From assembly GCA_025922945.1 (NCBI GenBank), contig JAICGW010000003.1, forward strand, positions 1 to 51,749: a DNA stretch of 51,749 nucleotides, read 5' to 3'. The position numbers were made by a program, and so were the translations under genes. The DNA comes from Acidimicrobiia bacterium. GTDB taxonomy: Bacteria; Actinomycetota; Acidimicrobiia; Spongiisociales; ZC4RG35. The number at the start of each line of letters is the position of its first letter. Position 1 is the first letter of the stretch. The notes beneath the pieces are model-generated. The model was not told where the DNA came from. It was given only the letters and a program-made list of their open reading frames with translations, and ran no database searches. This document shows positions 1 through 51,749 of this stretch, piece by piece.

Positions 1-770
1 AAGGGACCGATGCCTTCTTCGGTGGACCAAACCACCAAGAAGGCCGTACCGGCCATCAGCATGGCAGTACCTCGCTGGCCCACGTAGATCGTCGCCAGGA
101 TGAGGGGGAGGAGGATGAAGTAGGCAAAGCTGCGCCCGGTGACCTCTCTTCCTTCGATGGCAATCACCAGCACCAGGACAGTGATCAGGCCCACGAATGT
201 GGTTTTGAGCCAAATTCCTTTGGGGGTTCGGTCCCTCAGTGCCGAGACGATCGCTAGGGCTCCGGGTCCAATCAAGACGATGCCCAGAGCGTCGGCGGCG
301 AGCCAGGAGAGCATCGCCGGCAAGATCTGACTGTCAAAGGTGATGGCTGTGGCCGTGCCTCCGATTACCGCTCCCACCGACGGCCCTAGTAAGCCGGCAA
401 GCAGCAGGGCACCGATGTCGGCGAGTCGGACGATGCGGTGAGTCTGCGGAAGGCGGGCCCGAAGGATGGAGCCGGCCACCACCGCTTCGGCCACGTTGGC
501 CCCGGCGGCGCATGCGACGTGGAACCAATTGACATCGACGAAGGGAGCGGCGGAGAGGACCGTGCCCACACCTACGCCGGCGATGACGTAGGGCCGGAGC
601 CGGGAGGAGGTGGCAGAAGCGAGGGCGGCGGCCACCCCGGCGGCTGGCCAGAAAATGGTTACCCCGACGGCCTGAGCGGAGAGGCCGCTCCCGGCAAGGG
701 CAGTCAGCGCATAGAGAATCGAGGTGCCGACGAGGGCAATCCAGGGCGCGAACCGTCGAGGTATCTCCAC
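1..770 (-). CDS. MASE1-domain membrane sensor protein, N-terminal part (runs off the left edge)
   Basis: Missing from the ORF track because it has no stop in the window. Manual translation from GTG 770 gives VEIPRRFAPWIALVGTSILYALT...TIFWPAAGVAAA...ANVAEAVVAG...SWLAADALGIVLIGP..., a multi-TM protein with MASE1 hallmarks (WPAAG, N.xE, W..DALG). Alternative GTG at 776. Confidence 0.8.
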   Translation of the reverse strand, partial: MEIPRRFAPWIALVGTSILYALTALAGSGLSAQAVGVTIFWPAAGVAAALASATSSRLRPYVIAGVGVGTVLSAAPFVDVNWFHVACAAGANVAEAVVAGSILRARLPQTHRIVRLADIGALLLAGLLGPSVGAVIGGTATAITFDSQILPAMLSWLAADALGIVLIGPGALAIVSALRDRTPKGIWLKTTFVGLITVLVLVIAIEGREVTGRSFAYFILLPLILATIYVGQRGTAMLMAGTAFLVVWSTEEGIGP

Positions 771-923
771 CCCCACGAATCGGCAACCTCTGAGACCGCC
801 TGTAGCTCGTTTGGAGTCAGCGAAAAGACCCGGAACGGGGGCTTGTCCCTAGCTCTTCCGGCTCAATTTTGGGTGCCGCTATGTCGATACAGCATTTTCG
901 ACTTTCACCCAAGGAGGAGCGGA

Positions 924-3260
924 GTGTTCAAGTTTCGTCTGGCCAGCAAGCTGGCGATGGCCAGCCTTCCCATCGGGCTGGTGGCACTCCTGGCCGGCGG
1001 ATATATCGCCTGGACATTTCTCGAGAGTGCCAAGGTTCAGGAAGAAACGTCCCGTGCCTCGAGTGTGGCGAGCGAAGCTATGGGCGCGCTCGGGACGCTG
1101 TGGTCAGAACAGCACCTCGTCAACACCATGGTTCTCCGCCCCGACCAGGTCGATCCTCGCAACCTCGAATCGGCCCGGCTCCAGTCTGAGAGAGCACTTA
1201 GCAACCTTGAGCGCGCGGTCGCGGGTTATGTCTCCTCAGCCCGACCCTCGACCGCGGACACCGCCCGCCGCGTCGAGTCGGATATGGCCGAGCTCGAGGC
1301 CTGGCTTGCCGAGATCCGCCAGGTCGAGCGCTTCAGTGCTTCCGTCGCCTCCGGGTTTAACACCGCCACCGACCTGCTATTCGGCATCATCTCCCAGGTC
1401 TCCCTGAACCTCCCCGATCGCTTGAAGGCCCAGGATGTCGGCGCCGCCGAGGCACTGGCTGAGGCCGCCAGCGTTTCCTTTCAGCAGGAACAGGTCGTGA
1501 GAACCTATATCGCCCAGGGCGAGGATTCGCAACGACAGCTCGTGGAAGCTGCCCTCAACCTGCGGGAACAAGAAGTTCGGGGCTGGCAAGAGCGTGCGGC
1601 GGCGTCGTCGGAAACCGCCGCGCAGGAACTGGCCGCCCTGGCGGCAATGGAAGAGGCGGTCACGGGACGGGCCGCCACCGAGACGGTCGACATCAACGGG
1701 TTCCCCGCCGACCGCAACGAAGTCCTCATCGTGGCCGCCGACCGTCTCGCCGCCCAAGCCTCCGACGCCGCGGAAAGCGACGCGGCCCGGGCCCGGGATC
1801 GGGCCCTTCTGGTGGCGGGCATCGTCGGTTTCATCCTCCTTCTGACGGCTTTCGGGACCGTTCGCATCGAAAGGTCGCTCGTCCGGCGAGTCCGGGCGGT
1901 GACCGACTCGGCCCGTCGGGTGGCAGACGTCGAACTCCCCAATCTGGTGTCTGCGCTGCGTAACCCCGACGATGCCAATGCCGCCAGTGCCGCTTCGAGC
2001 GCAATTCGCATCAAAGAGGCGGGGGCAGACGAGGTTGGCGACCTCGCTCGTTCTTTCTCCGCGCTCCACGGGACGCTGATCGACGTCGCCGCCCAGCAGA
2101 TGGACATCCTGCGGAAGGGGGTTTCGGAGATCTTTGTCACTCTGGCGCGGCGCAACAGCTCGCTGGTCGACCGGCAACTGGCCCTGATCGACAAGCTCGA
2201 ATCGAAGGAAGAGGATCCCGAGACCCTGGCCGGCTACTACCGCCTCGACCACCTCAGCACCCGCATGCGACGCAACGCCGAAAGCTTGCTCGTCCTCGCA
2301 GGTGCCGAGAGCCCTCGCATGTGGGAGAAGCCACTTGAAGTTGGAGACGTCGTCCGTGCCGCCCTCGGCGAAGTCGACGAGTACCAGCGCATCGACATCC
2401 TCGCCCTCGAGCCGGTAAGGGTGGCGGGTCACGTCGTCTCCGACATTGCCCACCTGCTGTCCGAACTGCTGGACAACGCCACCCAGTTCTCGCCCCCTAC
2501 AGAGCGGGTTCGGGTCGCCGGTCTGTTCGACGAATCCGGCTACTTGCTCACCATCTCCGACCACGGGATCGGCATGAGTGATGAACGGATCGTCGAGCTC
2601 AACCAACTCCTGAGCCATCCGCCGGTTCTGGGTCTGGCTCTCGAGCCCACTCTCGGCCTCTATGTCGTGGCTCGTCTCGCCGCCCGGCACGGCATGCGGG
2701 TGCGTCTGGCAGCCGGCGTCCCTGGAACGACTGTGCGCATCACGGTGCCCCGCACGCTGCTCGAGACCTCAACGGCCACCCGACCCGATGAAAGTGGCCG
2801 CCTCCGCAACGAGCCCTCGACCGACGTTCGCCCCACCAGCAGGGAGACGCCACGAGTCTCGGTGCCGTCGCGGCTGGCTACGCCCGAACCTCGAGTGCGC
2901 CCGCCGCTGACGCCATCCGTGCAGCCCGCCGTTCCGAGCCCGTCGCACCTCCCCGGTCGGGTAGTCGAGACTACGCCGGCCAATGGAGGCCAGCGCGCAA
3001 CCGCCACCCCCGCCCCGCCGCTCCCTCGGCCGAATCCAGCTCCGCGGCGCTACGACCCCAATCAGGAACTGCCCACCAGAGTCCCGGGGACGTCCTTCCA
3101 AGACGATGGAGCGGTCCCGACCTCCAAGGCCTCCGAGATTGGTCCCGACGGGATCAAGGCGGCCCTCAGCGCCTTTCAGACCGGCCGCGATTCGGCGGGA
3201 AAACTCGGCGAAGCTCGGACCAATCCCGCTCCCTCGAATGAGCCGGGGGTGATGGAATGA
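924..3260 (+). CDS. cvnA: Conservon sensor histidine kinase (CvnA-like): TM, extracellular sensor, TM, HAMP, kinase core, Pro-rich tail
   Basis: Contains LARRNSSLVDRQL..DHLSTRMRRNAESLLVLAG, ELLDNATQFS and DHGIGM. Start moved to GTG 924 behind RBS AAGGAGGAG (911-919). Confidence 0.88.
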   Translation: MFKFRLASKLAMASLPIGLVALLAGGYIAWTFLESAKVQEETSRASSVASEAMGALGTLWSEQHLVNTMVLRPDQVDPRNLESARLQSERALSNLERAVAGYVSSARPSTADTARRVESDMAELEAWLAEIRQVERFSASVASGFNTATDLLFGIISQVSLNLPDRLKAQDVGAAEALAEAASVSFQQEQVVRTYIAQGEDSQRQLVEAALNLREQEVRGWQERAAASSETAAQELAALAAMEEAVTGRAATETVDINGFPADRNEVLIVAADRLAAQASDAAESDAARARDRALLVAGIVGFILLLTAFGTVRIERSLVRRVRAVTDSARRVADVELPNLVSALRNPDDANAASAASSAIRIKEAGADEVGDLARSFSALHGTLIDVAAQQMDILRKGVSEIFVTLARRNSSLVDRQLALIDKLESKEEDPETLAGYYRLDHLSTRMRRNAESLLVLAGAESPRMWEKPLEVGDVVRAALGEVDEYQRIDILALEPVRVAGHVVSDIAHLLSELLDNATQFSPPTERVRVAGLFDESGYLLTISDHGIGMSDERIVELNQLLSHPPVLGLALEPTLGLYVVARLAARHGMRVRLAAGVPGTTVRITVPRTLLETSTATRPDESGRLRNEPSTDVRPTSRETPRVSVPSRLATPEPRVRPPLTPSVQPAVPSPSHLPGRVVETTPANGGQRATATPAPPLPRPNPAPRRYDPNQELPTRVPGTSFQDDGAVPTSKASEIGPDGIKAALSAFQTGRDSAGKLGEARTNPAPSNEPGVME

Positions 3261-3676
3261 GCGCCGGAGCCTCCAACCTCAACTGGCTCATCGGGCGATT
3301 CGTCGATGCCGTGCCAGCTGTTCGCAAGGCCGTGGTGGTTTCCTCCGACGGCCTGGCGATGGCGGTTTCACTTGATGTCGATCGAGAGTCGGCCGATCGT
3401 CTCGCCGCCGTCGCCTCGGGCATGATCGGTCTCGCCTATGGCTCGGCTGGGCGAATGGGAGCCGGTGCGGTCTCCAACGTCATTGTCGAGATGACCAATG
3501 GCTGGCTTTTCGTAACCGGCATCAGTGATGGCTCGCTGCTTTGCGCCCTCACCACCCGCTCGGTCGACATCGGCTCGGTCGCCTACCAGATGGCACTCTT
3601 CGCCGAAAGGGCCGGACAGGTGCTGACGCCCGAAGTGCGCGAGGAGCTGAAAATGGAGTTGGTGTCGAGCGAGTGA
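3257..3676 (+). CDS. cvnB: Roadblock/LC7 (MglB-like) conservon protein
   Basis: LNWLIGRFV..VVVSSDGL..ADRLAAVASG; ATGA overlap with the kinase gene. Confidence 0.9.
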   Translation: MSAGASNLNWLIGRFVDAVPAVRKAVVVSSDGLAMAVSLDVDRESADRLAAVASGMIGLAYGSAGRMGAGAVSNVIVEMTNGWLFVTGISDGSLLCALTTRSVDIGSVAYQMALFAERAGQVLTPEVREELKMELVSSE

Positions 3677-4053
3677 GCGAATCCGCCGAGACGCTCGAGG
3701 CCGGAAGGCTGGTACGCCCCTACACGATGACCGGGGGTCGCACTGGTCGCGACCTGCCCCAGATCGCCCTCGAGGCACAAGTGGTCGCGACCCGGGCCGG
3801 GCTCGAGAACCGGCACCTCTATCGATTTGAAGCAGCCCGCATCATCGACATGGCTCAGAAGCAGCTGGCCTTGGTCGAACTGGCCGCGCACCTCGATGTC
3901 CCGGTGGGCGTCGTGCGGGTCGTGGCCGCTGACCTCGCTCGGCGGGGAGCGATCCTGATCATGGACCCGCCCAGCGGCATGACCACTGGCCTCGACGGCT
4001 ACCAGTACACAACCCTCCTCCGGAAGGTGCTCGATGGAATCAAGAGCCTCTGA
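3673..4053 (+). CDS. cvnC: DUF742-type winged-helix conservon protein
   Basis: RLVRPYTMTGGRT, ELAAHLDVPVGVVRV and C-terminal LLRKVLDGIKSL; GTGA overlap at 3673. Confidence 0.88.
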   Translation: MSESAETLEAGRLVRPYTMTGGRTGRDLPQIALEAQVVATRAGLENRHLYRFEAARIIDMAQKQLALVELAAHLDVPVGVVRVVAADLARRGAILIMDPPSGMTTGLDGYQYTTLLRKVLDGIKSL

Positions 4054-4621
4054 CGGACCCCGCCTAACTCCCGTCAAGATCGTCGTCGCCGGCGGATTCG
4101 GCGTTGGCAAAACAACCTTTGTCGGAGCCATCTCGGAGATCGAGCCCCTTCGCAGCGAAGCAGTAATGACCCAGGAAAGCGCCGGCATCGATGAGCTGTT
4201 CGAGGGCAATACCAAGACCACGACCACGGTCGCCATGGACTTCGGGCGTATCAGCCTGAAGGGCAATCTGGTGCTCTACCTCTTCGGCACCCCGGGCCAG
4301 GATCGCTTTCATTTCATGTGGCACGAGCTCTCCAAGGGGGCGATCGGGGCCGTCGTCCTGGTCGACACGCGCCGCCTGGAAGCATGCTTTCCGGCTGTCG
4401 ACTTCTTCGAAAAGCTGGGTGTTCCCTTCCTGGTGGCCGTCAATACCTTCAACGGTGAGAAGCTCCACTCCTTAGATGAGGTGGCGACCGCCTTGGCGAT
4501 CAATCCTTCGGTCCCCTTGCTCTACTGCGACGCCCGTCACCGCCTGCAAGTGCAGGGAGCTCTGGTGCAGCTCGTTGAACATGCGTTGACCAGAGCGCTT
4601 GAGGGGGCCGCAGCGCCATGA
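4034..4621 (+). CDS. cvnD: Small Ras/MglA-like GTPase of the conservon
   Basis: KIVVAGGFGVGKTT (G1), TTTVAMDFG, LFGTPGQDRF. Confidence 0.92.
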   Translation: MESRASDGPRLTPVKIVVAGGFGVGKTTFVGAISEIEPLRSEAVMTQESAGIDELFEGNTKTTTTVAMDFGRISLKGNLVLYLFGTPGQDRFHFMWHELSKGAIGAVVLVDTRRLEACFPAVDFFEKLGVPFLVAVNTFNGEKLHSLDEVATALAINPSVPLLYCDARHRLQVQGALVQLVEHALTRALEGAAAP

Positions 4622-5289
4622 GCCAGTGGCCGGCAGGGCGGGGCGAGGCCACCGACCTGACAGTCATCGATGTCGATTCAATCCACCGTGATCTCGAGGA
4701 AACACGGGCGCGGCTGGCCGAGGCGGAGTGGGCGCTGGCTCGACTGGCGTCGTCGGCGGGGCCGATTGAGACCCGGCTACAGGACCTGATTGTTGCCGCT
4801 CGCGATGAGGCCGCTCAGATAAAGGCCGAGGCGCGCCAGCAAGCCGAGAGCCTGGTGCGGGAAGCCGAGCGTTTGCGGGCGATGGCCGGGCAAGCGGCAG
4901 CCGGGGGCAGTGAGCAGGCCAAGAAGCAAATCGCCCAGAAGGTGAGCGAGATGGTGGCCAACGCCGACCAGCTCCGGATCAACTCCGAGCGTCGGGCGGC
5001 GGAGATCATCAGACAGGCTCAAGAGAAGGTGGCGCCGACACAGGCCCGCACCGATGAGCTAGTGCGCCTGATCGCCCGTCAGGAGGCCGAGCTCGGTGAG
5101 CTGCATGCGATGGTGAAGGAAGCCCGCCACAAGGCTGACGCAATCATCCGACACGCCCAGGTGGAGGCGGCGGCCCGGGTGGAGGAGCTGAGCGAACGAG
5201 CCCGGCAGCGGCTCGAAGCCGCCCGCCTCGAGGCCGATCGAATCGTTGCCGCCGCTCACGAACGCGCCCAGCGGATCAGTCCGACCTAA
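4618..5289 (+). CDS. Coiled-coil protein resembling the DivIVA C-terminal/Scy repeats
   Basis: Ala/Glu/Arg-rich periodic helices (ARDEAAQIKAEARQQAESLVREAE; ARHKADAIIRHAQVEA). ATGA overlap with the GTPase; terminator directly after. Confidence 0.7.
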   Translation: MSQWPAGRGEATDLTVIDVDSIHRDLEETRARLAEAEWALARLASSAGPIETRLQDLIVAARDEAAQIKAEARQQAESLVREAERLRAMAGQAAAGGSEQAKKQIAQKVSEMVANADQLRINSERRAAEIIRQAQEKVAPTQARTDELVRLIARQEAELGELHAMVKEARHKADAIIRHAQVEAAARVEELSERARQRLEAARLEADRIVAAAHERAQRISPT

Positions 5290-5316
5290 GAAGCGGCCCG
5301 GAGGCCGGGCCGCTTC
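5290..5316. terminator. GC-rich hairpin between convergent genes (probable intrinsic terminator)
   Basis: Perfect inverted repeat GAAGCGGCCCGG-agg-CCGGGCCGCTTC immediately after the stop at 5289. Confidence 0.75.
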
Positions 5317-5358
5317 GATATGGGGTTCAACCCCTGGTTCTATTTGGCTGGGATCGCT

Positions 5359-5859
5359 CTAATCACCGTCGGGTGGGTTGCTACCGCCGGTGGCCACAAA
5401 GCTCACGCAATCACCCTGGTTCTTGAAGACTCCAAAGGTGACCCACCCCCCCTTCTTGCACTGATCCGTGGAGGTGAGGCCCGCGATCAATGTCGTGGTG
5501 GTGGTTGGAGCGGTCGTCGTGGTGGTGGTCGCCAGGGTCGTGGTCGGAGCCGCGGTGGTGGTCGTGGCCGGTGCGAGAGTCGTCGTGGTGGGAGCATTGG
5601 GACCGCTGGGCAAATTGCGACCGCCGGTGACCACATAACTCACGCAATCACCCTGGTTCTTAAAAACGCCGGCGAAGTCCTGCCAGCCGCCTTGTTTGCA
5701 GTCATCGGCATCGTCGAGGCCAGGGATCGTCAGGGCCAGGTTGCTTTCCAGGCCGGGCTGTGAAAGCGCCATCGGCGCAAAGGCGATCAGCGAAATCAGA
5801 ACCCCCAGGCCAACGACCGCGGCTCGCGATCGACGAATGTTCTCCAGGAGTTGTTTCAT
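5359..5859 (-). CDS. Secreted protein with two CKxGGW...FKNQGDCVS repeats joined by a Thr/Pro linker
   Basis: Signal peptide MKQLLENIRRSRAAVVGLGVLISLIAFAPMALSQ; repeats DDCKQGGWQDFAGVFKNQGDCVSYV and DQCKKGGWVTFGVFKNQGDCVSFV; ATG 5859 with purine-rich RBS. Confidence 0.75.
   Translation of the reverse strand: MKQLLENIRRSRAAVVGLGVLISLIAFAPMALSQPGLESNLALTIPGLDDADDCKQGGWQDFAGVFKNQGDCVSYVVTGGRNLPSGPNAPTTTTLAPATTTTAAPTTTLATTTTTTAPTTTTTLIAGLTSTDQCKKGGWVTFGVFKNQGDCVSFVATGGSNPPDGD
5402..5661. repeat. 23-nt identical intragenic direct repeat
   Basis: CTCACGCAATCACCCTGGTTCTT at 5402-5424 and 5639-5661, encoding KNQGDCVS on the minus strand. Confidence 0.9.
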
Positions 5860-5983
5860 GCAACAACCTTTCCCTCGGGATCCCAAGTAGTGGCGGGATC
5901 TCTTCCACTCTCCGTGGCCAAGACTAGCCGTCTTGGGGTGGGTGCAAAAAGGGCGTCTAGGCCCATCAAGCTACTCTGGACCG

Positions 5984-8539
5984 ATGCCTCCAGACCCGGG
6001 CTCGCGCATACCTGAAAAGCCTGTTCTCGAGGGTCTCGAGGACAAATGGCAGCCTGTATGGGAGGAGCGAGGCTTGTTTCGTTTCGATCGCTCGAAGACC
6101 CGGGAGGAGGTCTTTTCGATCGACACGCCGCCACCCACGGTGAGCGGCCGCCTTCACCCGGGCCACATGTTTTCGTTCACCCACACCGACCTCATCGCTC
6201 GTTACCAGCGGATGCGGGGCAAGGAGGTCTTTTATCCCATGGGCTGGGACGACAACGGGCTCAACGTCGAGCGTCGGGTGCAGCTGATAACCGGGACCAT
6301 CGTCGATCCGAGCTTGCCCTACGACCCCGACTTCGTTCCCCCAGCGGAAGCGCCCAAGCGACCGATCCCGATTTCTCGACCTAACTTTCTCGAGCTCTGC
6401 GAGAGGGTGGTTCCCGAGCTCGAGGCCGAATACCACCAGCTCTGGTCGCGACTCGGTCTGTCGGTCGACTGGTCGTTCACATATACGACGATCGGAAGCC
6501 ACGCGACCTATATCTCGCAGATCGCCTTCCTGGATCTGGTCAAAAGAGACCTCGCCTACCGAGCTGCCGCGCCCACCCTCTGGGACGTCGATATGAAGAC
6601 CGCCGTGGCCCAGGCCGAACTGGAAGATCGGGATGTTCCGTCGGATTATCGGAAGATCGTCTTTCAGGGACCGGAGGGAGAGCCGCTCCTCGTCGATACG
6701 ACCCGCCCCGAGTTGCTCCCAGCCTGCGTCGCGCTGGTCGCTCATCCAGAGGATGCCCGTTACCAGCACTTGTTCGGAAAGCAGGCGCTAACTCCGCTCT
6801 TTGGGGTGAGAGTGCCCATTGTTTCCCACGAGCTGGGCGATCCCGAGAAGGGGACTGGTTTGGCGATGATCTGTACTTTCGGCGATACGACCGACGTCAC
6901 TTGGTGGCGGGAGCTCGGCTTGCCGCTGCGCGCCATCGTCCAGCGGGACGGGACCATGAGACCCGTCAGCTGGGGTAGTGATGGCTTCGAGAGCGATGAT
7001 CCCACCACCGCCCAGAAAGCCTATGACGCCATCTCCGGGCGGAGCACCAAACAGGCGCGGGGGTTGCTGATCGAGCTGCTTGAAGGCGCCGGAAAACTGG
7101 TCGGGGAGTCGCGGCCCATCACACACGCAGTCAAATTCTGGGAGAACGGCGTTCGGCCTTTGGAAATCGTCACCTCCAATCAATGGTTCATCCGCTACCC
7201 CGACCGCGAACAGATGCTCAAGCGGGGCAAGGAACTCAACTGGTACCCCGACTACATGCAGGTGAGGTACGAGAACTGGGTCAACGGGCTGCTGGGGGAT
7301 TGGAACATCACCCGCCAACGATTTTTCGGAGTGCCCTTCCCGGTCTGGTATCCGATCGATGTCGCAGGGGAGGTGGATTTCCTCTCCCCGATCTTGGCCA
7401 CCGAGGACATGATTCCAGTCGATCCCACCACCACCTCCCCGCCTGGGTTCGAGGAGTCGGACCGTGACCAGCCGAATGGATTTGCCGCCGATCCCGACGT
7501 GATGGACACCTGGGCCACGTCTTCGCTCTCACCGCAGATCGTGTGCGGGTGGAACACCGACCCCGATCTCTTTGCCCGCACCTTTCCTATGGATATGCGG
7601 CCGCAGTCGCACGACATTATCCGCACTTGGCTCTTCAGCACCGTGGTCCGCGCTCACTACGAGTTCGACTCTCTGCCCTGGGCCAATGCTGCGATCTCGG
7701 GGTTTGTGGTCGATCCCGATCGAAAGAAGCTTTCCAAGTCCGCCGCTAACGCCGCCGACGATCCGATGACGATGCTGAGGACCTACGGAGTGGACGGGGT
7801 TCGGTACTGGGCGGCGCAAGGAAGGCCCGGAGTCGACATGGTCTTTGACGAGGGCCAGCTCAAAATCGGCCGCCGTCTCGCCACCAAACTGTTGAACGCC
7901 TCCAAGTTCGCCCTCACGCTCAGTGAGGGAGCGAAAGGTCAGCCCACTGTTCTGCTTGATCGAGCGTTGCTAGCCGGTCTGGCGGATCTGGTGGAGGAGG
8001 CGACATCGTCATTCGACCGCTTCGACTACGCCCGGGCGATCGAACGAACCGAAGCCTTTTTCTGGCCCTTCTGCGACGACTACGTCGAGCTTGTTAAGGG
8101 GCGGGCTTATGGCGCCGAGGGCGACGAAGGGACGGAGTCGGCCCGGGCCACCCTGGCCATCGCCATCAAAACCATCGTCCAGCTCTTCGCCCCCTTTCTC
8201 CCCTACGTCACCGAGGAAGTGTGGTCGTGGTTCGAGGAGGGGAGCGTGCATCGCTCTACTTGGCCGTCTGCCACCGACATCCGCAGCTGGACGAGTGAGA
8301 CCGACGACGTCGGGCTGCTTTTGACGGCCGGTCAGGTGCTGTCAGCGATCCGCAAGGTCAAGACCGCCGCCCAGGTCTCGATGAAGGCGGAAGTTGGAAC
8401 TGTCCATATCGTCGGCCCGAATGCGGTTCGCGCCGGGCTGGAGGCTGTCGAAGGCGACTTGCGAAATGCCGGTGTGATTAGCGGCCCCATCACCTTCGGC
8501 GCCGGCGATGAGTTGCTGGTCGAGGCCGTCCTCGTCTAG
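5984..8539 (+). CDS. valS: Valine--tRNA ligase (short type lacking the C-terminal coiled-coil arm)
   Basis: FSIDTPPPTVSGRLHPGH, GWDDNG, TTRPELL, DWNITRQR, DVMDTWATS, KKLSKS, CDDYVELVK. Start taken as ATG 5984. Confidence 0.95.
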   Translation: MPPDPGSRIPEKPVLEGLEDKWQPVWEERGLFRFDRSKTREEVFSIDTPPPTVSGRLHPGHMFSFTHTDLIARYQRMRGKEVFYPMGWDDNGLNVERRVQLITGTIVDPSLPYDPDFVPPAEAPKRPIPISRPNFLELCERVVPELEAEYHQLWSRLGLSVDWSFTYTTIGSHATYISQIAFLDLVKRDLAYRAAAPTLWDVDMKTAVAQAELEDRDVPSDYRKIVFQGPEGEPLLVDTTRPELLPACVALVAHPEDARYQHLFGKQALTPLFGVRVPIVSHELGDPEKGTGLAMICTFGDTTDVTWWRELGLPLRAIVQRDGTMRPVSWGSDGFESDDPTTAQKAYDAISGRSTKQARGLLIELLEGAGKLVGESRPITHAVKFWENGVRPLEIVTSNQWFIRYPDREQMLKRGKELNWYPDYMQVRYENWVNGLLGDWNITRQRFFGVPFPVWYPIDVAGEVDFLSPILATEDMIPVDPTTTSPPGFEESDRDQPNGFAADPDVMDTWATSSLSPQIVCGWNTDPDLFARTFPMDMRPQSHDIIRTWLFSTVVRAHYEFDSLPWANAAISGFVVDPDRKKLSKSAANAADDPMTMLRTYGVDGVRYWAAQGRPGVDMVFDEGQLKIGRRLATKLLNASKFALTLSEGAKGQPTVLLDRALLAGLADLVEEATSSFDRFDYARAIERTEAFFWPFCDDYVELVKGRAYGAEGDEGTESARATLAIAIKTIVQLFAPFLPYVTEEVWSWFEEGSVHRSTWPSATDIRSWTSETDDVGLLLTAGQVLSAIRKVKTAAQVSMKAEVGTVHIVGPNAVRAGLEAVEGDLRNAGVISGPITFGAGDELLVEAVLV

Positions 8540-8586
8540 GCCAGTTCGGAGGGGCCAAGCCCGTCCGACAACCTTCGGGTTGAAGA

Positions 8587-8693
8587 AAATTTGGTCACAC
8601 ACGCCCGCTTTTCGGCAAATTTGGTTGCTGGCGACCGGTACTCGTTCGTCAGCTACCGAATTTCCCAGAAAGCGTGCGTCAGCTACCGAATTT
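8587..8693. repeat. Imperfect ~107-bp palindromic intergenic element with a 30-bp internal period
   Basis: CGTCAGCTACCGAATTT at 8647-8663 and 8677-8693; inverted related copies at 8587-8603 and 8617-8633. Confidence 0.75.
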
Positions 8694-8720
8694 GGCCGGC
8701 GCCGGACCCGCAAGGAGTCC

Positions 8721-10055
8721 TTAGGTGACAGCCTCGTTGCGGGCGGCCTCGAGCTTGGCAGTGCTGAGCCGGCCCAGTGCGTAAATCGAAAGACCGGCTT
8801 GGATTACTCCGGCCACGATGAAAGGCGACCGCAACCCGGTGGGGCGGTCGGTGATAGTTGTCACCGATTCGGCCAAGAGACCTCCGAGGAATGCCCCAAT
8901 CGGCATCATCCCCCAGCCGAAGAAGCGGTAGACGCTGTTGACCCGGCCCAGCAAACGGTCGGGAATGATCGTTTGCCGGAGGGAAACGGTCACCACGTTC
9001 CACATGACGGCTCCCAGTGACGTGATGGCGAACATGACCCAGACCAGTACCGCCGAAGATGTGAGCCCGATACCGATAGAGGTCAACGCACCCGTGATCA
9101 ACGTGAACTGGAGGGTCGCTCCCGAACCGAGCCGCTCGGAGAAGCGGGAGGCCACCAAGCTCCCGATGACCCCGCCGGCGGCACCAGCGGTCAGGAGGAG
9201 CCCGAACTCAGATGCTCCCAGCTCGAGGATCTCCTGTCCAAACAGAACGAAGACGGCCAGGGTGGCGCTGCCCAACGCATTGAGGATTCCGAGTATCACT
9301 GCTAGACGACGCAGGAGCGGGTGTCGCCACAGCCAGCGGAAGCCCTCTTTGAGGTCGGTCCCAAAGCCGGATCGAGGTGCGCCCACTTCTCCGGTAACGG
9401 CCCGGAAGTTTCCCTTGAGCAAAAAGAGGATGGCGGCCGACACGGCGAACGTCGTGGCGTCCACGACGAAAGGCAGTGCAAAGGCGATGGCGAGGAGAAC
9501 GCCCGCCAACGGCGGTCCCACGAATGAGTTCATGACCATCTCCGCACCCCAGAGCCGACCATTGGCCCGTTCCAACTGGCTCTTGTCGACCACCGACGGC
9601 ATCAACGTCTGACCGGCGTTATCTCGCAAGACTTCCGCCATCCCCAAGAGCAGGGCCGAAACGTAAATGGTGGTGAGCAGCAGGGTGGGATTGGCAATGG
9701 CGGGGAGTGCTCCACCTTCCAGTTGTTCAGGACCGGGAAGGAGGTCCTGATGGGCAAGCACGATCAGTGCCACGCCGAAGGTGATTACTGCCCGTAGGGA
9801 ATCCATCGTGACCACGAGCCTTTTCCGATCAACGCGATCGGTGATCACGCCCGCGGGAAGAGTGAATACGAGCCACGGAATCCTCGTGGCAACCCCGACC
9901 AGGGCAATGTGGAACGGGTTGCGTGTGACCGCGGAGGCCAACCATGGATACGCCACGAGCGCGACCCCATCACCGAAGTTGGAGATGACGCTGGCCGTCC
10001 AGAGTTTCCAGTAGTTGGAGCCCAGATTGCGCGCAGCCGACGTGGAGGTAGTCAC
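8721..10055 (-). CDS. MFS transporter (DHA3/MFS_3-like)
   Basis: About 12 TM helices; GVITDRVDRKR motif A; RQTIIPDRLLGRVNS. Confidence 0.9.
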   Translation of the reverse strand: MTTSTSAARNLGSNYWKLWTASVISNFGDGVALVAYPWLASAVTRNPFHIALVGVATRIPWLVFTLPAGVITDRVDRKRLVVTMDSLRAVITFGVALIVLAHQDLLPGPEQLEGGALPAIANPTLLLTTIYVSALLLGMAEVLRDNAGQTLMPSVVDKSQLERANGRLWGAEMVMNSFVGPPLAGVLLAIAFALPFVVDATTFAVSAAILFLLKGNFRAVTGEVGAPRSGFGTDLKEGFRWLWRHPLLRRLAVILGILNALGSATLAVFVLFGQEILELGASEFGLLLTAGAAGGVIGSLVASRFSERLGSGATLQFTLITGALTSIGIGLTSSAVLVWVMFAITSLGAVMWNVVTVSLRQTIIPDRLLGRVNSVYRFFGWGMMPIGAFLGGLLAESVTTITDRPTGLRSPFIVAGVIQAGLSIYALGRLSTAKLEAARNEAVT

Positions 10056-10075
10056 GGCGTTGGCAATAATGCCAG

Positions 10076-10576
10076 ATGGCCACGATCCGACCCGCGGTTC
10101 TCACCGATGTCGAGAGGATCGGTGAAATTCATATCCGTTCTTGGCAAAAGGCCTACCAGGGAATCCTTCCCGCCGATTTTCTGGCGTCGCTCTCGGTTGA
10201 GGCGAGGGTGGAATGGTGGCGGAGCGAGCTGACGTCGATGGGAGAGCAGGATCTCGCCCTGGTCATCGAGAACGGATCGTCGGTCACCGGGTTCGCTCGC
10301 CTGGGTTCCAGCGCCGACCGCAACCACGCCGAGGTCCAGGCGATCTATCTCGATCCCGATCACTGGCGAAAGGGCTGGGGCCGGTTGTTGCTGGGGGCGG
10401 CCGAAGCCTCGTTGGCCGGCCTCGGCTGGAGGGATGCGATCCTCTGGGTCTTGGAGAAGAACGGGCCGGCCAGGCGCTTTTACGAGGCATTGGGCTGGGA
10501 AGCGGAGCCCCGCCGAGCTTTGCTGAACATCGGCGGTGCCGACGTGCAAGAGCTGCGCTATCGCAAGGCCCTTTGA
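10076..10576 (+). CDS. GNAT family N-acetyltransferase
   Basis: IYLDPDHWRKGWGRLLL and LWVLEKNGPARRFYEALGW. Confidence 0.9.
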   Translation: MATIRPAVLTDVERIGEIHIRSWQKAYQGILPADFLASLSVEARVEWWRSELTSMGEQDLALVIENGSSVTGFARLGSSADRNHAEVQAIYLDPDHWRKGWGRLLLGAAEASLAGLGWRDAILWVLEKNGPARRFYEALGWEAEPRRALLNIGGADVQELRYRKAL

Positions 10577-10953
10577 TGCAGAAAGTCAGGGTGTGGGAAC
10601 CATCGGAGCCAGTGCTGGCGGGAGAATGGCAACGGCGCCTGGCCGAGTCGGACGCCGAGATCGTTGCAGTTCTCGAACCCGATCAGGACGAGGCACTTCC
10701 GGCTCTAGTCCTCCAACTCGGCGATGCCAGCCTGATTTCTGCCTACTCCCCGGTGACCGACGCCCTCAAGGTGGTGGTCGACGGGTTGGTGGTCGACTCG
10801 CTCGACCGCGACGACGTCGTCGAACTGCGCCCGCCATTTGCGTTCCGAGTCAAGTCGGCGTTGCCGGTAATCGAAGCCCTCGACCCAGGCCAGCGCGTCG
10901 ACCTCCTCGAAGCCCTGGCGGCCTCCATCCAACCGGTGGTCTTTCGGCCCTAG
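10576..10953 (+). CDS. Small protein resembling the C-terminal half of IspD/TarI cytidylyltransferase
   Basis: TGATG overlap with the GNAT gene; PVTDALKVVVDGLVVDSLDRDDVVELRPPFAF resembles IspD PVxDTIK...TLDR...QTPQxF. Confidence 0.55.
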   Translation: MQKVRVWEPSEPVLAGEWQRRLAESDAEIVAVLEPDQDEALPALVLQLGDASLISAYSPVTDALKVVVDGLVVDSLDRDDVVELRPPFAFRVKSALPVIEALDPGQRVDLLEALAASIQPVVFRP

Positions 10954-11735
10954 CGATCGGTGCGGCGACGATGCTTGATCGCCCACACGGCGGCCACGGT
11001 GGCGGCGCCGGCGGCAACCGCGGCGCCCGAGACCACCGGGCTCGGCCGGGGAATTCGCAGGGCCACGGGCTTTTCGAACTCAAGGATCTCCCACTCGCGT
11101 TCGTGGGCTATCGCTCGTAACTCCTTGTCGGGGTTGACGGCGACCGGGTGACCTACCGCCTCCAACATCGGGAGATCGGTGACCGAATCCGAATAGGCAA
11201 ATGAATCGGGCAGGGAGATGGCTTCCCTCATCGCCATTTCGCGCATCGCTTCGGCCTTGCCCGGGCCGTAGGCGTGAAACTCGATGTTGCCGGTGAACCG
11301 TCCGCTCTCATCGATTTCCGGACGGGTGGCGATCACGTTGTCAAGACCCAGGTGATGACACAAGGGCTCGACGATCTCGATCGGGGAGGAAGAGATCACC
11401 ACCACCTGGCGGTCGGCCTTCTGATGCTGTTCGATGATCGAGAGGGCCTCGGCGAAGACCAGGGGCTCCACCACCTCGGCGACGGTCTCGGCCACTAATC
11501 GTTCTATCTCGGCTTTGTCCCACCCCTTGGTCAACTGGCTGAGCTCGGCTCGCATTCTTTCCAGTTGCGAGTGGTCCGCCCCGAACATCTGGTAATAGGT
11601 CTGGGCGATCCCCGCCTTGAGCAAGGCGCGGCGGTTTAGCAGACCGGCGCGGAAGAGCGGGCGCGAGAACGCCAAGGTCGACGATCGGGCGATGATCGTC
11701 TTGTCGAGATCGAAGAAAGCAGCTGACCCTGCCAT
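10950..11735 (-). CDS. HAD-IB family hydrolase (Rv3661/SerB-like)
   Basis: AAFFDLDKTIIARSS, GPGKA, AYSDSVTDLPML, AVNPD; C-terminal TM; conserved position opposite the ssd-tad locus. Confidence 0.92.
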   Translation of the reverse strand: MAGSAAFFDLDKTIIARSSTLAFSRPLFRAGLLNRRALLKAGIAQTYYQMFGADHSQLERMRAELSQLTKGWDKAEIERLVAETVAEVVEPLVFAEALSIIEQHQKADRQVVVISSSPIEIVEPLCHHLGLDNVIATRPEIDESGRFTGNIEFHAYGPGKAEAMREMAMREAISLPDSFAYSDSVTDLPMLEAVGHPVAVNPDKELRAIAHEREWEILEFEKPVALRIPRPSPVVSGAAVAAGAATVAAVWAIKHRRRTDR

Positions 11736-11828
11736 ACCTGGAATTTTACGGAAACCCTCATTAATGACACCCCGGAGGTCGCTTGACAAGAGGTAGTTCG
11801 AACGCTTTTTGCTCCGTACCTTCGGATC

Positions 11829-12380
11829 GTGGCGCACATCCTCGGGGTCAGGACGGAGATCGATTCGGTGCTCTCGGTGCTGGCGCCACTTGGCCTGGCG
11901 GCAGCGGCCGACCCACCGTCGCTTCTCATCGATCTCGATCCAAGCGGCCCTGCATACCCAAGCCGGAGATCTCTCGCTGACCTGGTGTCAGACGGGCCCA
12001 CCCGGGCGGAGTTGACGCCGGGATCGACTGGCATGGCCGTCCTTCGGAACGGCGGCATTGAATGGAGGGAGGCGGTCGAGTCCGTTCACCGTCTGGCCAC
12101 ATCGTGGTCGTCAATCACCCTCAGGGTTGGCCTTGACGACACCGGACTTCCCTGGCCCGTCATACCCGTGGTCCCGCTGCTCCCCGGGTTTCTCACCATC
12201 GATGACGGACGCCCGGCGGTCTGGCAGACGAGCGAGCGCGGCCAGGTCGCACCTGGGCCAGGTCCCCTGTTGCCGCCCCTCGGTCGCAGAGTCGTGCACC
12301 AGTGCTTGGAGGCGCGCTCGATCCCCCGTGGTCGTTGGGTCCGGGGGTGGCGTCAAGTTTGGGAGCTGCCGTGGCCCTGA
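11829..12380 (+). CDS. Degenerate Ssd/TadZ (MinD-like) protein
   Basis: LLIDLDPSG motif and position between the HAD gene and tadA; no intact P-loop. Confidence 0.55.
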   Translation: MAHILGVRTEIDSVLSVLAPLGLAAAADPPSLLIDLDPSGPAYPSRRSLADLVSDGPTRAELTPGSTGMAVLRNGGIEWREAVESVHRLATSWSSITLRVGLDDTGLPWPVIPVVPLLPGFLTIDDGRPAVWQTSERGQVAPGPGPLLPPLGRRVVHQCLEARSIPRGRWVRGWRQVWELPWP

Positions 12381-13444
12381 CCGATCACAGCCTGGCGGCG
12401 AGGCTGACGGGAGCACTTATCGATTCAGACGCCCCCTTGGAGCGGCACCAGTTGCAGCGGGCCGTCCGTCGCCTGGCGGCGGTGGAGGCGCCCCTGGCGG
12501 CTGAAAGCCTGCTCGAGGAGGTCGTAGACGGACTGATCGGGCTCGGCCCACTCGAAGTGTTGCTCCGTGACCCGGAGGTGAGCGACGTTCTGGTCAACGG
12601 ACCTCACGAAATCTTCATCGAACGGGAAGGCGCCCTCTCCAGAGTCGATCTCGGCTTCCCCGACGATGCAGCCGTCATCGCGGCGGTGGAGAGGGTGATA
12701 GCTCCGCTCGGGCTGAGACTCGATCGCGCTTCTCCGATGGTCGATGCCCGGCTTGCCGACGGCAGCCGACTGCACGCAGTGATTCCACCTGCCGCGGTGG
12801 ATCATCCCGTGGTAGCCGTCCGCCGGTTCGTCCGTTCCATCGATTCCCTGGACGACTTGGTGACGCGGGGAACGATCACCGCCGCGCAAGTCGGGCTCTT
12901 GCGGCGCCTCGTCGAAGAGCGGGGCAATCTGATCGTCAGTGGTGGCACGGGTGCGGGCAAAACCACGCTCCTCAATCTTCTCGGTGCGGAGGTCGCTATC
13001 GGCGAGCGAATCGTGACCATCGAGGATGCAGCCGAGCTCGCTTTCGGTGGTCACGTGCTTCGTCTCGAGGCCCGCCCACCGAATTCGGAAGGAAAGGGAG
13101 CCATTTCGCTCCGGACGTTGCTGCGTTCGGCGCTGCGACTCCGACCGGATCGCATCGTGGTGGGCGAGGTCCGCGGCGCCGAGGCATTGGACATGATCGG
13201 GGCGCTCAATACCGGTCACGACGGGTCGATGGCGACGGTTCATGCCAACAGCCCCGAGGAAGCGATGTGGCGCTTGGAGACGCTGGCGCTGTCGGGGGAG
13301 GATCGGGTTGGGGAGAAGGCGGTTCGCCGACAGCTTTGGGCGGCCATCGACTGGGTGCTCCAACTCGAGCGGCGCCAGGGTTCCCGGAGGTTGGTTTCGA
13401 TGGGAGAGGTGATGAACGAAAGTATCGAGGTGGTGCGGTGTTGA
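12371..13444 (+). CDS. tadA: Tad/Flp pilus assembly ATPase (TadA/CpaF)
   Basis: GLGPLEVLL, DARLADGSR, GGTGAGKTT, TIEDAAEL, LRLRPDRIVVGEVRG, NTGHDGS.TVHANS. Confidence 0.93.
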   Translation: MALTDHSLAARLTGALIDSDAPLERHQLQRAVRRLAAVEAPLAAESLLEEVVDGLIGLGPLEVLLRDPEVSDVLVNGPHEIFIEREGALSRVDLGFPDDAAVIAAVERVIAPLGLRLDRASPMVDARLADGSRLHAVIPPAAVDHPVVAVRRFVRSIDSLDDLVTRGTITAAQVGLLRRLVEERGNLIVSGGTGAGKTTLLNLLGAEVAIGERIVTIEDAAELAFGGHVLRLEARPPNSEGKGAISLRTLLRSALRLRPDRIVVGEVRGAEALDMIGALNTGHDGSMATVHANSPEEAMWRLETLALSGEDRVGEKAVRRQLWAAIDWVLQLERRQGSRRLVSMGEVMNESIEVVRC

Positions 13445-14109
13445 CGGGTGTGATCCTCGCCCTGGGTCTCTGCGGCCGGCTCTCGGCGGCCCACACCTTT
13501 CTGCTGGCCGTGACTTGGTCGAGCCCCGAAGTGGCGGTTGGTCCATTGGCTGTGGCTCTCGGCCTGGTTCTTCGCGATAAGGGGCGATCGACTCGGTCGG
13601 CACTAATGGCCGGTTGGCTACGGACCGCCGCAGGCGAACTCCGAGCTGGAAGTTCTCTTCGATCAGCAATTGCCGGTGCAGTTGACGCGTATCCCGATCT
13701 GGGGCTCGAACGGATCGGACGGCTGGCGTACGCCGGGCGCCCTCTCTCCGAAATGAGCGCAGCCTTGGCCGAGTGCCAGGGGATGGAGGCAATAGCGGCG
13801 GTAGTGGCGGTGGCGGGGTCGACTGGGGGGTCGGTAGTCAACGTGCTCGAGACCCTGGCGACGGAAGCGGCGGACGAAGCGACGCTGCAGCGAGAGAAGC
13901 GATCCTTGACGGCGGCCGCTCGCTGGTCGATCGGCTTGGTGGGCGGCTTTCCGCTGGCGGTCCTGGCGGTCCAGGTCATTCGGGGGGAGCTGGGTTCGAT
14001 GCTGCGGGCCGGAACGGTGCCGGCGGCGATGGTTGTCATTGGAGTGTCTCTCCTGACCCTCGGCTTGGTGACGGTGGGTGTGCTTTTGAGAAGGGTCCAT
14101 GCGCTTTGA
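13438..14109 (+). CDS. tadB: TadB-like T2SSF membrane platform protein
   Basis: ELRAGSS..AI and GSTGGSVVNVLE, C-terminal TMs; overlaps the tadA stop. Confidence 0.78.
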   Translation: MLTGVILALGLCGRLSAAHTFLLAVTWSSPEVAVGPLAVALGLVLRDKGRSTRSALMAGWLRTAAGELRAGSSLRSAIAGAVDAYPDLGLERIGRLAYAGRPLSEMSAALAECQGMEAIAAVVAVAGSTGGSVVNVLETLATEAADEATLQREKRSLTAAARWSIGLVGGFPLAVLAVQVIRGELGSMLRAGTVPAAMVVIGVSLLTLGLVTVGVLLRRVHAL

Positions 14110-14705
14110 GGCGGTTCCTCGCTCAGGCGATCACCAGGTGGCCGGTATCAGCCGCACTCGGAGCGGTGCTCATGATCCATCGACCTCTGGCCCTGGCCTT
14201 GGCCATCGGTTGTTTCAGCGGTCGCTATCTCTGGCGGAAACGCTCCGCCAGCCAGAGTCGCCTGCGGGCGGCACCCGCCCAGCAGGCGCTGTTGGCGCGC
14301 ATCGTGCTGGTCGGGCTCACGGCTGGTCTGCCTCTCGTCTCGGCCTTGGACCTCGCACGGGGATTCGTGCGAGGAGATGTAGCCATGGAAACGGCCGCGG
14401 TCATCCGTCGGTCCCGCCGCCAGGGAACAGCTCTCGCCATGGCGGGATCGGGTCCCCTCACCCGCCCGCTGCTGTCGCGTTTGGCGATGGCGACAGCATC
14501 TGGTGCACCGGTGGCCGAGGCAGTGGCAGATCATCTTTCCGAGATGCGTCAGCTTCGGCGCACGGCGGCGCTGGAGCGGGTGCGACGGCTGCCGGTAACG
14601 CTGATGATCCCCCTGGGCATCCTGATCCTCCCCGGATTCGTCGTCCTTTTCGTGGGACCGATCCTGTTTCGCTCTTTCGGCAGCCTCGTCGGTGCTTTGC
14701 CGTGA
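14106..14705 (+). CDS. tadC: TadC-like T2SSF membrane platform protein
   Basis: GLTAGLPL..AL, ASGAPVAEA, RLPVTLMIPLGILILPGFVV; TTGA overlap. Confidence 0.8.
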   Translation: MRRFLAQAITRWPVSAALGAVLMIHRPLALALAIGCFSGRYLWRKRSASQSRLRAAPAQQALLARIVLVGLTAGLPLVSALDLARGFVRGDVAMETAAVIRRSRRQGTALAMAGSGPLTRPLLSRLAMATASGAPVAEAVADHLSEMRQLRRTAALERVRRLPVTLMIPLGILILPGFVVLFVGPILFRSFGSLVGALP

Positions 14706-14759
14706 CATTGCTTCCCCCCGTCCCGGCCGGTCGTCGGGAGCAAGTGAAAGGAGCCAGTG

Positions 14760-14957
14760 ATGCTGGCAATCTGGCGGTGGTTAGGACCAGCCCGGGGCGA
14801 CGAGCGCGGGCAGGGAACAGTCGAGTACTTCCTGGTCATCTTGGCGGCAACGGCCCTCGCAGTCATCCTCTTCAAGTGGGTGCAGTCGAGCGGCGGTACC
14901 TCGATCATCAGCACGATCCTGGGCAAGGTCGTGGGTTGGGTAGCTGGTCAGTTCTGA
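14760..14957 (+). CDS. flp: Flp family type IVb pilin (DUF4244-like)
   Basis: Class III signal DERG|QGTVEY followed by a hydrophobic helix. Confidence 0.85.
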   Translation: MLAIWRWLGPARGDERGQGTVEYFLVILAATALAVILFKWVQSSGGTSIISTILGKVVGWVAGQF

Positions 14958-15319
14958 GTGCCGAGCGGGGAGGGGTGGCGATGGAGATGGCAGTCACCAT
15001 TCCGACCCTCATTCTGGTTCTGCTGGCGATCCTCGAGGTGGTCGTCGTGGCGCGCATCCAGCTGGAGTTGGTGGCCGCGGCCCGAGAAGGCGTACGGGTC
15101 GCGGCCACGGCTCCAGCCCCGGAGGCGGCCGTGGCGGCCGCCACCGCCGCCATGTCGCCTCAGCTAGCCCAGCGAGCGAAGATCTCGGTGGTGCGACCTT
15201 CCGTGGTGGGAAGACAGGCCATCGTCACCGTCAGCCTGCAACACCGGCTGACGACTCCAATCATGAGATGGGCGACGGTCAACCTTCATGGGCGGGCCGT
15301 GATGAGGGTCGAAAAGTGA
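14936..15319 (+). CDS. tadE: TadE-like minor pilin (start uncertain)
   Basis: AERG|GVAMEMAVTIPTL...AAREGVRVAA. Confidence 0.8.
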   Translation: MGSWSVLSAERGGVAMEMAVTIPTLILVLLAILEVVVVARIQLELVAAAREGVRVAATAPAPEAAVAAATAAMSPQLAQRAKISVVRPSVVGRQAIVTVSLQHRLTTPIMRWATVNLHGRAVMRVEK

Positions 15320-15693
15320 AACCGATCGGAGAGCGAGGGTCGGCGACGGTCCTGGCCCTCGCTCTCGTTTTCTTTGTCATCGCCATCGGGCTGGCGGTGT
15401 TGGCTGCAGTGCAACTCGTAACGGCCCGGGTCCGAGCCGTCACCGCCGCCGATGCGGCCGCCCTCGCGGCCGCCCCCGCCACCTTCCCAGCGCTCTCGGC
15501 TGGCGAGACTCCATCGGCGTTGGCTGCCGAAATGGCCGCGGCCAACGGGGCCCGTTTGCTTCGGTGCCTATGTCCGGTGGTGAAGTCGTTCGATCCCCGT
15601 GACGTCGAAGTTGAAGTCGCCGTGGCGACTCGTGTAGCCATCGTCGGGGAAGTGGAGGTCCGGGCCGCTAGTCGAGCCGAATACGTGCCCTAA
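15316..15693 (+). CDS. Rv3654c/TadG-like minor pilin
   Basis: GERG|SATVL..., AADAAALAAA, ANGARLLRC, C-terminal AASRA; GTGA overlap. Confidence 0.8.
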   Translation: MKPIGERGSATVLALALVFFVIAIGLAVLAAVQLVTARVRAVTAADAAALAAAPATFPALSAGETPSALAAEMAAANGARLLRCLCPVVKSFDPRDVEVEVAVATRVAIVGEVEVRAASRAEYVP

Positions 15694-15744
15694 GCAGGTT
15701 GCAACCGTGGTTTATGCGCAGTGATCAGGGGGCACGGACTTCAT

Positions 15745-16323
15745 ATGAGAAAGCTCATTGTTCAACAATTCACAAGCATCGACGGACAGGCGGCCGATCC
15801 CAATGGGACCACCGATTTCATCTCCGAGTACGCCGCCAAGCATGACCAAGGCTTCGAGCGAGATGCCATGGACTTCATGGACACGGTCGACACGATGGTG
15901 CTGGGGCGCAAAACCTATGAGCTATTCGTCAGGTACTGGCCCAATGCTTCTGGCGATGATGCCGAGTTTGGGAAGAAGCTCAACGCTCTGAGGAAATTCG
16001 TCGTTTCGTCGACCCTCAAAGAGGCACCGTGGGGGGAGTGGGAAGGGGCCACAATCATCAAGGAGAAACCCGAGGAGAAGATCCGTGCCCTCAAGCAAGA
16101 GGACGGAAAGGACATTGTTATCTGGGGGAGCATCGCGCTCGCCACCGCCATGATGGGCGCGGGCCTGGTAGATGAGTTACAGCTGCGAACGATTCCCGTG
16201 GTTCTGGGAGTCGGGCGGGCGTTGTTCGACGAGGATCTTGATTCACGACAGCTGAACCTGCGCAGAGCTACGCCTTATAACGAGGGGTTGGTGCTGCTGC
16301 AATACGAGGCGACCCCCGCGTAG
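15745..16323 (+). CDS. Dihydrofolate reductase-like (RibD C-terminal domain) protein
   Basis: MRKLIV..SIDG, LGRKTYE, DIVIWGS, GLVDEL..PVVLGVGRALF. Confidence 0.88.
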   Translation: MRKLIVQQFTSIDGQAADPNGTTDFISEYAAKHDQGFERDAMDFMDTVDTMVLGRKTYELFVRYWPNASGDDAEFGKKLNALRKFVVSSTLKEAPWGEWEGATIIKEKPEEKIRALKQEDGKDIVIWGSIALATAMMGAGLVDELQLRTIPVVLGVGRALFDEDLDSRQLNLRRATPYNEGLVLLQYEATPA

Positions 16324-16359
16324 CTAAACCTCCGAACGGATTCCGCTCCGTATAGTCGG

Positions 16360-17604
16360 ATGACAATGAGAGAAGCCTTTTTTGCGCTGAGCACCGACTG
16401 GAAAGAGGGGATCAACTGGGCCAACGTCAGGGAGTGGCGCCTCCGGCGGGCTCACGAGGCGATGGAGCGGCATGGGCTCGGCGCCTTGCTCTTGTTCTAC
16501 GACGAGAACATGCGGTACGTCTCCTCGACGCTGACTCCGGGTTGGAACCGACTCAAACCGGGACTGCGCTACGTGGTGTTGGCCAAGGGCAAGAAGCCGA
16601 TCGTGTACGAGCAGGGCGACATCGGCTTTCACCTTGAGGAGCACAACCCATGGATCCCCAAGGAGAACATCCGTTATTCCTACGCGTGGATCAAGGGAGC
16701 GGTCGGGCCGGCAGCCGAACAACAGGTGACGAAATTCGTCAACTCTCTGATGAGGGACCTCGAGGAAGCCGGGGTCGGTAAGGAGCCGCTGGGCGTCGAC
16801 TTCATCGACATCAACCTGATCAAGCAATTCGAAGCGAGAGGCATCACCTGGACCGACGGCATGTCACCGATGATGGAGGCGCGGGCGATCAAGAGCCCAG
16901 ATGAGATCAAGGCTTTCTCGATCGTTGGTGCCATTTGCGACTACGTCCACTACGAGATCACCAACTTCATCAAGCCCGGTCTCAGCGAGAACGAGGTGGC
17001 AGCCTTCGGGTTCGAGAAGCTGTACTCGCTACCTGGAATGGAAGACGTCGAGGACGTCATCGTCTCCTCCGGCCCCAATGCGTGGCCCAATTGGCGCAAC
17101 TTCTCCGACCGGATGATCCGGCCCGGCGAACTGGTCATCGTCGACCTCGCCGCCCTTACCTGGAACGGCTTCAAGTCCTGTGTCTACCGCACCTATTGCG
17201 TCGGGGGAGAGCCGAGCGACGAGCACAAGCAGACCTACGACTTGGCTCACAAGTGGCTCTGGGACTCGATCGAGGCAACCGGGCCGGGTGTCACCACCGC
17301 CGATGTCGCCTCCAAGTGGCCTTCGGCAAAGGAGGTATGGGGCTACGAAGAGGAGGACCAAGCGGCGGCGAACTTCTGGGGCCACGGCCTCGGCCTCGCC
17401 CAATACGATCCCCCGGTGATCTCCCGGATCTGGTCGCTTGACCACCCGGTGGAGATCCAACCCGGGATGACTTTCGCCCTGGAGACTCAGCACGGCAAGC
17501 TCCATGATCACGGTGTTCGGCTCGAGGAGATGCTCTACGTCACCGACACCGGGATCGAGATGGTGTCGAGCTATGCCAGCCACGAGATCATCACCGTCAA
17601 ATGA
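16360..17604 (+). CDS. M24 (Xaa-Pro peptidase/creatinase fold) hydrolase
   Basis: Creatinase-like N-domain; ARAIKSPDEI, GHGLGL, FALETQ, GVRLEE. Confidence 0.85.
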   Translation: MTMREAFFALSTDWKEGINWANVREWRLRRAHEAMERHGLGALLLFYDENMRYVSSTLTPGWNRLKPGLRYVVLAKGKKPIVYEQGDIGFHLEEHNPWIPKENIRYSYAWIKGAVGPAAEQQVTKFVNSLMRDLEEAGVGKEPLGVDFIDINLIKQFEARGITWTDGMSPMMEARAIKSPDEIKAFSIVGAICDYVHYEITNFIKPGLSENEVAAFGFEKLYSLPGMEDVEDVIVSSGPNAWPNWRNFSDRMIRPGELVIVDLAALTWNGFKSCVYRTYCVGGEPSDEHKQTYDLAHKWLWDSIEATGPGVTTADVASKWPSAKEVWGYEEEDQAAANFWGHGLGLAQYDPPVISRIWSLDHPVEIQPGMTFALETQHGKLHDHGVRLEEMLYVTDTGIEMVSSYASHEIITVK

Positions 17605-17611
17605 TCCGAGG

Positions 17612-18748
17612 TTGATCACCAGTCTCGACGAACCCTCGGCCGTCGATCCCGAACGAGTCGGCGCCAAGGCAGCGACGTTGGCCGCCGCCCGCCATGATGG
17701 ACTTCCGGTCCTCCCCGGGTTCGTCGTGGAGTCGTCCGCATCTCGACACCACCTGCAGCTCGGAGCATCGGTCCTGCCGGTGCGAGGTTCGGGTGGCGCC
17801 CGGCTGGCGGTGAGCTCGGAGCCCCTCGACGCCGCGGATCGAATCGTGGAGGCTGGGAGGGAGCTGTCGGCCACCCTGGCGGTCCGCTCCTCCAGTCCCC
17901 TCGAGTCGAGCGGGTACTGGGCCGGGGCCTTCACCTCTTATATAGGCATCACTCCCGAGGAGCTGCCCAAGGCGGTCGCCGGCTGCTGGGCCTCCGCCTT
18001 CTCCGTCGACGCCCTCGCCCGCCAGACCCACATTGGAATCGAACCCGGCACTGTGCCGATGGCGGTTCTGGTGCAGCCCGCGATCGATTTTGAGGTGGGG
18101 GGAGTCGCCGAGGTGTCCGCTGATGGGAGCCTTCGGGTTGAGGCATTGGCGGGATCTCCGGCTGGGTTGCTCCAGGGATGGGATCGGGGAGTGGTCGCCA
18201 CCAAGGGGGAGCGATGGGAGGGAGTCGAGGCCATCGCTCTCATCGGGGCCGAGACACTCAACGAGCTCGGGAAGATGCTCGAAATCGCCTGCGCGCGATA
18301 TGGCTATGACCGCTGCGAATGGGGCGTCGCCTCTTCGTTATGGATCCTTCAGCTACAGAAGATGGAAAAACGCGAACCAAGCGCCTGGGAGTCCACGCAG
18401 CTCGCGGCAATCGTTGCCCAGGGAGATCGACACCAGGGCATGCCCGTGGCGGCCGGGATCGGTATCGGCCCCCGGCATCATGTCGATGGAGCAGACCCGC
18501 AGGCGCCGCCAGTGGGCGCGGTGGTCACCGCCTCGTCGGCCCCACCGAGCTTGTCTCAACTGATCTGGGCCGCCGCCGGCCTCGTCACCGACCGCGGCAG
18601 CCCGGCCGCTCATGTGTTCGAGGCGGCGAGGTCGCTTGGTGTGCCGGCGGTGTGCGGTGTAGATCTCGGACCCGATGCCGATCAGATCGTCGCCGTCGAC
18701 GGTTACTCGGGCGTGGTGGCAACTCTTCCCGCTCAGCCGATCCCGTAG
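17612..18748 (+). CDS. Minimal PEP-synthase/PPDK-like phosphotransferase (ATP-grasp plus phosphohistidine domain)
   Basis: VGAKAATL, GLPVLPGF, LAVRSSS, MAVLVQP; C-terminal GLVTDRGSPAAHVFEAARSLGVPAV and VDGYSG. Start taken as TTG 17612. Confidence 0.75.
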   Translation: MITSLDEPSAVDPERVGAKAATLAAARHDGLPVLPGFVVESSASRHHLQLGASVLPVRGSGGARLAVSSEPLDAADRIVEAGRELSATLAVRSSSPLESSGYWAGAFTSYIGITPEELPKAVAGCWASAFSVDALARQTHIGIEPGTVPMAVLVQPAIDFEVGGVAEVSADGSLRVEALAGSPAGLLQGWDRGVVATKGERWEGVEAIALIGAETLNELGKMLEIACARYGYDRCEWGVASSLWILQLQKMEKREPSAWESTQLAAIVAQGDRHQGMPVAAGIGIGPRHHVDGADPQAPPVGAVVTASSAPPSLSQLIWAAAGLVTDRGSPAAHVFEAARSLGVPAVCGVDLGPDADQIVAVDGYSGVVATLPAQPIP

Positions 18749-19731
18749 AGCCGGGCGGCGTTGCCCCCGGAAATGGCGGCCCGGTCGTCATCGCTGAGAC
18801 CCTCGGTGGCCGCAACCAAACCCAGGGGATCGGTCTCGCTCATGTCGAAGGGATAGTCAGTGCCGAGGAGGACGTGGTCGGCTGCCACCACGTCGACCAG
18901 GTGGCGCAGATAGAGCGGCTGGAAGACGACGGTATCGAAGAAGAGCATCCGCATGTAATGACTGGGTGGTCGCTCCGGGATGCGGGTCCTGGTCTCGGGG
19001 CGCACCTCCCAGGTGTGGTCGGCCCGGGACGCGTAGAAGGGCAGATAACCACCCCCGTGGAGCAAGACCAGCTTGATCCCCGGATGCTCCTCGAATAGCC
19101 CGCTGAAGATCAGCCGGGTGGCGGCCACCATCGTCTCCAACGGATTGCCGATGCAATTGACCAGGAAATAGTCCCCGAGGCGCTGGCTTTCCGGATATCC
19201 ATTCGGGTGGAGGATGACCGGGATGCTCTTGGCCTCCACCGCCGCCCAGAACGGTCGGAAGCGGGGCTCGTCGAGGTTGGCGCCGTCGACCGTCCCTCCG
19301 ATTTGGAGTCCCTTGAACCCGAGCTGGTCGACCGCTCGGTCCATCTCGGCGATTGCCAGGTCGATGTCCTGCAGAGGCACGGTCGCCCCTAAGGCGACGA
19401 ACCGGTCCGGGTAACTGGCCACCGCCGCCGCCAGATTGTCGTTCTGGACCCGGGCCGACTCCGCCCCGATGCGTGCCGGCGCCCAGTAGAAGTACTCGGA
19501 AACGAAGGTGGAAAGGCCCTGGAGGTCGATGCCCATCCGGTCCATTGCCGCGAGCCGCACCGCCGGGTCAGTGAGAGCGGGAAGGATGCCGCCCACCATG
19601 GTGACGTTGTGGGCCACCGAGTCGGCGCCCATAAAATAGTCGTAGGGCTCGTGCTCGGGGCGGCGATGGGGCTCGACCGCCGTCCTGCTCGCCGGAGTGG
19701 CGAGATGGCTGTGGATGTCGATGGTGGTCAT
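18733..19731 (-). CDS. Amidohydrolase_2 family (ACMSD/LigW-like) enzyme
   Basis: IDIHSH, ILHP, HGGGYLP, FDTVV, LLGTDYPFDM. The 5' part of the 700-aa ORF is an antisense shadow. Confidence 0.88.
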   Translation of the reverse strand: MTTIDIHSHLATPASRTAVEPHRRPEHEPYDYFMGADSVAHNVTMVGGILPALTDPAVRLAAMDRMGIDLQGLSTFVSEYFYWAPARIGAESARVQNDNLAAAVASYPDRFVALGATVPLQDIDLAIAEMDRAVDQLGFKGLQIGGTVDGANLDEPRFRPFWAAVEAKSIPVILHPNGYPESQRLGDYFLVNCIGNPLETMVAATRLIFSGLFEEHPGIKLVLLHGGGYLPFYASRADHTWEVRPETRTRIPERPPSHYMRMLFFDTVVFQPLYLRHLVDVVAADHVLLGTDYPFDMSETDPLGLVAATEGLSDDDRAAISGGNAARLYGIG

Positions 19732-19794
19732 GGGCTCGAGCGGTGTGGGCACGTTAACGATGGTTATCGTCGGCTCCCTGGTCGGGAGATTGCA

Positions 19795-20676
19795 TTGAGA
19801 GTCGGCTTCATTGGACTCGGTGACATGGGTCAGGGGATCGTCCCCCGGTTGCTCGCTGCCGGCCACGAGGTCACCGGCTGGAACCGCACCGAGCCCAAGG
19901 CCCGCCCTCTGTTGGAACAGGGGATGACCTGGGCCGGCACACCCCGGGAAGTGGCGGCCGCATCCGAAGTGGTCTTCTCGATCGTCACCGACGGAGCGGC
20001 GGTGCGCGCAGTGGCGCTCGGGGACGATGGAGTGATCGCTGGCCTCAACTCGAGCTCGGTCTACCTCGACATGAGCACGATCGACCCGGAGGTGAGCCGG
20101 TCGATCAGCCGGGAGTTCGCGGCTGCCGGCTTGATCATGCTCGACGCCCCCATCTCGGGGAGCCCCGTCACTCTGGCCCAGGGCAGCGCCTCGACCATGG
20201 TCGGGGGCGACCGCGCCGCCTTCGAGCGGGTGGAGCCGCTGCTCTACGACATCGGCTCCAAGGTGAGCTACATCGGTGGGCCCGGAACCGCGGTCCAGAT
20301 GAAGGTGGCGGTCAACCTCACCCTGATCGTGGAGATGGTCGCCTTCTGCGAGTCGGTAGCACTGGCGGAGAGGGGTGGTGTCGCCCGCGAGGTCGCCGTC
20401 GACGCCATGTTGAAAAGCGTCGTGGCCTCGCCGGTGATGGGGTATCGGGGTCCCTTCATATTGGAGGGCGGGATGCCGGAGAAGCCGCTGGCCGATGTGA
20501 CCCTGCAGCAGAAGGACATGATCCTTGCTCTGGAGGTGGCCCGGCGGCAGGGCTCGCCGGCACCGCTGGCGGCCGTGGCCAACGAGCTGCTCAACGCTTG
20601 CCGCGGTCGTGGCATCGACCACCGCGACTTCGTCACGGTCTTTGACGTCTACCACCTGCTCAGCGGGATGTCGTGA
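19795..20676 (+). CDS. NAD(P)-dependent 3-hydroxyisobutyrate dehydrogenase family oxidoreductase
   Basis: VGFIGLGDMG, DMSTI, DAPISGS, MKVAVN, QKDM; TTG start at 19795. Confidence 0.9.
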   Translation: MRVGFIGLGDMGQGIVPRLLAAGHEVTGWNRTEPKARPLLEQGMTWAGTPREVAAASEVVFSIVTDGAAVRAVALGDDGVIAGLNSSSVYLDMSTIDPEVSRSISREFAAAGLIMLDAPISGSPVTLAQGSASTMVGGDRAAFERVEPLLYDIGSKVSYIGGPGTAVQMKVAVNLTLIVEMVAFCESVALAERGGVAREVAVDAMLKSVVASPVMGYRGPFILEGGMPEKPLADVTLQQKDMILALEVARRQGSPAPLAAVANELLNACRGRGIDHRDFVTVFDVYHLLSGMS

Positions 20677-21071
20677 TGGAGCCCTACCGCACCCGGCTCG
20701 AGGACGTTCCCCTGGTGAGCGGGCTTCGTCGGGACGAAGGCTGGGTAGACATGCAAGTCCAGTTCCTGGTGGACAAGCACGCCGCCGGCTCCGACGATTT
20801 TCTGCTCGGCTGGACCGTGCTGCCACCGCGAGCACGGCACGAACGCCATCGCCACCAACGAGCCGACGAGTTTTTCGTTGTCCTCCAGGGGGCGGGCATG
20901 GTGTACACGGACGCCGGTCGAGAGCGGGCGGAGAAGGGGGATGTGGTCTTCACCCCGCGGGGTCACTGGCACGGTTTTGACAACACCGGCTCTGAGGATG
21001 TTGTCCTGGTCTGGGGCTGGAGTGGGGCCGGGTCGCTCGAGGACGCCGGTTACGAAGCGGAAACCATGTGA
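20676..21071 (+). CDS. Cupin domain protein
   Basis: HERHRHQRADEFF and PRGHWH metal-site motifs. Confidence 0.85.
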   Translation: MEPYRTRLEDVPLVSGLRRDEGWVDMQVQFLVDKHAAGSDDFLLGWTVLPPRARHERHRHQRADEFFVVLQGAGMVYTDAGRERAEKGDVVFTPRGHWHGFDNTGSEDVVLVWGWSGAGSLEDAGYEAETM

Positions 21072-21754
21072 CGGTCTGGGACGACGCCTCCGTGCTGGAA
21101 GGCACCCGACGGATGCTGGATCGACGTGCGCGCCTCATCGAGGATGGTGAGCGTATGATCGGCTGGAAGCTTGCCTTCGGAGCTCCCGAGCGGCTTCGAC
21201 AATTCGGGCTCACCGGTCCGCTGGTCGGGTTCCTGGCGGAATCGAACGCAAAGTCGTCGGGGGCGGCGGTGTCCTGTCAAGGCTGGGTCCACCCGGTGGC
21301 CGAGCCCGAGATCGCCGTCTACCTGGGAAAGGACGTCGACGAGCCGGACCGAGTGGCGGAGTCGATCTCGGGTCTGGGGGCGGCGATCGAACTGGCTGAC
21401 GTCGACCCCCCACCGGAGGACCTCGGAGCTGTCCTCGAAGGCAACATCTTCCATCGAGCGGTGATCCTCGATCAGCCTGCCCATTCGCGTGCCGGTGGCA
21501 GCGTTGCCGGGATGCGAGCCCGGATCGCAAACAACGGAACCGAGATCGCCGACACCGCGGATCTCGAGGCATTGACCGGCAACCTGGTCTCCATCCTCGG
21601 CCATACCTCACGGCTGCTGCAATCGGCAGGCGCCCGGCTCCGAGCGGGGGAGGTGGTAATCGCGGGCTCGATCGTTCCGCCGATTCCGGTGCGACCAGGA
21701 GACGAGATCACATTCGAACTCGTCCCGCTGTCCCCGATCTCGGTGACCGTTTAG
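21068..21754 (+). CDS. 2-keto-4-pentenoate hydratase (MhpD)-like FAH-fold protein
   Basis: GWKLAF, AEPEIA, AAIELAD, LRAGEVVIAGS. Confidence 0.8.
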   Translation: MTVWDDASVLEGTRRMLDRRARLIEDGERMIGWKLAFGAPERLRQFGLTGPLVGFLAESNAKSSGAAVSCQGWVHPVAEPEIAVYLGKDVDEPDRVAESISGLGAAIELADVDPPPEDLGAVLEGNIFHRAVILDQPAHSRAGGSVAGMRARIANNGTEIADTADLEALTGNLVSILGHTSRLLQSAGARLRAGEVVIAGSIVPPIPVRPGDEITFELVPLSPISVTV

Positions 21755-22197
21755 AAACCCAGCGCGGGGTGGGTTGAGGTCGTCGCATCCCAGGCGGGTG
21801 CGCCGGTCTCGCTGATGTGGGGCCGATCGGCGGCGGTGACCCAGAATCCGACCAACGACGCCGGGATCTCGGGATGCGGGTTGAATGCCCGATGGACCAC
21901 CCCGATCGGTTCGGTGTAGACGTCGCCCGCCGAGTAGTGCTCGCTCCGTCCGTCGTACTGGAGAGAGATGAGGCCGCGCAGCAGGACGAAGTAGACGACA
22001 CCGTTGTGGATGTGCCAGGTCGCGGTCCCTCTTGGGTTGAGCTCCGAGAGCTGGATGTTGATCCGTGACTCTGGGTCGCGGGGGAGGCGGGTTTCGATTT
22101 CATCGAGGAGAACCTGACGTACGTGGTTGTCGCCCTCAGGTACCAGCCCGGTGGTTTGGAGCGCGAGTGTGGCGGGGTCGACGGTGAATCCGGTCAT
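21751..22197 (-). CDS. Cupin domain protein
   Basis: WHIHNG and AGDVYTEPIGVVH. Confidence 0.8.
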   Translation of the reverse strand: MTGFTVDPATLALQTTGLVPEGDNHVRQVLLDEIETRLPRDPESRINIQLSELNPRGTATWHIHNGVVYFVLLRGLISLQYDGRSEHYSAGDVYTEPIGVVHRAFNPHPEIPASLVGFWVTAADRPHISETGAPAWDATTSTHPALGF

Positions 22198-22331
22198 GTC
22201 ATGCTCCTCCTAGAGCCTCGGACGCTTACGTGGCCCAGATCAGGTGATCGTTGCAGACTCCCTGCTCGGTGGCCGTGACACGCCTCTGGCCCCTCGGGCC
22301 TCCGAGGCCCGAGCCCTGACATACTGAAGAT

Positions 22332-22682
22332 GTGCGGATCCGAACCGCCTTGGCCCTCGCTCTCGCGGTTGTCTCCTGCTTCGGAGACCCGCCACCGGAT
22401 GCCGAGGATCTGCCGCTCGAGATCGTGGTGCACCCCGACGAGTGTCTGATCAACTACCCCCAAGTCGGTCCCGGCATCCATGAGGTGACGGTCATTTTCG
22501 AGGGCACCATCGGTTCGGTGCGCATCGTCGGGGAAGGCGAAACCGTGTTCGCGAATGACACCAGGACCAGTGGTAGCGCCGAGCTCGTCGTGGGCGATTA
22601 TCAGGTTGTGTGCGAGGCCAACGGTGTCACCAGGCAGATTGCGCTGTCCGTACGCGAGGGCCTTCCGCCCGGCGGAGGCTGA
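22332..22682 (+). CDS. Small lipoprotein, possibly cupredoxin/EfeO-N-like
   Basis: Lipobox LAVVSC; beta-rich body ending GDYQVVC. Confidence 0.6.
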   Translation: MRIRTALALALAVVSCFGDPPPDAEDLPLEIVVHPDECLINYPQVGPGIHEVTVIFEGTIGSVRIVGEGETVFANDTRTSGSAELVVGDYQVVCEANGVTRQIALSVREGLPPGGG

Positions 22683-22792
22683 ACGACGCTCCCGACGACG
22701 TTCCGTTCAACCGCAGGGTTTTCCAAAATCTCTGTCGCGATCCCAGCGGGTACATTGCGAGGGAGTTTCAGCGAGAGATGGAGGCGGCGTCG

Positions 22793-23290
22793 ATGAAGGC
22801 CGAAGTGATATCTGAGACCGCCAAGCTGTGGGAGGCCGAACCGGACAAGGCCAGGGGAACGCCCACGGTGAGGGCGCGTTCGGAGGGCGCTCTCGCAGTG
22901 ATGGAGGCCGGAACATTCTCCTGGCAGGCCGACCTTCCGTCCCCCCTCGGTGGGTCGAACCAGGCCCCCAGCCCCACGGCCCTCCTGCTGAGCGCTCTGG
23001 CAGGCTGTGCGGTGGTGTTCATCCGCGACACCCTTGGTCCCCAGCTGGGCGTGAGCATCGAGAGCGTCGAGGCGACTGCCTCATGTGAAGCCGACAGCCG
23101 GGGGCTGCTGGGCATGGAGGGGGCCGAACCCGACCTAGGGAACATCGGAATCGATATCCGAGTGGTTTCTCCGGATGGCGAGGACGGGGTCAACCGGGTT
23201 ATGGCCGCCTGGCAGGAGCGCTGCCCGATCTACCTATCCCTCATCAAGCCGATGGTCGTGAGGGTCGACTACGGCCTGGGGAACGCCTAG
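22793..23290 (+). CDS. OsmC/Ohr family protein
   Basis: ADLPSPLGG...PSPTALLLSALAGC...RCPI (two Cys); RBS GGAGG before ATG 22793. Confidence 0.85.
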   Translation: MKAEVISETAKLWEAEPDKARGTPTVRARSEGALAVMEAGTFSWQADLPSPLGGSNQAPSPTALLLSALAGCAVVFIRDTLGPQLGVSIESVEATASCEADSRGLLGMEGAEPDLGNIGIDIRVVSPDGEDGVNRVMAAWQERCPIYLSLIKPMVVRVDYGLGNA

Positions 23291-23427
23291 GGAGAAGGCA
23301 GTCGCGGGGCGAGCTGAGGTCAACCTGAGGTGGCGGTCGTCAACGCTGTCCCATCGGAGATTGAAGGGGGACTGAACGATCCGGGAAGACCCGCTCGCGC
23401 CTTGATAGCCGGGTAGCTTCGGAGGCG

Positions 23428-24648
23428 ATGAGTTATCCGACGGCCACGGCCGCGGCACGGGCCGGGGTGAACAAGGATTCATTGAGTCGTTACCGCGACC
23501 TGGGTCTCGTCGGCACGAAGGGCGAGGATGTTTACTCCGACGTAGACATCCGTCGCATGCAGGTCTTCCAGATGTTGGAGGATGCGGGTATCCCGATCGA
23601 GGCGGTGGCCACGATGGCCGCCGAGGGTCATATGTCGCTGGACTTCATCGAGTCCGCTGGCCGGTTCGTCTTCGTACCGCTCAGTGACCGCACTTTCGGC
23701 GAGGTCAGCGCAGAATCCGGTATACCGGTGGAGACCCTGAGCGTGATCCGCGAGGCGCTTGGCGGCGGTTCCCCCCGGCCAGAGGATCGAATGGGGGAAG
23801 AAGAGTTGGCAATTGTGCCTCTGGTTGAGTTCCAGGTGTCGCTGGGGTTCCGTTCTCGGGCGATAGAACAGGCGCTTCGGGTGTATGGAGAAAGCCTGCG
23901 TCGCATGGCAGAGACAGAGGCGGAGTGGTTCAGGAGCGAGATAGTTGAACCGATGCTCGCCCGGGGTCAAACCGAGGACGATGTCGGTCGTCTCAGTGGG
24001 GAGATGTCACCTGTTCTCTCCGAGCTCTCGAACCAAGCGGTGTTAGCGATCTATCACCGACAGCAGAGACATGCCTGGTCGGTGAACATCATCGATGGGA
24101 TCGCCATGAGCCTGGAGCGGGCTGGGCTCCGTCCACGGGACGAGAGGATCCCTGCGATGTGCTTCCTCGATATCACCGGGTACACCCGGCTCACTCAAGA
24201 GCAGGGAGACCTCGCCGCCGCCGACCTTGCCGGGGAGGTCCGACGGGTCGTGGAGCGGAGGGCGGTGGCGCACGGAGGCCGGGCAGTCAAGTGGCTGGGA
24301 GATGGGGTGATGCTGCAATTCCCCGACCCGGGATCAGCCGTTGAGTCGGCAGTCAAGATGGTGGCGGCGTTAAGAGAGGCGGGCATGCCTCTGGCCCACG
24401 TGGGTGTCCACGCCGGCCCAGTGATCTTCCGTGAGGGTGACTACTACGGCCAAACGGTCAACATCGCGTCACGGATCAGCGACTTCGCCCGGCCTGGCGA
24501 GGTCCTAGTGAGCCAAGCGGTGGTCGATCTGGTCACGGGCATCCCAATAGTTTTCAGCGAGATCGGTCCTGTCGAGTTGAAGGGAGTCGGAGATGCTCTG
24601 GTGCTGTATGCGGCGAGCCGCGGCTCTCGTGAGTTGAACCAAAGCTGA
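23428..24648 (+). CDS. Class III adenylate cyclase with N-terminal MerR-like HTH and helical regulatory region
   Basis: CFLDITGYT, KWLGDG, DYYGQTVNIASRI, ELKG; N-terminal AAARAGV...LSRYRDLGLV. Confidence 0.88.
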   Translation: MSYPTATAAARAGVNKDSLSRYRDLGLVGTKGEDVYSDVDIRRMQVFQMLEDAGIPIEAVATMAAEGHMSLDFIESAGRFVFVPLSDRTFGEVSAESGIPVETLSVIREALGGGSPRPEDRMGEEELAIVPLVEFQVSLGFRSRAIEQALRVYGESLRRMAETEAEWFRSEIVEPMLARGQTEDDVGRLSGEMSPVLSELSNQAVLAIYHRQQRHAWSVNIIDGIAMSLERAGLRPRDERIPAMCFLDITGYTRLTQEQGDLAAADLAGEVRRVVERRAVAHGGRAVKWLGDGVMLQFPDPGSAVESAVKMVAALREAGMPLAHVGVHAGPVIFREGDYYGQTVNIASRISDFARPGEVLVSQAVVDLVTGIPIVFSEIGPVELKGVGDALVLYAASRGSRELNQS

Positions 24649-24934
24649 CTCCGTTTCATGCTTTGTCCGCCGGTCCGGCTCTCAGGTTAAGGACCCACTC
24701 GGCGCATAGCGTGGCCGTCAGAGATCGACATGACCATCCGCGCGATAACGGGCCAGAGATCGCGGAAGAACGTCGACCGCTCATGGCGCACCGATGTGCC
24801 GATCGGGTACGGGATATGGGCGGAACCACAACTGAATTGTTGATCTGGGACGGGAGTGTCGGTATTACTGGGGCTGGATTGCCCGGTTCAGTGGTCTTGG
24901 CCAGGACGATTACCTTTTCGTGCGGAGGTTTCTC

Positions 24935-26329
24935 TTGACTGAGGTAGATGTCGTCGTCGTTGGAGCTGGCTTGGCCGGCCTCTCTGCTGCTCGAGACTTA
25001 ACCCGGAAGGGTCTTGAAGTGGTGGTGCTAGAAGGGAGGGACAGGGTGGGGGGTCGCACCTTCGACCAGCCTCTCCGAAACGGGGTGACTGTTGAGTTCG
25101 GGGGTCAGTGGATCGGTCCTACTCAGGACGTCATCGCTTCTCTCGTAGACGAGTTGGACCTTGAGACCTTCCCGACCTATGTCCATGGTGAGGACATCAC
25201 CTTCTACGACGGCGAGGCGATTCGTCATACCAGTGAGGACTTCGGCCTACCGGAGAAGACGTCTGCAGAGGTGGTGAGCGTTTGGGAGAGGATCGAGGTG
25301 TTGGCCGAGCAGGTATCGACGGCGTCTCCATGGACTGGTCCGGAGGCTGAGACGTACGATGAAATGACTGTCGCAACCTGGTTACGGGCTCAGACCGGCG
25401 ACGAGCTGGCCCTGCGTTTCTTCGGCATGGTCGTTCCGGCAATCTTTGCAGCGGAGCCGGGGGAAATGTCGATGCTGCACTTTCTGTTTTACGTTGCCTC
25501 CGGGAACGGTCTCTCGATACTTGCCGCTACCGAAGGAGGGGCGCAGGAACGACGGGTGGTTGGAGGCGCGCAGGCGATTTCTCAGAGGCTGGCAAGAGAA
25601 CTCGGTGCGGCTGTACATCTTCGCTCCGGCGTCCATGCCATCCGTCATAGCGACTCGGAAGTCAGGGCTATCCACAACGAAGGAGAGGTCGCTGCGTCGC
25701 ACATTGTCGTCGCAATCCCTCCCACCCTCGCAGGACGCATCTCCTATGACCCTCCGCTTCCCGCACAGAGGGACAGCCTCACCCAGCAGGTCCCAGCGGG
25801 CTCGGTGATCAAAGTGAATGTCGGCTACGCAACACCGTTTTGGCGAGGTGATGGGCTGAGCGGCTTGGTGCTCGGATTGGACGACGAATTCGGGCTGGTA
25901 TTCGACAACTCGCCTCCCGACGGCACCTGTGGCGTGTTGGTCGCTTTCGCCGAGGGAGATCACTCTCGACACGTGCGAGCGATGTCAGAGCAAGACCGGA
26001 ACAGTCTCCTCATAGACACCGTGACGAGCTACTTCGGGCCGAAAGCATCCGATCCGTTCGACATCGTCGCGGTCGACTGGAGCACCGAGCAGTGGACCCG
26101 TGGCTGCTACGGCGCCCACATGGGTTCGGGAGTGTGGACCCAATACGGCCCGGCCCTGGCCGAGCCGATCGGGCGGATACATTGGGCCGGCACCGAAACC
26201 GAACAGGTGTGGAACGGCTACATGGACGGGGCAGTCCGTTCCGGCCTACGCGCCGCTGCTGAGATCGTCGACCACCAAAACGCCTCATCGAGTAGCCGCC
26301 GCTCAATACGCAGCAGGCCAAGTCTCTAA
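24935..26329 (+). CDS. Flavin-containing amine oxidase (MAO/putrescine oxidase family)
   Basis: VVVGAGLAGL, RDRVGGR, GGQWIG, WTRGCY, HWAGTET, GYMDGAVRSG; RBS GGAGG before TTG 24935. Confidence 0.9.
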   Translation: MTEVDVVVVGAGLAGLSAARDLTRKGLEVVVLEGRDRVGGRTFDQPLRNGVTVEFGGQWIGPTQDVIASLVDELDLETFPTYVHGEDITFYDGEAIRHTSEDFGLPEKTSAEVVSVWERIEVLAEQVSTASPWTGPEAETYDEMTVATWLRAQTGDELALRFFGMVVPAIFAAEPGEMSMLHFLFYVASGNGLSILAATEGGAQERRVVGGAQAISQRLARELGAAVHLRSGVHAIRHSDSEVRAIHNEGEVAASHIVVAIPPTLAGRISYDPPLPAQRDSLTQQVPAGSVIKVNVGYATPFWRGDGLSGLVLGLDDEFGLVFDNSPPDGTCGVLVAFAEGDHSRHVRAMSEQDRNSLLIDTVTSYFGPKASDPFDIVAVDWSTEQWTRGCYGAHMGSGVWTQYGPALAEPIGRIHWAGTETEQVWNGYMDGAVRSGLRAAAEIVDHQNASSSSRRSIRSRPSL

Positions 26330-26424
26330 CGAGCAACGTCCCCCGGCACTCGGCGTGGGCACCGAGCAAGAAGTGCCGATCGGGTGCGGGTTTAGATACG
26401 GCCGATACCGCTCCGGAACTGTTG

Positions 26425-26716
26425 TTATGGGCCTGCTGGCGGCGGATTGATCCGATCTGCTTCGTACGTGATCGCATGGTCGATCTGTGCTGGCAGAACT
26501 TAGAGGCCGGGGGCGTTGGTCAATGCTTCGGCTAGCGCGCTGTTGCCCGCGACATAGGTCCAGCTGAAGTCGATCACGGTGGCAACACACCAAACTCAAT
26601 CCTCGGGCCACCAAAGATTGGCCGATTGCCAGAGTGGACCCTCACACATCGACTCACTAATGGCCCCGATGGGGCCCGACAACAGACGTAGGAGCGGGTG
26701 CGCTTATCCAGTCGTT
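26425..26716 (-). pseudogene. Decayed 3' fragment of a conserved actinobacterial hypothetical gene
   Basis: Manual translation LLSGPIGAISESMCEGPLWQSANLWWPED*VWCVATVIDFSWTYVAGNSALAEALTNAPGL*VLPAQIDHAITYEADRINPPPAGP*, with in-frame stops at 26596-26598 and 26500-26502. It resembles a QSPNLWWPxDRxWCVATEID motif recalled from actinobacterial proteins. Confidence 0.6.
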
Positions 26717-26717
26717 T

Positions 26718-27587
26718 CTAGGACAGGAGGACGATGGTTGCCCCAGTCAGGACGAACAGCACACCGGCGAAAAAGCGCGGGTTCATTCGCTCGAAGGGTT
26801 GGTGGAACATCATCGGCACCAGGGCGATGACGAAGATCACCGATAGTTGCTGGATGGTGATGGCGATGGCAATGGTGGTGAGATCAAACGACAACCATTG
26901 GGATGAGACGGCGATGGCGCCGCATAAACCAGCGAATGCAATCCAGCGGATGGCGGTGATCGGCATCGGCATCCCCCATCTGCCGGTGACGGTGAGCAGC
27001 AATGCATAGACGACCACGCTGGAGGCGAGACCGATGGTCAGGCCCTCCACCGGGTGATCGAATCTCTCCAGACCGAATCGAATCAAGATCGGTGTGGATC
27101 CCCAGATCAACGCCACGCCTAGCGCGAACCAGGGCCGGCGCCATTCGACGGATCCCGAAACTCGTCCGCTCAGCGAGATCAGCGCCACCCCGATCACGGC
27201 GAGTACCACGCCACCGGCGATCGTCGGCGTGAGGGGCTCGTCGAGAGCGATCGCCGCCACCAGGGTGCCGATGATCGGAGCTGCCGAGACGAGGGCGCCG
27301 GTGCGGGCCACTCCGATGGTCTGCTGGCTGAGAGCGAGCAGGGTCCATCCCCCCACGAAATGGAACAGAGTGGTCACCCCGAAAATCAGGACAGCCGACA
27401 GCGGCGCCGTGAAGAGCAGTCCGAAGTCGCCGAGGAGCGCCGCTCGGAGCAACAACACGATCTCGACCGCCACCAGGAGTCCGAAGGCGGTTCGGTAAGC
27501 ATCGACAAGTTGATTCGCTTTTCGGTTGGAGACCTGGAGAAAGCCGAATCCGATCGCCGCCACCAGGGCCCAGAGGGGCCCCGTCAA
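26718..27587 (-). CDS. DMT/EamA family transporter
   Basis: About 10 TM helices in two EamA-like halves; TTGA overlap with the LLM gene. Confidence 0.85.
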   Translation of the reverse strand: MTGPLWALVAAIGFGFLQVSNRKANQLVDAYRTAFGLLVAVEIVLLLRAALLGDFGLLFTAPLSAVLIFGVTTLFHFVGGWTLLALSQQTIGVARTGALVSAAPIIGTLVAAIALDEPLTPTIAGGVVLAVIGVALISLSGRVSGSVEWRRPWFALGVALIWGSTPILIRFGLERFDHPVEGLTIGLASSVVVYALLLTVTGRWGMPMPITAIRWIAFAGLCGAIAVSSQWLSFDLTTIAIAITIQQLSVIFVIALVPMMFHQPFERMNPRFFAGVLFVLTGATIVLLS

Positions 27588-28432
27588 TCGACGCCGCTCA
27601 ATGCTCCGGCAAGAGCTTCGACGGTGCCCCCATCGTGGACCCCGGTGAGTCCGAGGATCACCACATCGATCCCGGCATCGAACATGGTTGCCGCTCGTGA
27701 TGCAACCTCGGCCGGGTCGGGGTTGGGAGCGACCGACAGGTGGCTCGAACACGAGATCTCGCGGGGATCGCGTCCCACGTCCTGGCAATGGCGCCACAGA
27801 ACCTCTCGAAGGCGGAGCCATTCGCTCTTTTCATCCTCGATAAAGAGAGCGTCCCACATCGAGGCGAAGCGGGCGGCGAGACGAAGCGTTCGCTTTTCCC
27901 CTCTGCCTCCGATCACAATCGGCGGGCGAGGCCGTTGGACGGGCTTGGGCTCATTGCGGGCATCGCTGAGCTGATAGAAGCGACCATCGAAGCTTGATTT
28001 CTCCTCGGTCAGCAAGAGGTGGATGACCTCGGTGCCCTCTTCGAACCGTGTCATCCTTTGATCAACGGTGCCGAGGTCCAACCCGTAGGCGTCGGCCTCC
28101 AATTCGTACCAGCCGGCGCCGAGACCGATCTCGAGACGGCCCGCCGAGAGAATGTCAAGCGATGAGGCCATTGATGCCAGGACGGCAGGATGCCGGAAAT
28201 GCATGCCGTTGACCATGGTCCCTACTCGAATCCGATTAGTCGCCTGAGAAAGGGCGGACAGGGTCACCCACGCTTCGAGGCAGGGCCCATCGGTGTCGCC
28301 CCGGATCGGGTAGAAGTGGTCGAAGTTCCAGGCCGATTCGAAGAGGTCGATACTGTCGGCCGCTTGCCACACCTCCAGCATCCGATCCCAGGTGGTGTGA
28401 TGGGTGGGGGTCTTGACTGCGAAACGGGCCAT
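27584..28432 (-). CDS. LLM class, probably F420-dependent, oxidoreductase
   Basis: WNFDHFYP, LEAWVTL, RHPAVLA, GLGAGW, PKPVQRPRPPIVIGGRGEKRTL. Confidence 0.9.
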   Translation of the reverse strand: MARFAVKTPTHHTTWDRMLEVWQAADSIDLFESAWNFDHFYPIRGDTDGPCLEAWVTLSALSQATNRIRVGTMVNGMHFRHPAVLASMASSLDILSAGRLEIGLGAGWYELEADAYGLDLGTVDQRMTRFEEGTEVIHLLLTEEKSSFDGRFYQLSDARNEPKPVQRPRPPIVIGGRGEKRTLRLAARFASMWDALFIEDEKSEWLRLREVLWRHCQDVGRDPREISCSSHLSVAPNPDPAEVASRAATMFDAGIDVVILGLTGVHDGGTVEALAGALSGVD

Positions 28433-28434
28433 TG

Positions 28435-29286
28435 TCAAACCACGGGGTTGGTGAGGGTGCCGATCGGATCGATGGTGATTTCGACGACGTCCCCGGGACG
28501 GAGATAGCGGGGGGGATCAAATCCCGCCCCCACCCCGGGAGGGGTGCCGGTGGCAATCACATCCCCGCTCTCCAGGGTCATCACCGACGAGAGCGTGGCG
28601 ATCAGGCTGGGAATGTCGAAGATCAGGTCGGCGAGAGATCCTCTCTGTCGGACCTCGCCGTTCACCGACGTGCGAATGGCGAGTTGACGAACGTCGCCGA
28701 TTTCGTCGGTGCTGACTATGCAGGGTCCCATAGGACAGAACGTGTCGGGAGCCTTCCCGGTCAACCATTGCCCATGTCGCTTCTGCAGGTCTCGAGCGGT
28801 GACATCGTTGACGATGGTGTAGCCGAAGACGTGGCTCATGGCGTCCTCGGGCTGAATCCTCTTGCCGTTCTTGCCGATGACGACCGCGAGCTCGCCCTCA
28901 TAGTCCGTGGTCGAGCTGGGATCGTTGCTGGTGTCGATGCTCTCACCCGGGCCGATCACCGCAGTCGGCGGCTTGCTGAAGACGATCGGGAACGCGGGCG
29001 GCGGCTCCGCCTTGGCATCTGCACCCGGCAGTTCCCGTACGTGTTCGAGGTAGTTCTTCCCGATTGCGAACACGTTCTTTCGGGGGCGAAGCGGCGCAAG
29101 GAGGGTGACGTCGGCCAACGGCACCCGGGTCCCATCGAGGGCAGATCGGGATAGGCCCATGACCAGGTCGATCAGCGCCGCGGTGTCGTCCGGCGCGTCG
29201 AGGCTCGCCGAAACATCGAGGACATGACCGTCTTCCAGCAACCCCGACCGAGGGCCATCTTTCCCGAGATACCTCACCAATCGCAA
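28435..29286 (-). CDS. Fumarylacetoacetate hydrolase family protein
   Basis: IGKNYLEH, DYEGEL, NDVTARD, GKAPDTFCPMGP, TGTPPGVG. Confidence 0.92.
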   Translation of the reverse strand: MRLVRYLGKDGPRSGLLEDGHVLDVSASLDAPDDTAALIDLVMGLSRSALDGTRVPLADVTLLAPLRPRKNVFAIGKNYLEHVRELPGADAKAEPPPAFPIVFSKPPTAVIGPGESIDTSNDPSSTTDYEGELAVVIGKNGKRIQPEDAMSHVFGYTIVNDVTARDLQKRHGQWLTGKAPDTFCPMGPCIVSTDEIGDVRQLAIRTSVNGEVRQRGSLADLIFDIPSLIATLSSVMTLESGDVIATGTPPGVGAGFDPPRYLRPGDVVEITIDPIGTLTNPVV

Positions 29287-29369
29287 AGCGATCCTCCTTG
29301 GGCACGACGGACCGGCGATAGTCGGCTTCTTTGCGGCCCGCGGGGCGATGCTATATCGTGCGAAGGCGG

Positions 29370-29389
29370 TTAAGCAATCGATTGCCTAA
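29370..29389. promoter_or_regulatory. LacI-type operator palindrome
   Basis: TTAAGCAATCGATTGCCTAA (one mismatch) between the divergent FAH and ABC ATPase genes. Confidence 0.7.
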
Positions 29390-29407
29390 CACGCTCAGGA
29401 GGACCGG

Positions 29408-29455
29408 ATGGCACCGCGGCTTTCGACCGGATCGATGGAATACTGGTCGGCGTGA
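29408..29455 (+). CDS. Putative 15-aa leader [18 protein letters not shown]
   Basis: AGGAGGA just upstream of the ATG; its TGA overlaps GTG 29452 of the ATPase. Confidence 0.35.
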   Translation: MAPRLSTGSMEYWSA

Positions 29456-30726
29456 CCTGGGGTAGGCGGCGCGCCAGCCGAACAGCGGGCGCGGTGGGGA
29501 ATATCACGTATGCCTCTGAAATCCCCGCCTCCCGGCAACCTCAGGCCGGGTCAGGAACGCGGCCTCTTGTTGCCTCGGTCAACGATCTGAAGGTTCATTT
29601 TCAGACCAAAGCAGGGATGATCCACGCCGTTGACGGTGTCTCCTTCGAGATCCGGGATGGGGAGACTCTTGGATTGGTAGGGGAGACGGGTTGTGGCAAG
29701 AGCGTTACGGCGCGCTCGTTCATCCGGCTGGTCCCCACCCCGCCGGGGGTCTACGCCGGAGGTCAGGTCCTTTTCTGGTCTTCAGACGCCCGCCGAGAGG
29801 GGAGGGGGCCGATTGACCTTCTGACGATCCCAAAAGACGAGATGCTGGATATCCGCGGCGACCGTATCGCCATGATTTTCCAAGATCCCGGCAAGGCGCT
29901 TAACCCCGCACTCTCGATTCGGAACCAGATCGCCGAGGTCTTTTACCAGCACCGCTCCGAGGAGATCCTGCATTCTCTCGGCCCGTGGGCTCCACGCCTG
30001 ATTCGTCGCGCGGCACGGCAGGAGTCCAGCGGTTTCGAGAGATTTCTCCTAACCCTCCCTCCCTTTCGCTCCCGGGCGGAGAAGCTCCGGGAGAAGGTCG
30101 ACCAGCTCGTGGGCCATGCATTGAGCGAAGTTCAAATCGCCAATCCACGCAAGATCATGGAGAGCTACCCCCATGAGCTATCGGGGGGTATGAAACAGCG
30201 CGTTCTCATCGCACAGGCGCTGGCATGCAATCCCGACCTCCTCATCGCCGATGAGCCCACCACGGCCCTCGACGTCACCATTCAGGCCCGGATTCTCGAG
30301 CTGATCGCAGAATTGCAAGAACGACTCGAAACCTCCGTTCTCTACATCAGCCACGACCTGTCCCTGGTTAAAGAGATCTGCGATCGAGTGGCGGTCATGT
30401 ACGCCGGTCGCATAGTGGAGACCGGAACTACGGACGAGGTCTTTAGCAATCCAAAGCATCCCTACACACGGGGGCTAATGGCGGCGGTTCCATCGGCTGC
30501 CCATCGACGAGGCGAGCTGGCGTCCATCGTCGGAAACGTCCCCGAGCTGCTCGATCCCGAGCCGTCTTGCCGGTTCAACACCAGGTGCCCCTACGCGGTG
30601 GAGATTTGTCGGACCGTCGATCCACGGACGATCCCAGTTGGAGAGAGTCAATCGGTCGCCTGTTTCGCATATGAGTCGGATGACACCGACGTCGTCCTCC
30701 CCCGGCTGGAAGCGTGGGTGTCGTGA
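29452..30726 (+). CDS. Peptide/nickel ABC transporter ATPase (OppD/DppD-like)
   Basis: [27 protein letters not shown]-terminal [10 protein letters not shown]; start uncertain. Confidence 0.92.
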
Positions 30727-32081
30727 CGTCGCTTCGTGCTGCCAACAAAGAGCGCGAACCGTTGACGGCCGCCCGTTCGGTGATCTCACTCCGTGGTGTC
30801 GAGAAATACTTTCCGGTTAAGGAGGGCACCCTCCAGCGGGTCGTGGGACATGTCAGGGCCGTTGACGGCGTCTCCTTCGACGTACGCCCGGGAGAGACAG
30901 TTGGTCTCGTGGGCGAGTCCGGATGCGGCAAGACAACCCTCGGTCGTTGTATCAGTGGACTAACCCAGGTGACCGGGGGAAGGATTTATTTCCGCTTGTC
31001 TGACGCGGACGCAGCCCGGCTCGACGTGATCGAAGCTATTGCCGCCTCCGAGCGAACACGAGATCAGGTACGTGAGCTCAAGCGGATCGAAGAGAACCAC
31101 CGGATCGACCAACTCGAAGGAAAGGCTTGGAAGACGTACCGCCGCAATTGTCAGGTGGTATTCCAAGACTCGTTCAGCTCGCTCAATCCCCGACAACTTG
31201 TGAAGGACATCGTCGGCCGACCGCTCCGGGTCTGGAACGAGGCCTCTGGTGAGGAACTCACCGAGCGGGTCGTCTCCCTCTTGGAAAGCGTCGGATTGAG
31301 GCGACAGCACATGTATCGCTATCCGCATCAGTTCTCCGGAGGCCAGCGGCAGAGGGTCTCGATCGCCCGCGCCCTTGCTCTCGATCCAGAGTTCATCGTC
31401 CTGGATGAGCCCACTTCGGCGCTGGATGTGTCGGTCCAGGCGCAGATCCTCAACCTCCTCTACGACTTGCAGCGCGAGCGCGGGCTCACCTATCTCTTCA
31501 TCAGCCACGACCTCGGAGTGGTGCGATTGATGAGCGATCGGATCGCCGTCATGTATCTGGGGAAGGTCGCCGAGCAAGGCACTGCCACCGAGTTGTTCGA
31601 GGATCCGCGCCACCCCTATACCGAGGCCCTGCTCGCCGCCAACCCCGACATCAAGGCGAAAGAATCCGGAATGAAAGGGTTACACGGACACGTGCCCGAT
31701 CCGGCCAGCCCCCCCGAAGGGTGCCGGTTCCACACCCGCTGCCCGGTGGTGACGCCGGTGTGCGGGTGGGAAGTCGACGACGCTGTCGCTTGGCTGCAAG
31801 ATCACGAGGCGTTGGCCGAAGGTCTCGCCGCCGTGGAACGCCGCACCAATTTCGACGCAACGCTGGTGTTCCACACGGAGGAAGCGGCGGCGTCCGCAGT
31901 CGAGGCCTTTCACAAGGGTGACGTTCCACCCGTCATGAGGTCCGCCCTCGAAGAGATGTCGACCGACGGCCGCAAGGTGAGCATCAAGTTCAGCCCGGTT
32001 CCGCCGGTAGAGCTCGAGGACATCGGCGGCGGTCGCCTCACTGCCTGCATCCTCCACACCTCCCGGGGTTTGCGGATCTAG
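30723..32081 (+). CDS. Peptide/nickel ABC transporter ATPase (OppF/DppF-like) with insertions
   Basis: [34 protein letters not shown]; GTGA overlap. Confidence 0.92.
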
Positions 32082-32089
32082 CGGGGCCT

Positions 32090-32830
32090 TCAGCCGAGAG
32101 CGGACCAGAGCAGGCGAATCGCCGCGAACCCAAGCAGCACGAGAACGACGCGCTCGAACGTCTTCTGTTCGATCAGTCTCCCGATCCGAATCCCGAGCAC
32201 CGTCATGGCGGCCACGGGGACGATGGCCCATAGCGCCTGAGTGGTTCGTTCAGGGGTGAACGCCCCGAGCACTAAGAGCGTCACCAGCTGGATCAAGCCG
32301 AAGACGGTGAAGGTGAGACTCATCATGTGGATGAACGAAGCGCGGCTCAGCCGGACGCTGTGGAGGAATGTGGCGATTAGGGGCCCGGCCGTGCCGGTGG
32401 CTCCGAGCAGGCCACCACCCAGTAGCCCCATCGGAGCGGCCACCCGGCGGGCCGTTCTCTGCTCCAGCCCGAATTGGGGATCGGCGAGATGTCGCCAGAT
32501 GTAGAAGGCGATCACGAGGGCGATGACCACCGACAGGATCCGATCGTCAATCTCGGTGAGGATCCAGGTGCCAGCGATGACGGCAACAGTCCCGACGGTA
32601 AGAAACGGAATCATCACGAACCCCGTTCCCCTGGCCCCCGCTCGGTGCTCCCAGAGGAGCCACCCGTTGGAGACCATGTTCGCCAGAGATAGAACGACGA
32701 CGGCGTACTCGACGCTCGTGAAAGCAGCAATGAACGGCACGGCCACCAACGGACCACCCATCCCCGCGACCCCCTTGACCACGTAGGCGACGGCGATCAC
32801 CGCCAGCACCAGAGCGAACTCGGCCGTCAC
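32090..32830 (-). CDS. TauE/SafE family (sulfite exporter-like) membrane protein
   Basis: VKGVAGMGG..VP and GATGTAGP; about 8 TM helices. Confidence 0.85.
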   Translation of the reverse strand: MTAEFALVLAVIAVAYVVKGVAGMGGPLVAVPFIAAFTSVEYAVVVLSLANMVSNGWLLWEHRAGARGTGFVMIPFLTVGTVAVIAGTWILTEIDDRILSVVIALVIAFYIWRHLADPQFGLEQRTARRVAAPMGLLGGGLLGATGTAGPLIATFLHSVRLSRASFIHMMSLTFTVFGLIQLVTLLVLGAFTPERTTQALWAIVPVAAMTVLGIRIGRLIEQKTFERVVLVLLGFAAIRLLWSALG

Positions 32831-32837
32831 TGCTCGT

Positions 32838-33314
32838 CTAGGAGTTGGTCAGATCCGGAGGGTTGAGCGCCAGCGCTCTGAGCAGGCCCAGCTCGTCCCC
32901 GAAGTACCAGGCCTCGGCGATCAGTCCTTCCCTCACCCGCCAGAGGCCAACCTCGATGACATCGATGTGCCGACCCGTCTTCGGGATCCCATAAAGCGAG
33001 CCGGTGTGTGTGCCAACCACACGGAAGATCCCCCAGACCTTGTCGTTCTTGGCCGTCAGATCGAGAAGGACGTTCTCGCGATCGCGCATCGAATCGTCGT
33101 TCATTCCCCCCGGCCCCTCATGGGCCCACAACTCTCCGATGTGAGTGAACCCTGCTCGATGTCGCTTGAAGTCAGGGGCCAGGTAGGGGGCCCTTTCAGA
33201 CACTTTTGCGACCCGATAGGCGGCCACCACCGCGAGCGCCTCCGCCTCCTGCTCGGTGCAAGTGCACGCGGTCGACCCGAATAACGAGATATGGGGATGC
33301 TCGACCAGGGACAC
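32838..33314 (-). CDS. SnoaL/ester cyclase (NTF2-like) protein
   Basis: GTHTGSLYGIPKTGR and GLIAEAW..DELGLL. Confidence 0.82.
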   Translation of the reverse strand: MSLVEHPHISLFGSTACTCTEQEAEALAVVAAYRVAKVSERAPYLAPDFKRHRAGFTHIGELWAHEGPGGMNDDSMRDRENVLLDLTAKNDKVWGIFRVVGTHTGSLYGIPKTGRHIDVIEVGLWRVREGLIAEAWYFGDELGLLRALALNPPDLTNS

Positions 33315-33316
33315 TG

Positions 33317-34369
33317 TCAGATTTCCACGATGGGTCGGACCGCATCACGGGACTCGAGGGCGGCGAGCGCCTCGCCAACTGCCTCCAGGGGATAGACCTG
33401 GGTGATGAGTGGGCTCACGTCTACCTTGCCCGAGCGCATCAGGGCGATCATCGCCGGATAGGCATTCGGGCTGGACCGGATCCCCATGACATCGATCTCG
33501 TCGAGGGTGAGACGGTCGACGTCGATCTCCGACCGTTTTCCCCCGGTCAGCCCGAGGATTGCGGCCCTGCCTCCCCGTCGGAGAGCTCCAATCGCCTGGG
33601 CCGGTACATTGGGATTGCCTGTGCAATCGAAGACGTAGTCCACTCCCCGCCCGGCGGTGAGTCGCTTGACCGCAGCAACGGGATCCTCTTTCTCGTAGTC
33701 GACGACCTCATCGCAGCCCATCTTGAGGGCCAGGTCGAGACGGCTTCCCCGCCCGACCATGATGATCCGGGCCGCCCCGGAGGCCGAGGCCACCGCTGCG
33801 GTGAGTAGACCGAGGAGTCCCGGGCCGAACACCGCCGCCGTCGATCCGGGAAGGAACTCGACCCGGCGCAGGGCGTGGACACCGAGCGATCCCTGGTTGA
33901 CCAATGCCCCTTCCAGCGGTCCAATCGACTCGGGGAGCTTGTGCAGCATCTGCGCCGGACGCACGGCGTATTCGGCCAAAGCTCCAGGTGCGGTGTGCCC
34001 GTAGAGGCGGTAGCCGGGAGTGCCCGCCTTCTCACAGAGGTTGTAGCGGCCCCGCCGGCACATCGGGCAACGGCCGCATCCGACGTGGTTTTCCGCCACC
34101 ACCTTGTCGCCAGGCTGGAGCTCGAGGTCGTCGAGTCCCTCACCGAGGGCGACCACCTCGCCCGACCATTCGTGACCAATTACGAACGGAAGCTTTGGTG
34201 GCCAGCCCCGCTCCTGAAAAGCGCCGCTCACCATCTTGAGGTCGGTCCCGCAGAGTCCGCAGGCTCTGACCCTCAGCAGAACCTCACCCGGGGCGGGGTC
34301 AGGAATGGGTATTTGCTCGACGGCAAGGTCGTTCCATTTCCGTAATACCGCCGCGCGCATCGTGGTCAT
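33317..34369 (-). CDS. Zn-dependent medium-chain dehydrogenase (sorbitol/threonine dehydrogenase-like)
   Basis: CGTD, GHEWSG, CGRCPMC..NLC, GPGLLG. Confidence 0.92.
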   Translation of the reverse strand: MTTMRAAVLRKWNDLAVEQIPIPDPAPGEVLLRVRACGLCGTDLKMVSGAFQERGWPPKLPFVIGHEWSGEVVALGEGLDDLELQPGDKVVAENHVGCGRCPMCRRGRYNLCEKAGTPGYRLYGHTAPGALAEYAVRPAQMLHKLPESIGPLEGALVNQGSLGVHALRRVEFLPGSTAAVFGPGLLGLLTAAVASASGAARIIMVGRGSRLDLALKMGCDEVVDYEKEDPVAAVKRLTAGRGVDYVFDCTGNPNVPAQAIGALRRGGRAAILGLTGGKRSEIDVDRLTLDEIDVMGIRSSPNAYPAMIALMRSGKVDVSPLITQVYPLEAVGEALAALESRDAVRPIVEI

Positions 34370-35154
34370 CGCGAGGAAGGATGATCGTCGTCGGGCGCGC
34401 GCTCCGCCAGACTCTTCCAGACCTCTTCCACCGCGCTCACGATGTGATCGGCGACCGCGTCGATGATTTCGCGAGACCGCTCCTCCGGGACTGCGCTGGG
34501 CGTGCCGTACCAGCCGGTGGCGGCAACTTCCCGGAAGTCCTTCATGACCGGGAAGACATCGCGCCTCCGGAATATGGCGTGGCCGTCGCTTCCTGATTCG
34601 ACCAGATCGCCTTCGGTGCGCTGGTCCAGCCGAACGAGGGAAGGGTCGTAAGCGAAGATCGCCGCGGTCTCCATTGAGCCAGCGTGGGTGAACTCCATCT
34701 CCTCGGGGAAGAGTCCGTTGGTGATGATGTGTGCCTCGGCGACGATGACCCTGACCGGCAGTTGCGCTTGGATCTGGTCGGCTGCGATCCGTATCGAAGC
34801 GGTGTTGCCTTCATGCCAGTTGACCACAACGACCCGCTCCACGCCGGCCGCCGACAGACCCTGGCAGACATCGAGCATGAGCGAGCCCAGGGTCTCGGGG
34901 CGGAGGGACAAGGATCCTGCCCAGGGCATGTGATAAGGGGCAACCCCGACCGGGGATACGGGTAAGACCGGGGCCTCGAGGCGGTGTCCAACTCTGACGG
35001 CGATGGTGAGGGCGGCGAAGGCATCGGTGCCGAGGGGCAAATGAGAGCCGTGCTGCTCGACGCTGCCGGTGACCAAGACGGCGGTGCCTCGTCCTAGCGC
35101 CTTCTGTGCCTGGGGCTGGGTCATGTTGGCGAGGAGCATCTCTTCGAAGTCCAT
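34366..35154 (-). CDS. Creatininase family amidohydrolase
   Basis: GSVEQHGSHLPLGTD, NWHEGN, HAGSMET; RBS GGAGG before ATG 35154. Confidence 0.9.
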   Translation of the reverse strand: MDFEEMLLANMTQPQAQKALGRGTAVLVTGSVEQHGSHLPLGTDAFAALTIAVRVGHRLEAPVLPVSPVGVAPYHMPWAGSLSLRPETLGSLMLDVCQGLSAAGVERVVVVNWHEGNTASIRIAADQIQAQLPVRVIVAEAHIITNGLFPEEMEFTHAGSMETAAIFAYDPSLVRLDQRTEGDLVESGSDGHAIFRRRDVFPVMKDFREVAATGWYGTPSAVPEERSREIIDAVADHIVSAVEEVWKSLAERAPDDDHPSSR

Positions 35155-35178
35155 CGTTTTCCTCCGCCCATCCAGGCT

Positions 35179-35194
35179 GCGCAAACGGTTGTCC
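35179..35194. promoter_or_regulatory. Putative LacI-type operator
   Basis: GCGCAAACGGTTGTCC upstream of the creatininase operon. Confidence 0.6.
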
Positions 35195-35232
35195 AACGGA
35201 GAGCCTAACCCTCGGGAAAGCGGCTGTCAGCT

Positions 35233-36273
35233 TCAGACTGGGGCCGTGGAGCCCCTGACCACTAATCGGGCAGACACCAGCTGGGTCTCCGGGGCTCTTT
35301 GCGGCTCGGCAATCGTTTCGAGGAGTAGGCGGGCCGTCCGCGCCCCGAGTTCGGATTGGGAAATCCGGACGGTGGTTAGCGGAGGCGAGAACCGATCCGC
35401 ATAGGGCATGTCGTTGAAGCCGACGACGGAGACATCGTCCGGGCAGGACCGGCCGGTGGCACGGATGGCATCGATTGCCCCCAGCGCGAGCCGGTCGTTG
35501 GCGGCAAGGACAGCAGTGGTGTCGGGGCGCTGTTCGAGCAAGGTGCCTGTGACCCGATACCCCTCTTCCTCGGTCTGACGATGCGTGAACTCATAGCTTC
35601 CGGTTAGGTCGGCGGCATGTAGCGTCTCCTCGAAGGCTTGGAGCCGGTTCACGGTGGATGACACGTCTTCAGGCCCGCCGACGTGGACGATCTTCGTGTG
35701 ACCGAGCGCGATGAGGTGTTCGACCGCCATCCTGGTGCCGCCGTGGTCATCGGGCAGGACCGCGCTTATCCCTAGGTCGCCCGCCGCCCGGTTGAACAGG
35801 ACCACCGGGATCTCCTCTTCGATGATGCCGGCCAAAACGGCGTCGGGGCCACGGGCGACCCCATACATCAGGCCCTCTGCCTGGACGCCGAGCATGGCGG
35901 AGACTTGGGACTGGGCATGGGCCGGGTCGTCATCGGTACTGGCCAAGATCAGGGAGTAGCCCTTCTCGTAGAAGACGTCGCCCGCCCCTCTGGTGATTTC
36001 CGCCTGGTACAGGTTGGCCACATCCGGAACCACCATCCCCACCACGAGGGTGCGACCCGTTCGGAGGGCTCGAGCAATGGTGTTGCGGCGATAACCGAGC
36101 CTGCGGGCGACTTCCCTAATCCGCTCTTCCGTGTCCTGGGTGATCCGACCTGTCGCGGCCTGGTCATTGAGGACACGAGACACCGTCGAGACGTGAACGC
36201 CTGCCTCCCGTGCGACGTCGCGCAGAGTGGGCGATCTCGAGGCTCGGGTGTCGCCGTTTCCGGGCGCGGTCAC
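35233..36273 (-). CDS. LacI family transcriptional regulator
   Basis: TLRDVAREAGVHVSTVSRVLN, LGYRRNTIARAL, SVVGFND, PPLTTV, LVVRGST. Confidence 0.95.
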   Translation of the reverse strand: MTAPGNGDTRASRSPTLRDVAREAGVHVSTVSRVLNDQAATGRITQDTEERIREVARRLGYRRNTIARALRTGRTLVVGMVVPDVANLYQAEITRGAGDVFYEKGYSLILASTDDDPAHAQSQVSAMLGVQAEGLMYGVARGPDAVLAGIIEEEIPVVLFNRAAGDLGISAVLPDDHGGTRMAVEHLIALGHTKIVHVGGPEDVSSTVNRLQAFEETLHAADLTGSYEFTHRQTEEEGYRVTGTLLEQRPDTTAVLAANDRLALGAIDAIRATGRSCPDDVSVVGFNDMPYADRFSPPLTTVRISQSELGARTARLLLETIAEPQRAPETQLVSARLVVRGSTAPV

Positions 36274-37157
36274 GAGAGACGGGCCACGCGAAATAGCTGG
36301 AGGGGAGTCTCAAGGCCTTTCAGCGCGTGAGATCCCCGGTCCTCGAAGCCGAGGCCGGTCCCTTCCGCCAGGGCCCGCGTGACGGCCGATGTGAGAACTT
36401 CTGAGGGCTGAGCAGCTGCCATGATTCTCGCCGCCGCGTGTACCGCGATTCCCCGCACGTCGTCGGATAGAACCTCGACCTCGCCGGTGTGGACCCCGCC
36501 GCGAATTTCGATGCCAAGGTCGCGGATGGCATCTCGTGTCGCCAGCGCGCATCGCAGGGCAGACTCGGCGCTTTCAAAGATCGCCAAGAAGCCATCGCCA
36601 GTGGTCTTGATCTCACGGCCATGAAAGCGCTCGATTTGCCGCCGTACGGCCCGGTTGTGGTCGCCCAGGCGCTGCTTCCAAGCCGCGTCGCCGACCTCGG
36701 TGGCCATCTTGGTCGAGCCGACGATATCGGTCATCAGCAGGGTCGCGACGGCGCGGGCCCGCGAAGTCGGAAGGCCGAAGTCGGTGACATTGCCTGAGAT
36801 GTCAAGAAGGACGGCGGGCTCGTCACCGACCACCCAGGCATCGTGGCCGGGCGGGATGTCCATGACGTCGCTGGGGGAGAATTCGTACACCTCACCGTCG
36901 GCCATCTCGAAGGCAATTCGTCCGGCGATCAGCACGTGAAGATGGTGAAGCTGGCAGAGCTCGGTTCCGACTGCACTCTTGAGATCGGTTGACCAGCGCC
37001 AGCCCGGCTCGAGTATCGCGCGACCAATTGCCAGCGGCCCGATGTCGACCAATGTGCCAATCCCGTTCGGGAAATGACGGGTCTCATCAGGTCGGTCGAG
37101 GCTCTTCCAGCGGATCAATCGAACGCGGGAGCCGTCCTCGCGGGGTGCTCCACTCAA
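36270..37157 (-). CDS. Cupin-class III adenylate cyclase fusion protein
   Basis: N-terminal cupin (LEPGWRWS, CQLHH, IPPGHDAWVVG); C-terminal TDIVGST, KTTGDGF, GIAVHAAARI, LKG. Confidence 0.87.
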   Translation of the reverse strand: MSGAPREDGSRVRLIRWKSLDRPDETRHFPNGIGTLVDIGPLAIGRAILEPGWRWSTDLKSAVGTELCQLHHLHVLIAGRIAFEMADGEVYEFSPSDVMDIPPGHDAWVVGDEPAVLLDISGNVTDFGLPTSRARAVATLLMTDIVGSTKMATEVGDAAWKQRLGDHNRAVRRQIERFHGREIKTTGDGFLAIFESAESALRCALATRDAIRDLGIEIRGGVHTGEVEVLSDDVRGIAVHAAARIMAAAQPSEVLTSAVTRALAEGTGLGFEDRGSHALKGLETPLQLFRVARLS

Positions 37158-37324
37158 GGTCGCTCGATTCTATGGGCCTGGTGGCGACGTGATCGGTAGG
37201 GCCATCAGGCGCTGGTGATGTAGCGGGGGAGAAACCGGGACCAGATTTGGGCTCACAGGTTCGTCCGAAAGACTCCACCCTGGTACAAACTTTCGTTCAG
37301 CTCTCATCGGAGACGAAAGCACTC

Positions 37325-38491
37325 ATGCACCCCGAGGACTCATCTGGATTTCGACTCATTGGGCACTCCGATCTCAATGGGCACGGAGACGGAATGCAGG
37401 TGATGCCTCTGGGAGACGTCCTCTACGTGGCCCATTTCGGGCCGAGCGGAAAAGGGACCACGATCCTCGACATCTCCGATCCGACGGGGCCGAGGGTGGT
37501 CCGGCAATGGGATGCTCCTCCGCGATCTCACACCCACAAGGTGCAGGTGGCCGACGGCTTTCTGATGACCAACCATGAGCTGTTTCGCAGTGATGGCCCG
37601 GCCCCGGTAGGCATGGCGATCTACGACCTCACCGATCCATTTGACCCTCGGCGGGTCGGCTTCATCGATACCGGCGGTCGGGGGGTACACCGCATCGTCT
37701 ACGAGGGTGGCGACCTCGCCTACATCTCGGCCACGCCGGAGGGCTTTACCGGCCGGATCTGGATGATCGTCGACGTGTCGGACCCCACCCACCCCACCGA
37801 GGTCGGTCGATGGTGGTGGCGCGGCATGTGGCGAGCCGGAGGAGAGACCATGGAGTTACCGGCCAACGAAGAATGGCTTGTCCACCACGCCATGGTTCAC
37901 GGCGATCGTGCCTACCTGGGATTTTGGAACGGAGGCATGGTGGTGATCGACATCTCGGAGCTCAGCGCCCCCAAGACTGTGTCACGGCTCGGATGGGACG
38001 AAGGGGGACACACCCACACCTGTCTCCCGCTCCCCGATCGCAATCTGGTTGTGGTCACTGATGAGGCGATCAGTGAGGGATGTCAGGGAGACCGGCACAT
38101 GGTGAGAATCGTCGACGTCACTGATGAGCGGGCTCCATTCGTTCGCTCCATTTGCCCAGTGCCAGAAGGCGACTTCTGCGAACGCGGATTGCGGTTTGGG
38201 TCTCATTGTCTGCACGAGAATCGTCCCAACAGCTACCGCAGCCAGGATCTTGTCTTTGTGACGTACTTCAATGCCGGCCTGCGGGTCTATGACACTTCGG
38301 ATGCAGACGAGCCGGTGGAAGTGGGGCACTGGATACCGGAATGTCCTCCCAACCAGTTGGCCGCGCAAATCAACGACGTGTACGTGTCCGATGACCTCAC
38401 CGTGTACACAACTGATCGGATCAACGGTGGGGTCTACATCCTCGAGCCCGAACGAGCTATGGCGGCTCGCATGACCCAAGCAGCCTGGTGA
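37325..38491 (+). CDS. LVIVD-repeat beta-propeller protein
   Basis: Repeated ILDISDP, IYDLTDP, IVDVSDP, VIDISE, IVDVTD, VYDTSD blades; His motifs HTHK, GVH, VHH, HTHT, FGSH. Confidence 0.82.
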   Translation: MHPEDSSGFRLIGHSDLNGHGDGMQVMPLGDVLYVAHFGPSGKGTTILDISDPTGPRVVRQWDAPPRSHTHKVQVADGFLMTNHELFRSDGPAPVGMAIYDLTDPFDPRRVGFIDTGGRGVHRIVYEGGDLAYISATPEGFTGRIWMIVDVSDPTHPTEVGRWWWRGMWRAGGETMELPANEEWLVHHAMVHGDRAYLGFWNGGMVVIDISELSAPKTVSRLGWDEGGHTHTCLPLPDRNLVVVTDEAISEGCQGDRHMVRIVDVTDERAPFVRSICPVPEGDFCERGLRFGSHCLHENRPNSYRSQDLVFVTYFNAGLRVYDTSDADEPVEVGHWIPECPPNQLAAQINDVYVSDDLTVYTTDRINGGVYILEPERAMAARMTQAAW

Positions 38492-38510
38492 AAGCGCAGG
38501 GGAGTAGCCA

Positions 38511-39515
38511 ATGACCACATACGACGTCCATGCCCACTGCATCCCCGCCGAGCTCTTCGACCTCTTTCGGTCCGACGGCCCGCGCCTCGGCATCGAGCTG
38601 AGAAACGATGGCAAGGGCGAGTACGCCGTCATTCGTGATCGGGTGCGACTGCAACCCTTCAACCCCGTCCTCAGCGATTTGGAGGCGCGTATCCAGGCGA
38701 TGGATGCGACGGGAGTCGATGTCCAGCTGCTCTCCGGTTGGATCGACCTCACCGCCTACGCCCTCGATGCCGACGCTGGGGCCGAGTATTCGCGACGGTT
38801 CAACGAGATCATCGCCGCCGAGGCGGGCCGCTTTCCAGACCGGCTCATTCCCCTCGGGACGATCCCTCTGCAAGATCCCCGGCGAGCCGCCCAGGAGTTG
38901 GACTATGCGGTAGGCGACCTGGGGATGGCCGGTGTGCAAATCGCGACCACCGTCGATGGCACCGACCTCGACCAAGCCGGACTCGACCCCTTTTGGGAAG
39001 CGGCCGCAGGCTTGAGATGTCTCATCGTCCTGCACCCCTGTGACCCTCTCCCCGGGGTCGACCTGTCCCGCAATTTTCTCGACAACATGGTGGGCCGCCC
39101 GGCCGAGAGCACCATCGCCGTGGCCCACCTTTTATTCAGCGGCGTTCTCGAGCGGTACCCCGAACTCGTCATCTGTGTTGTGCACGGCGGCGGTTTTCTT
39201 CCCTATCAGCTGGGGCGTATGCAGCGGGGCTTTGACGCGGTGCCCCGGTTGGCGGCCCAGAACATCTCGACCCCGCCGTCCGAGTTGGCCCGTCGGCTCT
39301 ACTACGACACCGTGCTCCATGACCCATCCCCGCTCGCTTTCCTCGTGGGCCACGTCGGAGTCGACCATGTCGTCATGGGGACGGACTACCCCTTCCCGAT
39401 GGGCGATCCGAAACCGGTGAACATGGTCAACGCCATCCCCGGGCTCTCCGATGAGCAGCGACAGCTAATTCTCGGGGACAACGTCTCCCGGCTGCTCCAA
39501 GGAGTCGACCGCTAG
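38511..39515 (+). CDS. Amidohydrolase_2 family (ACMSD-like) enzyme
   Basis: DVHAH, VLHP, HGGGFLP, YYDTV, MGTDYPFPM. Confidence 0.9.
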   Translation: MTTYDVHAHCIPAELFDLFRSDGPRLGIELRNDGKGEYAVIRDRVRLQPFNPVLSDLEARIQAMDATGVDVQLLSGWIDLTAYALDADAGAEYSRRFNEIIAAEAGRFPDRLIPLGTIPLQDPRRAAQELDYAVGDLGMAGVQIATTVDGTDLDQAGLDPFWEAAAGLRCLIVLHPCDPLPGVDLSRNFLDNMVGRPAESTIAVAHLLFSGVLERYPELVICVVHGGGFLPYQLGRMQRGFDAVPRLAAQNISTPPSELARRLYYDTVLHDPSPLAFLVGHVGVDHVVMGTDYPFPMGDPKPVNMVNAIPGLSDEQRQLILGDNVSRLLQGVDR

Positions 39516-40769
39516 GTCGGCGGGCGACCGGTCCTCGTAAGCCCACAACTGGGGCATGAAGCGGGCGATCGCCAGGGCACCGATGACACAGGCGATTCCG
39601 CCAGAGACCACAGAGAATCGCACCGAGGTCAGGGCGGCGACTGCACCAGCCTCGAGGTCGCCCAGTCTGGGCCCGCCACCCACCACCGCGGTGTGTACCG
39701 CGGATAGTCGACCACGCAAGGCGTCAGGCACCACCAATTGGAGGATGGTGTTGCGAAAGACGGCGGAGACCACGTCGGCACCACCGGCCACTGCCAGCAG
39801 GACCAAGGCGAAAGGCAGGTAACTGATCAGGCCGAAGATGGTGATGGCGAGTCCCCAGACCACCACGGCAATGACCACGACCCGGCCCCGTCGCGAAACC
39901 GCGCTGACCCACCCCGAAGTCAAGGCGGCAATCAGCGCCCCCATACCCGGAGCGGCGTAGAGAAGACCGACAGTCGTTGCATCGCCCCCGAATATCTCGG
40001 TGCCGAGAGCGGGGAAGAGGGCGTGGGGCATGCCGAAGATCATGGCGTTGAGATCGATGAGGAACCCCGACTGCAGCAGGGGCTGGCCCCTGAGATAAGT
40101 GAGGCCCTCTCTGATCGAGGACATGCTGACCGCCCGCCCGCCACCTTCCGGACGGAGAGGACCCACCCAAAGCAGGGTGAAGGCGGCGGCGGTAAACGCA
40201 ACGGCCTCGGCCGCGTAGGTGAACGGGAGGCTGTACCGAGCAATGAGAAGCCCCGCCAGAGCTGGTCCGACTGCGGCGGCGACTTCATGCATAGTGGAGT
40301 TCAAAGCGAAGCCCGAGGGCAGCAGTTCCCGACGCAACAAGGCAGGGATCGCAGCCATCCGAGCGGGACCATTGATTGCGCTGAGGGCGGCGTTCAGGGC
40401 GCTCAGCGCATAGAGGGGCCAAAGTGCCGGCTCGGCAGCGGAGGCGTTCAGCATCAGGCCGATGGCCGTGACGGCCAGCAAGACATGGCCTACAACCAGC
40501 AGCTTGCGGCGATCGAAAGCATCGGCCACCGCTCCGCCGACGAGCGATACTGCCATGAGGGGTATGAACTGGGCGATTCCCAAGGCGCCGACGGCCAGAG
40601 TCGAGCCGGTGATGAGGAAGACCTGATAAGGAACCGCCACGATGGTGATCTGCCGGCCGAAGTGGGCCAGGAGCTGGCCGAGGTAGAGGATCCGGAACCG
40701 GGGCGATTCCCGAAGGGGGGTGATATCGACGACGAGCCGCCGACGGGGACTGAGATCGCTCAAGGCCAA
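39465..40769 (-). CDS. MFS transporter (EntS-like)
   Basis: VDITPLRESPRFR, GAVADAFDRRK, DLNAMIFGMP, GGPRLGD. Confidence 0.88.
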   Translation of the reverse strand: MALSDLSPRRRLVVDITPLRESPRFRILYLGQLLAHFGRQITIVAVPYQVFLITGSTLAVGALGIAQFIPLMAVSLVGGAVADAFDRRKLLVVGHVLLAVTAIGLMLNASAAEPALWPLYALSALNAALSAINGPARMAAIPALLRRELLPSGFALNSTMHEVAAAVGPALAGLLIARYSLPFTYAAEAVAFTAAAFTLLWVGPLRPEGGGRAVSMSSIREGLTYLRGQPLLQSGFLIDLNAMIFGMPHALFPALGTEIFGGDATTVGLLYAAPGMGALIAALTSGWVSAVSRRGRVVVIAVVVWGLAITIFGLISYLPFALVLLAVAGGADVVSAVFRNTILQLVVPDALRGRLSAVHTAVVGGGPRLGDLEAGAVAALTSVRFSVVSGGIACVIGALAIARFMPQLWAYEDRSPADLAVDSLEQPGDVVPEN

Positions 40770-40813
40770 TCTGCCAAAGTGGGTTCTCCGATAGAACGAT
40801 TGTGCATGACCAC

Positions 40814-41947
40814 GTGAGCGCCATATTCAACCCCGATCTCGAGTCGCTGACCTGCTTCGATTGCGGGGCACGTCATGAGCCCGGCCGGCTCCTCTCCACG
40901 TGCGAAAGATGTGGACTTCCTCTGCAGGTCAATATGCGGTTGAAACCAGAAACCGATCCGGAATCGGTCATCGACCGGTCGTTTTCGTCGCTTTGGAGGT
41001 ACCGGGGGGTCCTGCCGATCCAGCCCGAGGGGGCCATCACCCTGACCGAGGGGTGGACACCTGTGGTGCCGGTCGATGCCACGACCTGGGTCAAAGACGA
41101 GGCGCGGAATCCCACCGGTTCGTTCAAGGCGCGGGGGATGTCGATGGCGGTTTCGGGGGCCGTCGCCCTCGGAGTCGAGCGCCTGGTCGCACCTTCAGCC
41201 GGGAATGCGGCAGGAGCGCTCGCGGCCTATGGCGCCGCCGCCGGCGTCGAAGTGCTGGTGGCGATGCCCGAGGATACGCCCCGGGCATTCGTTGAGGAAT
41301 GCCGCCACTACGGAGCGCGGGTGGAGCTCGTCCCGGGGACCATCTCCGACGCGGGGCGTTGGCTTGGCGACAATCGGTCACCGGGTGACTTCGACCTCTC
41401 GACTCTGAAAGAGCCCTACCGGGTCGAAGGCAAGAAGACCATGGGCTACGAGCTCTGGGAACAGTTCGAGGGAGACCTCCCCGACGTGATCATCTATCCC
41501 ACCGGTGGCGGGACCGGCCTGGTGGGGATGTGGAAGGCCTTTGACGAAATGGAGACCATGGGGTGGATCGGCCCCGCTCGACCGCGGCTGGTGGCGGTGC
41601 AATCGGATGGCTGTGCGCCGATCGTGGAGGGGATGCGAAATGACCGGGAACGGACTCAACCCTGGCCCGATCCCAAAACCAAGGCCTATGGGCTGAGGGT
41701 TCCCAACCCGATCGCCGGATTCCTGTGTCTTCGTGCCTTGCGCCAGACGAAGGGCACCGCCGTCGCCGTACCCGAGAAGGACATCATTCCGGCGGCGGCG
41801 GCCATGTCCGCGGCAACCGGGGTGGACGCTTGCCCGGAGGCGGGGGCGGCGTGGGCCGCCCTGGGGACTCTCAGAGATCAGGGGTGGACGGGAGGCGAGG
41901 ACCGTGTACTGGTGTTCAACACCGGGACCGGCATCAAATACCGCTGA
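40814..41947 (+). CDS. Threonine synthase-like PLP enzyme (fold type II)
   Basis: N-terminal CxxC..CxxC, NPTGSFKARG, SAGNA, YRVEGKKT, PTGGGTG, FNTGTG. Confidence 0.85.
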   Translation: MSAIFNPDLESLTCFDCGARHEPGRLLSTCERCGLPLQVNMRLKPETDPESVIDRSFSSLWRYRGVLPIQPEGAITLTEGWTPVVPVDATTWVKDEARNPTGSFKARGMSMAVSGAVALGVERLVAPSAGNAAGALAAYGAAAGVEVLVAMPEDTPRAFVEECRHYGARVELVPGTISDAGRWLGDNRSPGDFDLSTLKEPYRVEGKKTMGYELWEQFEGDLPDVIIYPTGGGTGLVGMWKAFDEMETMGWIGPARPRLVAVQSDGCAPIVEGMRNDRERTQPWPDPKTKAYGLRVPNPIAGFLCLRALRQTKGTAVAVPEKDIIPAAAAMSAATGVDACPEAGAAWAALGTLRDQGWTGGEDRVLVFNTGTGIKYR

Positions 41948-41950
41948 ACC

Positions 41951-42880
41951 TCAGCGGCCCTCGGTGCGGGGGTCGAGGACATCGCGCAGACCGTCGCCGA
42001 CGAGGTTGAACGAGAGCGCCCAGAGGAACACCATCAGGCCGGGGAAGGCCGAGGTCCACCAGCGGCCGGCGATGATGTCGGCTTGGCCCTCGCTCACCAA
42101 AGTGCCCCATTCCGCTTGGCCGGCAACGGCCAACCCGATGAAGGCGAGGGTCGCTCCCAGGAGCACGGCGTGGCCCATGTCCAATGTGGCCTGGACGGCG
42201 ACCGGCGTCAACGAGTTGGGGAGGATGTCTTTGCGGATGATTCCGAACTTCGAGTCTCCGATCGTCCGCGCGGCGTCGACATAGTCTTCCTCGCGCACCT
42301 GGAGGATCTGGCTGCGGATGATGCGGGCGTAACGCGCCCACATGATTGCGGCCAGGGCCACGACGATGTTGACGAACGACGGTCCCAGAATGGCCGCGAT
42401 CGCCAGCGGGAAGACCAGCGTCGGTATGGAAAGGAAGACGTCCACCGTCCTCATCAGAAAGGCGTCGACCTTCCCCCCCACGATTCCGGCCGTGCAGCCG
42501 ACGATCAGACCCATCAGGACTGCTCCGGCCACCACATAGAGCGAGAGCTGTAGTGACAGCCGCGCACCCCAGACGATGCCATAGAGGACATCTCCACCGA
42601 GCCGGGTCGTTCCGAGGGGGTGACCTTCGGTCCCGGGTGGGACGGCGACCGCGGTCAGGTCGCGCGGCATCTGATAGGCGCCGCGGGGGTTCTCGTCCAC
42701 GATCAGGGGAGCGAAGATCGCCATCGTCAGCATGGCCGCGATGAGTGTGGCTCCAAAGGCCGTGCTCCCGCGGCTGAACACTTCCCTGGTCGTCGCCCAC
42801 AGTCGCCGAGCCTTGACCCTGATCGGGGTGTCCCGGAGCACACGCGGCGCTGTCTCGGTGCGGACCGTCTGAAACCACAT
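41951..42880 (-). CDS. Peptide ABC transporter permease (DppC-like)
   Basis: HPLGTT.LG.D, EDYVDAARTIG, FNLVGDGLRDVLDPR. Confidence 0.92.
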   Translation of the reverse strand: MWFQTVRTETAPRVLRDTPIRVKARRLWATTREVFSRGSTAFGATLIAAMLTMAIFAPLIVDENPRGAYQMPRDLTAVAVPPGTEGHPLGTTRLGGDVLYGIVWGARLSLQLSLYVVAGAVLMGLIVGCTAGIVGGKVDAFLMRTVDVFLSIPTLVFPLAIAAILGPSFVNIVVALAAIMWARYARIIRSQILQVREEDYVDAARTIGDSKFGIIRKDILPNSLTPVAVQATLDMGHAVLLGATLAFIGLAVAGQAEWGTLVSEGQADIIAGRWWTSAFPGLMVFLWALSFNLVGDGLRDVLDPRTEGR

Positions 42881-42882
42881 AA

Positions 42883-43893
42883 TCAGGTCTTCCTCAGCAC
42901 GACGCGGCGATCAAGATACCCGTAGGTGACATCGACGAGCAGGTTGATGCAGAGGAAGAGGATGCTGGTGAAGATGACGAAGGCGAGGGTGGTGGCCTGA
43001 TCACCGCTCAGAACGGAATCGGCCATCCAACTGCCAAGGCCGGGCCAGCCGAAGATCGTTTCCACTACCACCGTTCCCTCGAACATGATCCCGATTGAGA
43101 GACCTATGACCGTGACCGTGGGGATGAAGGCATTGCGGCGGGCGTGACGACGGACGACGAGTCGCTCGGGGAGGCCTCGGGCCCGAGCCGCATCGACATA
43201 GTCCTTACCCATCTCCTCGAGGAGCGACGAGCGCATCATTCTGGTGACGATGCCGACTGCCCCGTATCCCAGGGTGAGGGCCGGAAGGACGAGGTGCCAG
43301 ACCGCATCCTTGAGGCCGGCCCAGCTACCGGCGAGGATCGAATCGATCACGTAGAAGTTGGTGGGATGAGGGATGCTGGCCCATACCCGGAAATCGGATC
43401 TCCCGTGCGGGAACCAGCCGAGATAGGACCAGAAGATGATGAGGAGCACGATCCCAAGCCAGAACGTGGGCATGCTGGCTCCACCAACTGCGAACACACT
43501 TGTGAGCTGATCGGACAGCCGGTTGCGACGTCTGGCGGAGAACGTGCCGAGCCCGATCCCCAACGTGACCGCCCACAAAGAGGCGGCGACGCCCAACTCG
43601 AAAGAGGCGGGGATCCGCGACCTGAACACATCCACCACCGGCGAGGCGGCGACCGCCGACCACCCCAATTCACCCCGGATCACTCCTCCGAGCCAGGCCA
43701 GGTATTGCATGGGCACCGGCTCGTCGAGGTTGAACCGCTCCTCCAGCGCGGCGATCTCTTCATCGGTCATCCCCGGTTCTAGATAGGGACCGATCGTGGT
43801 GCCGCCGAGCCGGGTCATCGAGAAAACGAGGATGCTGACGACCACGATTACGAAGGGCAGTGCCAGCAACCGACGCGTTATGTACCTATGCAC
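42883..43893 (-). CDS. Peptide ABC transporter permease (DppB-like)
   Basis: YITRRLL, HLVLPALTL, DYVDAARARGL, VETIFGWPGLG. Confidence 0.92.
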   Translation of the reverse strand: MHRYITRRLLALPFVIVVVSILVFSMTRLGGTTIGPYLEPGMTDEEIAALEERFNLDEPVPMQYLAWLGGVIRGELGWSAVAASPVVDVFRSRIPASFELGVAASLWAVTLGIGLGTFSARRRNRLSDQLTSVFAVGGASMPTFWLGIVLLIIFWSYLGWFPHGRSDFRVWASIPHPTNFYVIDSILAGSWAGLKDAVWHLVLPALTLGYGAVGIVTRMMRSSLLEEMGKDYVDAARARGLPERLVVRRHARRNAFIPTVTVIGLSIGIMFEGTVVVETIFGWPGLGSWMADSVLSGDQATTLAFVIFTSILFLCINLLVDVTYGYLDRRVVLRKT

Positions 43894-43929
43894 GCTTCAG
43901 ACTTCCTTCGGCGAGGATCGGTAACGACC

Positions 43930-44006
43930 TGACAGTACCGCCGGACAGGAATTGTCCCGCCCGGCGGTGCGATGCACTCCGAGCACTTCGGGTGCAACTT
44001 CTGTCA
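43930..44006. promoter_or_regulatory. Structured intercistronic region after the substrate-binding protein gene
   Basis: Outer TGACAG/CTGTCA pair enclosing ACCGCCGG..CCGGCGGT and TGCAC..GTGCA stems. Confidence 0.5.
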
Positions 44007-44022
44007 TTGGATCCGAGCTACC

Positions 44023-45717
44023 TCACTTGCTGTAGAGCGCCCAGTACTGCGACGGCCGGGCCCACATCGGGTTCTCGACGTGACCCTGCACCCACTCACC
44101 GGATGCCGAGGGAGCGCCCTCGTTGGCCGGCATGATCCACATCGCCTCCTCGAAGAGAACGTTTTGGATCTCAGAGAGGATGCTCAGGCGCTCCTCTTCG
44201 TCCAGGGTGGTGCGAGCGGAGTTGATCAGAGTGTCGATCGCCTCGGGATCGGAGTAGCCGTCGACGAAGCTGTTGACCGCCCCGTACCTGCCGTCTGACA
44301 GTGCGCTGTCGAACAGGTAGGCGTCCGGCGTGCTGTATTGCGAGCTGGTGTACGACCACATCGCCACCGGCAAGGGGTCAGTCGCCAGAATCTCGTCGAA
44401 CTGTGCCTCCGGCACGGCCATCACATTGACATGAAAGTTCGGGTTAAGAGCTTCGATGCTGTCTTTCAGCGTCAGAGCGGCACCAGTGAACCCCTCGTGA
44501 GTTTGGTCGCTGGCTATGGAGATGGTGAATCCCTCATCCCAGTAACCGGCCTCGCGGAAGAGCTCCTCCGCCCGAGCCGGATCGGTCTCGTAAATCGGAG
44601 CATCGGGGTCGTACCCATACATCTCGACGGGGAGGATGAAGCTGTTACGACCACCGAGTCCGCCCAGGATCCCGTCGATCATGCCCTGGTAGTTGTAGGC
44701 ATAGTTAAAGGCTTGCCGTACCCGCACGTCCTGGAAGAAGTCGAGCGGGATGGTGTCGCCCTCGGGTAGGCAGTCCTCGCAGATGTTCATGTTCATGCCG
44801 ATCTGGAGCACCTGCAGGTCAAGGATGCTGGTGTCGACGACCGCGTGCTCGATAGGCTCGATCGAGGGCACGTCCGTGGGGCTGATGTCGACGATGTCGT
44901 ACTCCCTTGCCTGCAAACCGGTGGCCGGCGTGTCGACGATCAACTCCCAACGCACGGGCAGGTGGGCCGGCTCACCCCAATAGTCGGGGTTGATGTCGAA
45001 GGTCATGCGGTCACCGCGTTCCCAGGTGGCGAGGGTGTACGGACCGGTCCCCACCATGTTCTGGGCCATGAACTCGTTGGGCTGACCGGCGACCACGCCA
45101 CCGTTTGCTTCCACCGCGTCCTGGCTGACGACTGATGCCACTGGATGGGCAGCGAGGAAGGCGAGGAAGGAGGCGTCGACCTCGTTCAGGGTCACTTCGA
45201 AGGTGAGGTCGTCGACTACCCGGGTCTCGGCCACGTTCTCAAACAGTGGTGCCTGGCCTTCGGGAAGGTTCATCTCGACGACGCGATCCCACGAGTACTT
45301 GACGTCCTCGGCCGTCATGTCGGTGCCGTCGGAGAAGACCACGCCCTCCCGGAGCGGGAAGGTGTAGGTAAGCCCGTCCTCGGAGAGCAAGCCATTCTCC
45401 TGGCTCGGAACCTCGGTCGAAAGCTGCGGGATAACCGAACCGTCCTCCGCGTCAATGAAGACCAGCCGGTCGTAGACATTGAGGATGACGTCCATGCCGA
45501 CATCGTTCCCGTTGACGGCAGCGGGATCGAGGTTGAAGACGTCGTCGTTGACAGTGGCCACCAGCACGTCGGGGTTGGGCACGTCACCGGTACCTGCCGC
45601 CGCCGTCGTACCAGAGCTCGATGTCGTTTCGGTAGTCCCTGTGGCGCACGCCGATCCAACCAGCGTGAGGACGGCGCATAAGGCCAATATCCTCGCCGCA
45701 AACGATTTTCGTCCCAT
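44023..45717 (-). CDS. Family 5 ABC substrate-binding lipoprotein
   Basis: Lipobox VGSAC, LDPA, YTFPLREGVVFSDG, VGTGPY, VRVRQA; RBS GGAGG before ATG 45717. Confidence 0.92.
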   Translation of the reverse strand: MGRKSFAARILALCAVLTLVGSACATGTTETTSSSGTTAAAGTGDVPNPDVLVATVNDDVFNLDPAAVNGNDVGMDVILNVYDRLVFIDAEDGSVIPQLSTEVPSQENGLLSEDGLTYTFPLREGVVFSDGTDMTAEDVKYSWDRVVEMNLPEGQAPLFENVAETRVVDDLTFEVTLNEVDASFLAFLAAHPVASVVSQDAVEANGGVVAGQPNEFMAQNMVGTGPYTLATWERGDRMTFDINPDYWGEPAHLPVRWELIVDTPATGLQAREYDIVDISPTDVPSIEPIEHAVVDTSILDLQVLQIGMNMNICEDCLPEGDTIPLDFFQDVRVRQAFNYAYNYQGMIDGILGGLGGRNSFILPVEMYGYDPDAPIYETDPARAEELFREAGYWDEGFTISIASDQTHEGFTGAALTLKDSIEALNPNFHVNVMAVPEAQFDEILATDPLPVAMWSYTSSQYSTPDAYLFDSALSDGRYGAVNSFVDGYSDPEAIDTLINSARTTLDEEERLSILSEIQNVLFEEAMWIMPANEGAPSASGEWVQGHVENPMWARPSQYWALYSK

Positions 45718-45763
45718 GGGAGGCCTCCTCAAATTGTCTCCAGACGAGCGGGCTCGATCGCCA

Positions 45764-45779
45764 GCCCAATCGTTTGCAC
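45764..45779. promoter_or_regulatory. Putative LacI-type operator
   Basis: GCCCAATCGTTTGCAC (reverse complement GTGCAAACGATTGGGC) upstream of the substrate-binding protein gene. Confidence 0.6.
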
Positions 45780-45834
45780 GCTAACCAGGGGCGCCGTCCT
45801 CTGCAACCGATCCCAGAGGTCGTTTGGGGCCGAA

Positions 45835-46983
45835 TCAGCCGATGCGGCCCAGTCCCCGGGGGAAGTCATGGAGGGAGCGGTGCCCGTTTTGAGTTACCGC
45901 AACGAGATGCCCGGTCTGTACTCCGGCCCGTTCGTCGGTGGTGATGACGTTGGGCTGGATGACCAATGCCATGCCCTCCTCGAGTGTGAGGTCGGGTATG
46001 GGCAGGTTGGGGCGGCTCTTGGCCCCTAGGACCGGCGGCAGGTACCCACCGCCATAGCCATGAACAAGGTCGTCATAAATGGTGAACCCCATCTCTTCGA
46101 TGACTGCCGATGCCTCGACCAGGTCGGCGGCATGGGCGCCGGGACGAATTGCGGCGGCGATGGCATCGAAGGCGGCGTCGGCCGCCCGATGGAGGTCAAC
46201 GAATAGCGGCGTCGGGTCGGCGTTGATGCTGAAGGTCCGCAATACCTGGGCGGCATACCCCCAGTAGGCGGCGCTGATCTCGCAGAAGAGGATGTCACCG
46301 GCTTGCAGTCGCCGGGTCGACTGGAACTGGGACGGAACGCACTTGTTGGGATCGTTCATCGAGGTGACGGCGAAGTAGTGGATGTGGTTGGTGCCGCCCT
46401 CGGCCAGGTAGGCACCTTCGACAATCGCCGCCAACTGCCGCTCATCCATCCCGATTTCGACCTGGTCGACCAGGGCGGCGACCGCCTGATCGGAGAGCCG
46501 GGCAGCCACCTCCAGTCGCGCGATTTCCTCCTTTGACTTGATCAGCCGCAGTCGTTGGTACTCGGCATCCAGTTCGACCAACTCCCCCACTGCGCTCGCC
46601 AATCGCAAATGACTTCGGTGACGTAGGGGTCCCAATACTCCGACCCGCTGACCCGGCCCAACCCGAGCCCGAAGCAGCTCTTCGACGCGGGCGATGGTCG
46701 AGGGCCCGCCCCATTCCACCTCGCAGTCGGAGGCGATGGTGCGCGCATTGGGCAGATGGTTGTAATGCTGCACGAAGAGGCGCGGTGTCTCCTCGGGCGT
46801 GAACAGCAGGGCGGCTTCGGTGGTAACCGGCCAGTCGGTCAGCCAGGGGACGGCGGACCCGACGCGCTCGGCGCCATAAGCCAGGAGATGCGAAACTCCG
46901 GCGCCCTCCATCAGCTCGACGATCTTCTGGCGCCGTCCGACGAGCTCTTCCTGGCTGAATTTCGGATAGAGGTTTTCGGTCAT
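45835..46983 (-). CDS. M24 fold protein with degenerate metal site
   Basis: RLIKSKEEI, EISAAYWGYAAQVLRT, VHGYG, VIQPNV. Confidence 0.82.
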   Translation of the reverse strand: MTENLYPKFSQEELVGRRQKIVELMEGAGVSHLLAYGAERVGSAVPWLTDWPVTTEAALLFTPEETPRLFVQHYNHLPNARTIASDCEVEWGGPSTIARVEELLRARVGPGQRVGVLGPLRHRSHLRLASAVGELVELDAEYQRLRLIKSKEEIARLEVAARLSDQAVAALVDQVEIGMDERQLAAIVEGAYLAEGGTNHIHYFAVTSMNDPNKCVPSQFQSTRRLQAGDILFCEISAAYWGYAAQVLRTFSINADPTPLFVDLHRAADAAFDAIAAAIRPGAHAADLVEASAVIEEMGFTIYDDLVHGYGGGYLPPVLGAKSRPNLPIPDLTLEEGMALVIQPNVITTDERAGVQTGHLVAVTQNGHRSLHDFPRGLGRIG

Positions 46984-47987
46984 CTTGCTGACCCTATTCC
47001 ACCCGTTGGGAGAGCGCCCACCTCGGGTTTGACCGAGTTCACATCATCAACGACCGTCCCAATGTCGGCGACCGCGGCGCGCTCGAGGAGATGGGAAGCA
47101 ACGATGAGGTCCTGTGCTCCAGTCCCGACCGATTTGAAAAGGGTGATCTCATCCTCATTCCGCCGACCTTCGGCGCTTCGGGCGACGAGGGCGCTTAGCT
47201 CCTCGGCCCGAGTCGAGTCGAGTCCGTGCGTCATAGCCGCCTGATGGGCGTCTCCTGCCTCGGCGAGCACCAAATCGGCCGAGTCGCACACGATCCGATC
47301 GAAACTGCTGAACAGGCTGGGATCGATCTCGACCCGATCACGGCTCGCCGGACCCACCGAATTGACATGCATTCCTGGTTGCAGGTGCTTGGCGAGCAGG
47401 ACGGGAGCACGCGCCTTCGTGGCCAATGTCACCAGGGTTGCGTCCTCGATGGCCTCCTCCAGCGAGGATGCCGCCACCAGGTGGCCAGCTACGAATCCTG
47501 ACATCTCCGTCACAAACTCCGCTCGATTCACTGGGGTGCGGGCGAAGACCCTGATTTCGTCTGCAGGTCGGACCAACTCGAGCGCCCGCAGCTGACCGCG
47601 CCCTATCGGTCCCGTGCCCACGATCGCCGCCACCTCAACGTCCTCACGGGCGAGATAGTCGGTGGCCACGGCGGAGACTGCCCCAGTTCGTAGGTTGGTG
47701 ATCTGGAGCGCGTCGACGATGCCGATCAGCTCGCCGGTGCTGAGCCGGTGAACGTAGATCGTGTACCGCATGCCAACGCCTTCGGTTCGGTGCAGCACCT
47801 TGAAACCGAAGAGGTCCAAGCTGGCGATGAACGCTGGAAGCGAGCGAAGCCAACCAGTGGGATGGGTCAGGTCGACCCTGGCGAGGCCGGTCTGGTTGGG
47901 CGACAGGGAGAAAAGCTCGCGCATCGCTTCGAGGACCATCCGATCCTCGATGAGAGCGTCGACGGCCGCAGCGTCGAGAATCCTCAT
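46980..47987 (-). CDS. Ornithine cyclodeaminase/mu-crystallin family imine reductase
   Basis: ITNLRTGAVS, GTGPIG, HVNSVG, LFKSVGTGAQD. Confidence 0.9.
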   Translation of the reverse strand: MRILDAAAVDALIEDRMVLEAMRELFSLSPNQTGLARVDLTHPTGWLRSLPAFIASLDLFGFKVLHRTEGVGMRYTIYVHRLSTGELIGIVDALQITNLRTGAVSAVATDYLAREDVEVAAIVGTGPIGRGQLRALELVRPADEIRVFARTPVNRAEFVTEMSGFVAGHLVAASSLEEAIEDATLVTLATKARAPVLLAKHLQPGMHVNSVGPASRDRVEIDPSLFSSFDRIVCDSADLVLAEAGDAHQAAMTHGLDSTRAEELSALVARSAEGRRNEDEITLFKSVGTGAQDLIVASHLLERAAVADIGTVVDDVNSVKPEVGALPTGGIGSAR

Positions 47988-47989
47988 CC

Positions 47990-49003
47990 TCAGGCGGGAT
48001 TGCGGCCGATGAAGAACTCGGCAAAAGGCTCGTCGGAGAAGGCGATCTGGGCCTTGCGCAATCCCTCGACCGAGGTCCTCATCTGGCTCTCCGACAGCTT
48101 CATCGCCGGTTGACGGATCGGCCCCCCGTTGTAGCCGTCAAGCCAGGACTGGAACTTCCACAGATAGCGGTGCACCAGGTTGGCGCCGCCCGAGCTCATG
48201 GTCGCGGCCCGGGCGTTGCGGGCGGGCTGGATTCGCCAATACTCCTCCATCGCTCGCTGGGTATCGCCCCCGTGGAGCAACTCGAGTAGCCGGGGGACGT
48301 ACGACCCGTAGTACTCGTAGTTGCTCGTCCCCATCCATTGCATGCCGAACAGGTCGACCCACATCGGGGCGTTGAACTCCATCGGGTCAGAGAGAAGGAC
48401 ATCGGAATTCTCGAGACGGCGGAATGTCTCATAGGTGTTAGTGGTCTGCTGACGGCCGACCTCGTACTTCACCGCCACGATGGTGTCTACCTTGGTCAAT
48501 CGCTCGAGAACGTCGGCCGGGAATCCACGAACATCGAGTCGTCTCAGGTTGGAGTGCTCGACGATGAAGAGGACGACTGCCAAATCCGTTGCCTCGCAGA
48601 TCTCGACGGTGTAGTCCTCGACCTGTTGGGCCGATGTCGGATAGAAGCTGTTCGGATGCCCCAGCAGCATGGCGTCGACACCGAGGGCAGCGGCATCGTT
48701 GGCCATCGTGATGATCTCGGCCGGCGAGTCGAACACCCCTTGGAGCAAGAACCGATGCTCGCCATCGGCCTCGTCCACTGCGATCTCAATGAACCGCAGC
48801 ATCTCCTCAGTTGTGGTGCCCGCCTCCGAAACGAGAAGAGCTCCCCAAAACCCGAGCTCCATGTTGCGGCGGACGTCGTGGCGGATGGCGGCTTCGTTGA
48901 GCGACTTCAGGTCCGCCGTGTACGAGGGGATGATGACGTTGCACGCTCCCCGCCAAGTCTCGCGAGCCCAACCCTTGGCCTCTGCTCGTGTGTACCCGGG
49001 CGT
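47990..49003 (-). CDS. DapA/DHDPS-family aldolase-like protein (apparent ACG start)
   Basis: PGYTRAEAKGWARETWRG..PSYTADLKSLNEAAIRHDV, IVAVKYE (Schiff-base Lys), GGPIRQP. Confidence 0.8.
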   Translation of the reverse strand, partial: TPGYTRAEAKGWARETWRGACNVIIPSYTADLKSLNEAAIRHDVRRNMELGFWGALLVSEAGTTTEEMLRFIEIAVDEADGEHRFLLQGVFDSPAEIITMANDAAALGVDAMLLGHPNSFYPTSAQQVEDYTVEICEATDLAVVLFIVEHSNLRRLDVRGFPADVLERLTKVDTIVAVKYEVGRQQTTNTYETFRRLENSDVLLSDPMEFNAPMWVDLFGMQWMGTSNYEYYGSYVPRLLELLHGGDTQRAMEEYWRIQPARNARAATMSSGGANLVHRYLWKFQSWLDGYNGGPIRQPAMKLSESQMRTSVEGLRKAQIAFSDEPFAEFFIGRNPA

Positions 49004-49044
49004 GACACAGCCTTCCTCTGGCGCAGAGCCAGCGTACCCGGGAT

Positions 49045-49060
49045 GCGCAAACGTATGTGC
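49045..49060. promoter_or_regulatory. Putative LacI-type operator between the divergent DapA-like genes
   Basis: Near-palindrome GCGCAAACGTATGTGC. Confidence 0.6.
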
Positions 49061-49108
49061 TGCTAGCGTCGGTCCGTAGCTGGCTGTTAGCGCGAGGAGG
49101 TGACCGCC

Positions 49109-50083
49109 ATGACATCCAGGGCGAAAGAAATTGCCTTTGAGAAGGTGAGAGGGCTCTGGATCGCGATTCCCACCCCGTTCACCTCGGCCGGAGAGACCGA
49201 CGAGGGGGCACTGCGCAAGTCGGTCGACTACTACATCGAGGGCCTGGCGGTCGATGGCATCTTCTGCGGGGGAGTCATGGGCGAGTTCTGGGCGATGACT
49301 ACCGAAGAGCGAGCTTTGGTGCACGAGCTCGTGGTGAATGCCGCCGCCGGGAGGGTGCCGATCATGGTCCACATCGGTCACCACACCTACTCGGAGGCGG
49401 CGCAACTGAGCCGTCACGCCGAGCAGATCGGAGCCGATTTCGCCATCGCGATCAATCCCTACTTTCCGATCAAGCCCTCCGATGAGATCGTGCGCGACTG
49501 GTACCGGCGTCTGACGGCCGAGTCGTCGATCCCCTTCTTTCTCTTCAACACCTCTTATTCCGGATACGCCTTGAGCCCTGGGCTGATCGCCGAGCTCGCC
49601 AACCTGGAGACGGTGTGCGGGATCAAGAACCCGAAACCGAGGGAACATCTCCTGCGCGTCCAGGACCTGGTGGGAGACAAGATCGTTGTTTGTGACGCCG
49701 ACGAGGCCGACTGGCTGGAGCTTCATCTGGATCACGGTTTTCAATCCCTCATGTCGACCCCGGCGCTGGCCATGTACCAGACCCCGGACAAACGACCCAT
49801 CCACGACTACACGCGGCTGGCCGACAGCGGCGACACCGCGGGCGCCTGGGCCCTGCATGGCACCCTCGAGCGGGAGCGGGATGCGTTCGGGCGTTGGATG
49901 CGGGACAGCTGGCTCGCCCGGGGCGAGGGCGCAATTCCCATTGCCGAACTCAAGACTTGGCTCGCCTTGATGGGTCTGCCGCAGGGCCCGGTGCGACCGC
50001 CTCTGATTTCGCTCAGCGAGGCGCGGACCGAGGCTCTGCGCGCCGACCTGGATGGCTTGGGCCTGCTCGATTCGCTCTCATGA
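49109..50083 (+). CDS. DapA/DHDPS-family aldolase-like protein
   Basis: IPTPF, GVMGEFWAMTTEER, NPYF, VCGIKN, GPVRPP; RBS GAGGAGG. Confidence 0.87.
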   Translation: MTSRAKEIAFEKVRGLWIAIPTPFTSAGETDEGALRKSVDYYIEGLAVDGIFCGGVMGEFWAMTTEERALVHELVVNAAAGRVPIMVHIGHHTYSEAAQLSRHAEQIGADFAIAINPYFPIKPSDEIVRDWYRRLTAESSIPFFLFNTSYSGYALSPGLIAELANLETVCGIKNPKPREHLLRVQDLVGDKIVVCDADEADWLELHLDHGFQSLMSTPALAMYQTPDKRPIHDYTRLADSGDTAGAWALHGTLERERDAFGRWMRDSWLARGEGAIPIAELKTWLALMGLPQGPVRPPLISLSEARTEALRADLDGLGLLDSLS

Positions 50084-50102
50084 TCAAGAGACGGAGGAAC
50101 TC

Positions 50103-51377
50103 GTGACGTCGACCGATATTGACTTCAAGGACGCCGCCGGCCAGATGCATACCGAGGCCTTCGGGGCCATCGCCAACTCGCCGTGGTACTCCGACGCGGT
50201 CTACGAGCGATTCTCCGATGCCGAGTACCAACGTCGGTTCGACGCCACCCGAGCGAAAATGAAGCGGCTCGGCCTCGACGTCCTCATCGCATCCGGTGGG
50301 CCAAATCATTGGAGCTGGGGCGGGGGAATGCGCTGGCTGAGCAACCACTGGGAATGGCATGGGATCTCGGCCTATGTCGTGGTGCCCCCGGAAGGGGAGC
50401 CGGTCCTGATCTGCGGGCCCGGTGGCGCCCATCGCGAGGCGGTGCGCCGCGCCACCCCGCTAAAAGATGTGCGCCACTCCCGCTGGGGCCGCTCGGGCGA
50501 TGTGATCGTCGAGCTGATCAAGGAGTGGGGACTGGCCGACGCCACCGTCGGCATCTCCCATGTCGATCCCGTATATGGCCACCATCTGCCGGTGGACGAA
50601 TGGGAGCGTCTCCGGGAGGGCTTGCCCGAGGCCAAGTTGGAGCGGGTGGGGGACTTCTTCCATGAACTTGTCCATACCAAGAGCCCGGAGGAGATCGAAT
50701 GCGTTCGCCAGGCCGGGAAGCTGATGGACCAGGCCTTCGAGGCCATGATCGCCGCTGCCCGTCCCGGAGTCACCGAGTATCAGCTCGCCGCGGCCGCCAC
50801 CCACGCGGTCATGGAAGGTGGTGGCCAGATGGATTTCAACATCATCGGGTCGACGCGGATGGATGAGCCGGGGATGGTGTTCGGCAATCCGTGGCCGTCG
50901 AGCCGTCGCCTTGCGAAGGGCGACATCATCATCAATGAGCTGGCTTGCGGCTACAACGGATACTCGGTGCAAATCGGCGGCCCTATATGCATCGGGGAGC
51001 CACCCTCGTGGATTCGTGAATTCTTCGACGAGGTGGTGCTGCCGGGCTACGACCTCATGGCGGAACAACTCATCGGGGGCAACAGCTGGGACGACGTGAT
51101 GAAGGCCAGTCAGTTCTTCCGGGACAAGGGATACGACTCCCGACCCCTCTTCCTTCATTGCATCGACTTCACCAGCCACACCCCGCACGTGATGTGGGAC
51201 CACGTGGTGGCCGAGGACAACGAGCTCGATCTCGTCCCGGGAATAGTTGCGATGCTGGAGCCAACCATCATCACCCCCGACGGATTGCTCGGGATTTTCT
51301 TTGGACGAACCTATGTCCTCACCGACGGCGGGCACGAACAGGTGACGAAGTTCCCCCACGAGCTGGTCGTGACCTGA
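50103..51377 (+). CDS. M24 fold protein with degenerate metal site
   Basis: TKSPEEIE, ARPGVTE, NELACGYNGYSVQ, MLEPT; RBS GGAGG before GTG 50103. Confidence 0.82.
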   Translation: MTSTDIDFKDAAGQMHTEAFGAIANSPWYSDAVYERFSDAEYQRRFDATRAKMKRLGLDVLIASGGPNHWSWGGGMRWLSNHWEWHGISAYVVVPPEGEPVLICGPGGAHREAVRRATPLKDVRHSRWGRSGDVIVELIKEWGLADATVGISHVDPVYGHHLPVDEWERLREGLPEAKLERVGDFFHELVHTKSPEEIECVRQAGKLMDQAFEAMIAAARPGVTEYQLAAAATHAVMEGGGQMDFNIIGSTRMDEPGMVFGNPWPSSRRLAKGDIIINELACGYNGYSVQIGGPICIGEPPSWIREFFDEVVLPGYDLMAEQLIGGNSWDDVMKASQFFRDKGYDSRPLFLHCIDFTSHTPHVMWDHVVAEDNELDLVPGIVAMLEPTIITPDGLLGIFFGRTYVLTDGGHEQVTKFPHELVVT

Positions 51378-51493
51378 CCCCCTCGGCCCTTCGGGCCACT
51401 CCCCCCAACACTCGCTTCGCTCGTTGGGGGGAGAAACAGCATTCGGGTTTCTCCCCCCGTAGGGGGGAGAGCCGGCGCAGCCCGGGAGGGGGG
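51378..51493. repeat. REP-like multi-hairpin intergenic element
   Basis: GGCCC-TTC-GGGCC, CTCCCCCCAAC..GTTGGGGGGAG and TCTCCCCC..GGGGGAGA stems between convergent genes. Confidence 0.65.
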
Positions 51494-51505
51494 AGAAGCC
51501 GCTCG

Positions 51506-51749
51506 CTAGCTTCCGAGCTTGTTCGCCAGCCAGCGGAAAGTGGCCGGGGCCCAGTGGTTGAAATGCTTGAAGGCGCAGTGCCCGTCATCGGGGTAGATGC
51601 GAGCTTCTTTGCCGGTGGCAGGGCCGGTCTCGAGCATGAAATAGATGTTGCCGATCGGCGCCAGATGGTCGAGCTTGCCGTTGATCATCAGCACCGGCAT
51701 GGTGATGTTGTCGAGGATCCCTTGCTCGGAGAGCGCCCACCGGGAGAAG
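51506..51749 (-). CDS. Alpha/beta hydrolase, C-terminal part (runs off the right edge)
   Basis: ITMPVLMINGKLDHLAP (catalytic Asp region) and YPDDGHCA (His). Confidence 0.75.
   Translation of the reverse strand, partial: FSRWALSEQGILDNITMPVLMINGKLDHLAPIGNIYFMLETGPATGKEARIYPDDGHCAFKHFNHWAPATFRWLANKLGS

Follow-up and report, generated by a model that had tools for sequence, protein, structure and literature searches.

An uncultured soil Acidimicrobiia bacterium carries what we judge, on balance, to be a genuine, modular accessory catabolic island of ~54 kb and ~50 genes, the larger part of which lies at 16360-51749 of the window, and for which a mechanism can be proposed. At its centre is an uncharacterised branch of the peptidase-like M24 family in which the metal site has been lost. 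The window, i.e., the 51,749-nt stretch of DNA analyzed here, is the whole of MAG contig C3. The initial annotation took 16360-51749 as one block. The block is real, but its true start is ~650 nt further left, at a RibD_C gene, and on the right, where extension of the contig had been proposed, the island continues for 18 kb past the window on contig C45. In full, it begins with the RibD_C gene at 15.7 kb, runs past the right end of the window, takes in C45 and ends where contig C53 starts. The leftmost gene is:

15721..16323, plus strand: RibD_C-family reductase (Pfam RibD_C, 77.7 bits)

It lies between the stop codon of a TadE-like gene (15693) and M24a; the empty sites of the same-genus genomes G009 and G010 do not have it. 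At the other end, the window has an exact 141-nt overlap with the end of C45; C45[1-212] and the reverse complement of C53[1-210] differ by two mismatches and a 2-nt indel, and the passage from C53 into C45 is spanned by a contig of a relative (G005:C186, 93-94% DNA identity). The C45 genes are in the order found after M24c in L020, L022, L023, L025, L035, L045 and G068. The borders are not marked by an integrase, transposase, tRNA or direct repeat, and G+C is uniform. Outside the pathway is an intergenic repeat that recurs 26 more times on 20 other contigs of this genome and is still more frequent across the genus:

51378..51505, no strand: ~60-nt palindromic repeat, two copies (repeat matches in the genome)

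Three Peptidase_M24 genes had been annotated, and Pfam finds all three:

16360..17604, plus strand: M24a, DddP-like M24 protein (PF00557, 115 bits)
45835..46983, minus strand: M24b, M24-fold protein, core gene (alignment to prolidase 1pv9)
50052..51377, plus strand: M24c (Pfam; ligand columns E, Q, F, E, G)

M24a keeps three of the five canonical metal ligands (D, C, A, E, E); it scores 107 bits against the DddP model (cut-off 600) and, by our tally, has DNA matches in ~28 of 79 other family genomes. M24b, aligned to 1pv9, keeps none of the five (E235, Q246, G312, Q343, G358), and these columns do not vary among 11 orthologues and paralogues or among 69 of 69 full-length subfamily representatives. 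Judged by these alignments, the canonical metal ligands are missing from both M24b and M24c, which are members of a large M24 subfamily that is uncharacterised.

The island is accessory: some soil Acidimicrobiia have it and close relatives do not. Of the 10 other genomes of the genus (all genomes used are MAGs), G001, G002, G005, G006 and G007 gave long syntenic DNA matches, and G003, G004, G008, G009 and G010 short paralogue or repeat matches only; presence in G001 and non-detection in G003 rest on unpublished genomes, without which the genus divides four with and four without. Two genomes have a clean empty site, with flanks abutting within 44-250 bp: in G010:C1 the Tad flank runs as far as 66988 and the C53 homologue sets in at 66944, and G009:C67 has a gap of 248 nt. 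In another genus, G068:C9 has 41 island genes in collinear order, with a mean protein identity of 83.5% (60-93%) and a left flank different from that of the source genome; its M24b is broken by a stop or frameshift, and M24b is found in one of three genomes of that genus. Because the island identity in G068 is well above ValRS (56%) and GyrB (75%), lateral transfer is suggested, on an argument from three housekeeping genes of one genome; the third of them, RecA, at 83% does not fall below the island mean. For the same-genus G002 the figures are 88, 97 and 94% for ValRS, GyrB and RecA, and 91% for the island mean.

Co-occurrence of the core in other genomes, proposed earlier as a check, was borne out: besides the collinear copy, island genes are shuffled yet linked in G056:C4 (40-124 kb) and in L026, L033, L029 and L030. 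Farther afield it is partial: roughly half of the longer metagenome contigs show it, as does one haloarchaeal plasmid. Among 37 metagenome loci of at least 6 kb, anchored on the M24b subfamily, HIBADH-type genes occur in 9, a second M24 in 7, FrsA-like genes in ~7, Amidohydro_2 in 5, Mo-hydroxylase genes in 4-5 and propellers in 4, and ~17 have no island family beside the M24b homologue. The 21-kb locus L024 has an M24b 83% identical and no other island gene. On the Haloarcula plasmid, an M24 gene sharing the site signature has as its neighbours genes for an abh2-like hydrolase, an ABC importer and a quinone reductase, together with two Amidohydro_2-like genes.

The smallest recurring core is ten genes: the F420-type LLM, DppABCDF, M24b, a FrsA/Ayg1/DHPON-type alpha/beta hydrolase, a CrtI-like flavoprotein and a CocE/NonD hydrolase. 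This compact form is seen in L032, L036, L042 and L043, and in L036 unrelated genes bound it. Core genes in the window, other than M24b, are:

27584..28438, minus strand: F420-dependent LLM-class oxidoreductase (TIGR03560, 267 bits; cut-off 231 passed)
29452..32081, plus strand: DppD and DppF, Dpp/Opp-type importer ATPases (ABC_tran and oligo_HPY)
41951..45732, minus strand: DppC, DppB and lipoprotein substrate-binding DppA (two BPD_transp_1, SBP_bac_5)
51509..51749, minus strand: C-terminal end of abh3, FrsA/Ayg1/DHPON-hydrolase-like alpha/beta hydrolase (Pfam FrsA-like)

In 11 of 29 loci the LLM gene and the M24b orthologue are neighbours. The importer genes are split here; in compact relatives DppDF is contiguous with DppABC and M24b. 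The best PDB matches of DppA are 5u4o, YliB/GsiB and DppA (103-116 bits), and a lipobox was seen by eye. The alpha/beta hydrolase was correctly listed, but the window holds only its last 240 nt; the remainder is on C45, across the 141-nt overlap, and its PDB matches are Ayg1-like (79 bits) and 2jbw (50 bits).

Around the importer the island is a set of modules, not one operon. Pfam and NCBIfam upheld the gene list of the initial annotation for 16360-51749, from the creatininase, Amidohydro_2, OCD and dehydrogenase genes to the Dpp-type importer, the EamA, TauE and MFS exporters and one LacI. Outside that list are the PEP-utilising/PPDK_N protein, OsmC, the MerR-adenylate cyclase, a second adenylate cyclase and the flavin amine oxidase. 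One module joins M24a to the following genes:

17504..18748, plus strand: PEP-utilising-type protein, part PPDK_N plus swivel His domain (PF01326, PF00391); probably starts later than 17504
18733..19722, minus strand: AH2a, ACMSD-like Amidohydro_2 decarboxylase-family protein (PF04909, 147 bits)
19798..20676, plus strand: HIBADH-type beta-hydroxyacid dehydrogenase (NAD_binding_2, NAD_binding_11)
20673..21071, plus strand: cupA, small monocupin (Cupin_2, 65.7 bits)
21068..21754, plus strand: MhpD/DmpH-like FAH-fold hydratase or decarboxylase (FAA_hydrolase, 33 bits)

No paralogue of the PEP-utilising-type protein was found in the genome. AH2a best matches ACMSD in the PDB (192 bits), then LigW and gamma-resorcylate decarboxylases. 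The HIBADH-type protein scores 189 bits against the tartronate-semialdehyde reductase model (cut-off 341), the MhpD/DmpH-like protein 57 against DmpH (cut-off 350), and cupA had no 3-HAO match at E<=0.1. The HIBADH-cupA-MhpD trio again adjoins M24b-subfamily genes in L077, L121 and L152.

Two modules are headed by LacI regulators, of which the whole island has two; in each, a dehydrogenase is accompanied by a creatininase-family hydrolase and by either a cupin or a SnoaL protein. The one in the window (32838..36273) travels with Dpp and M24b in L026, L033 and L045:

32838-33314, minus strand: SnoaL (Pfam)
33317-34369, minus strand: Zn-ADH (Pfam; IolM model 213 bits vs 450)
34366-35196, minus strand: creatininase-family hydrolase (Pfam)
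35233-36273, minus strand: LacI (Pfam)

The creatininase-family protein falls below the cut-offs for creatininase (90 vs 235 bits), MftE (87 vs 172) and IolN (44 vs 245); by eye it has E-x-H, D and H-E motifs, which we take to be the creatininase metal-ligand motifs. Three further modules are an LVIVD propeller with an ACMSD-like decarboxylase, an OCD with a DapA-like gene, and a second DapA-like gene with M24c:

37247-38491, plus strand: LVIVD beta-propeller, no obvious signal peptide (Pfam)
38511-39515, plus strand: AH2b, ACMSD-like Amidohydro_2 (Pfam; best PDB match ACMSD, 206 bits)
40802..41947, plus strand: threonine-synthase-like PLP enzyme, N-terminal CxxC...CxxC (PRK08197, 449 bits; cut-off 303 passed)
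46980-47987, minus strand: OCD/mu-crystallin-family protein, stop-to-start overlap with M24b (Pfam)
47990-~49000, minus strand: DapAm, DHDPS-like (Pfam)
49100-50083, plus strand: DapAp, DHDPS-like (Pfam, PDB matches)

The propeller-AH2b pair is kept in G002, G068 and G056, and analogous M24, Amidohydro_2 and propeller sets occur in L089, L093, L104 and L119. The best PDB match of OCD is the Pyr2C reductase 6t3e (128 bits); OCD-DapAm is absent from G002, G006 and G007 and adjacent in G056, where the PLP enzyme also joins to form an M24c-ThrC-DapAp unit. Against TIGR00260 the PLP enzyme scores 104 bits and thrC on C101 215 bits; by its sequence it is a threonine-synthase paralogue and not the housekeeping thrC. 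The remaining genes are:

21751..22197, minus strand: cupB, small monocupin (Cupin_2, 44 bits)
22886..23290, plus strand: OsmC-like protein (PF02566; extent from the L011 orthologue)
23428..24648, plus strand: MerR-adenylate cyclase fusion (MerR_1, Ad_Cy_reg, Guanylate_cyc)
24920..26329, plus strand: flavin amine oxidase (Amino_oxidase, 247 bits)
26718..27584, minus strand: EamA-family permease (PF00892; extent from orthologues)
28435..29286, minus strand: FAH-family hydrolase, Rv2993c/HpaG-like (FAA_hydrolase, 251 bits)
32090..32830, minus strand: TauE/SafE-family permease (PF01925)
36270..37157, minus strand: class III adenylate cyclase, LipJ C-terminal-like (Guanylate_cyc)
39465..40769, minus strand: MFS_3 transporter, EntS-like (Pfam; EntS model 248 bits, cut-off 324)

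The MerR-cyclase and flavin amine oxidase are one insertion specific to the source genome, with no syntenic copy among the other 10 genomes of the genus. The class III cyclase, with 12 paralogous matches in the genome and absent from G068, L026 and L045, is probably a passenger. FAH is absent from G002, G006, G007 and G068.

As to mechanism, we infer the pathway logic from enzyme families throughout. The importer would take up one or several small carboxylated N-containing compounds (peptide-like, opine-like, or (hetero)aromatic acids); an N-heterocyclic or amidine compound, the substrate named in the initial annotation, is possible. M24b and M24c, with no dinuclear metal site, would probably hydrolyze a non-peptide C-N bond. 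Dehydrogenases would give keto or diketo intermediates, the carbon skeleton would be cut by ACMSD-type decarboxylases, FAH-fold enzymes and alpha/beta C-C hydrolases, and imino and keto acids would enter central metabolism via the OCD, DapA-like and HIBADH enzymes. A catabolic role is argued for by the substrate-binding-protein-dependent importer and two LacI repressors, and because Pfam scans of the window and C45 gave no match to NRPS, PKS or terpene core genes. The description of the genes as dominated by C-N hydrolase folds over-reads the data, and is interpretation rather than observation: both Amidohydro_2 proteins are nearest ACMSD and other non-oxidative decarboxylases, and for the FrsA-like hydrolases the closest matches are two C-C hydrolases, Ayg1 and 2,6-dihydroxy-pseudo-oxynicotine hydrolase.

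Nor is a single hydrolytic ring-opening pathway supported: gene-level indels between species and the two LacI regulators point to several modules. OCD-DapAm, FAH, HIBADH-cupin-MhpD-cupin, ThrC-MFS and the cyclases have been gained or lost between species, a turnover as compatible with several unrelated pathways as with a single one. On regulation, a palindrome scan found one candidate, between the divergent FAH and DppD genes:

29369..29390, no strand: 22-nt LacI-type palindrome GTTAAGCAATCGATTGCCTAAC

No other site in the 2.56-Mb genome matches it with <=1 mismatch. G002 and G005 both conserve the palindrome, which may be a LacI-type operator. The scan and genome site search found no further such operators, and a single one therefore gives no support for a common regulon.

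Overall, the earlier interpretation is partly supported, and its view that no described route matches stands: none of the core enzymes has a close orthologue among characterised enzymes. With NCBIfam, no island enzyme reaches the equivalog cut-off of any characterised pathway; two matches pass a cut-off, one to a generic F420-LLM subfamily and the other to a 'threonine synthase' model, and the best PDB matches of island enzymes are 56-206 bits. In keeping with the initial annotation, no Rieske or ring-hydroxylating oxygenase match was found among the scanned ORFs of the window and C45. In membership tests, the island qualifies for none of the ectoine, creatinine, hydroxyproline, picolinate and inositol routes. 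Rejection of ectoine catabolism was right, and the fold-II PLP enzyme here differs from that of the ectoine route in being, by sequence, a threonine-synthase paralogue rather than EutB-like.

The window is contig C3 in its entirety, from a metagenome-assembled genome (MAG; here G000) of 2.56 Mb in 179 contigs, 94.6% complete. Gene content was taken from Pfam and NCBIfam scans of long open reading frames (ORFs; at least about 110 aa for Pfam), and these scans bore out the genes that the initial annotation had listed at 16360-51749. That annotation had also proposed that the contig be extended rightward; when this was done, the block proceeded through a second contig of the same genome, C45, to its border with a third, C53. 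The genes were as follows.

Genes of the block in the window and on contig C45 (Pfam and NCBIfam scans)
16360-17604 (+): M24a, first of three Peptidase_M24 genes
18733-19722 (-): AH2a, first of two Amidohydro_2 genes
29.5-32.1 kb: DppDF, one part of a split Dpp-type ABC importer
38511-39515 (+): AH2b, second Amidohydro_2 gene
41.9-45.7 kb: DppCBA, the other part of the importer
45835-46983 (-): M24b, Peptidase_M24
50052-51377 (+): M24c, Peptidase_M24
16360-51749, hydrolase-type, in addition: one creatininase-family gene
16360-51749, redox and imine families: OCD/mu-crystallin, F420-class LLM (TIGR03560, above cut-off), HIBADH-type and Zn-dependent dehydrogenases
16360-51749, keto-acid families: two DHDPS-like genes (DapAm and DapAp), one FAH, one MhpD/DmpH-like
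16360-51749, remaining genes listed: two cupins, SnoaL, an LVIVD propeller, EamA, TauE and MFS permeases, one LacI
C45, after the end of C3: rest of abh3 (a FrsA-like alpha/beta hydrolase straddling the two contigs), a CrtI/CrtO-like flavoprotein, a CocE/NonD hydrolase
C45, next: second FrsA-like hydrolase, GFO/IDH/MocA dehydrogenase, cupin, second creatininase-family gene
C45, further: 2-hydroxyacid dehydrogenase, second GFO gene, Mo-hydroxylase large subunit
C45, far part: MDR quinone-reductase-like gene, S9/DLH-like hydrolase, second HIBADH, second LacI, second CocE/NonD

Five further genes were missing from the earlier list: a flavin amine oxidase, OsmC, a PEP-utilising-type protein and two cyclases, one of them a MerR-adenylate cyclase. 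For the PEP-utilising-type gene, the longest ORF (from 17504) runs 100 nt into the end of M24a (17504-17604), so that translation probably begins further downstream; its product has only part of the PPDK_N ATP-grasp, while the histidine motif of the swivel domain is retained. LipJ-like class III adenylate cyclase genes lie at 36270-37157 and 23428-24648, and the family has 12 matches in the genome. The PLP enzyme of the window is threonine-synthase-like; because the canonical thrC is on contig C101, this gene is taken to be a paralogue, and a housekeeping threonine synthase was ruled out. The first 15.7 kb of the window have no relation to the island and carry a histidine kinase with Roadblock and small GTPase genes, ValRS and Tad pilus genes. 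At 438-4621 a large HATPase_c protein is followed by a Roadblock/LC7 gene and a small ATP_bind_1 GTPase-like gene, a set which we take to resemble the MglA/MglB-type or 'conservon'-type sets of Actinomycetota.

The final 141 nt of C3 match the end of C45 exactly. At its other end C45 has 210 nt in common with the start of C53, apart from 2 mismatches and a 2-nt indel. The gene order of C45 after M24c is shared with six public loci and with G068, a genome of another genus of the family, and in the closest relative, G005 (93-94% DNA identity), one contig bridges C53 into C45. At this right border G005 (locus L074, G005:C186, 6254-7906) has an extra PHO4 phosphate transporter beside a DUF47 (PhoU_div) gene; the 1.4-kb PHO4 stretch is absent from the G000 assembly, where the DUF47 gene straddles the break (C53:1-287 / C45:1-134).

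Ten other genomes of the genus were searched at the DNA level for island sequence. Long syntenic matches were found in G001, G002, G005, G006 and G007, and only short paralogue or repeat matches in G003, G004, G008, G009 and G010 (98, 56, 69, 93 and 96% complete, respectively). G001 and G003 are unpublished genomes; without them, four genomes have the island and four do not. The empty site was found in two of the latter, with the Tad flank separated from the C53 homologue by 44 nt in G010:C1 and by 248 nt in G009:C67. These two genomes show the block to be accessory, polymorphic for presence and with its flanks abutting where it is missing. Given the empty sites, the island extends from just after 15693 to just upstream of the last CocE/NonD gene of C45, a length of about 54 kb with about 50 genes. 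The start of 16360 in the initial annotation was at most 650 nt from the true left edge and left out a RibD_C gene at 15721.

No integrase or transposase was found in the Pfam scans (ORFs of at least about 110 aa), no tRNA in a tRNA search, and no direct repeats at the junctions on inspection by eye. G+C is 0.61-0.66 throughout the window and the island's composition is that of its flanks; a foreign origin judged by composition was rejected, the G+C being flat. At 51378-51505 a G+C-rich, palindromic repeat unit of about 60 nt with the core TCTCCCCCCGTAGGGGGGAGA occurs twice in succession. Its family is intergenic, with 26 further matches on 20 other G000 contigs and many in every genome of the genus, and the G010 empty site bears one copy of the palindromic unit. 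The G002, G006 and G007 contigs all break at or beside the cyclase copy at 36.3-37.2 kb, so the cyclase family probably fragments these assemblies. G005 has, in place of the 90-nt spacer between cyclase and LVIVD genes, a different stretch of at least 1.8 kb that encodes a DUF222 protein (L014, G005:C107, 25-1230; L015, G005:C122, 1-556). DUF222 often accompanies HNH endonuclease domains.

In G068, 41 island genes are collinear on one 126-kb contig (public record L045), from the far CocE/NonD gene to M24a. This block is without FAH, OsmC, the cyclases, the amine oxidase, MFS and the ThrC-like gene, and its flank past M24a is unrelated to the window's flank. The 41 G068 proteins have a mean identity of 83.5% with those of G000, against 56% for ValRS, 75% for GyrB and 83% for RecA; the corresponding values for G002, of the same genus as G000, are 91% for the island and 88, 97 and 94% for the three markers. 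M24b is present in one of the three genomes of G068's genus. The comparison, of three markers in one genome, suggests that the island has moved between lineages. The G068 orthologue of M24b (G068:C9:77780-78782; L063, 5781-6783; L045, 10001-11003) consists of two overlapping parts with an intervening TGA, which marks either a pseudogene or a sequencing error. In G056, from a third genus, orthologues at 48-88% identity lie inside about 85 kb in a quite different order, with arrangements such as M24c-ThrC-DapAp and DapAm-OCD adjoining a CrtI-like gene. Of the family's 79 other genomes, 23 gave an M24b orthologue with 52% identity or more (14 of 38 genera, that of G000 included), and about 28 gave M24a DNA by row tally.

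Neighbours were counted in 29 public loci with an M24b orthologue at 67-97% identity. Beside M24b stood Dpp genes in 21 of the 29, abh3 in 17, LLM in 11, OCD in 7, M24c in 7, and the LacI-creatininase-ADH module and the second creatininase set in 3 each. Four loci (L032, L036, L042 and L043) have a compact form consisting of LLM, a divergent DppA-B-C-D-F-M24b run, and convergent abh3, CrtI-like and CocE/NonD genes. Unrelated genes enclose this ten-gene unit in L036: an ABC-2 transporter with a two-component system at one end, and araA with a sugar ABC transporter at the other. Because the importer is contiguous in the compact loci, the window's split importer is read as a rearranged form of one operon. 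A counter-example is L024, in which M24b is 83% identical and no other island gene lies within 10 kb. The initial annotation had looked to genome neighbourhoods for a conserved core, and the genes do co-occur elsewhere, collinear in G068 and shuffled in G056 and the compact loci. In L027, L031, L034, L037, L044 and L047 LLM and M24b are separated by a solitary DppD-like ATPase gene, with DppA, B, C and F absent nearby; this gene may be left over from the importer operon. M24b orthologues at 70-88% identity also occur on ten public MAG contigs (L023, L031, L034, L036, L037, L041-L044 and L047) whose titles read 'uncultured Acidobacteriota bacterium'; the neighbourhoods are like those of Acidimicrobiia MAGs, and the content of these bins does not seem to agree with their phylum label.

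When metagenomes were scanned with a 10-sequence alignment of the M24b subfamily, 80 loci at 46-81% identity were obtained, and the 37 of at least 6 kb were analysed. Beside the M24b homologue were found a HIBADH-type gene (9/37), a second M24 (7/37), a FrsA-like hydrolase (about 7/37), Amidohydro_2 (5/37), Mo-hydroxylase parts (4-5/37) and an LVIVD or SGL propeller (4/37); further neighbours were SDR, cupin, CN_hydrolase, FAH and LLM. Transporters in these loci varied (TctC, TRAP, Liv-type, OpuAC), and about 17 of the 37 had none of these families beside the homologue. A plasmid collection searched with M24b gave three records only, all haloarchaeal. One of these, a Haloarcula megaplasmid, encodes an M24 protein 33% identical to M24b and with the same site signature; beside it are two Amidohydro_2-like genes and genes for a quinone reductase, an abh2-like hydrolase and an ABC importer.

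When M24b was aligned to the prolidase structure 1pv9, E, Q, G, Q and G were found at the five metal-ligand positions, none of them canonical. The ligands of the 1pv9 dinuclear centre are, we take it, those numbered D209, D220, H284, E313 and E327. The corresponding columns, as read from MAFFT alignments only, are E, Q, F, E and G in M24c (1 of 5 ligands) and D, C, A, E and E in M24a, and none of the three proteins has the five ligands of an M24 metallopeptidase (prolidase or aminopeptidase P). No change in the ligand columns of M24b was seen in 11 relatives. Among 1.8 billion representatives searched, at least 172 clusters (50% identity) reached E ≤ 1e-30 with M24b. All 69 full-length representatives among the best 150 clusters keep the first-position E, H308 and the last-position G, and 68 of the 69 keep the second-position Q; the signature of this metal-ligand-free M24 subfamily is E..Q..H..x..Q/E..G. 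Given these conserved substitutions, M24b and M24c are placed in a sizeable subfamily that, as predicted from its residues, cannot bind the usual dinuclear centre. Against structures, the profile of the subfamily (M24b plus M24c) scored 120 bits with prolidases, 75.6 with creatinase 1chm (full length) and 68 with DoeA. The ESM Atlas, searched with M24b, returned only clusters generically named 'M24 family metallopeptidase'.

The strongest match of the island to any characterised enzyme was that of the two Amidohydro_2 proteins to human ACMSD (AH2b, 206 bits, residues 4-325; AH2a, 192 bits, residues 51-328). Bacterial ACMSD followed at 151-158 bits, then LigW, gamma-RSD and IDCase; 2,3-dihydroxybenzoate and uracil-5-carboxylate decarboxylases are named among the matches. 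By full-length similarity both fall within the ACMSD family (Amidohydro_2) of non-oxidative decarboxylases, an assignment that does not imply the substrate. Both are thus decarboxylase-like, and a reading as amide hydrolases was rejected. The C-C hydrolases nearest to abh3 are Ayg1 and 2,6-dihydroxy-pseudo-oxynicotine (DHPON) hydrolase. The creatininase-family proteins are equally distant from the creatininase, MftE and IolN models, and by eye their sequences show E-x-H, D and H-E motifs, presumably the metal-ligand motifs of that family. DppA is a lipoprotein whose nearest relatives bind dipeptide and glutathione.

LacI-type palindromes were sought in 17 intergenic stretches and across the whole genome; one good site was found, at 29369-29390 between FAH and DppD, and it is kept only in G002 and G005 and in none of the compact relatives. 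With a single site found, a shared operator was rejected as an argument for tying the modules together. No riboswitch or other RNA reached gathering score in the window and C45.

Most probably, the genes of the island import and degrade one or more small carboxylated nitrogen compounds. As we infer the route, the non-metallo M24 proteins would carry out a hydrolysis, dehydrogenations would follow, the ACMSD-type enzymes would decarboxylate, FAH-fold and alpha/beta hydrolases would hydrolyse C-C bonds, and OCD, DapA-like and HIBADH enzymes would process imino and keto acids. The initial annotation had seen here an orphan catabolic system, and that part of its reading stands, as no known pathway fits and the genes cluster elsewhere; its emphasis on C-N hydrolases and on a single hydrolytic ring-opening pathway is not supported, given the ACMSD-like Amidohydro_2 proteins and the module indels. 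It is possible, and we propose it tentatively, that the metal-ligand-free M24 subfamily is the signature enzyme of an undescribed route common to Actinomycetota, other soil bacteria and haloarchaea. It would catalyse a non-peptidase reaction, and its partners would be beta-hydroxyacid dehydrogenases, beta-propellers, C-C hydrolases of the FrsA/Ayg1 type and decarboxylases of the ACMSD type. The route would act on some common nitrogen compound, carboxylated and either cyclic or (hetero)aromatic, and the Acidimicrobiia island would be a laterally exchanged, expanded version of it. Conceivable substrates are pyridine-dicarboxylates, or cyclic imino-dicarboxylates handled through OCD-type imine reductases and DapA-like retro-aldolases.

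The pathway originally envisaged, a single orphan route that opens an N-heterocyclic or amidine ring hydrolytically (for example a pyridine-carboxylate, or an ectoine- or creatinine-like cyclic amidine or guanidine), is rather unlikely. M24b and M24c share the lack of the peptidase metal site with, presumably, creatinase, an amidinohydrolase, and the island has two creatininase-family genes. The extension adds a Mo-hydroxylase large subunit and DHPON-hydrolase-like hydrolases, and CN_hydrolase, Mo-hydroxylase and Fer2_2 lie beside M24b homologues in the metagenome loci L081, L084, L088 and L100. Further, PicC of picolinate catabolism is among the ACMSD-family decarboxylases (10.1101/457895; 10.1101/530550). 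However, the specific models all fail (DoeA 42-50 bits against a cut-off of 613, creatininase 84-90 against 235, EutB and EutC below cut-off), the Mo subunit is nearest glyceraldehyde dehydrogenase alpha (599 bits against 790) with no small or medium subunit beside it on C45, and maleate isomerase, a NicX/PicD-type dioxygenase and amidase were unmatched in the Pfam scans. Whole modules are also gained or lost between species.

LacI-controlled oxidation of sugars or cyclitols would account for the two LacI genes, each adjoining a dehydrogenase and creatininase-family pair. Here GFO/IDH/MocA, Zn-ADH, 2-hydroxyacid and HIBADH dehydrogenases would form diketones for the creatininase-family (IolN-like), FAH and alpha/beta hydrolases, with M24, OCD and PLP enzymes serving amino- or guanidino-substituted variants. 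The best NCBIfam name for the ADH is scyllo-inosose 3-dehydrogenase IolM (213 bits), the creatininase-family pair touches IolN (44-47), the two GFO proteins are nearest IolG (106-135) and FAH is nearest diketo-deoxy-rhamnonate hydrolase (189). These scores are far under the cut-offs of 450, 245, 355 and 500, though, and no sugar kinase, isomerase, glycosidase or IolE/IolD-type gene was matched. Since, in addition, the importer's binding protein is nearest the dipeptide/glutathione class and the Amidohydro_2 proteins are ACMSD-like rather than lactonase-like, we consider such a role improbable.

A further possibility was that the island is no functional unit, its small unrelated operons being together by descent in an essential-poor stretch and kept or lost jointly through large deletions. 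Several regulators, mixed strands, passengers such as adenylate cyclases and OsmC, and module-level indels fit this idea, and M24a and M24b are separable: 18 of the 79 other family genomes have both, 10 M24a alone and 5 M24b alone, and the two are on different contigs in G100. Against it, the families re-associate after heavy shuffling in G056, L026, L029, L030, L033 and the compact form, in metagenomes at 46-57% identity with differing transporter types, and on a haloarchaeal plasmid; the importer parts, 10 kb apart in the window, form one operon with M24b in relatives. Mainly because the families recur with altered order and transporters, the island is judged to be at least partly a functional unit rather than a frozen accident, and the absence of any unit is likewise improbable. 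Uptake and breakdown of proline or hydroxyproline peptides (Dpp, M24 'prolidases', CocE/NonD X-Pro peptidases, an OCD-family delta1-pyrroline-2-carboxylate (Pyr2C) reductase and a DapA-like Pyr4H2C deaminase) is very improbable: although the structures nearest M24b and M24c are archaeal prolidases (56-120 bits), that nearest OCD is the Pyr2C reductase 6t3e (128 bits), Peptidase_S15/PepX_C domains occur in the extension and DppA is nearest dipeptide binders, the loss of the prolidase ligands is invariant across the subfamily, a search of the whole genome (94.6% complete) found no proline-racemase-family gene, the LhpI model gave 61 bits against a cut-off of 400, and neither a D-amino-acid nor a hydroxyproline dehydrogenase was recognised.

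In soil, Acidimicrobiia are abundant; their genomes are small, and hardly any of them have been cultured. The 54-kb block is 2% of the G000 genome and is gained or lost as a unit, so the island likely defines the diet of some of these organisms. The island makes three subjects accessible to study: a large M24 subfamily with no assigned function that, by its predicted site, cannot be a metallopeptidase; the way in which this subfamily recurs with C-C hydrolases and ACMSD-like decarboxylases, both in several bacterial settings and on a haloarchaeal plasmid; and what appears to be the exchange of an island among uncultured bacteria of different genera in which no mobility genes are recognised. 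Identification of the substrate would allow about 50 genes now named only by family to be annotated, and could guide the choice of growth substrate for cultivation.

None of the known systems compared, i.e., ectoine, creatinine, hydroxyproline, picolinate-type, the ACMSD lower pathway and Thermotoga inositol, fits the island. A biosynthetic cluster was rejected; no core synthase was matched, and an importer and repressors are present. The ectoine cluster (EutD/DoeA, EutE/DoeB, EutABC, EnuR) likewise has M24-fold, OCD-family and fold-II PLP enzymes by an importer, and its M24-fold hydrolase acts on a non-peptide C-N bond. In the island, by contrast, the PLP enzyme is threonine-synthase-like and the regulators are LacI, not of the MocR/GabR type. 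With the EutD/DoeA models (TIGR02993, cut-off 613; NF038259, 575) M24a scored 42 and 31, M24b 50 and 40, and M24c 48 and 51 bits, and the EutB models gave 41-52 bits against 413 and EutC 129 against 472. EutE, which we take to belong to the AstE_AspA family, had been noted as missing in the initial annotation, and PF04952 indeed had no match anywhere in G000 (94.6% complete). Ectoine clusters are defined by juxtaposed eutD and eutE, and all 363 known are proteobacterial (PMC8739950). The creatinine-creatine-sarcosine pathway resembles the island in having creatininase-family and creatinase-fold proteins (M24 with a Creatinase_N-type N-domain) in one region. The island differs in that there is no sarcosine oxidase set, the creatininase-family and M24 genes are apart, and the window and C45 copies score 89.9 and 83.5 bits with the creatininase equivalog TIGR04448 (cut-off 235). 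The M24b/M24c profile matches creatinase 1chm over its full length (76 bits), with prolidases scoring higher (120).

The island and extension share with picolinate degradation Amidohydro_2 decarboxylase-like genes (PicC presumably being an Amidohydro_2 enzyme), alpha/beta hydrolases, cupins and a Mo-hydroxylase large subunit. The pic cluster (PicA-G) of Alcaligenes faecalis encodes a Mo-dependent dehydrogenase, the decarboxylase PicC, a ring-cleaving dioxygenase, a deformylase and an amidohydrolase (10.1101/530550). Pfam scans of the island and C45 gave no three-subunit Mo enzyme, four-component monooxygenase, 2,5-dihydroxypyridine dioxygenase, maleate isomerase or amidase, so that the likeness is confined to a lone large-subunit homologue and the Amidohydro_2 genes; the latter are nearest ACMSD, unlike in pic, and the M24, OCD, DapA-like and creatininase-family genes have no counterpart there. 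The island resembles the ACMSD branch of the kynurenine, 2-nitrobenzoate and 2-aminophenol routes in its two full-length ACMSD matches (192-206 bits), one from a gene adjoining a cupin and a DmpH/MhpD-like FAH-fold protein. None of the three island cupins matched the 3-hydroxyanthranilate dioxygenase (3-HAO) family at E ≤ 0.1, aldehyde dehydrogenase and aminomuconate deaminase were absent from the island Pfam scans, and DmpH/DmpE models gave 50-57 bits against cut-offs of 350-409.

Bacterial and archaeal hydroxyproline catabolism uses a proline-racemase-family enzyme, an OCD-family Pyr2C reductase and a DapA-like Pyr4H2C deaminase. The island has an OCD-family gene, nearest Pyr2C reductase, that overlaps a DapA-like gene after M24 and the Dpp importer. 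It differs in that its M24 proteins are without the prolidase metal site, PF05544 (proline racemase) has no match in G000 (94.6% complete), and the Pyr2C reductase equivalogs fall short (LhpI 61 bits against 400; PRK06141 149 against 322). With the IolG, IolM and IolN set of what we take to be the Thermotoga inositol pathway, the ADH reached 213 bits against 450 for IolM and the creatininase-family proteins 44 and 47 against 245 for IolN. As a genetic element, the block differs from catabolic islands of cultivated bacteria, such as the clc- and bph-type integrative elements, in that no integrase, conjugation genes, tRNA target or flanking repeats were found and in a composition equal to that of its flanks. 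It resembles them in being a large set of accessory catabolic genes that congeners can lack cleanly and that shows signs of having passed between lineages. In sum, the block is a catabolic genomic island, a known kind, built around an uncharacterised enzyme subfamily.
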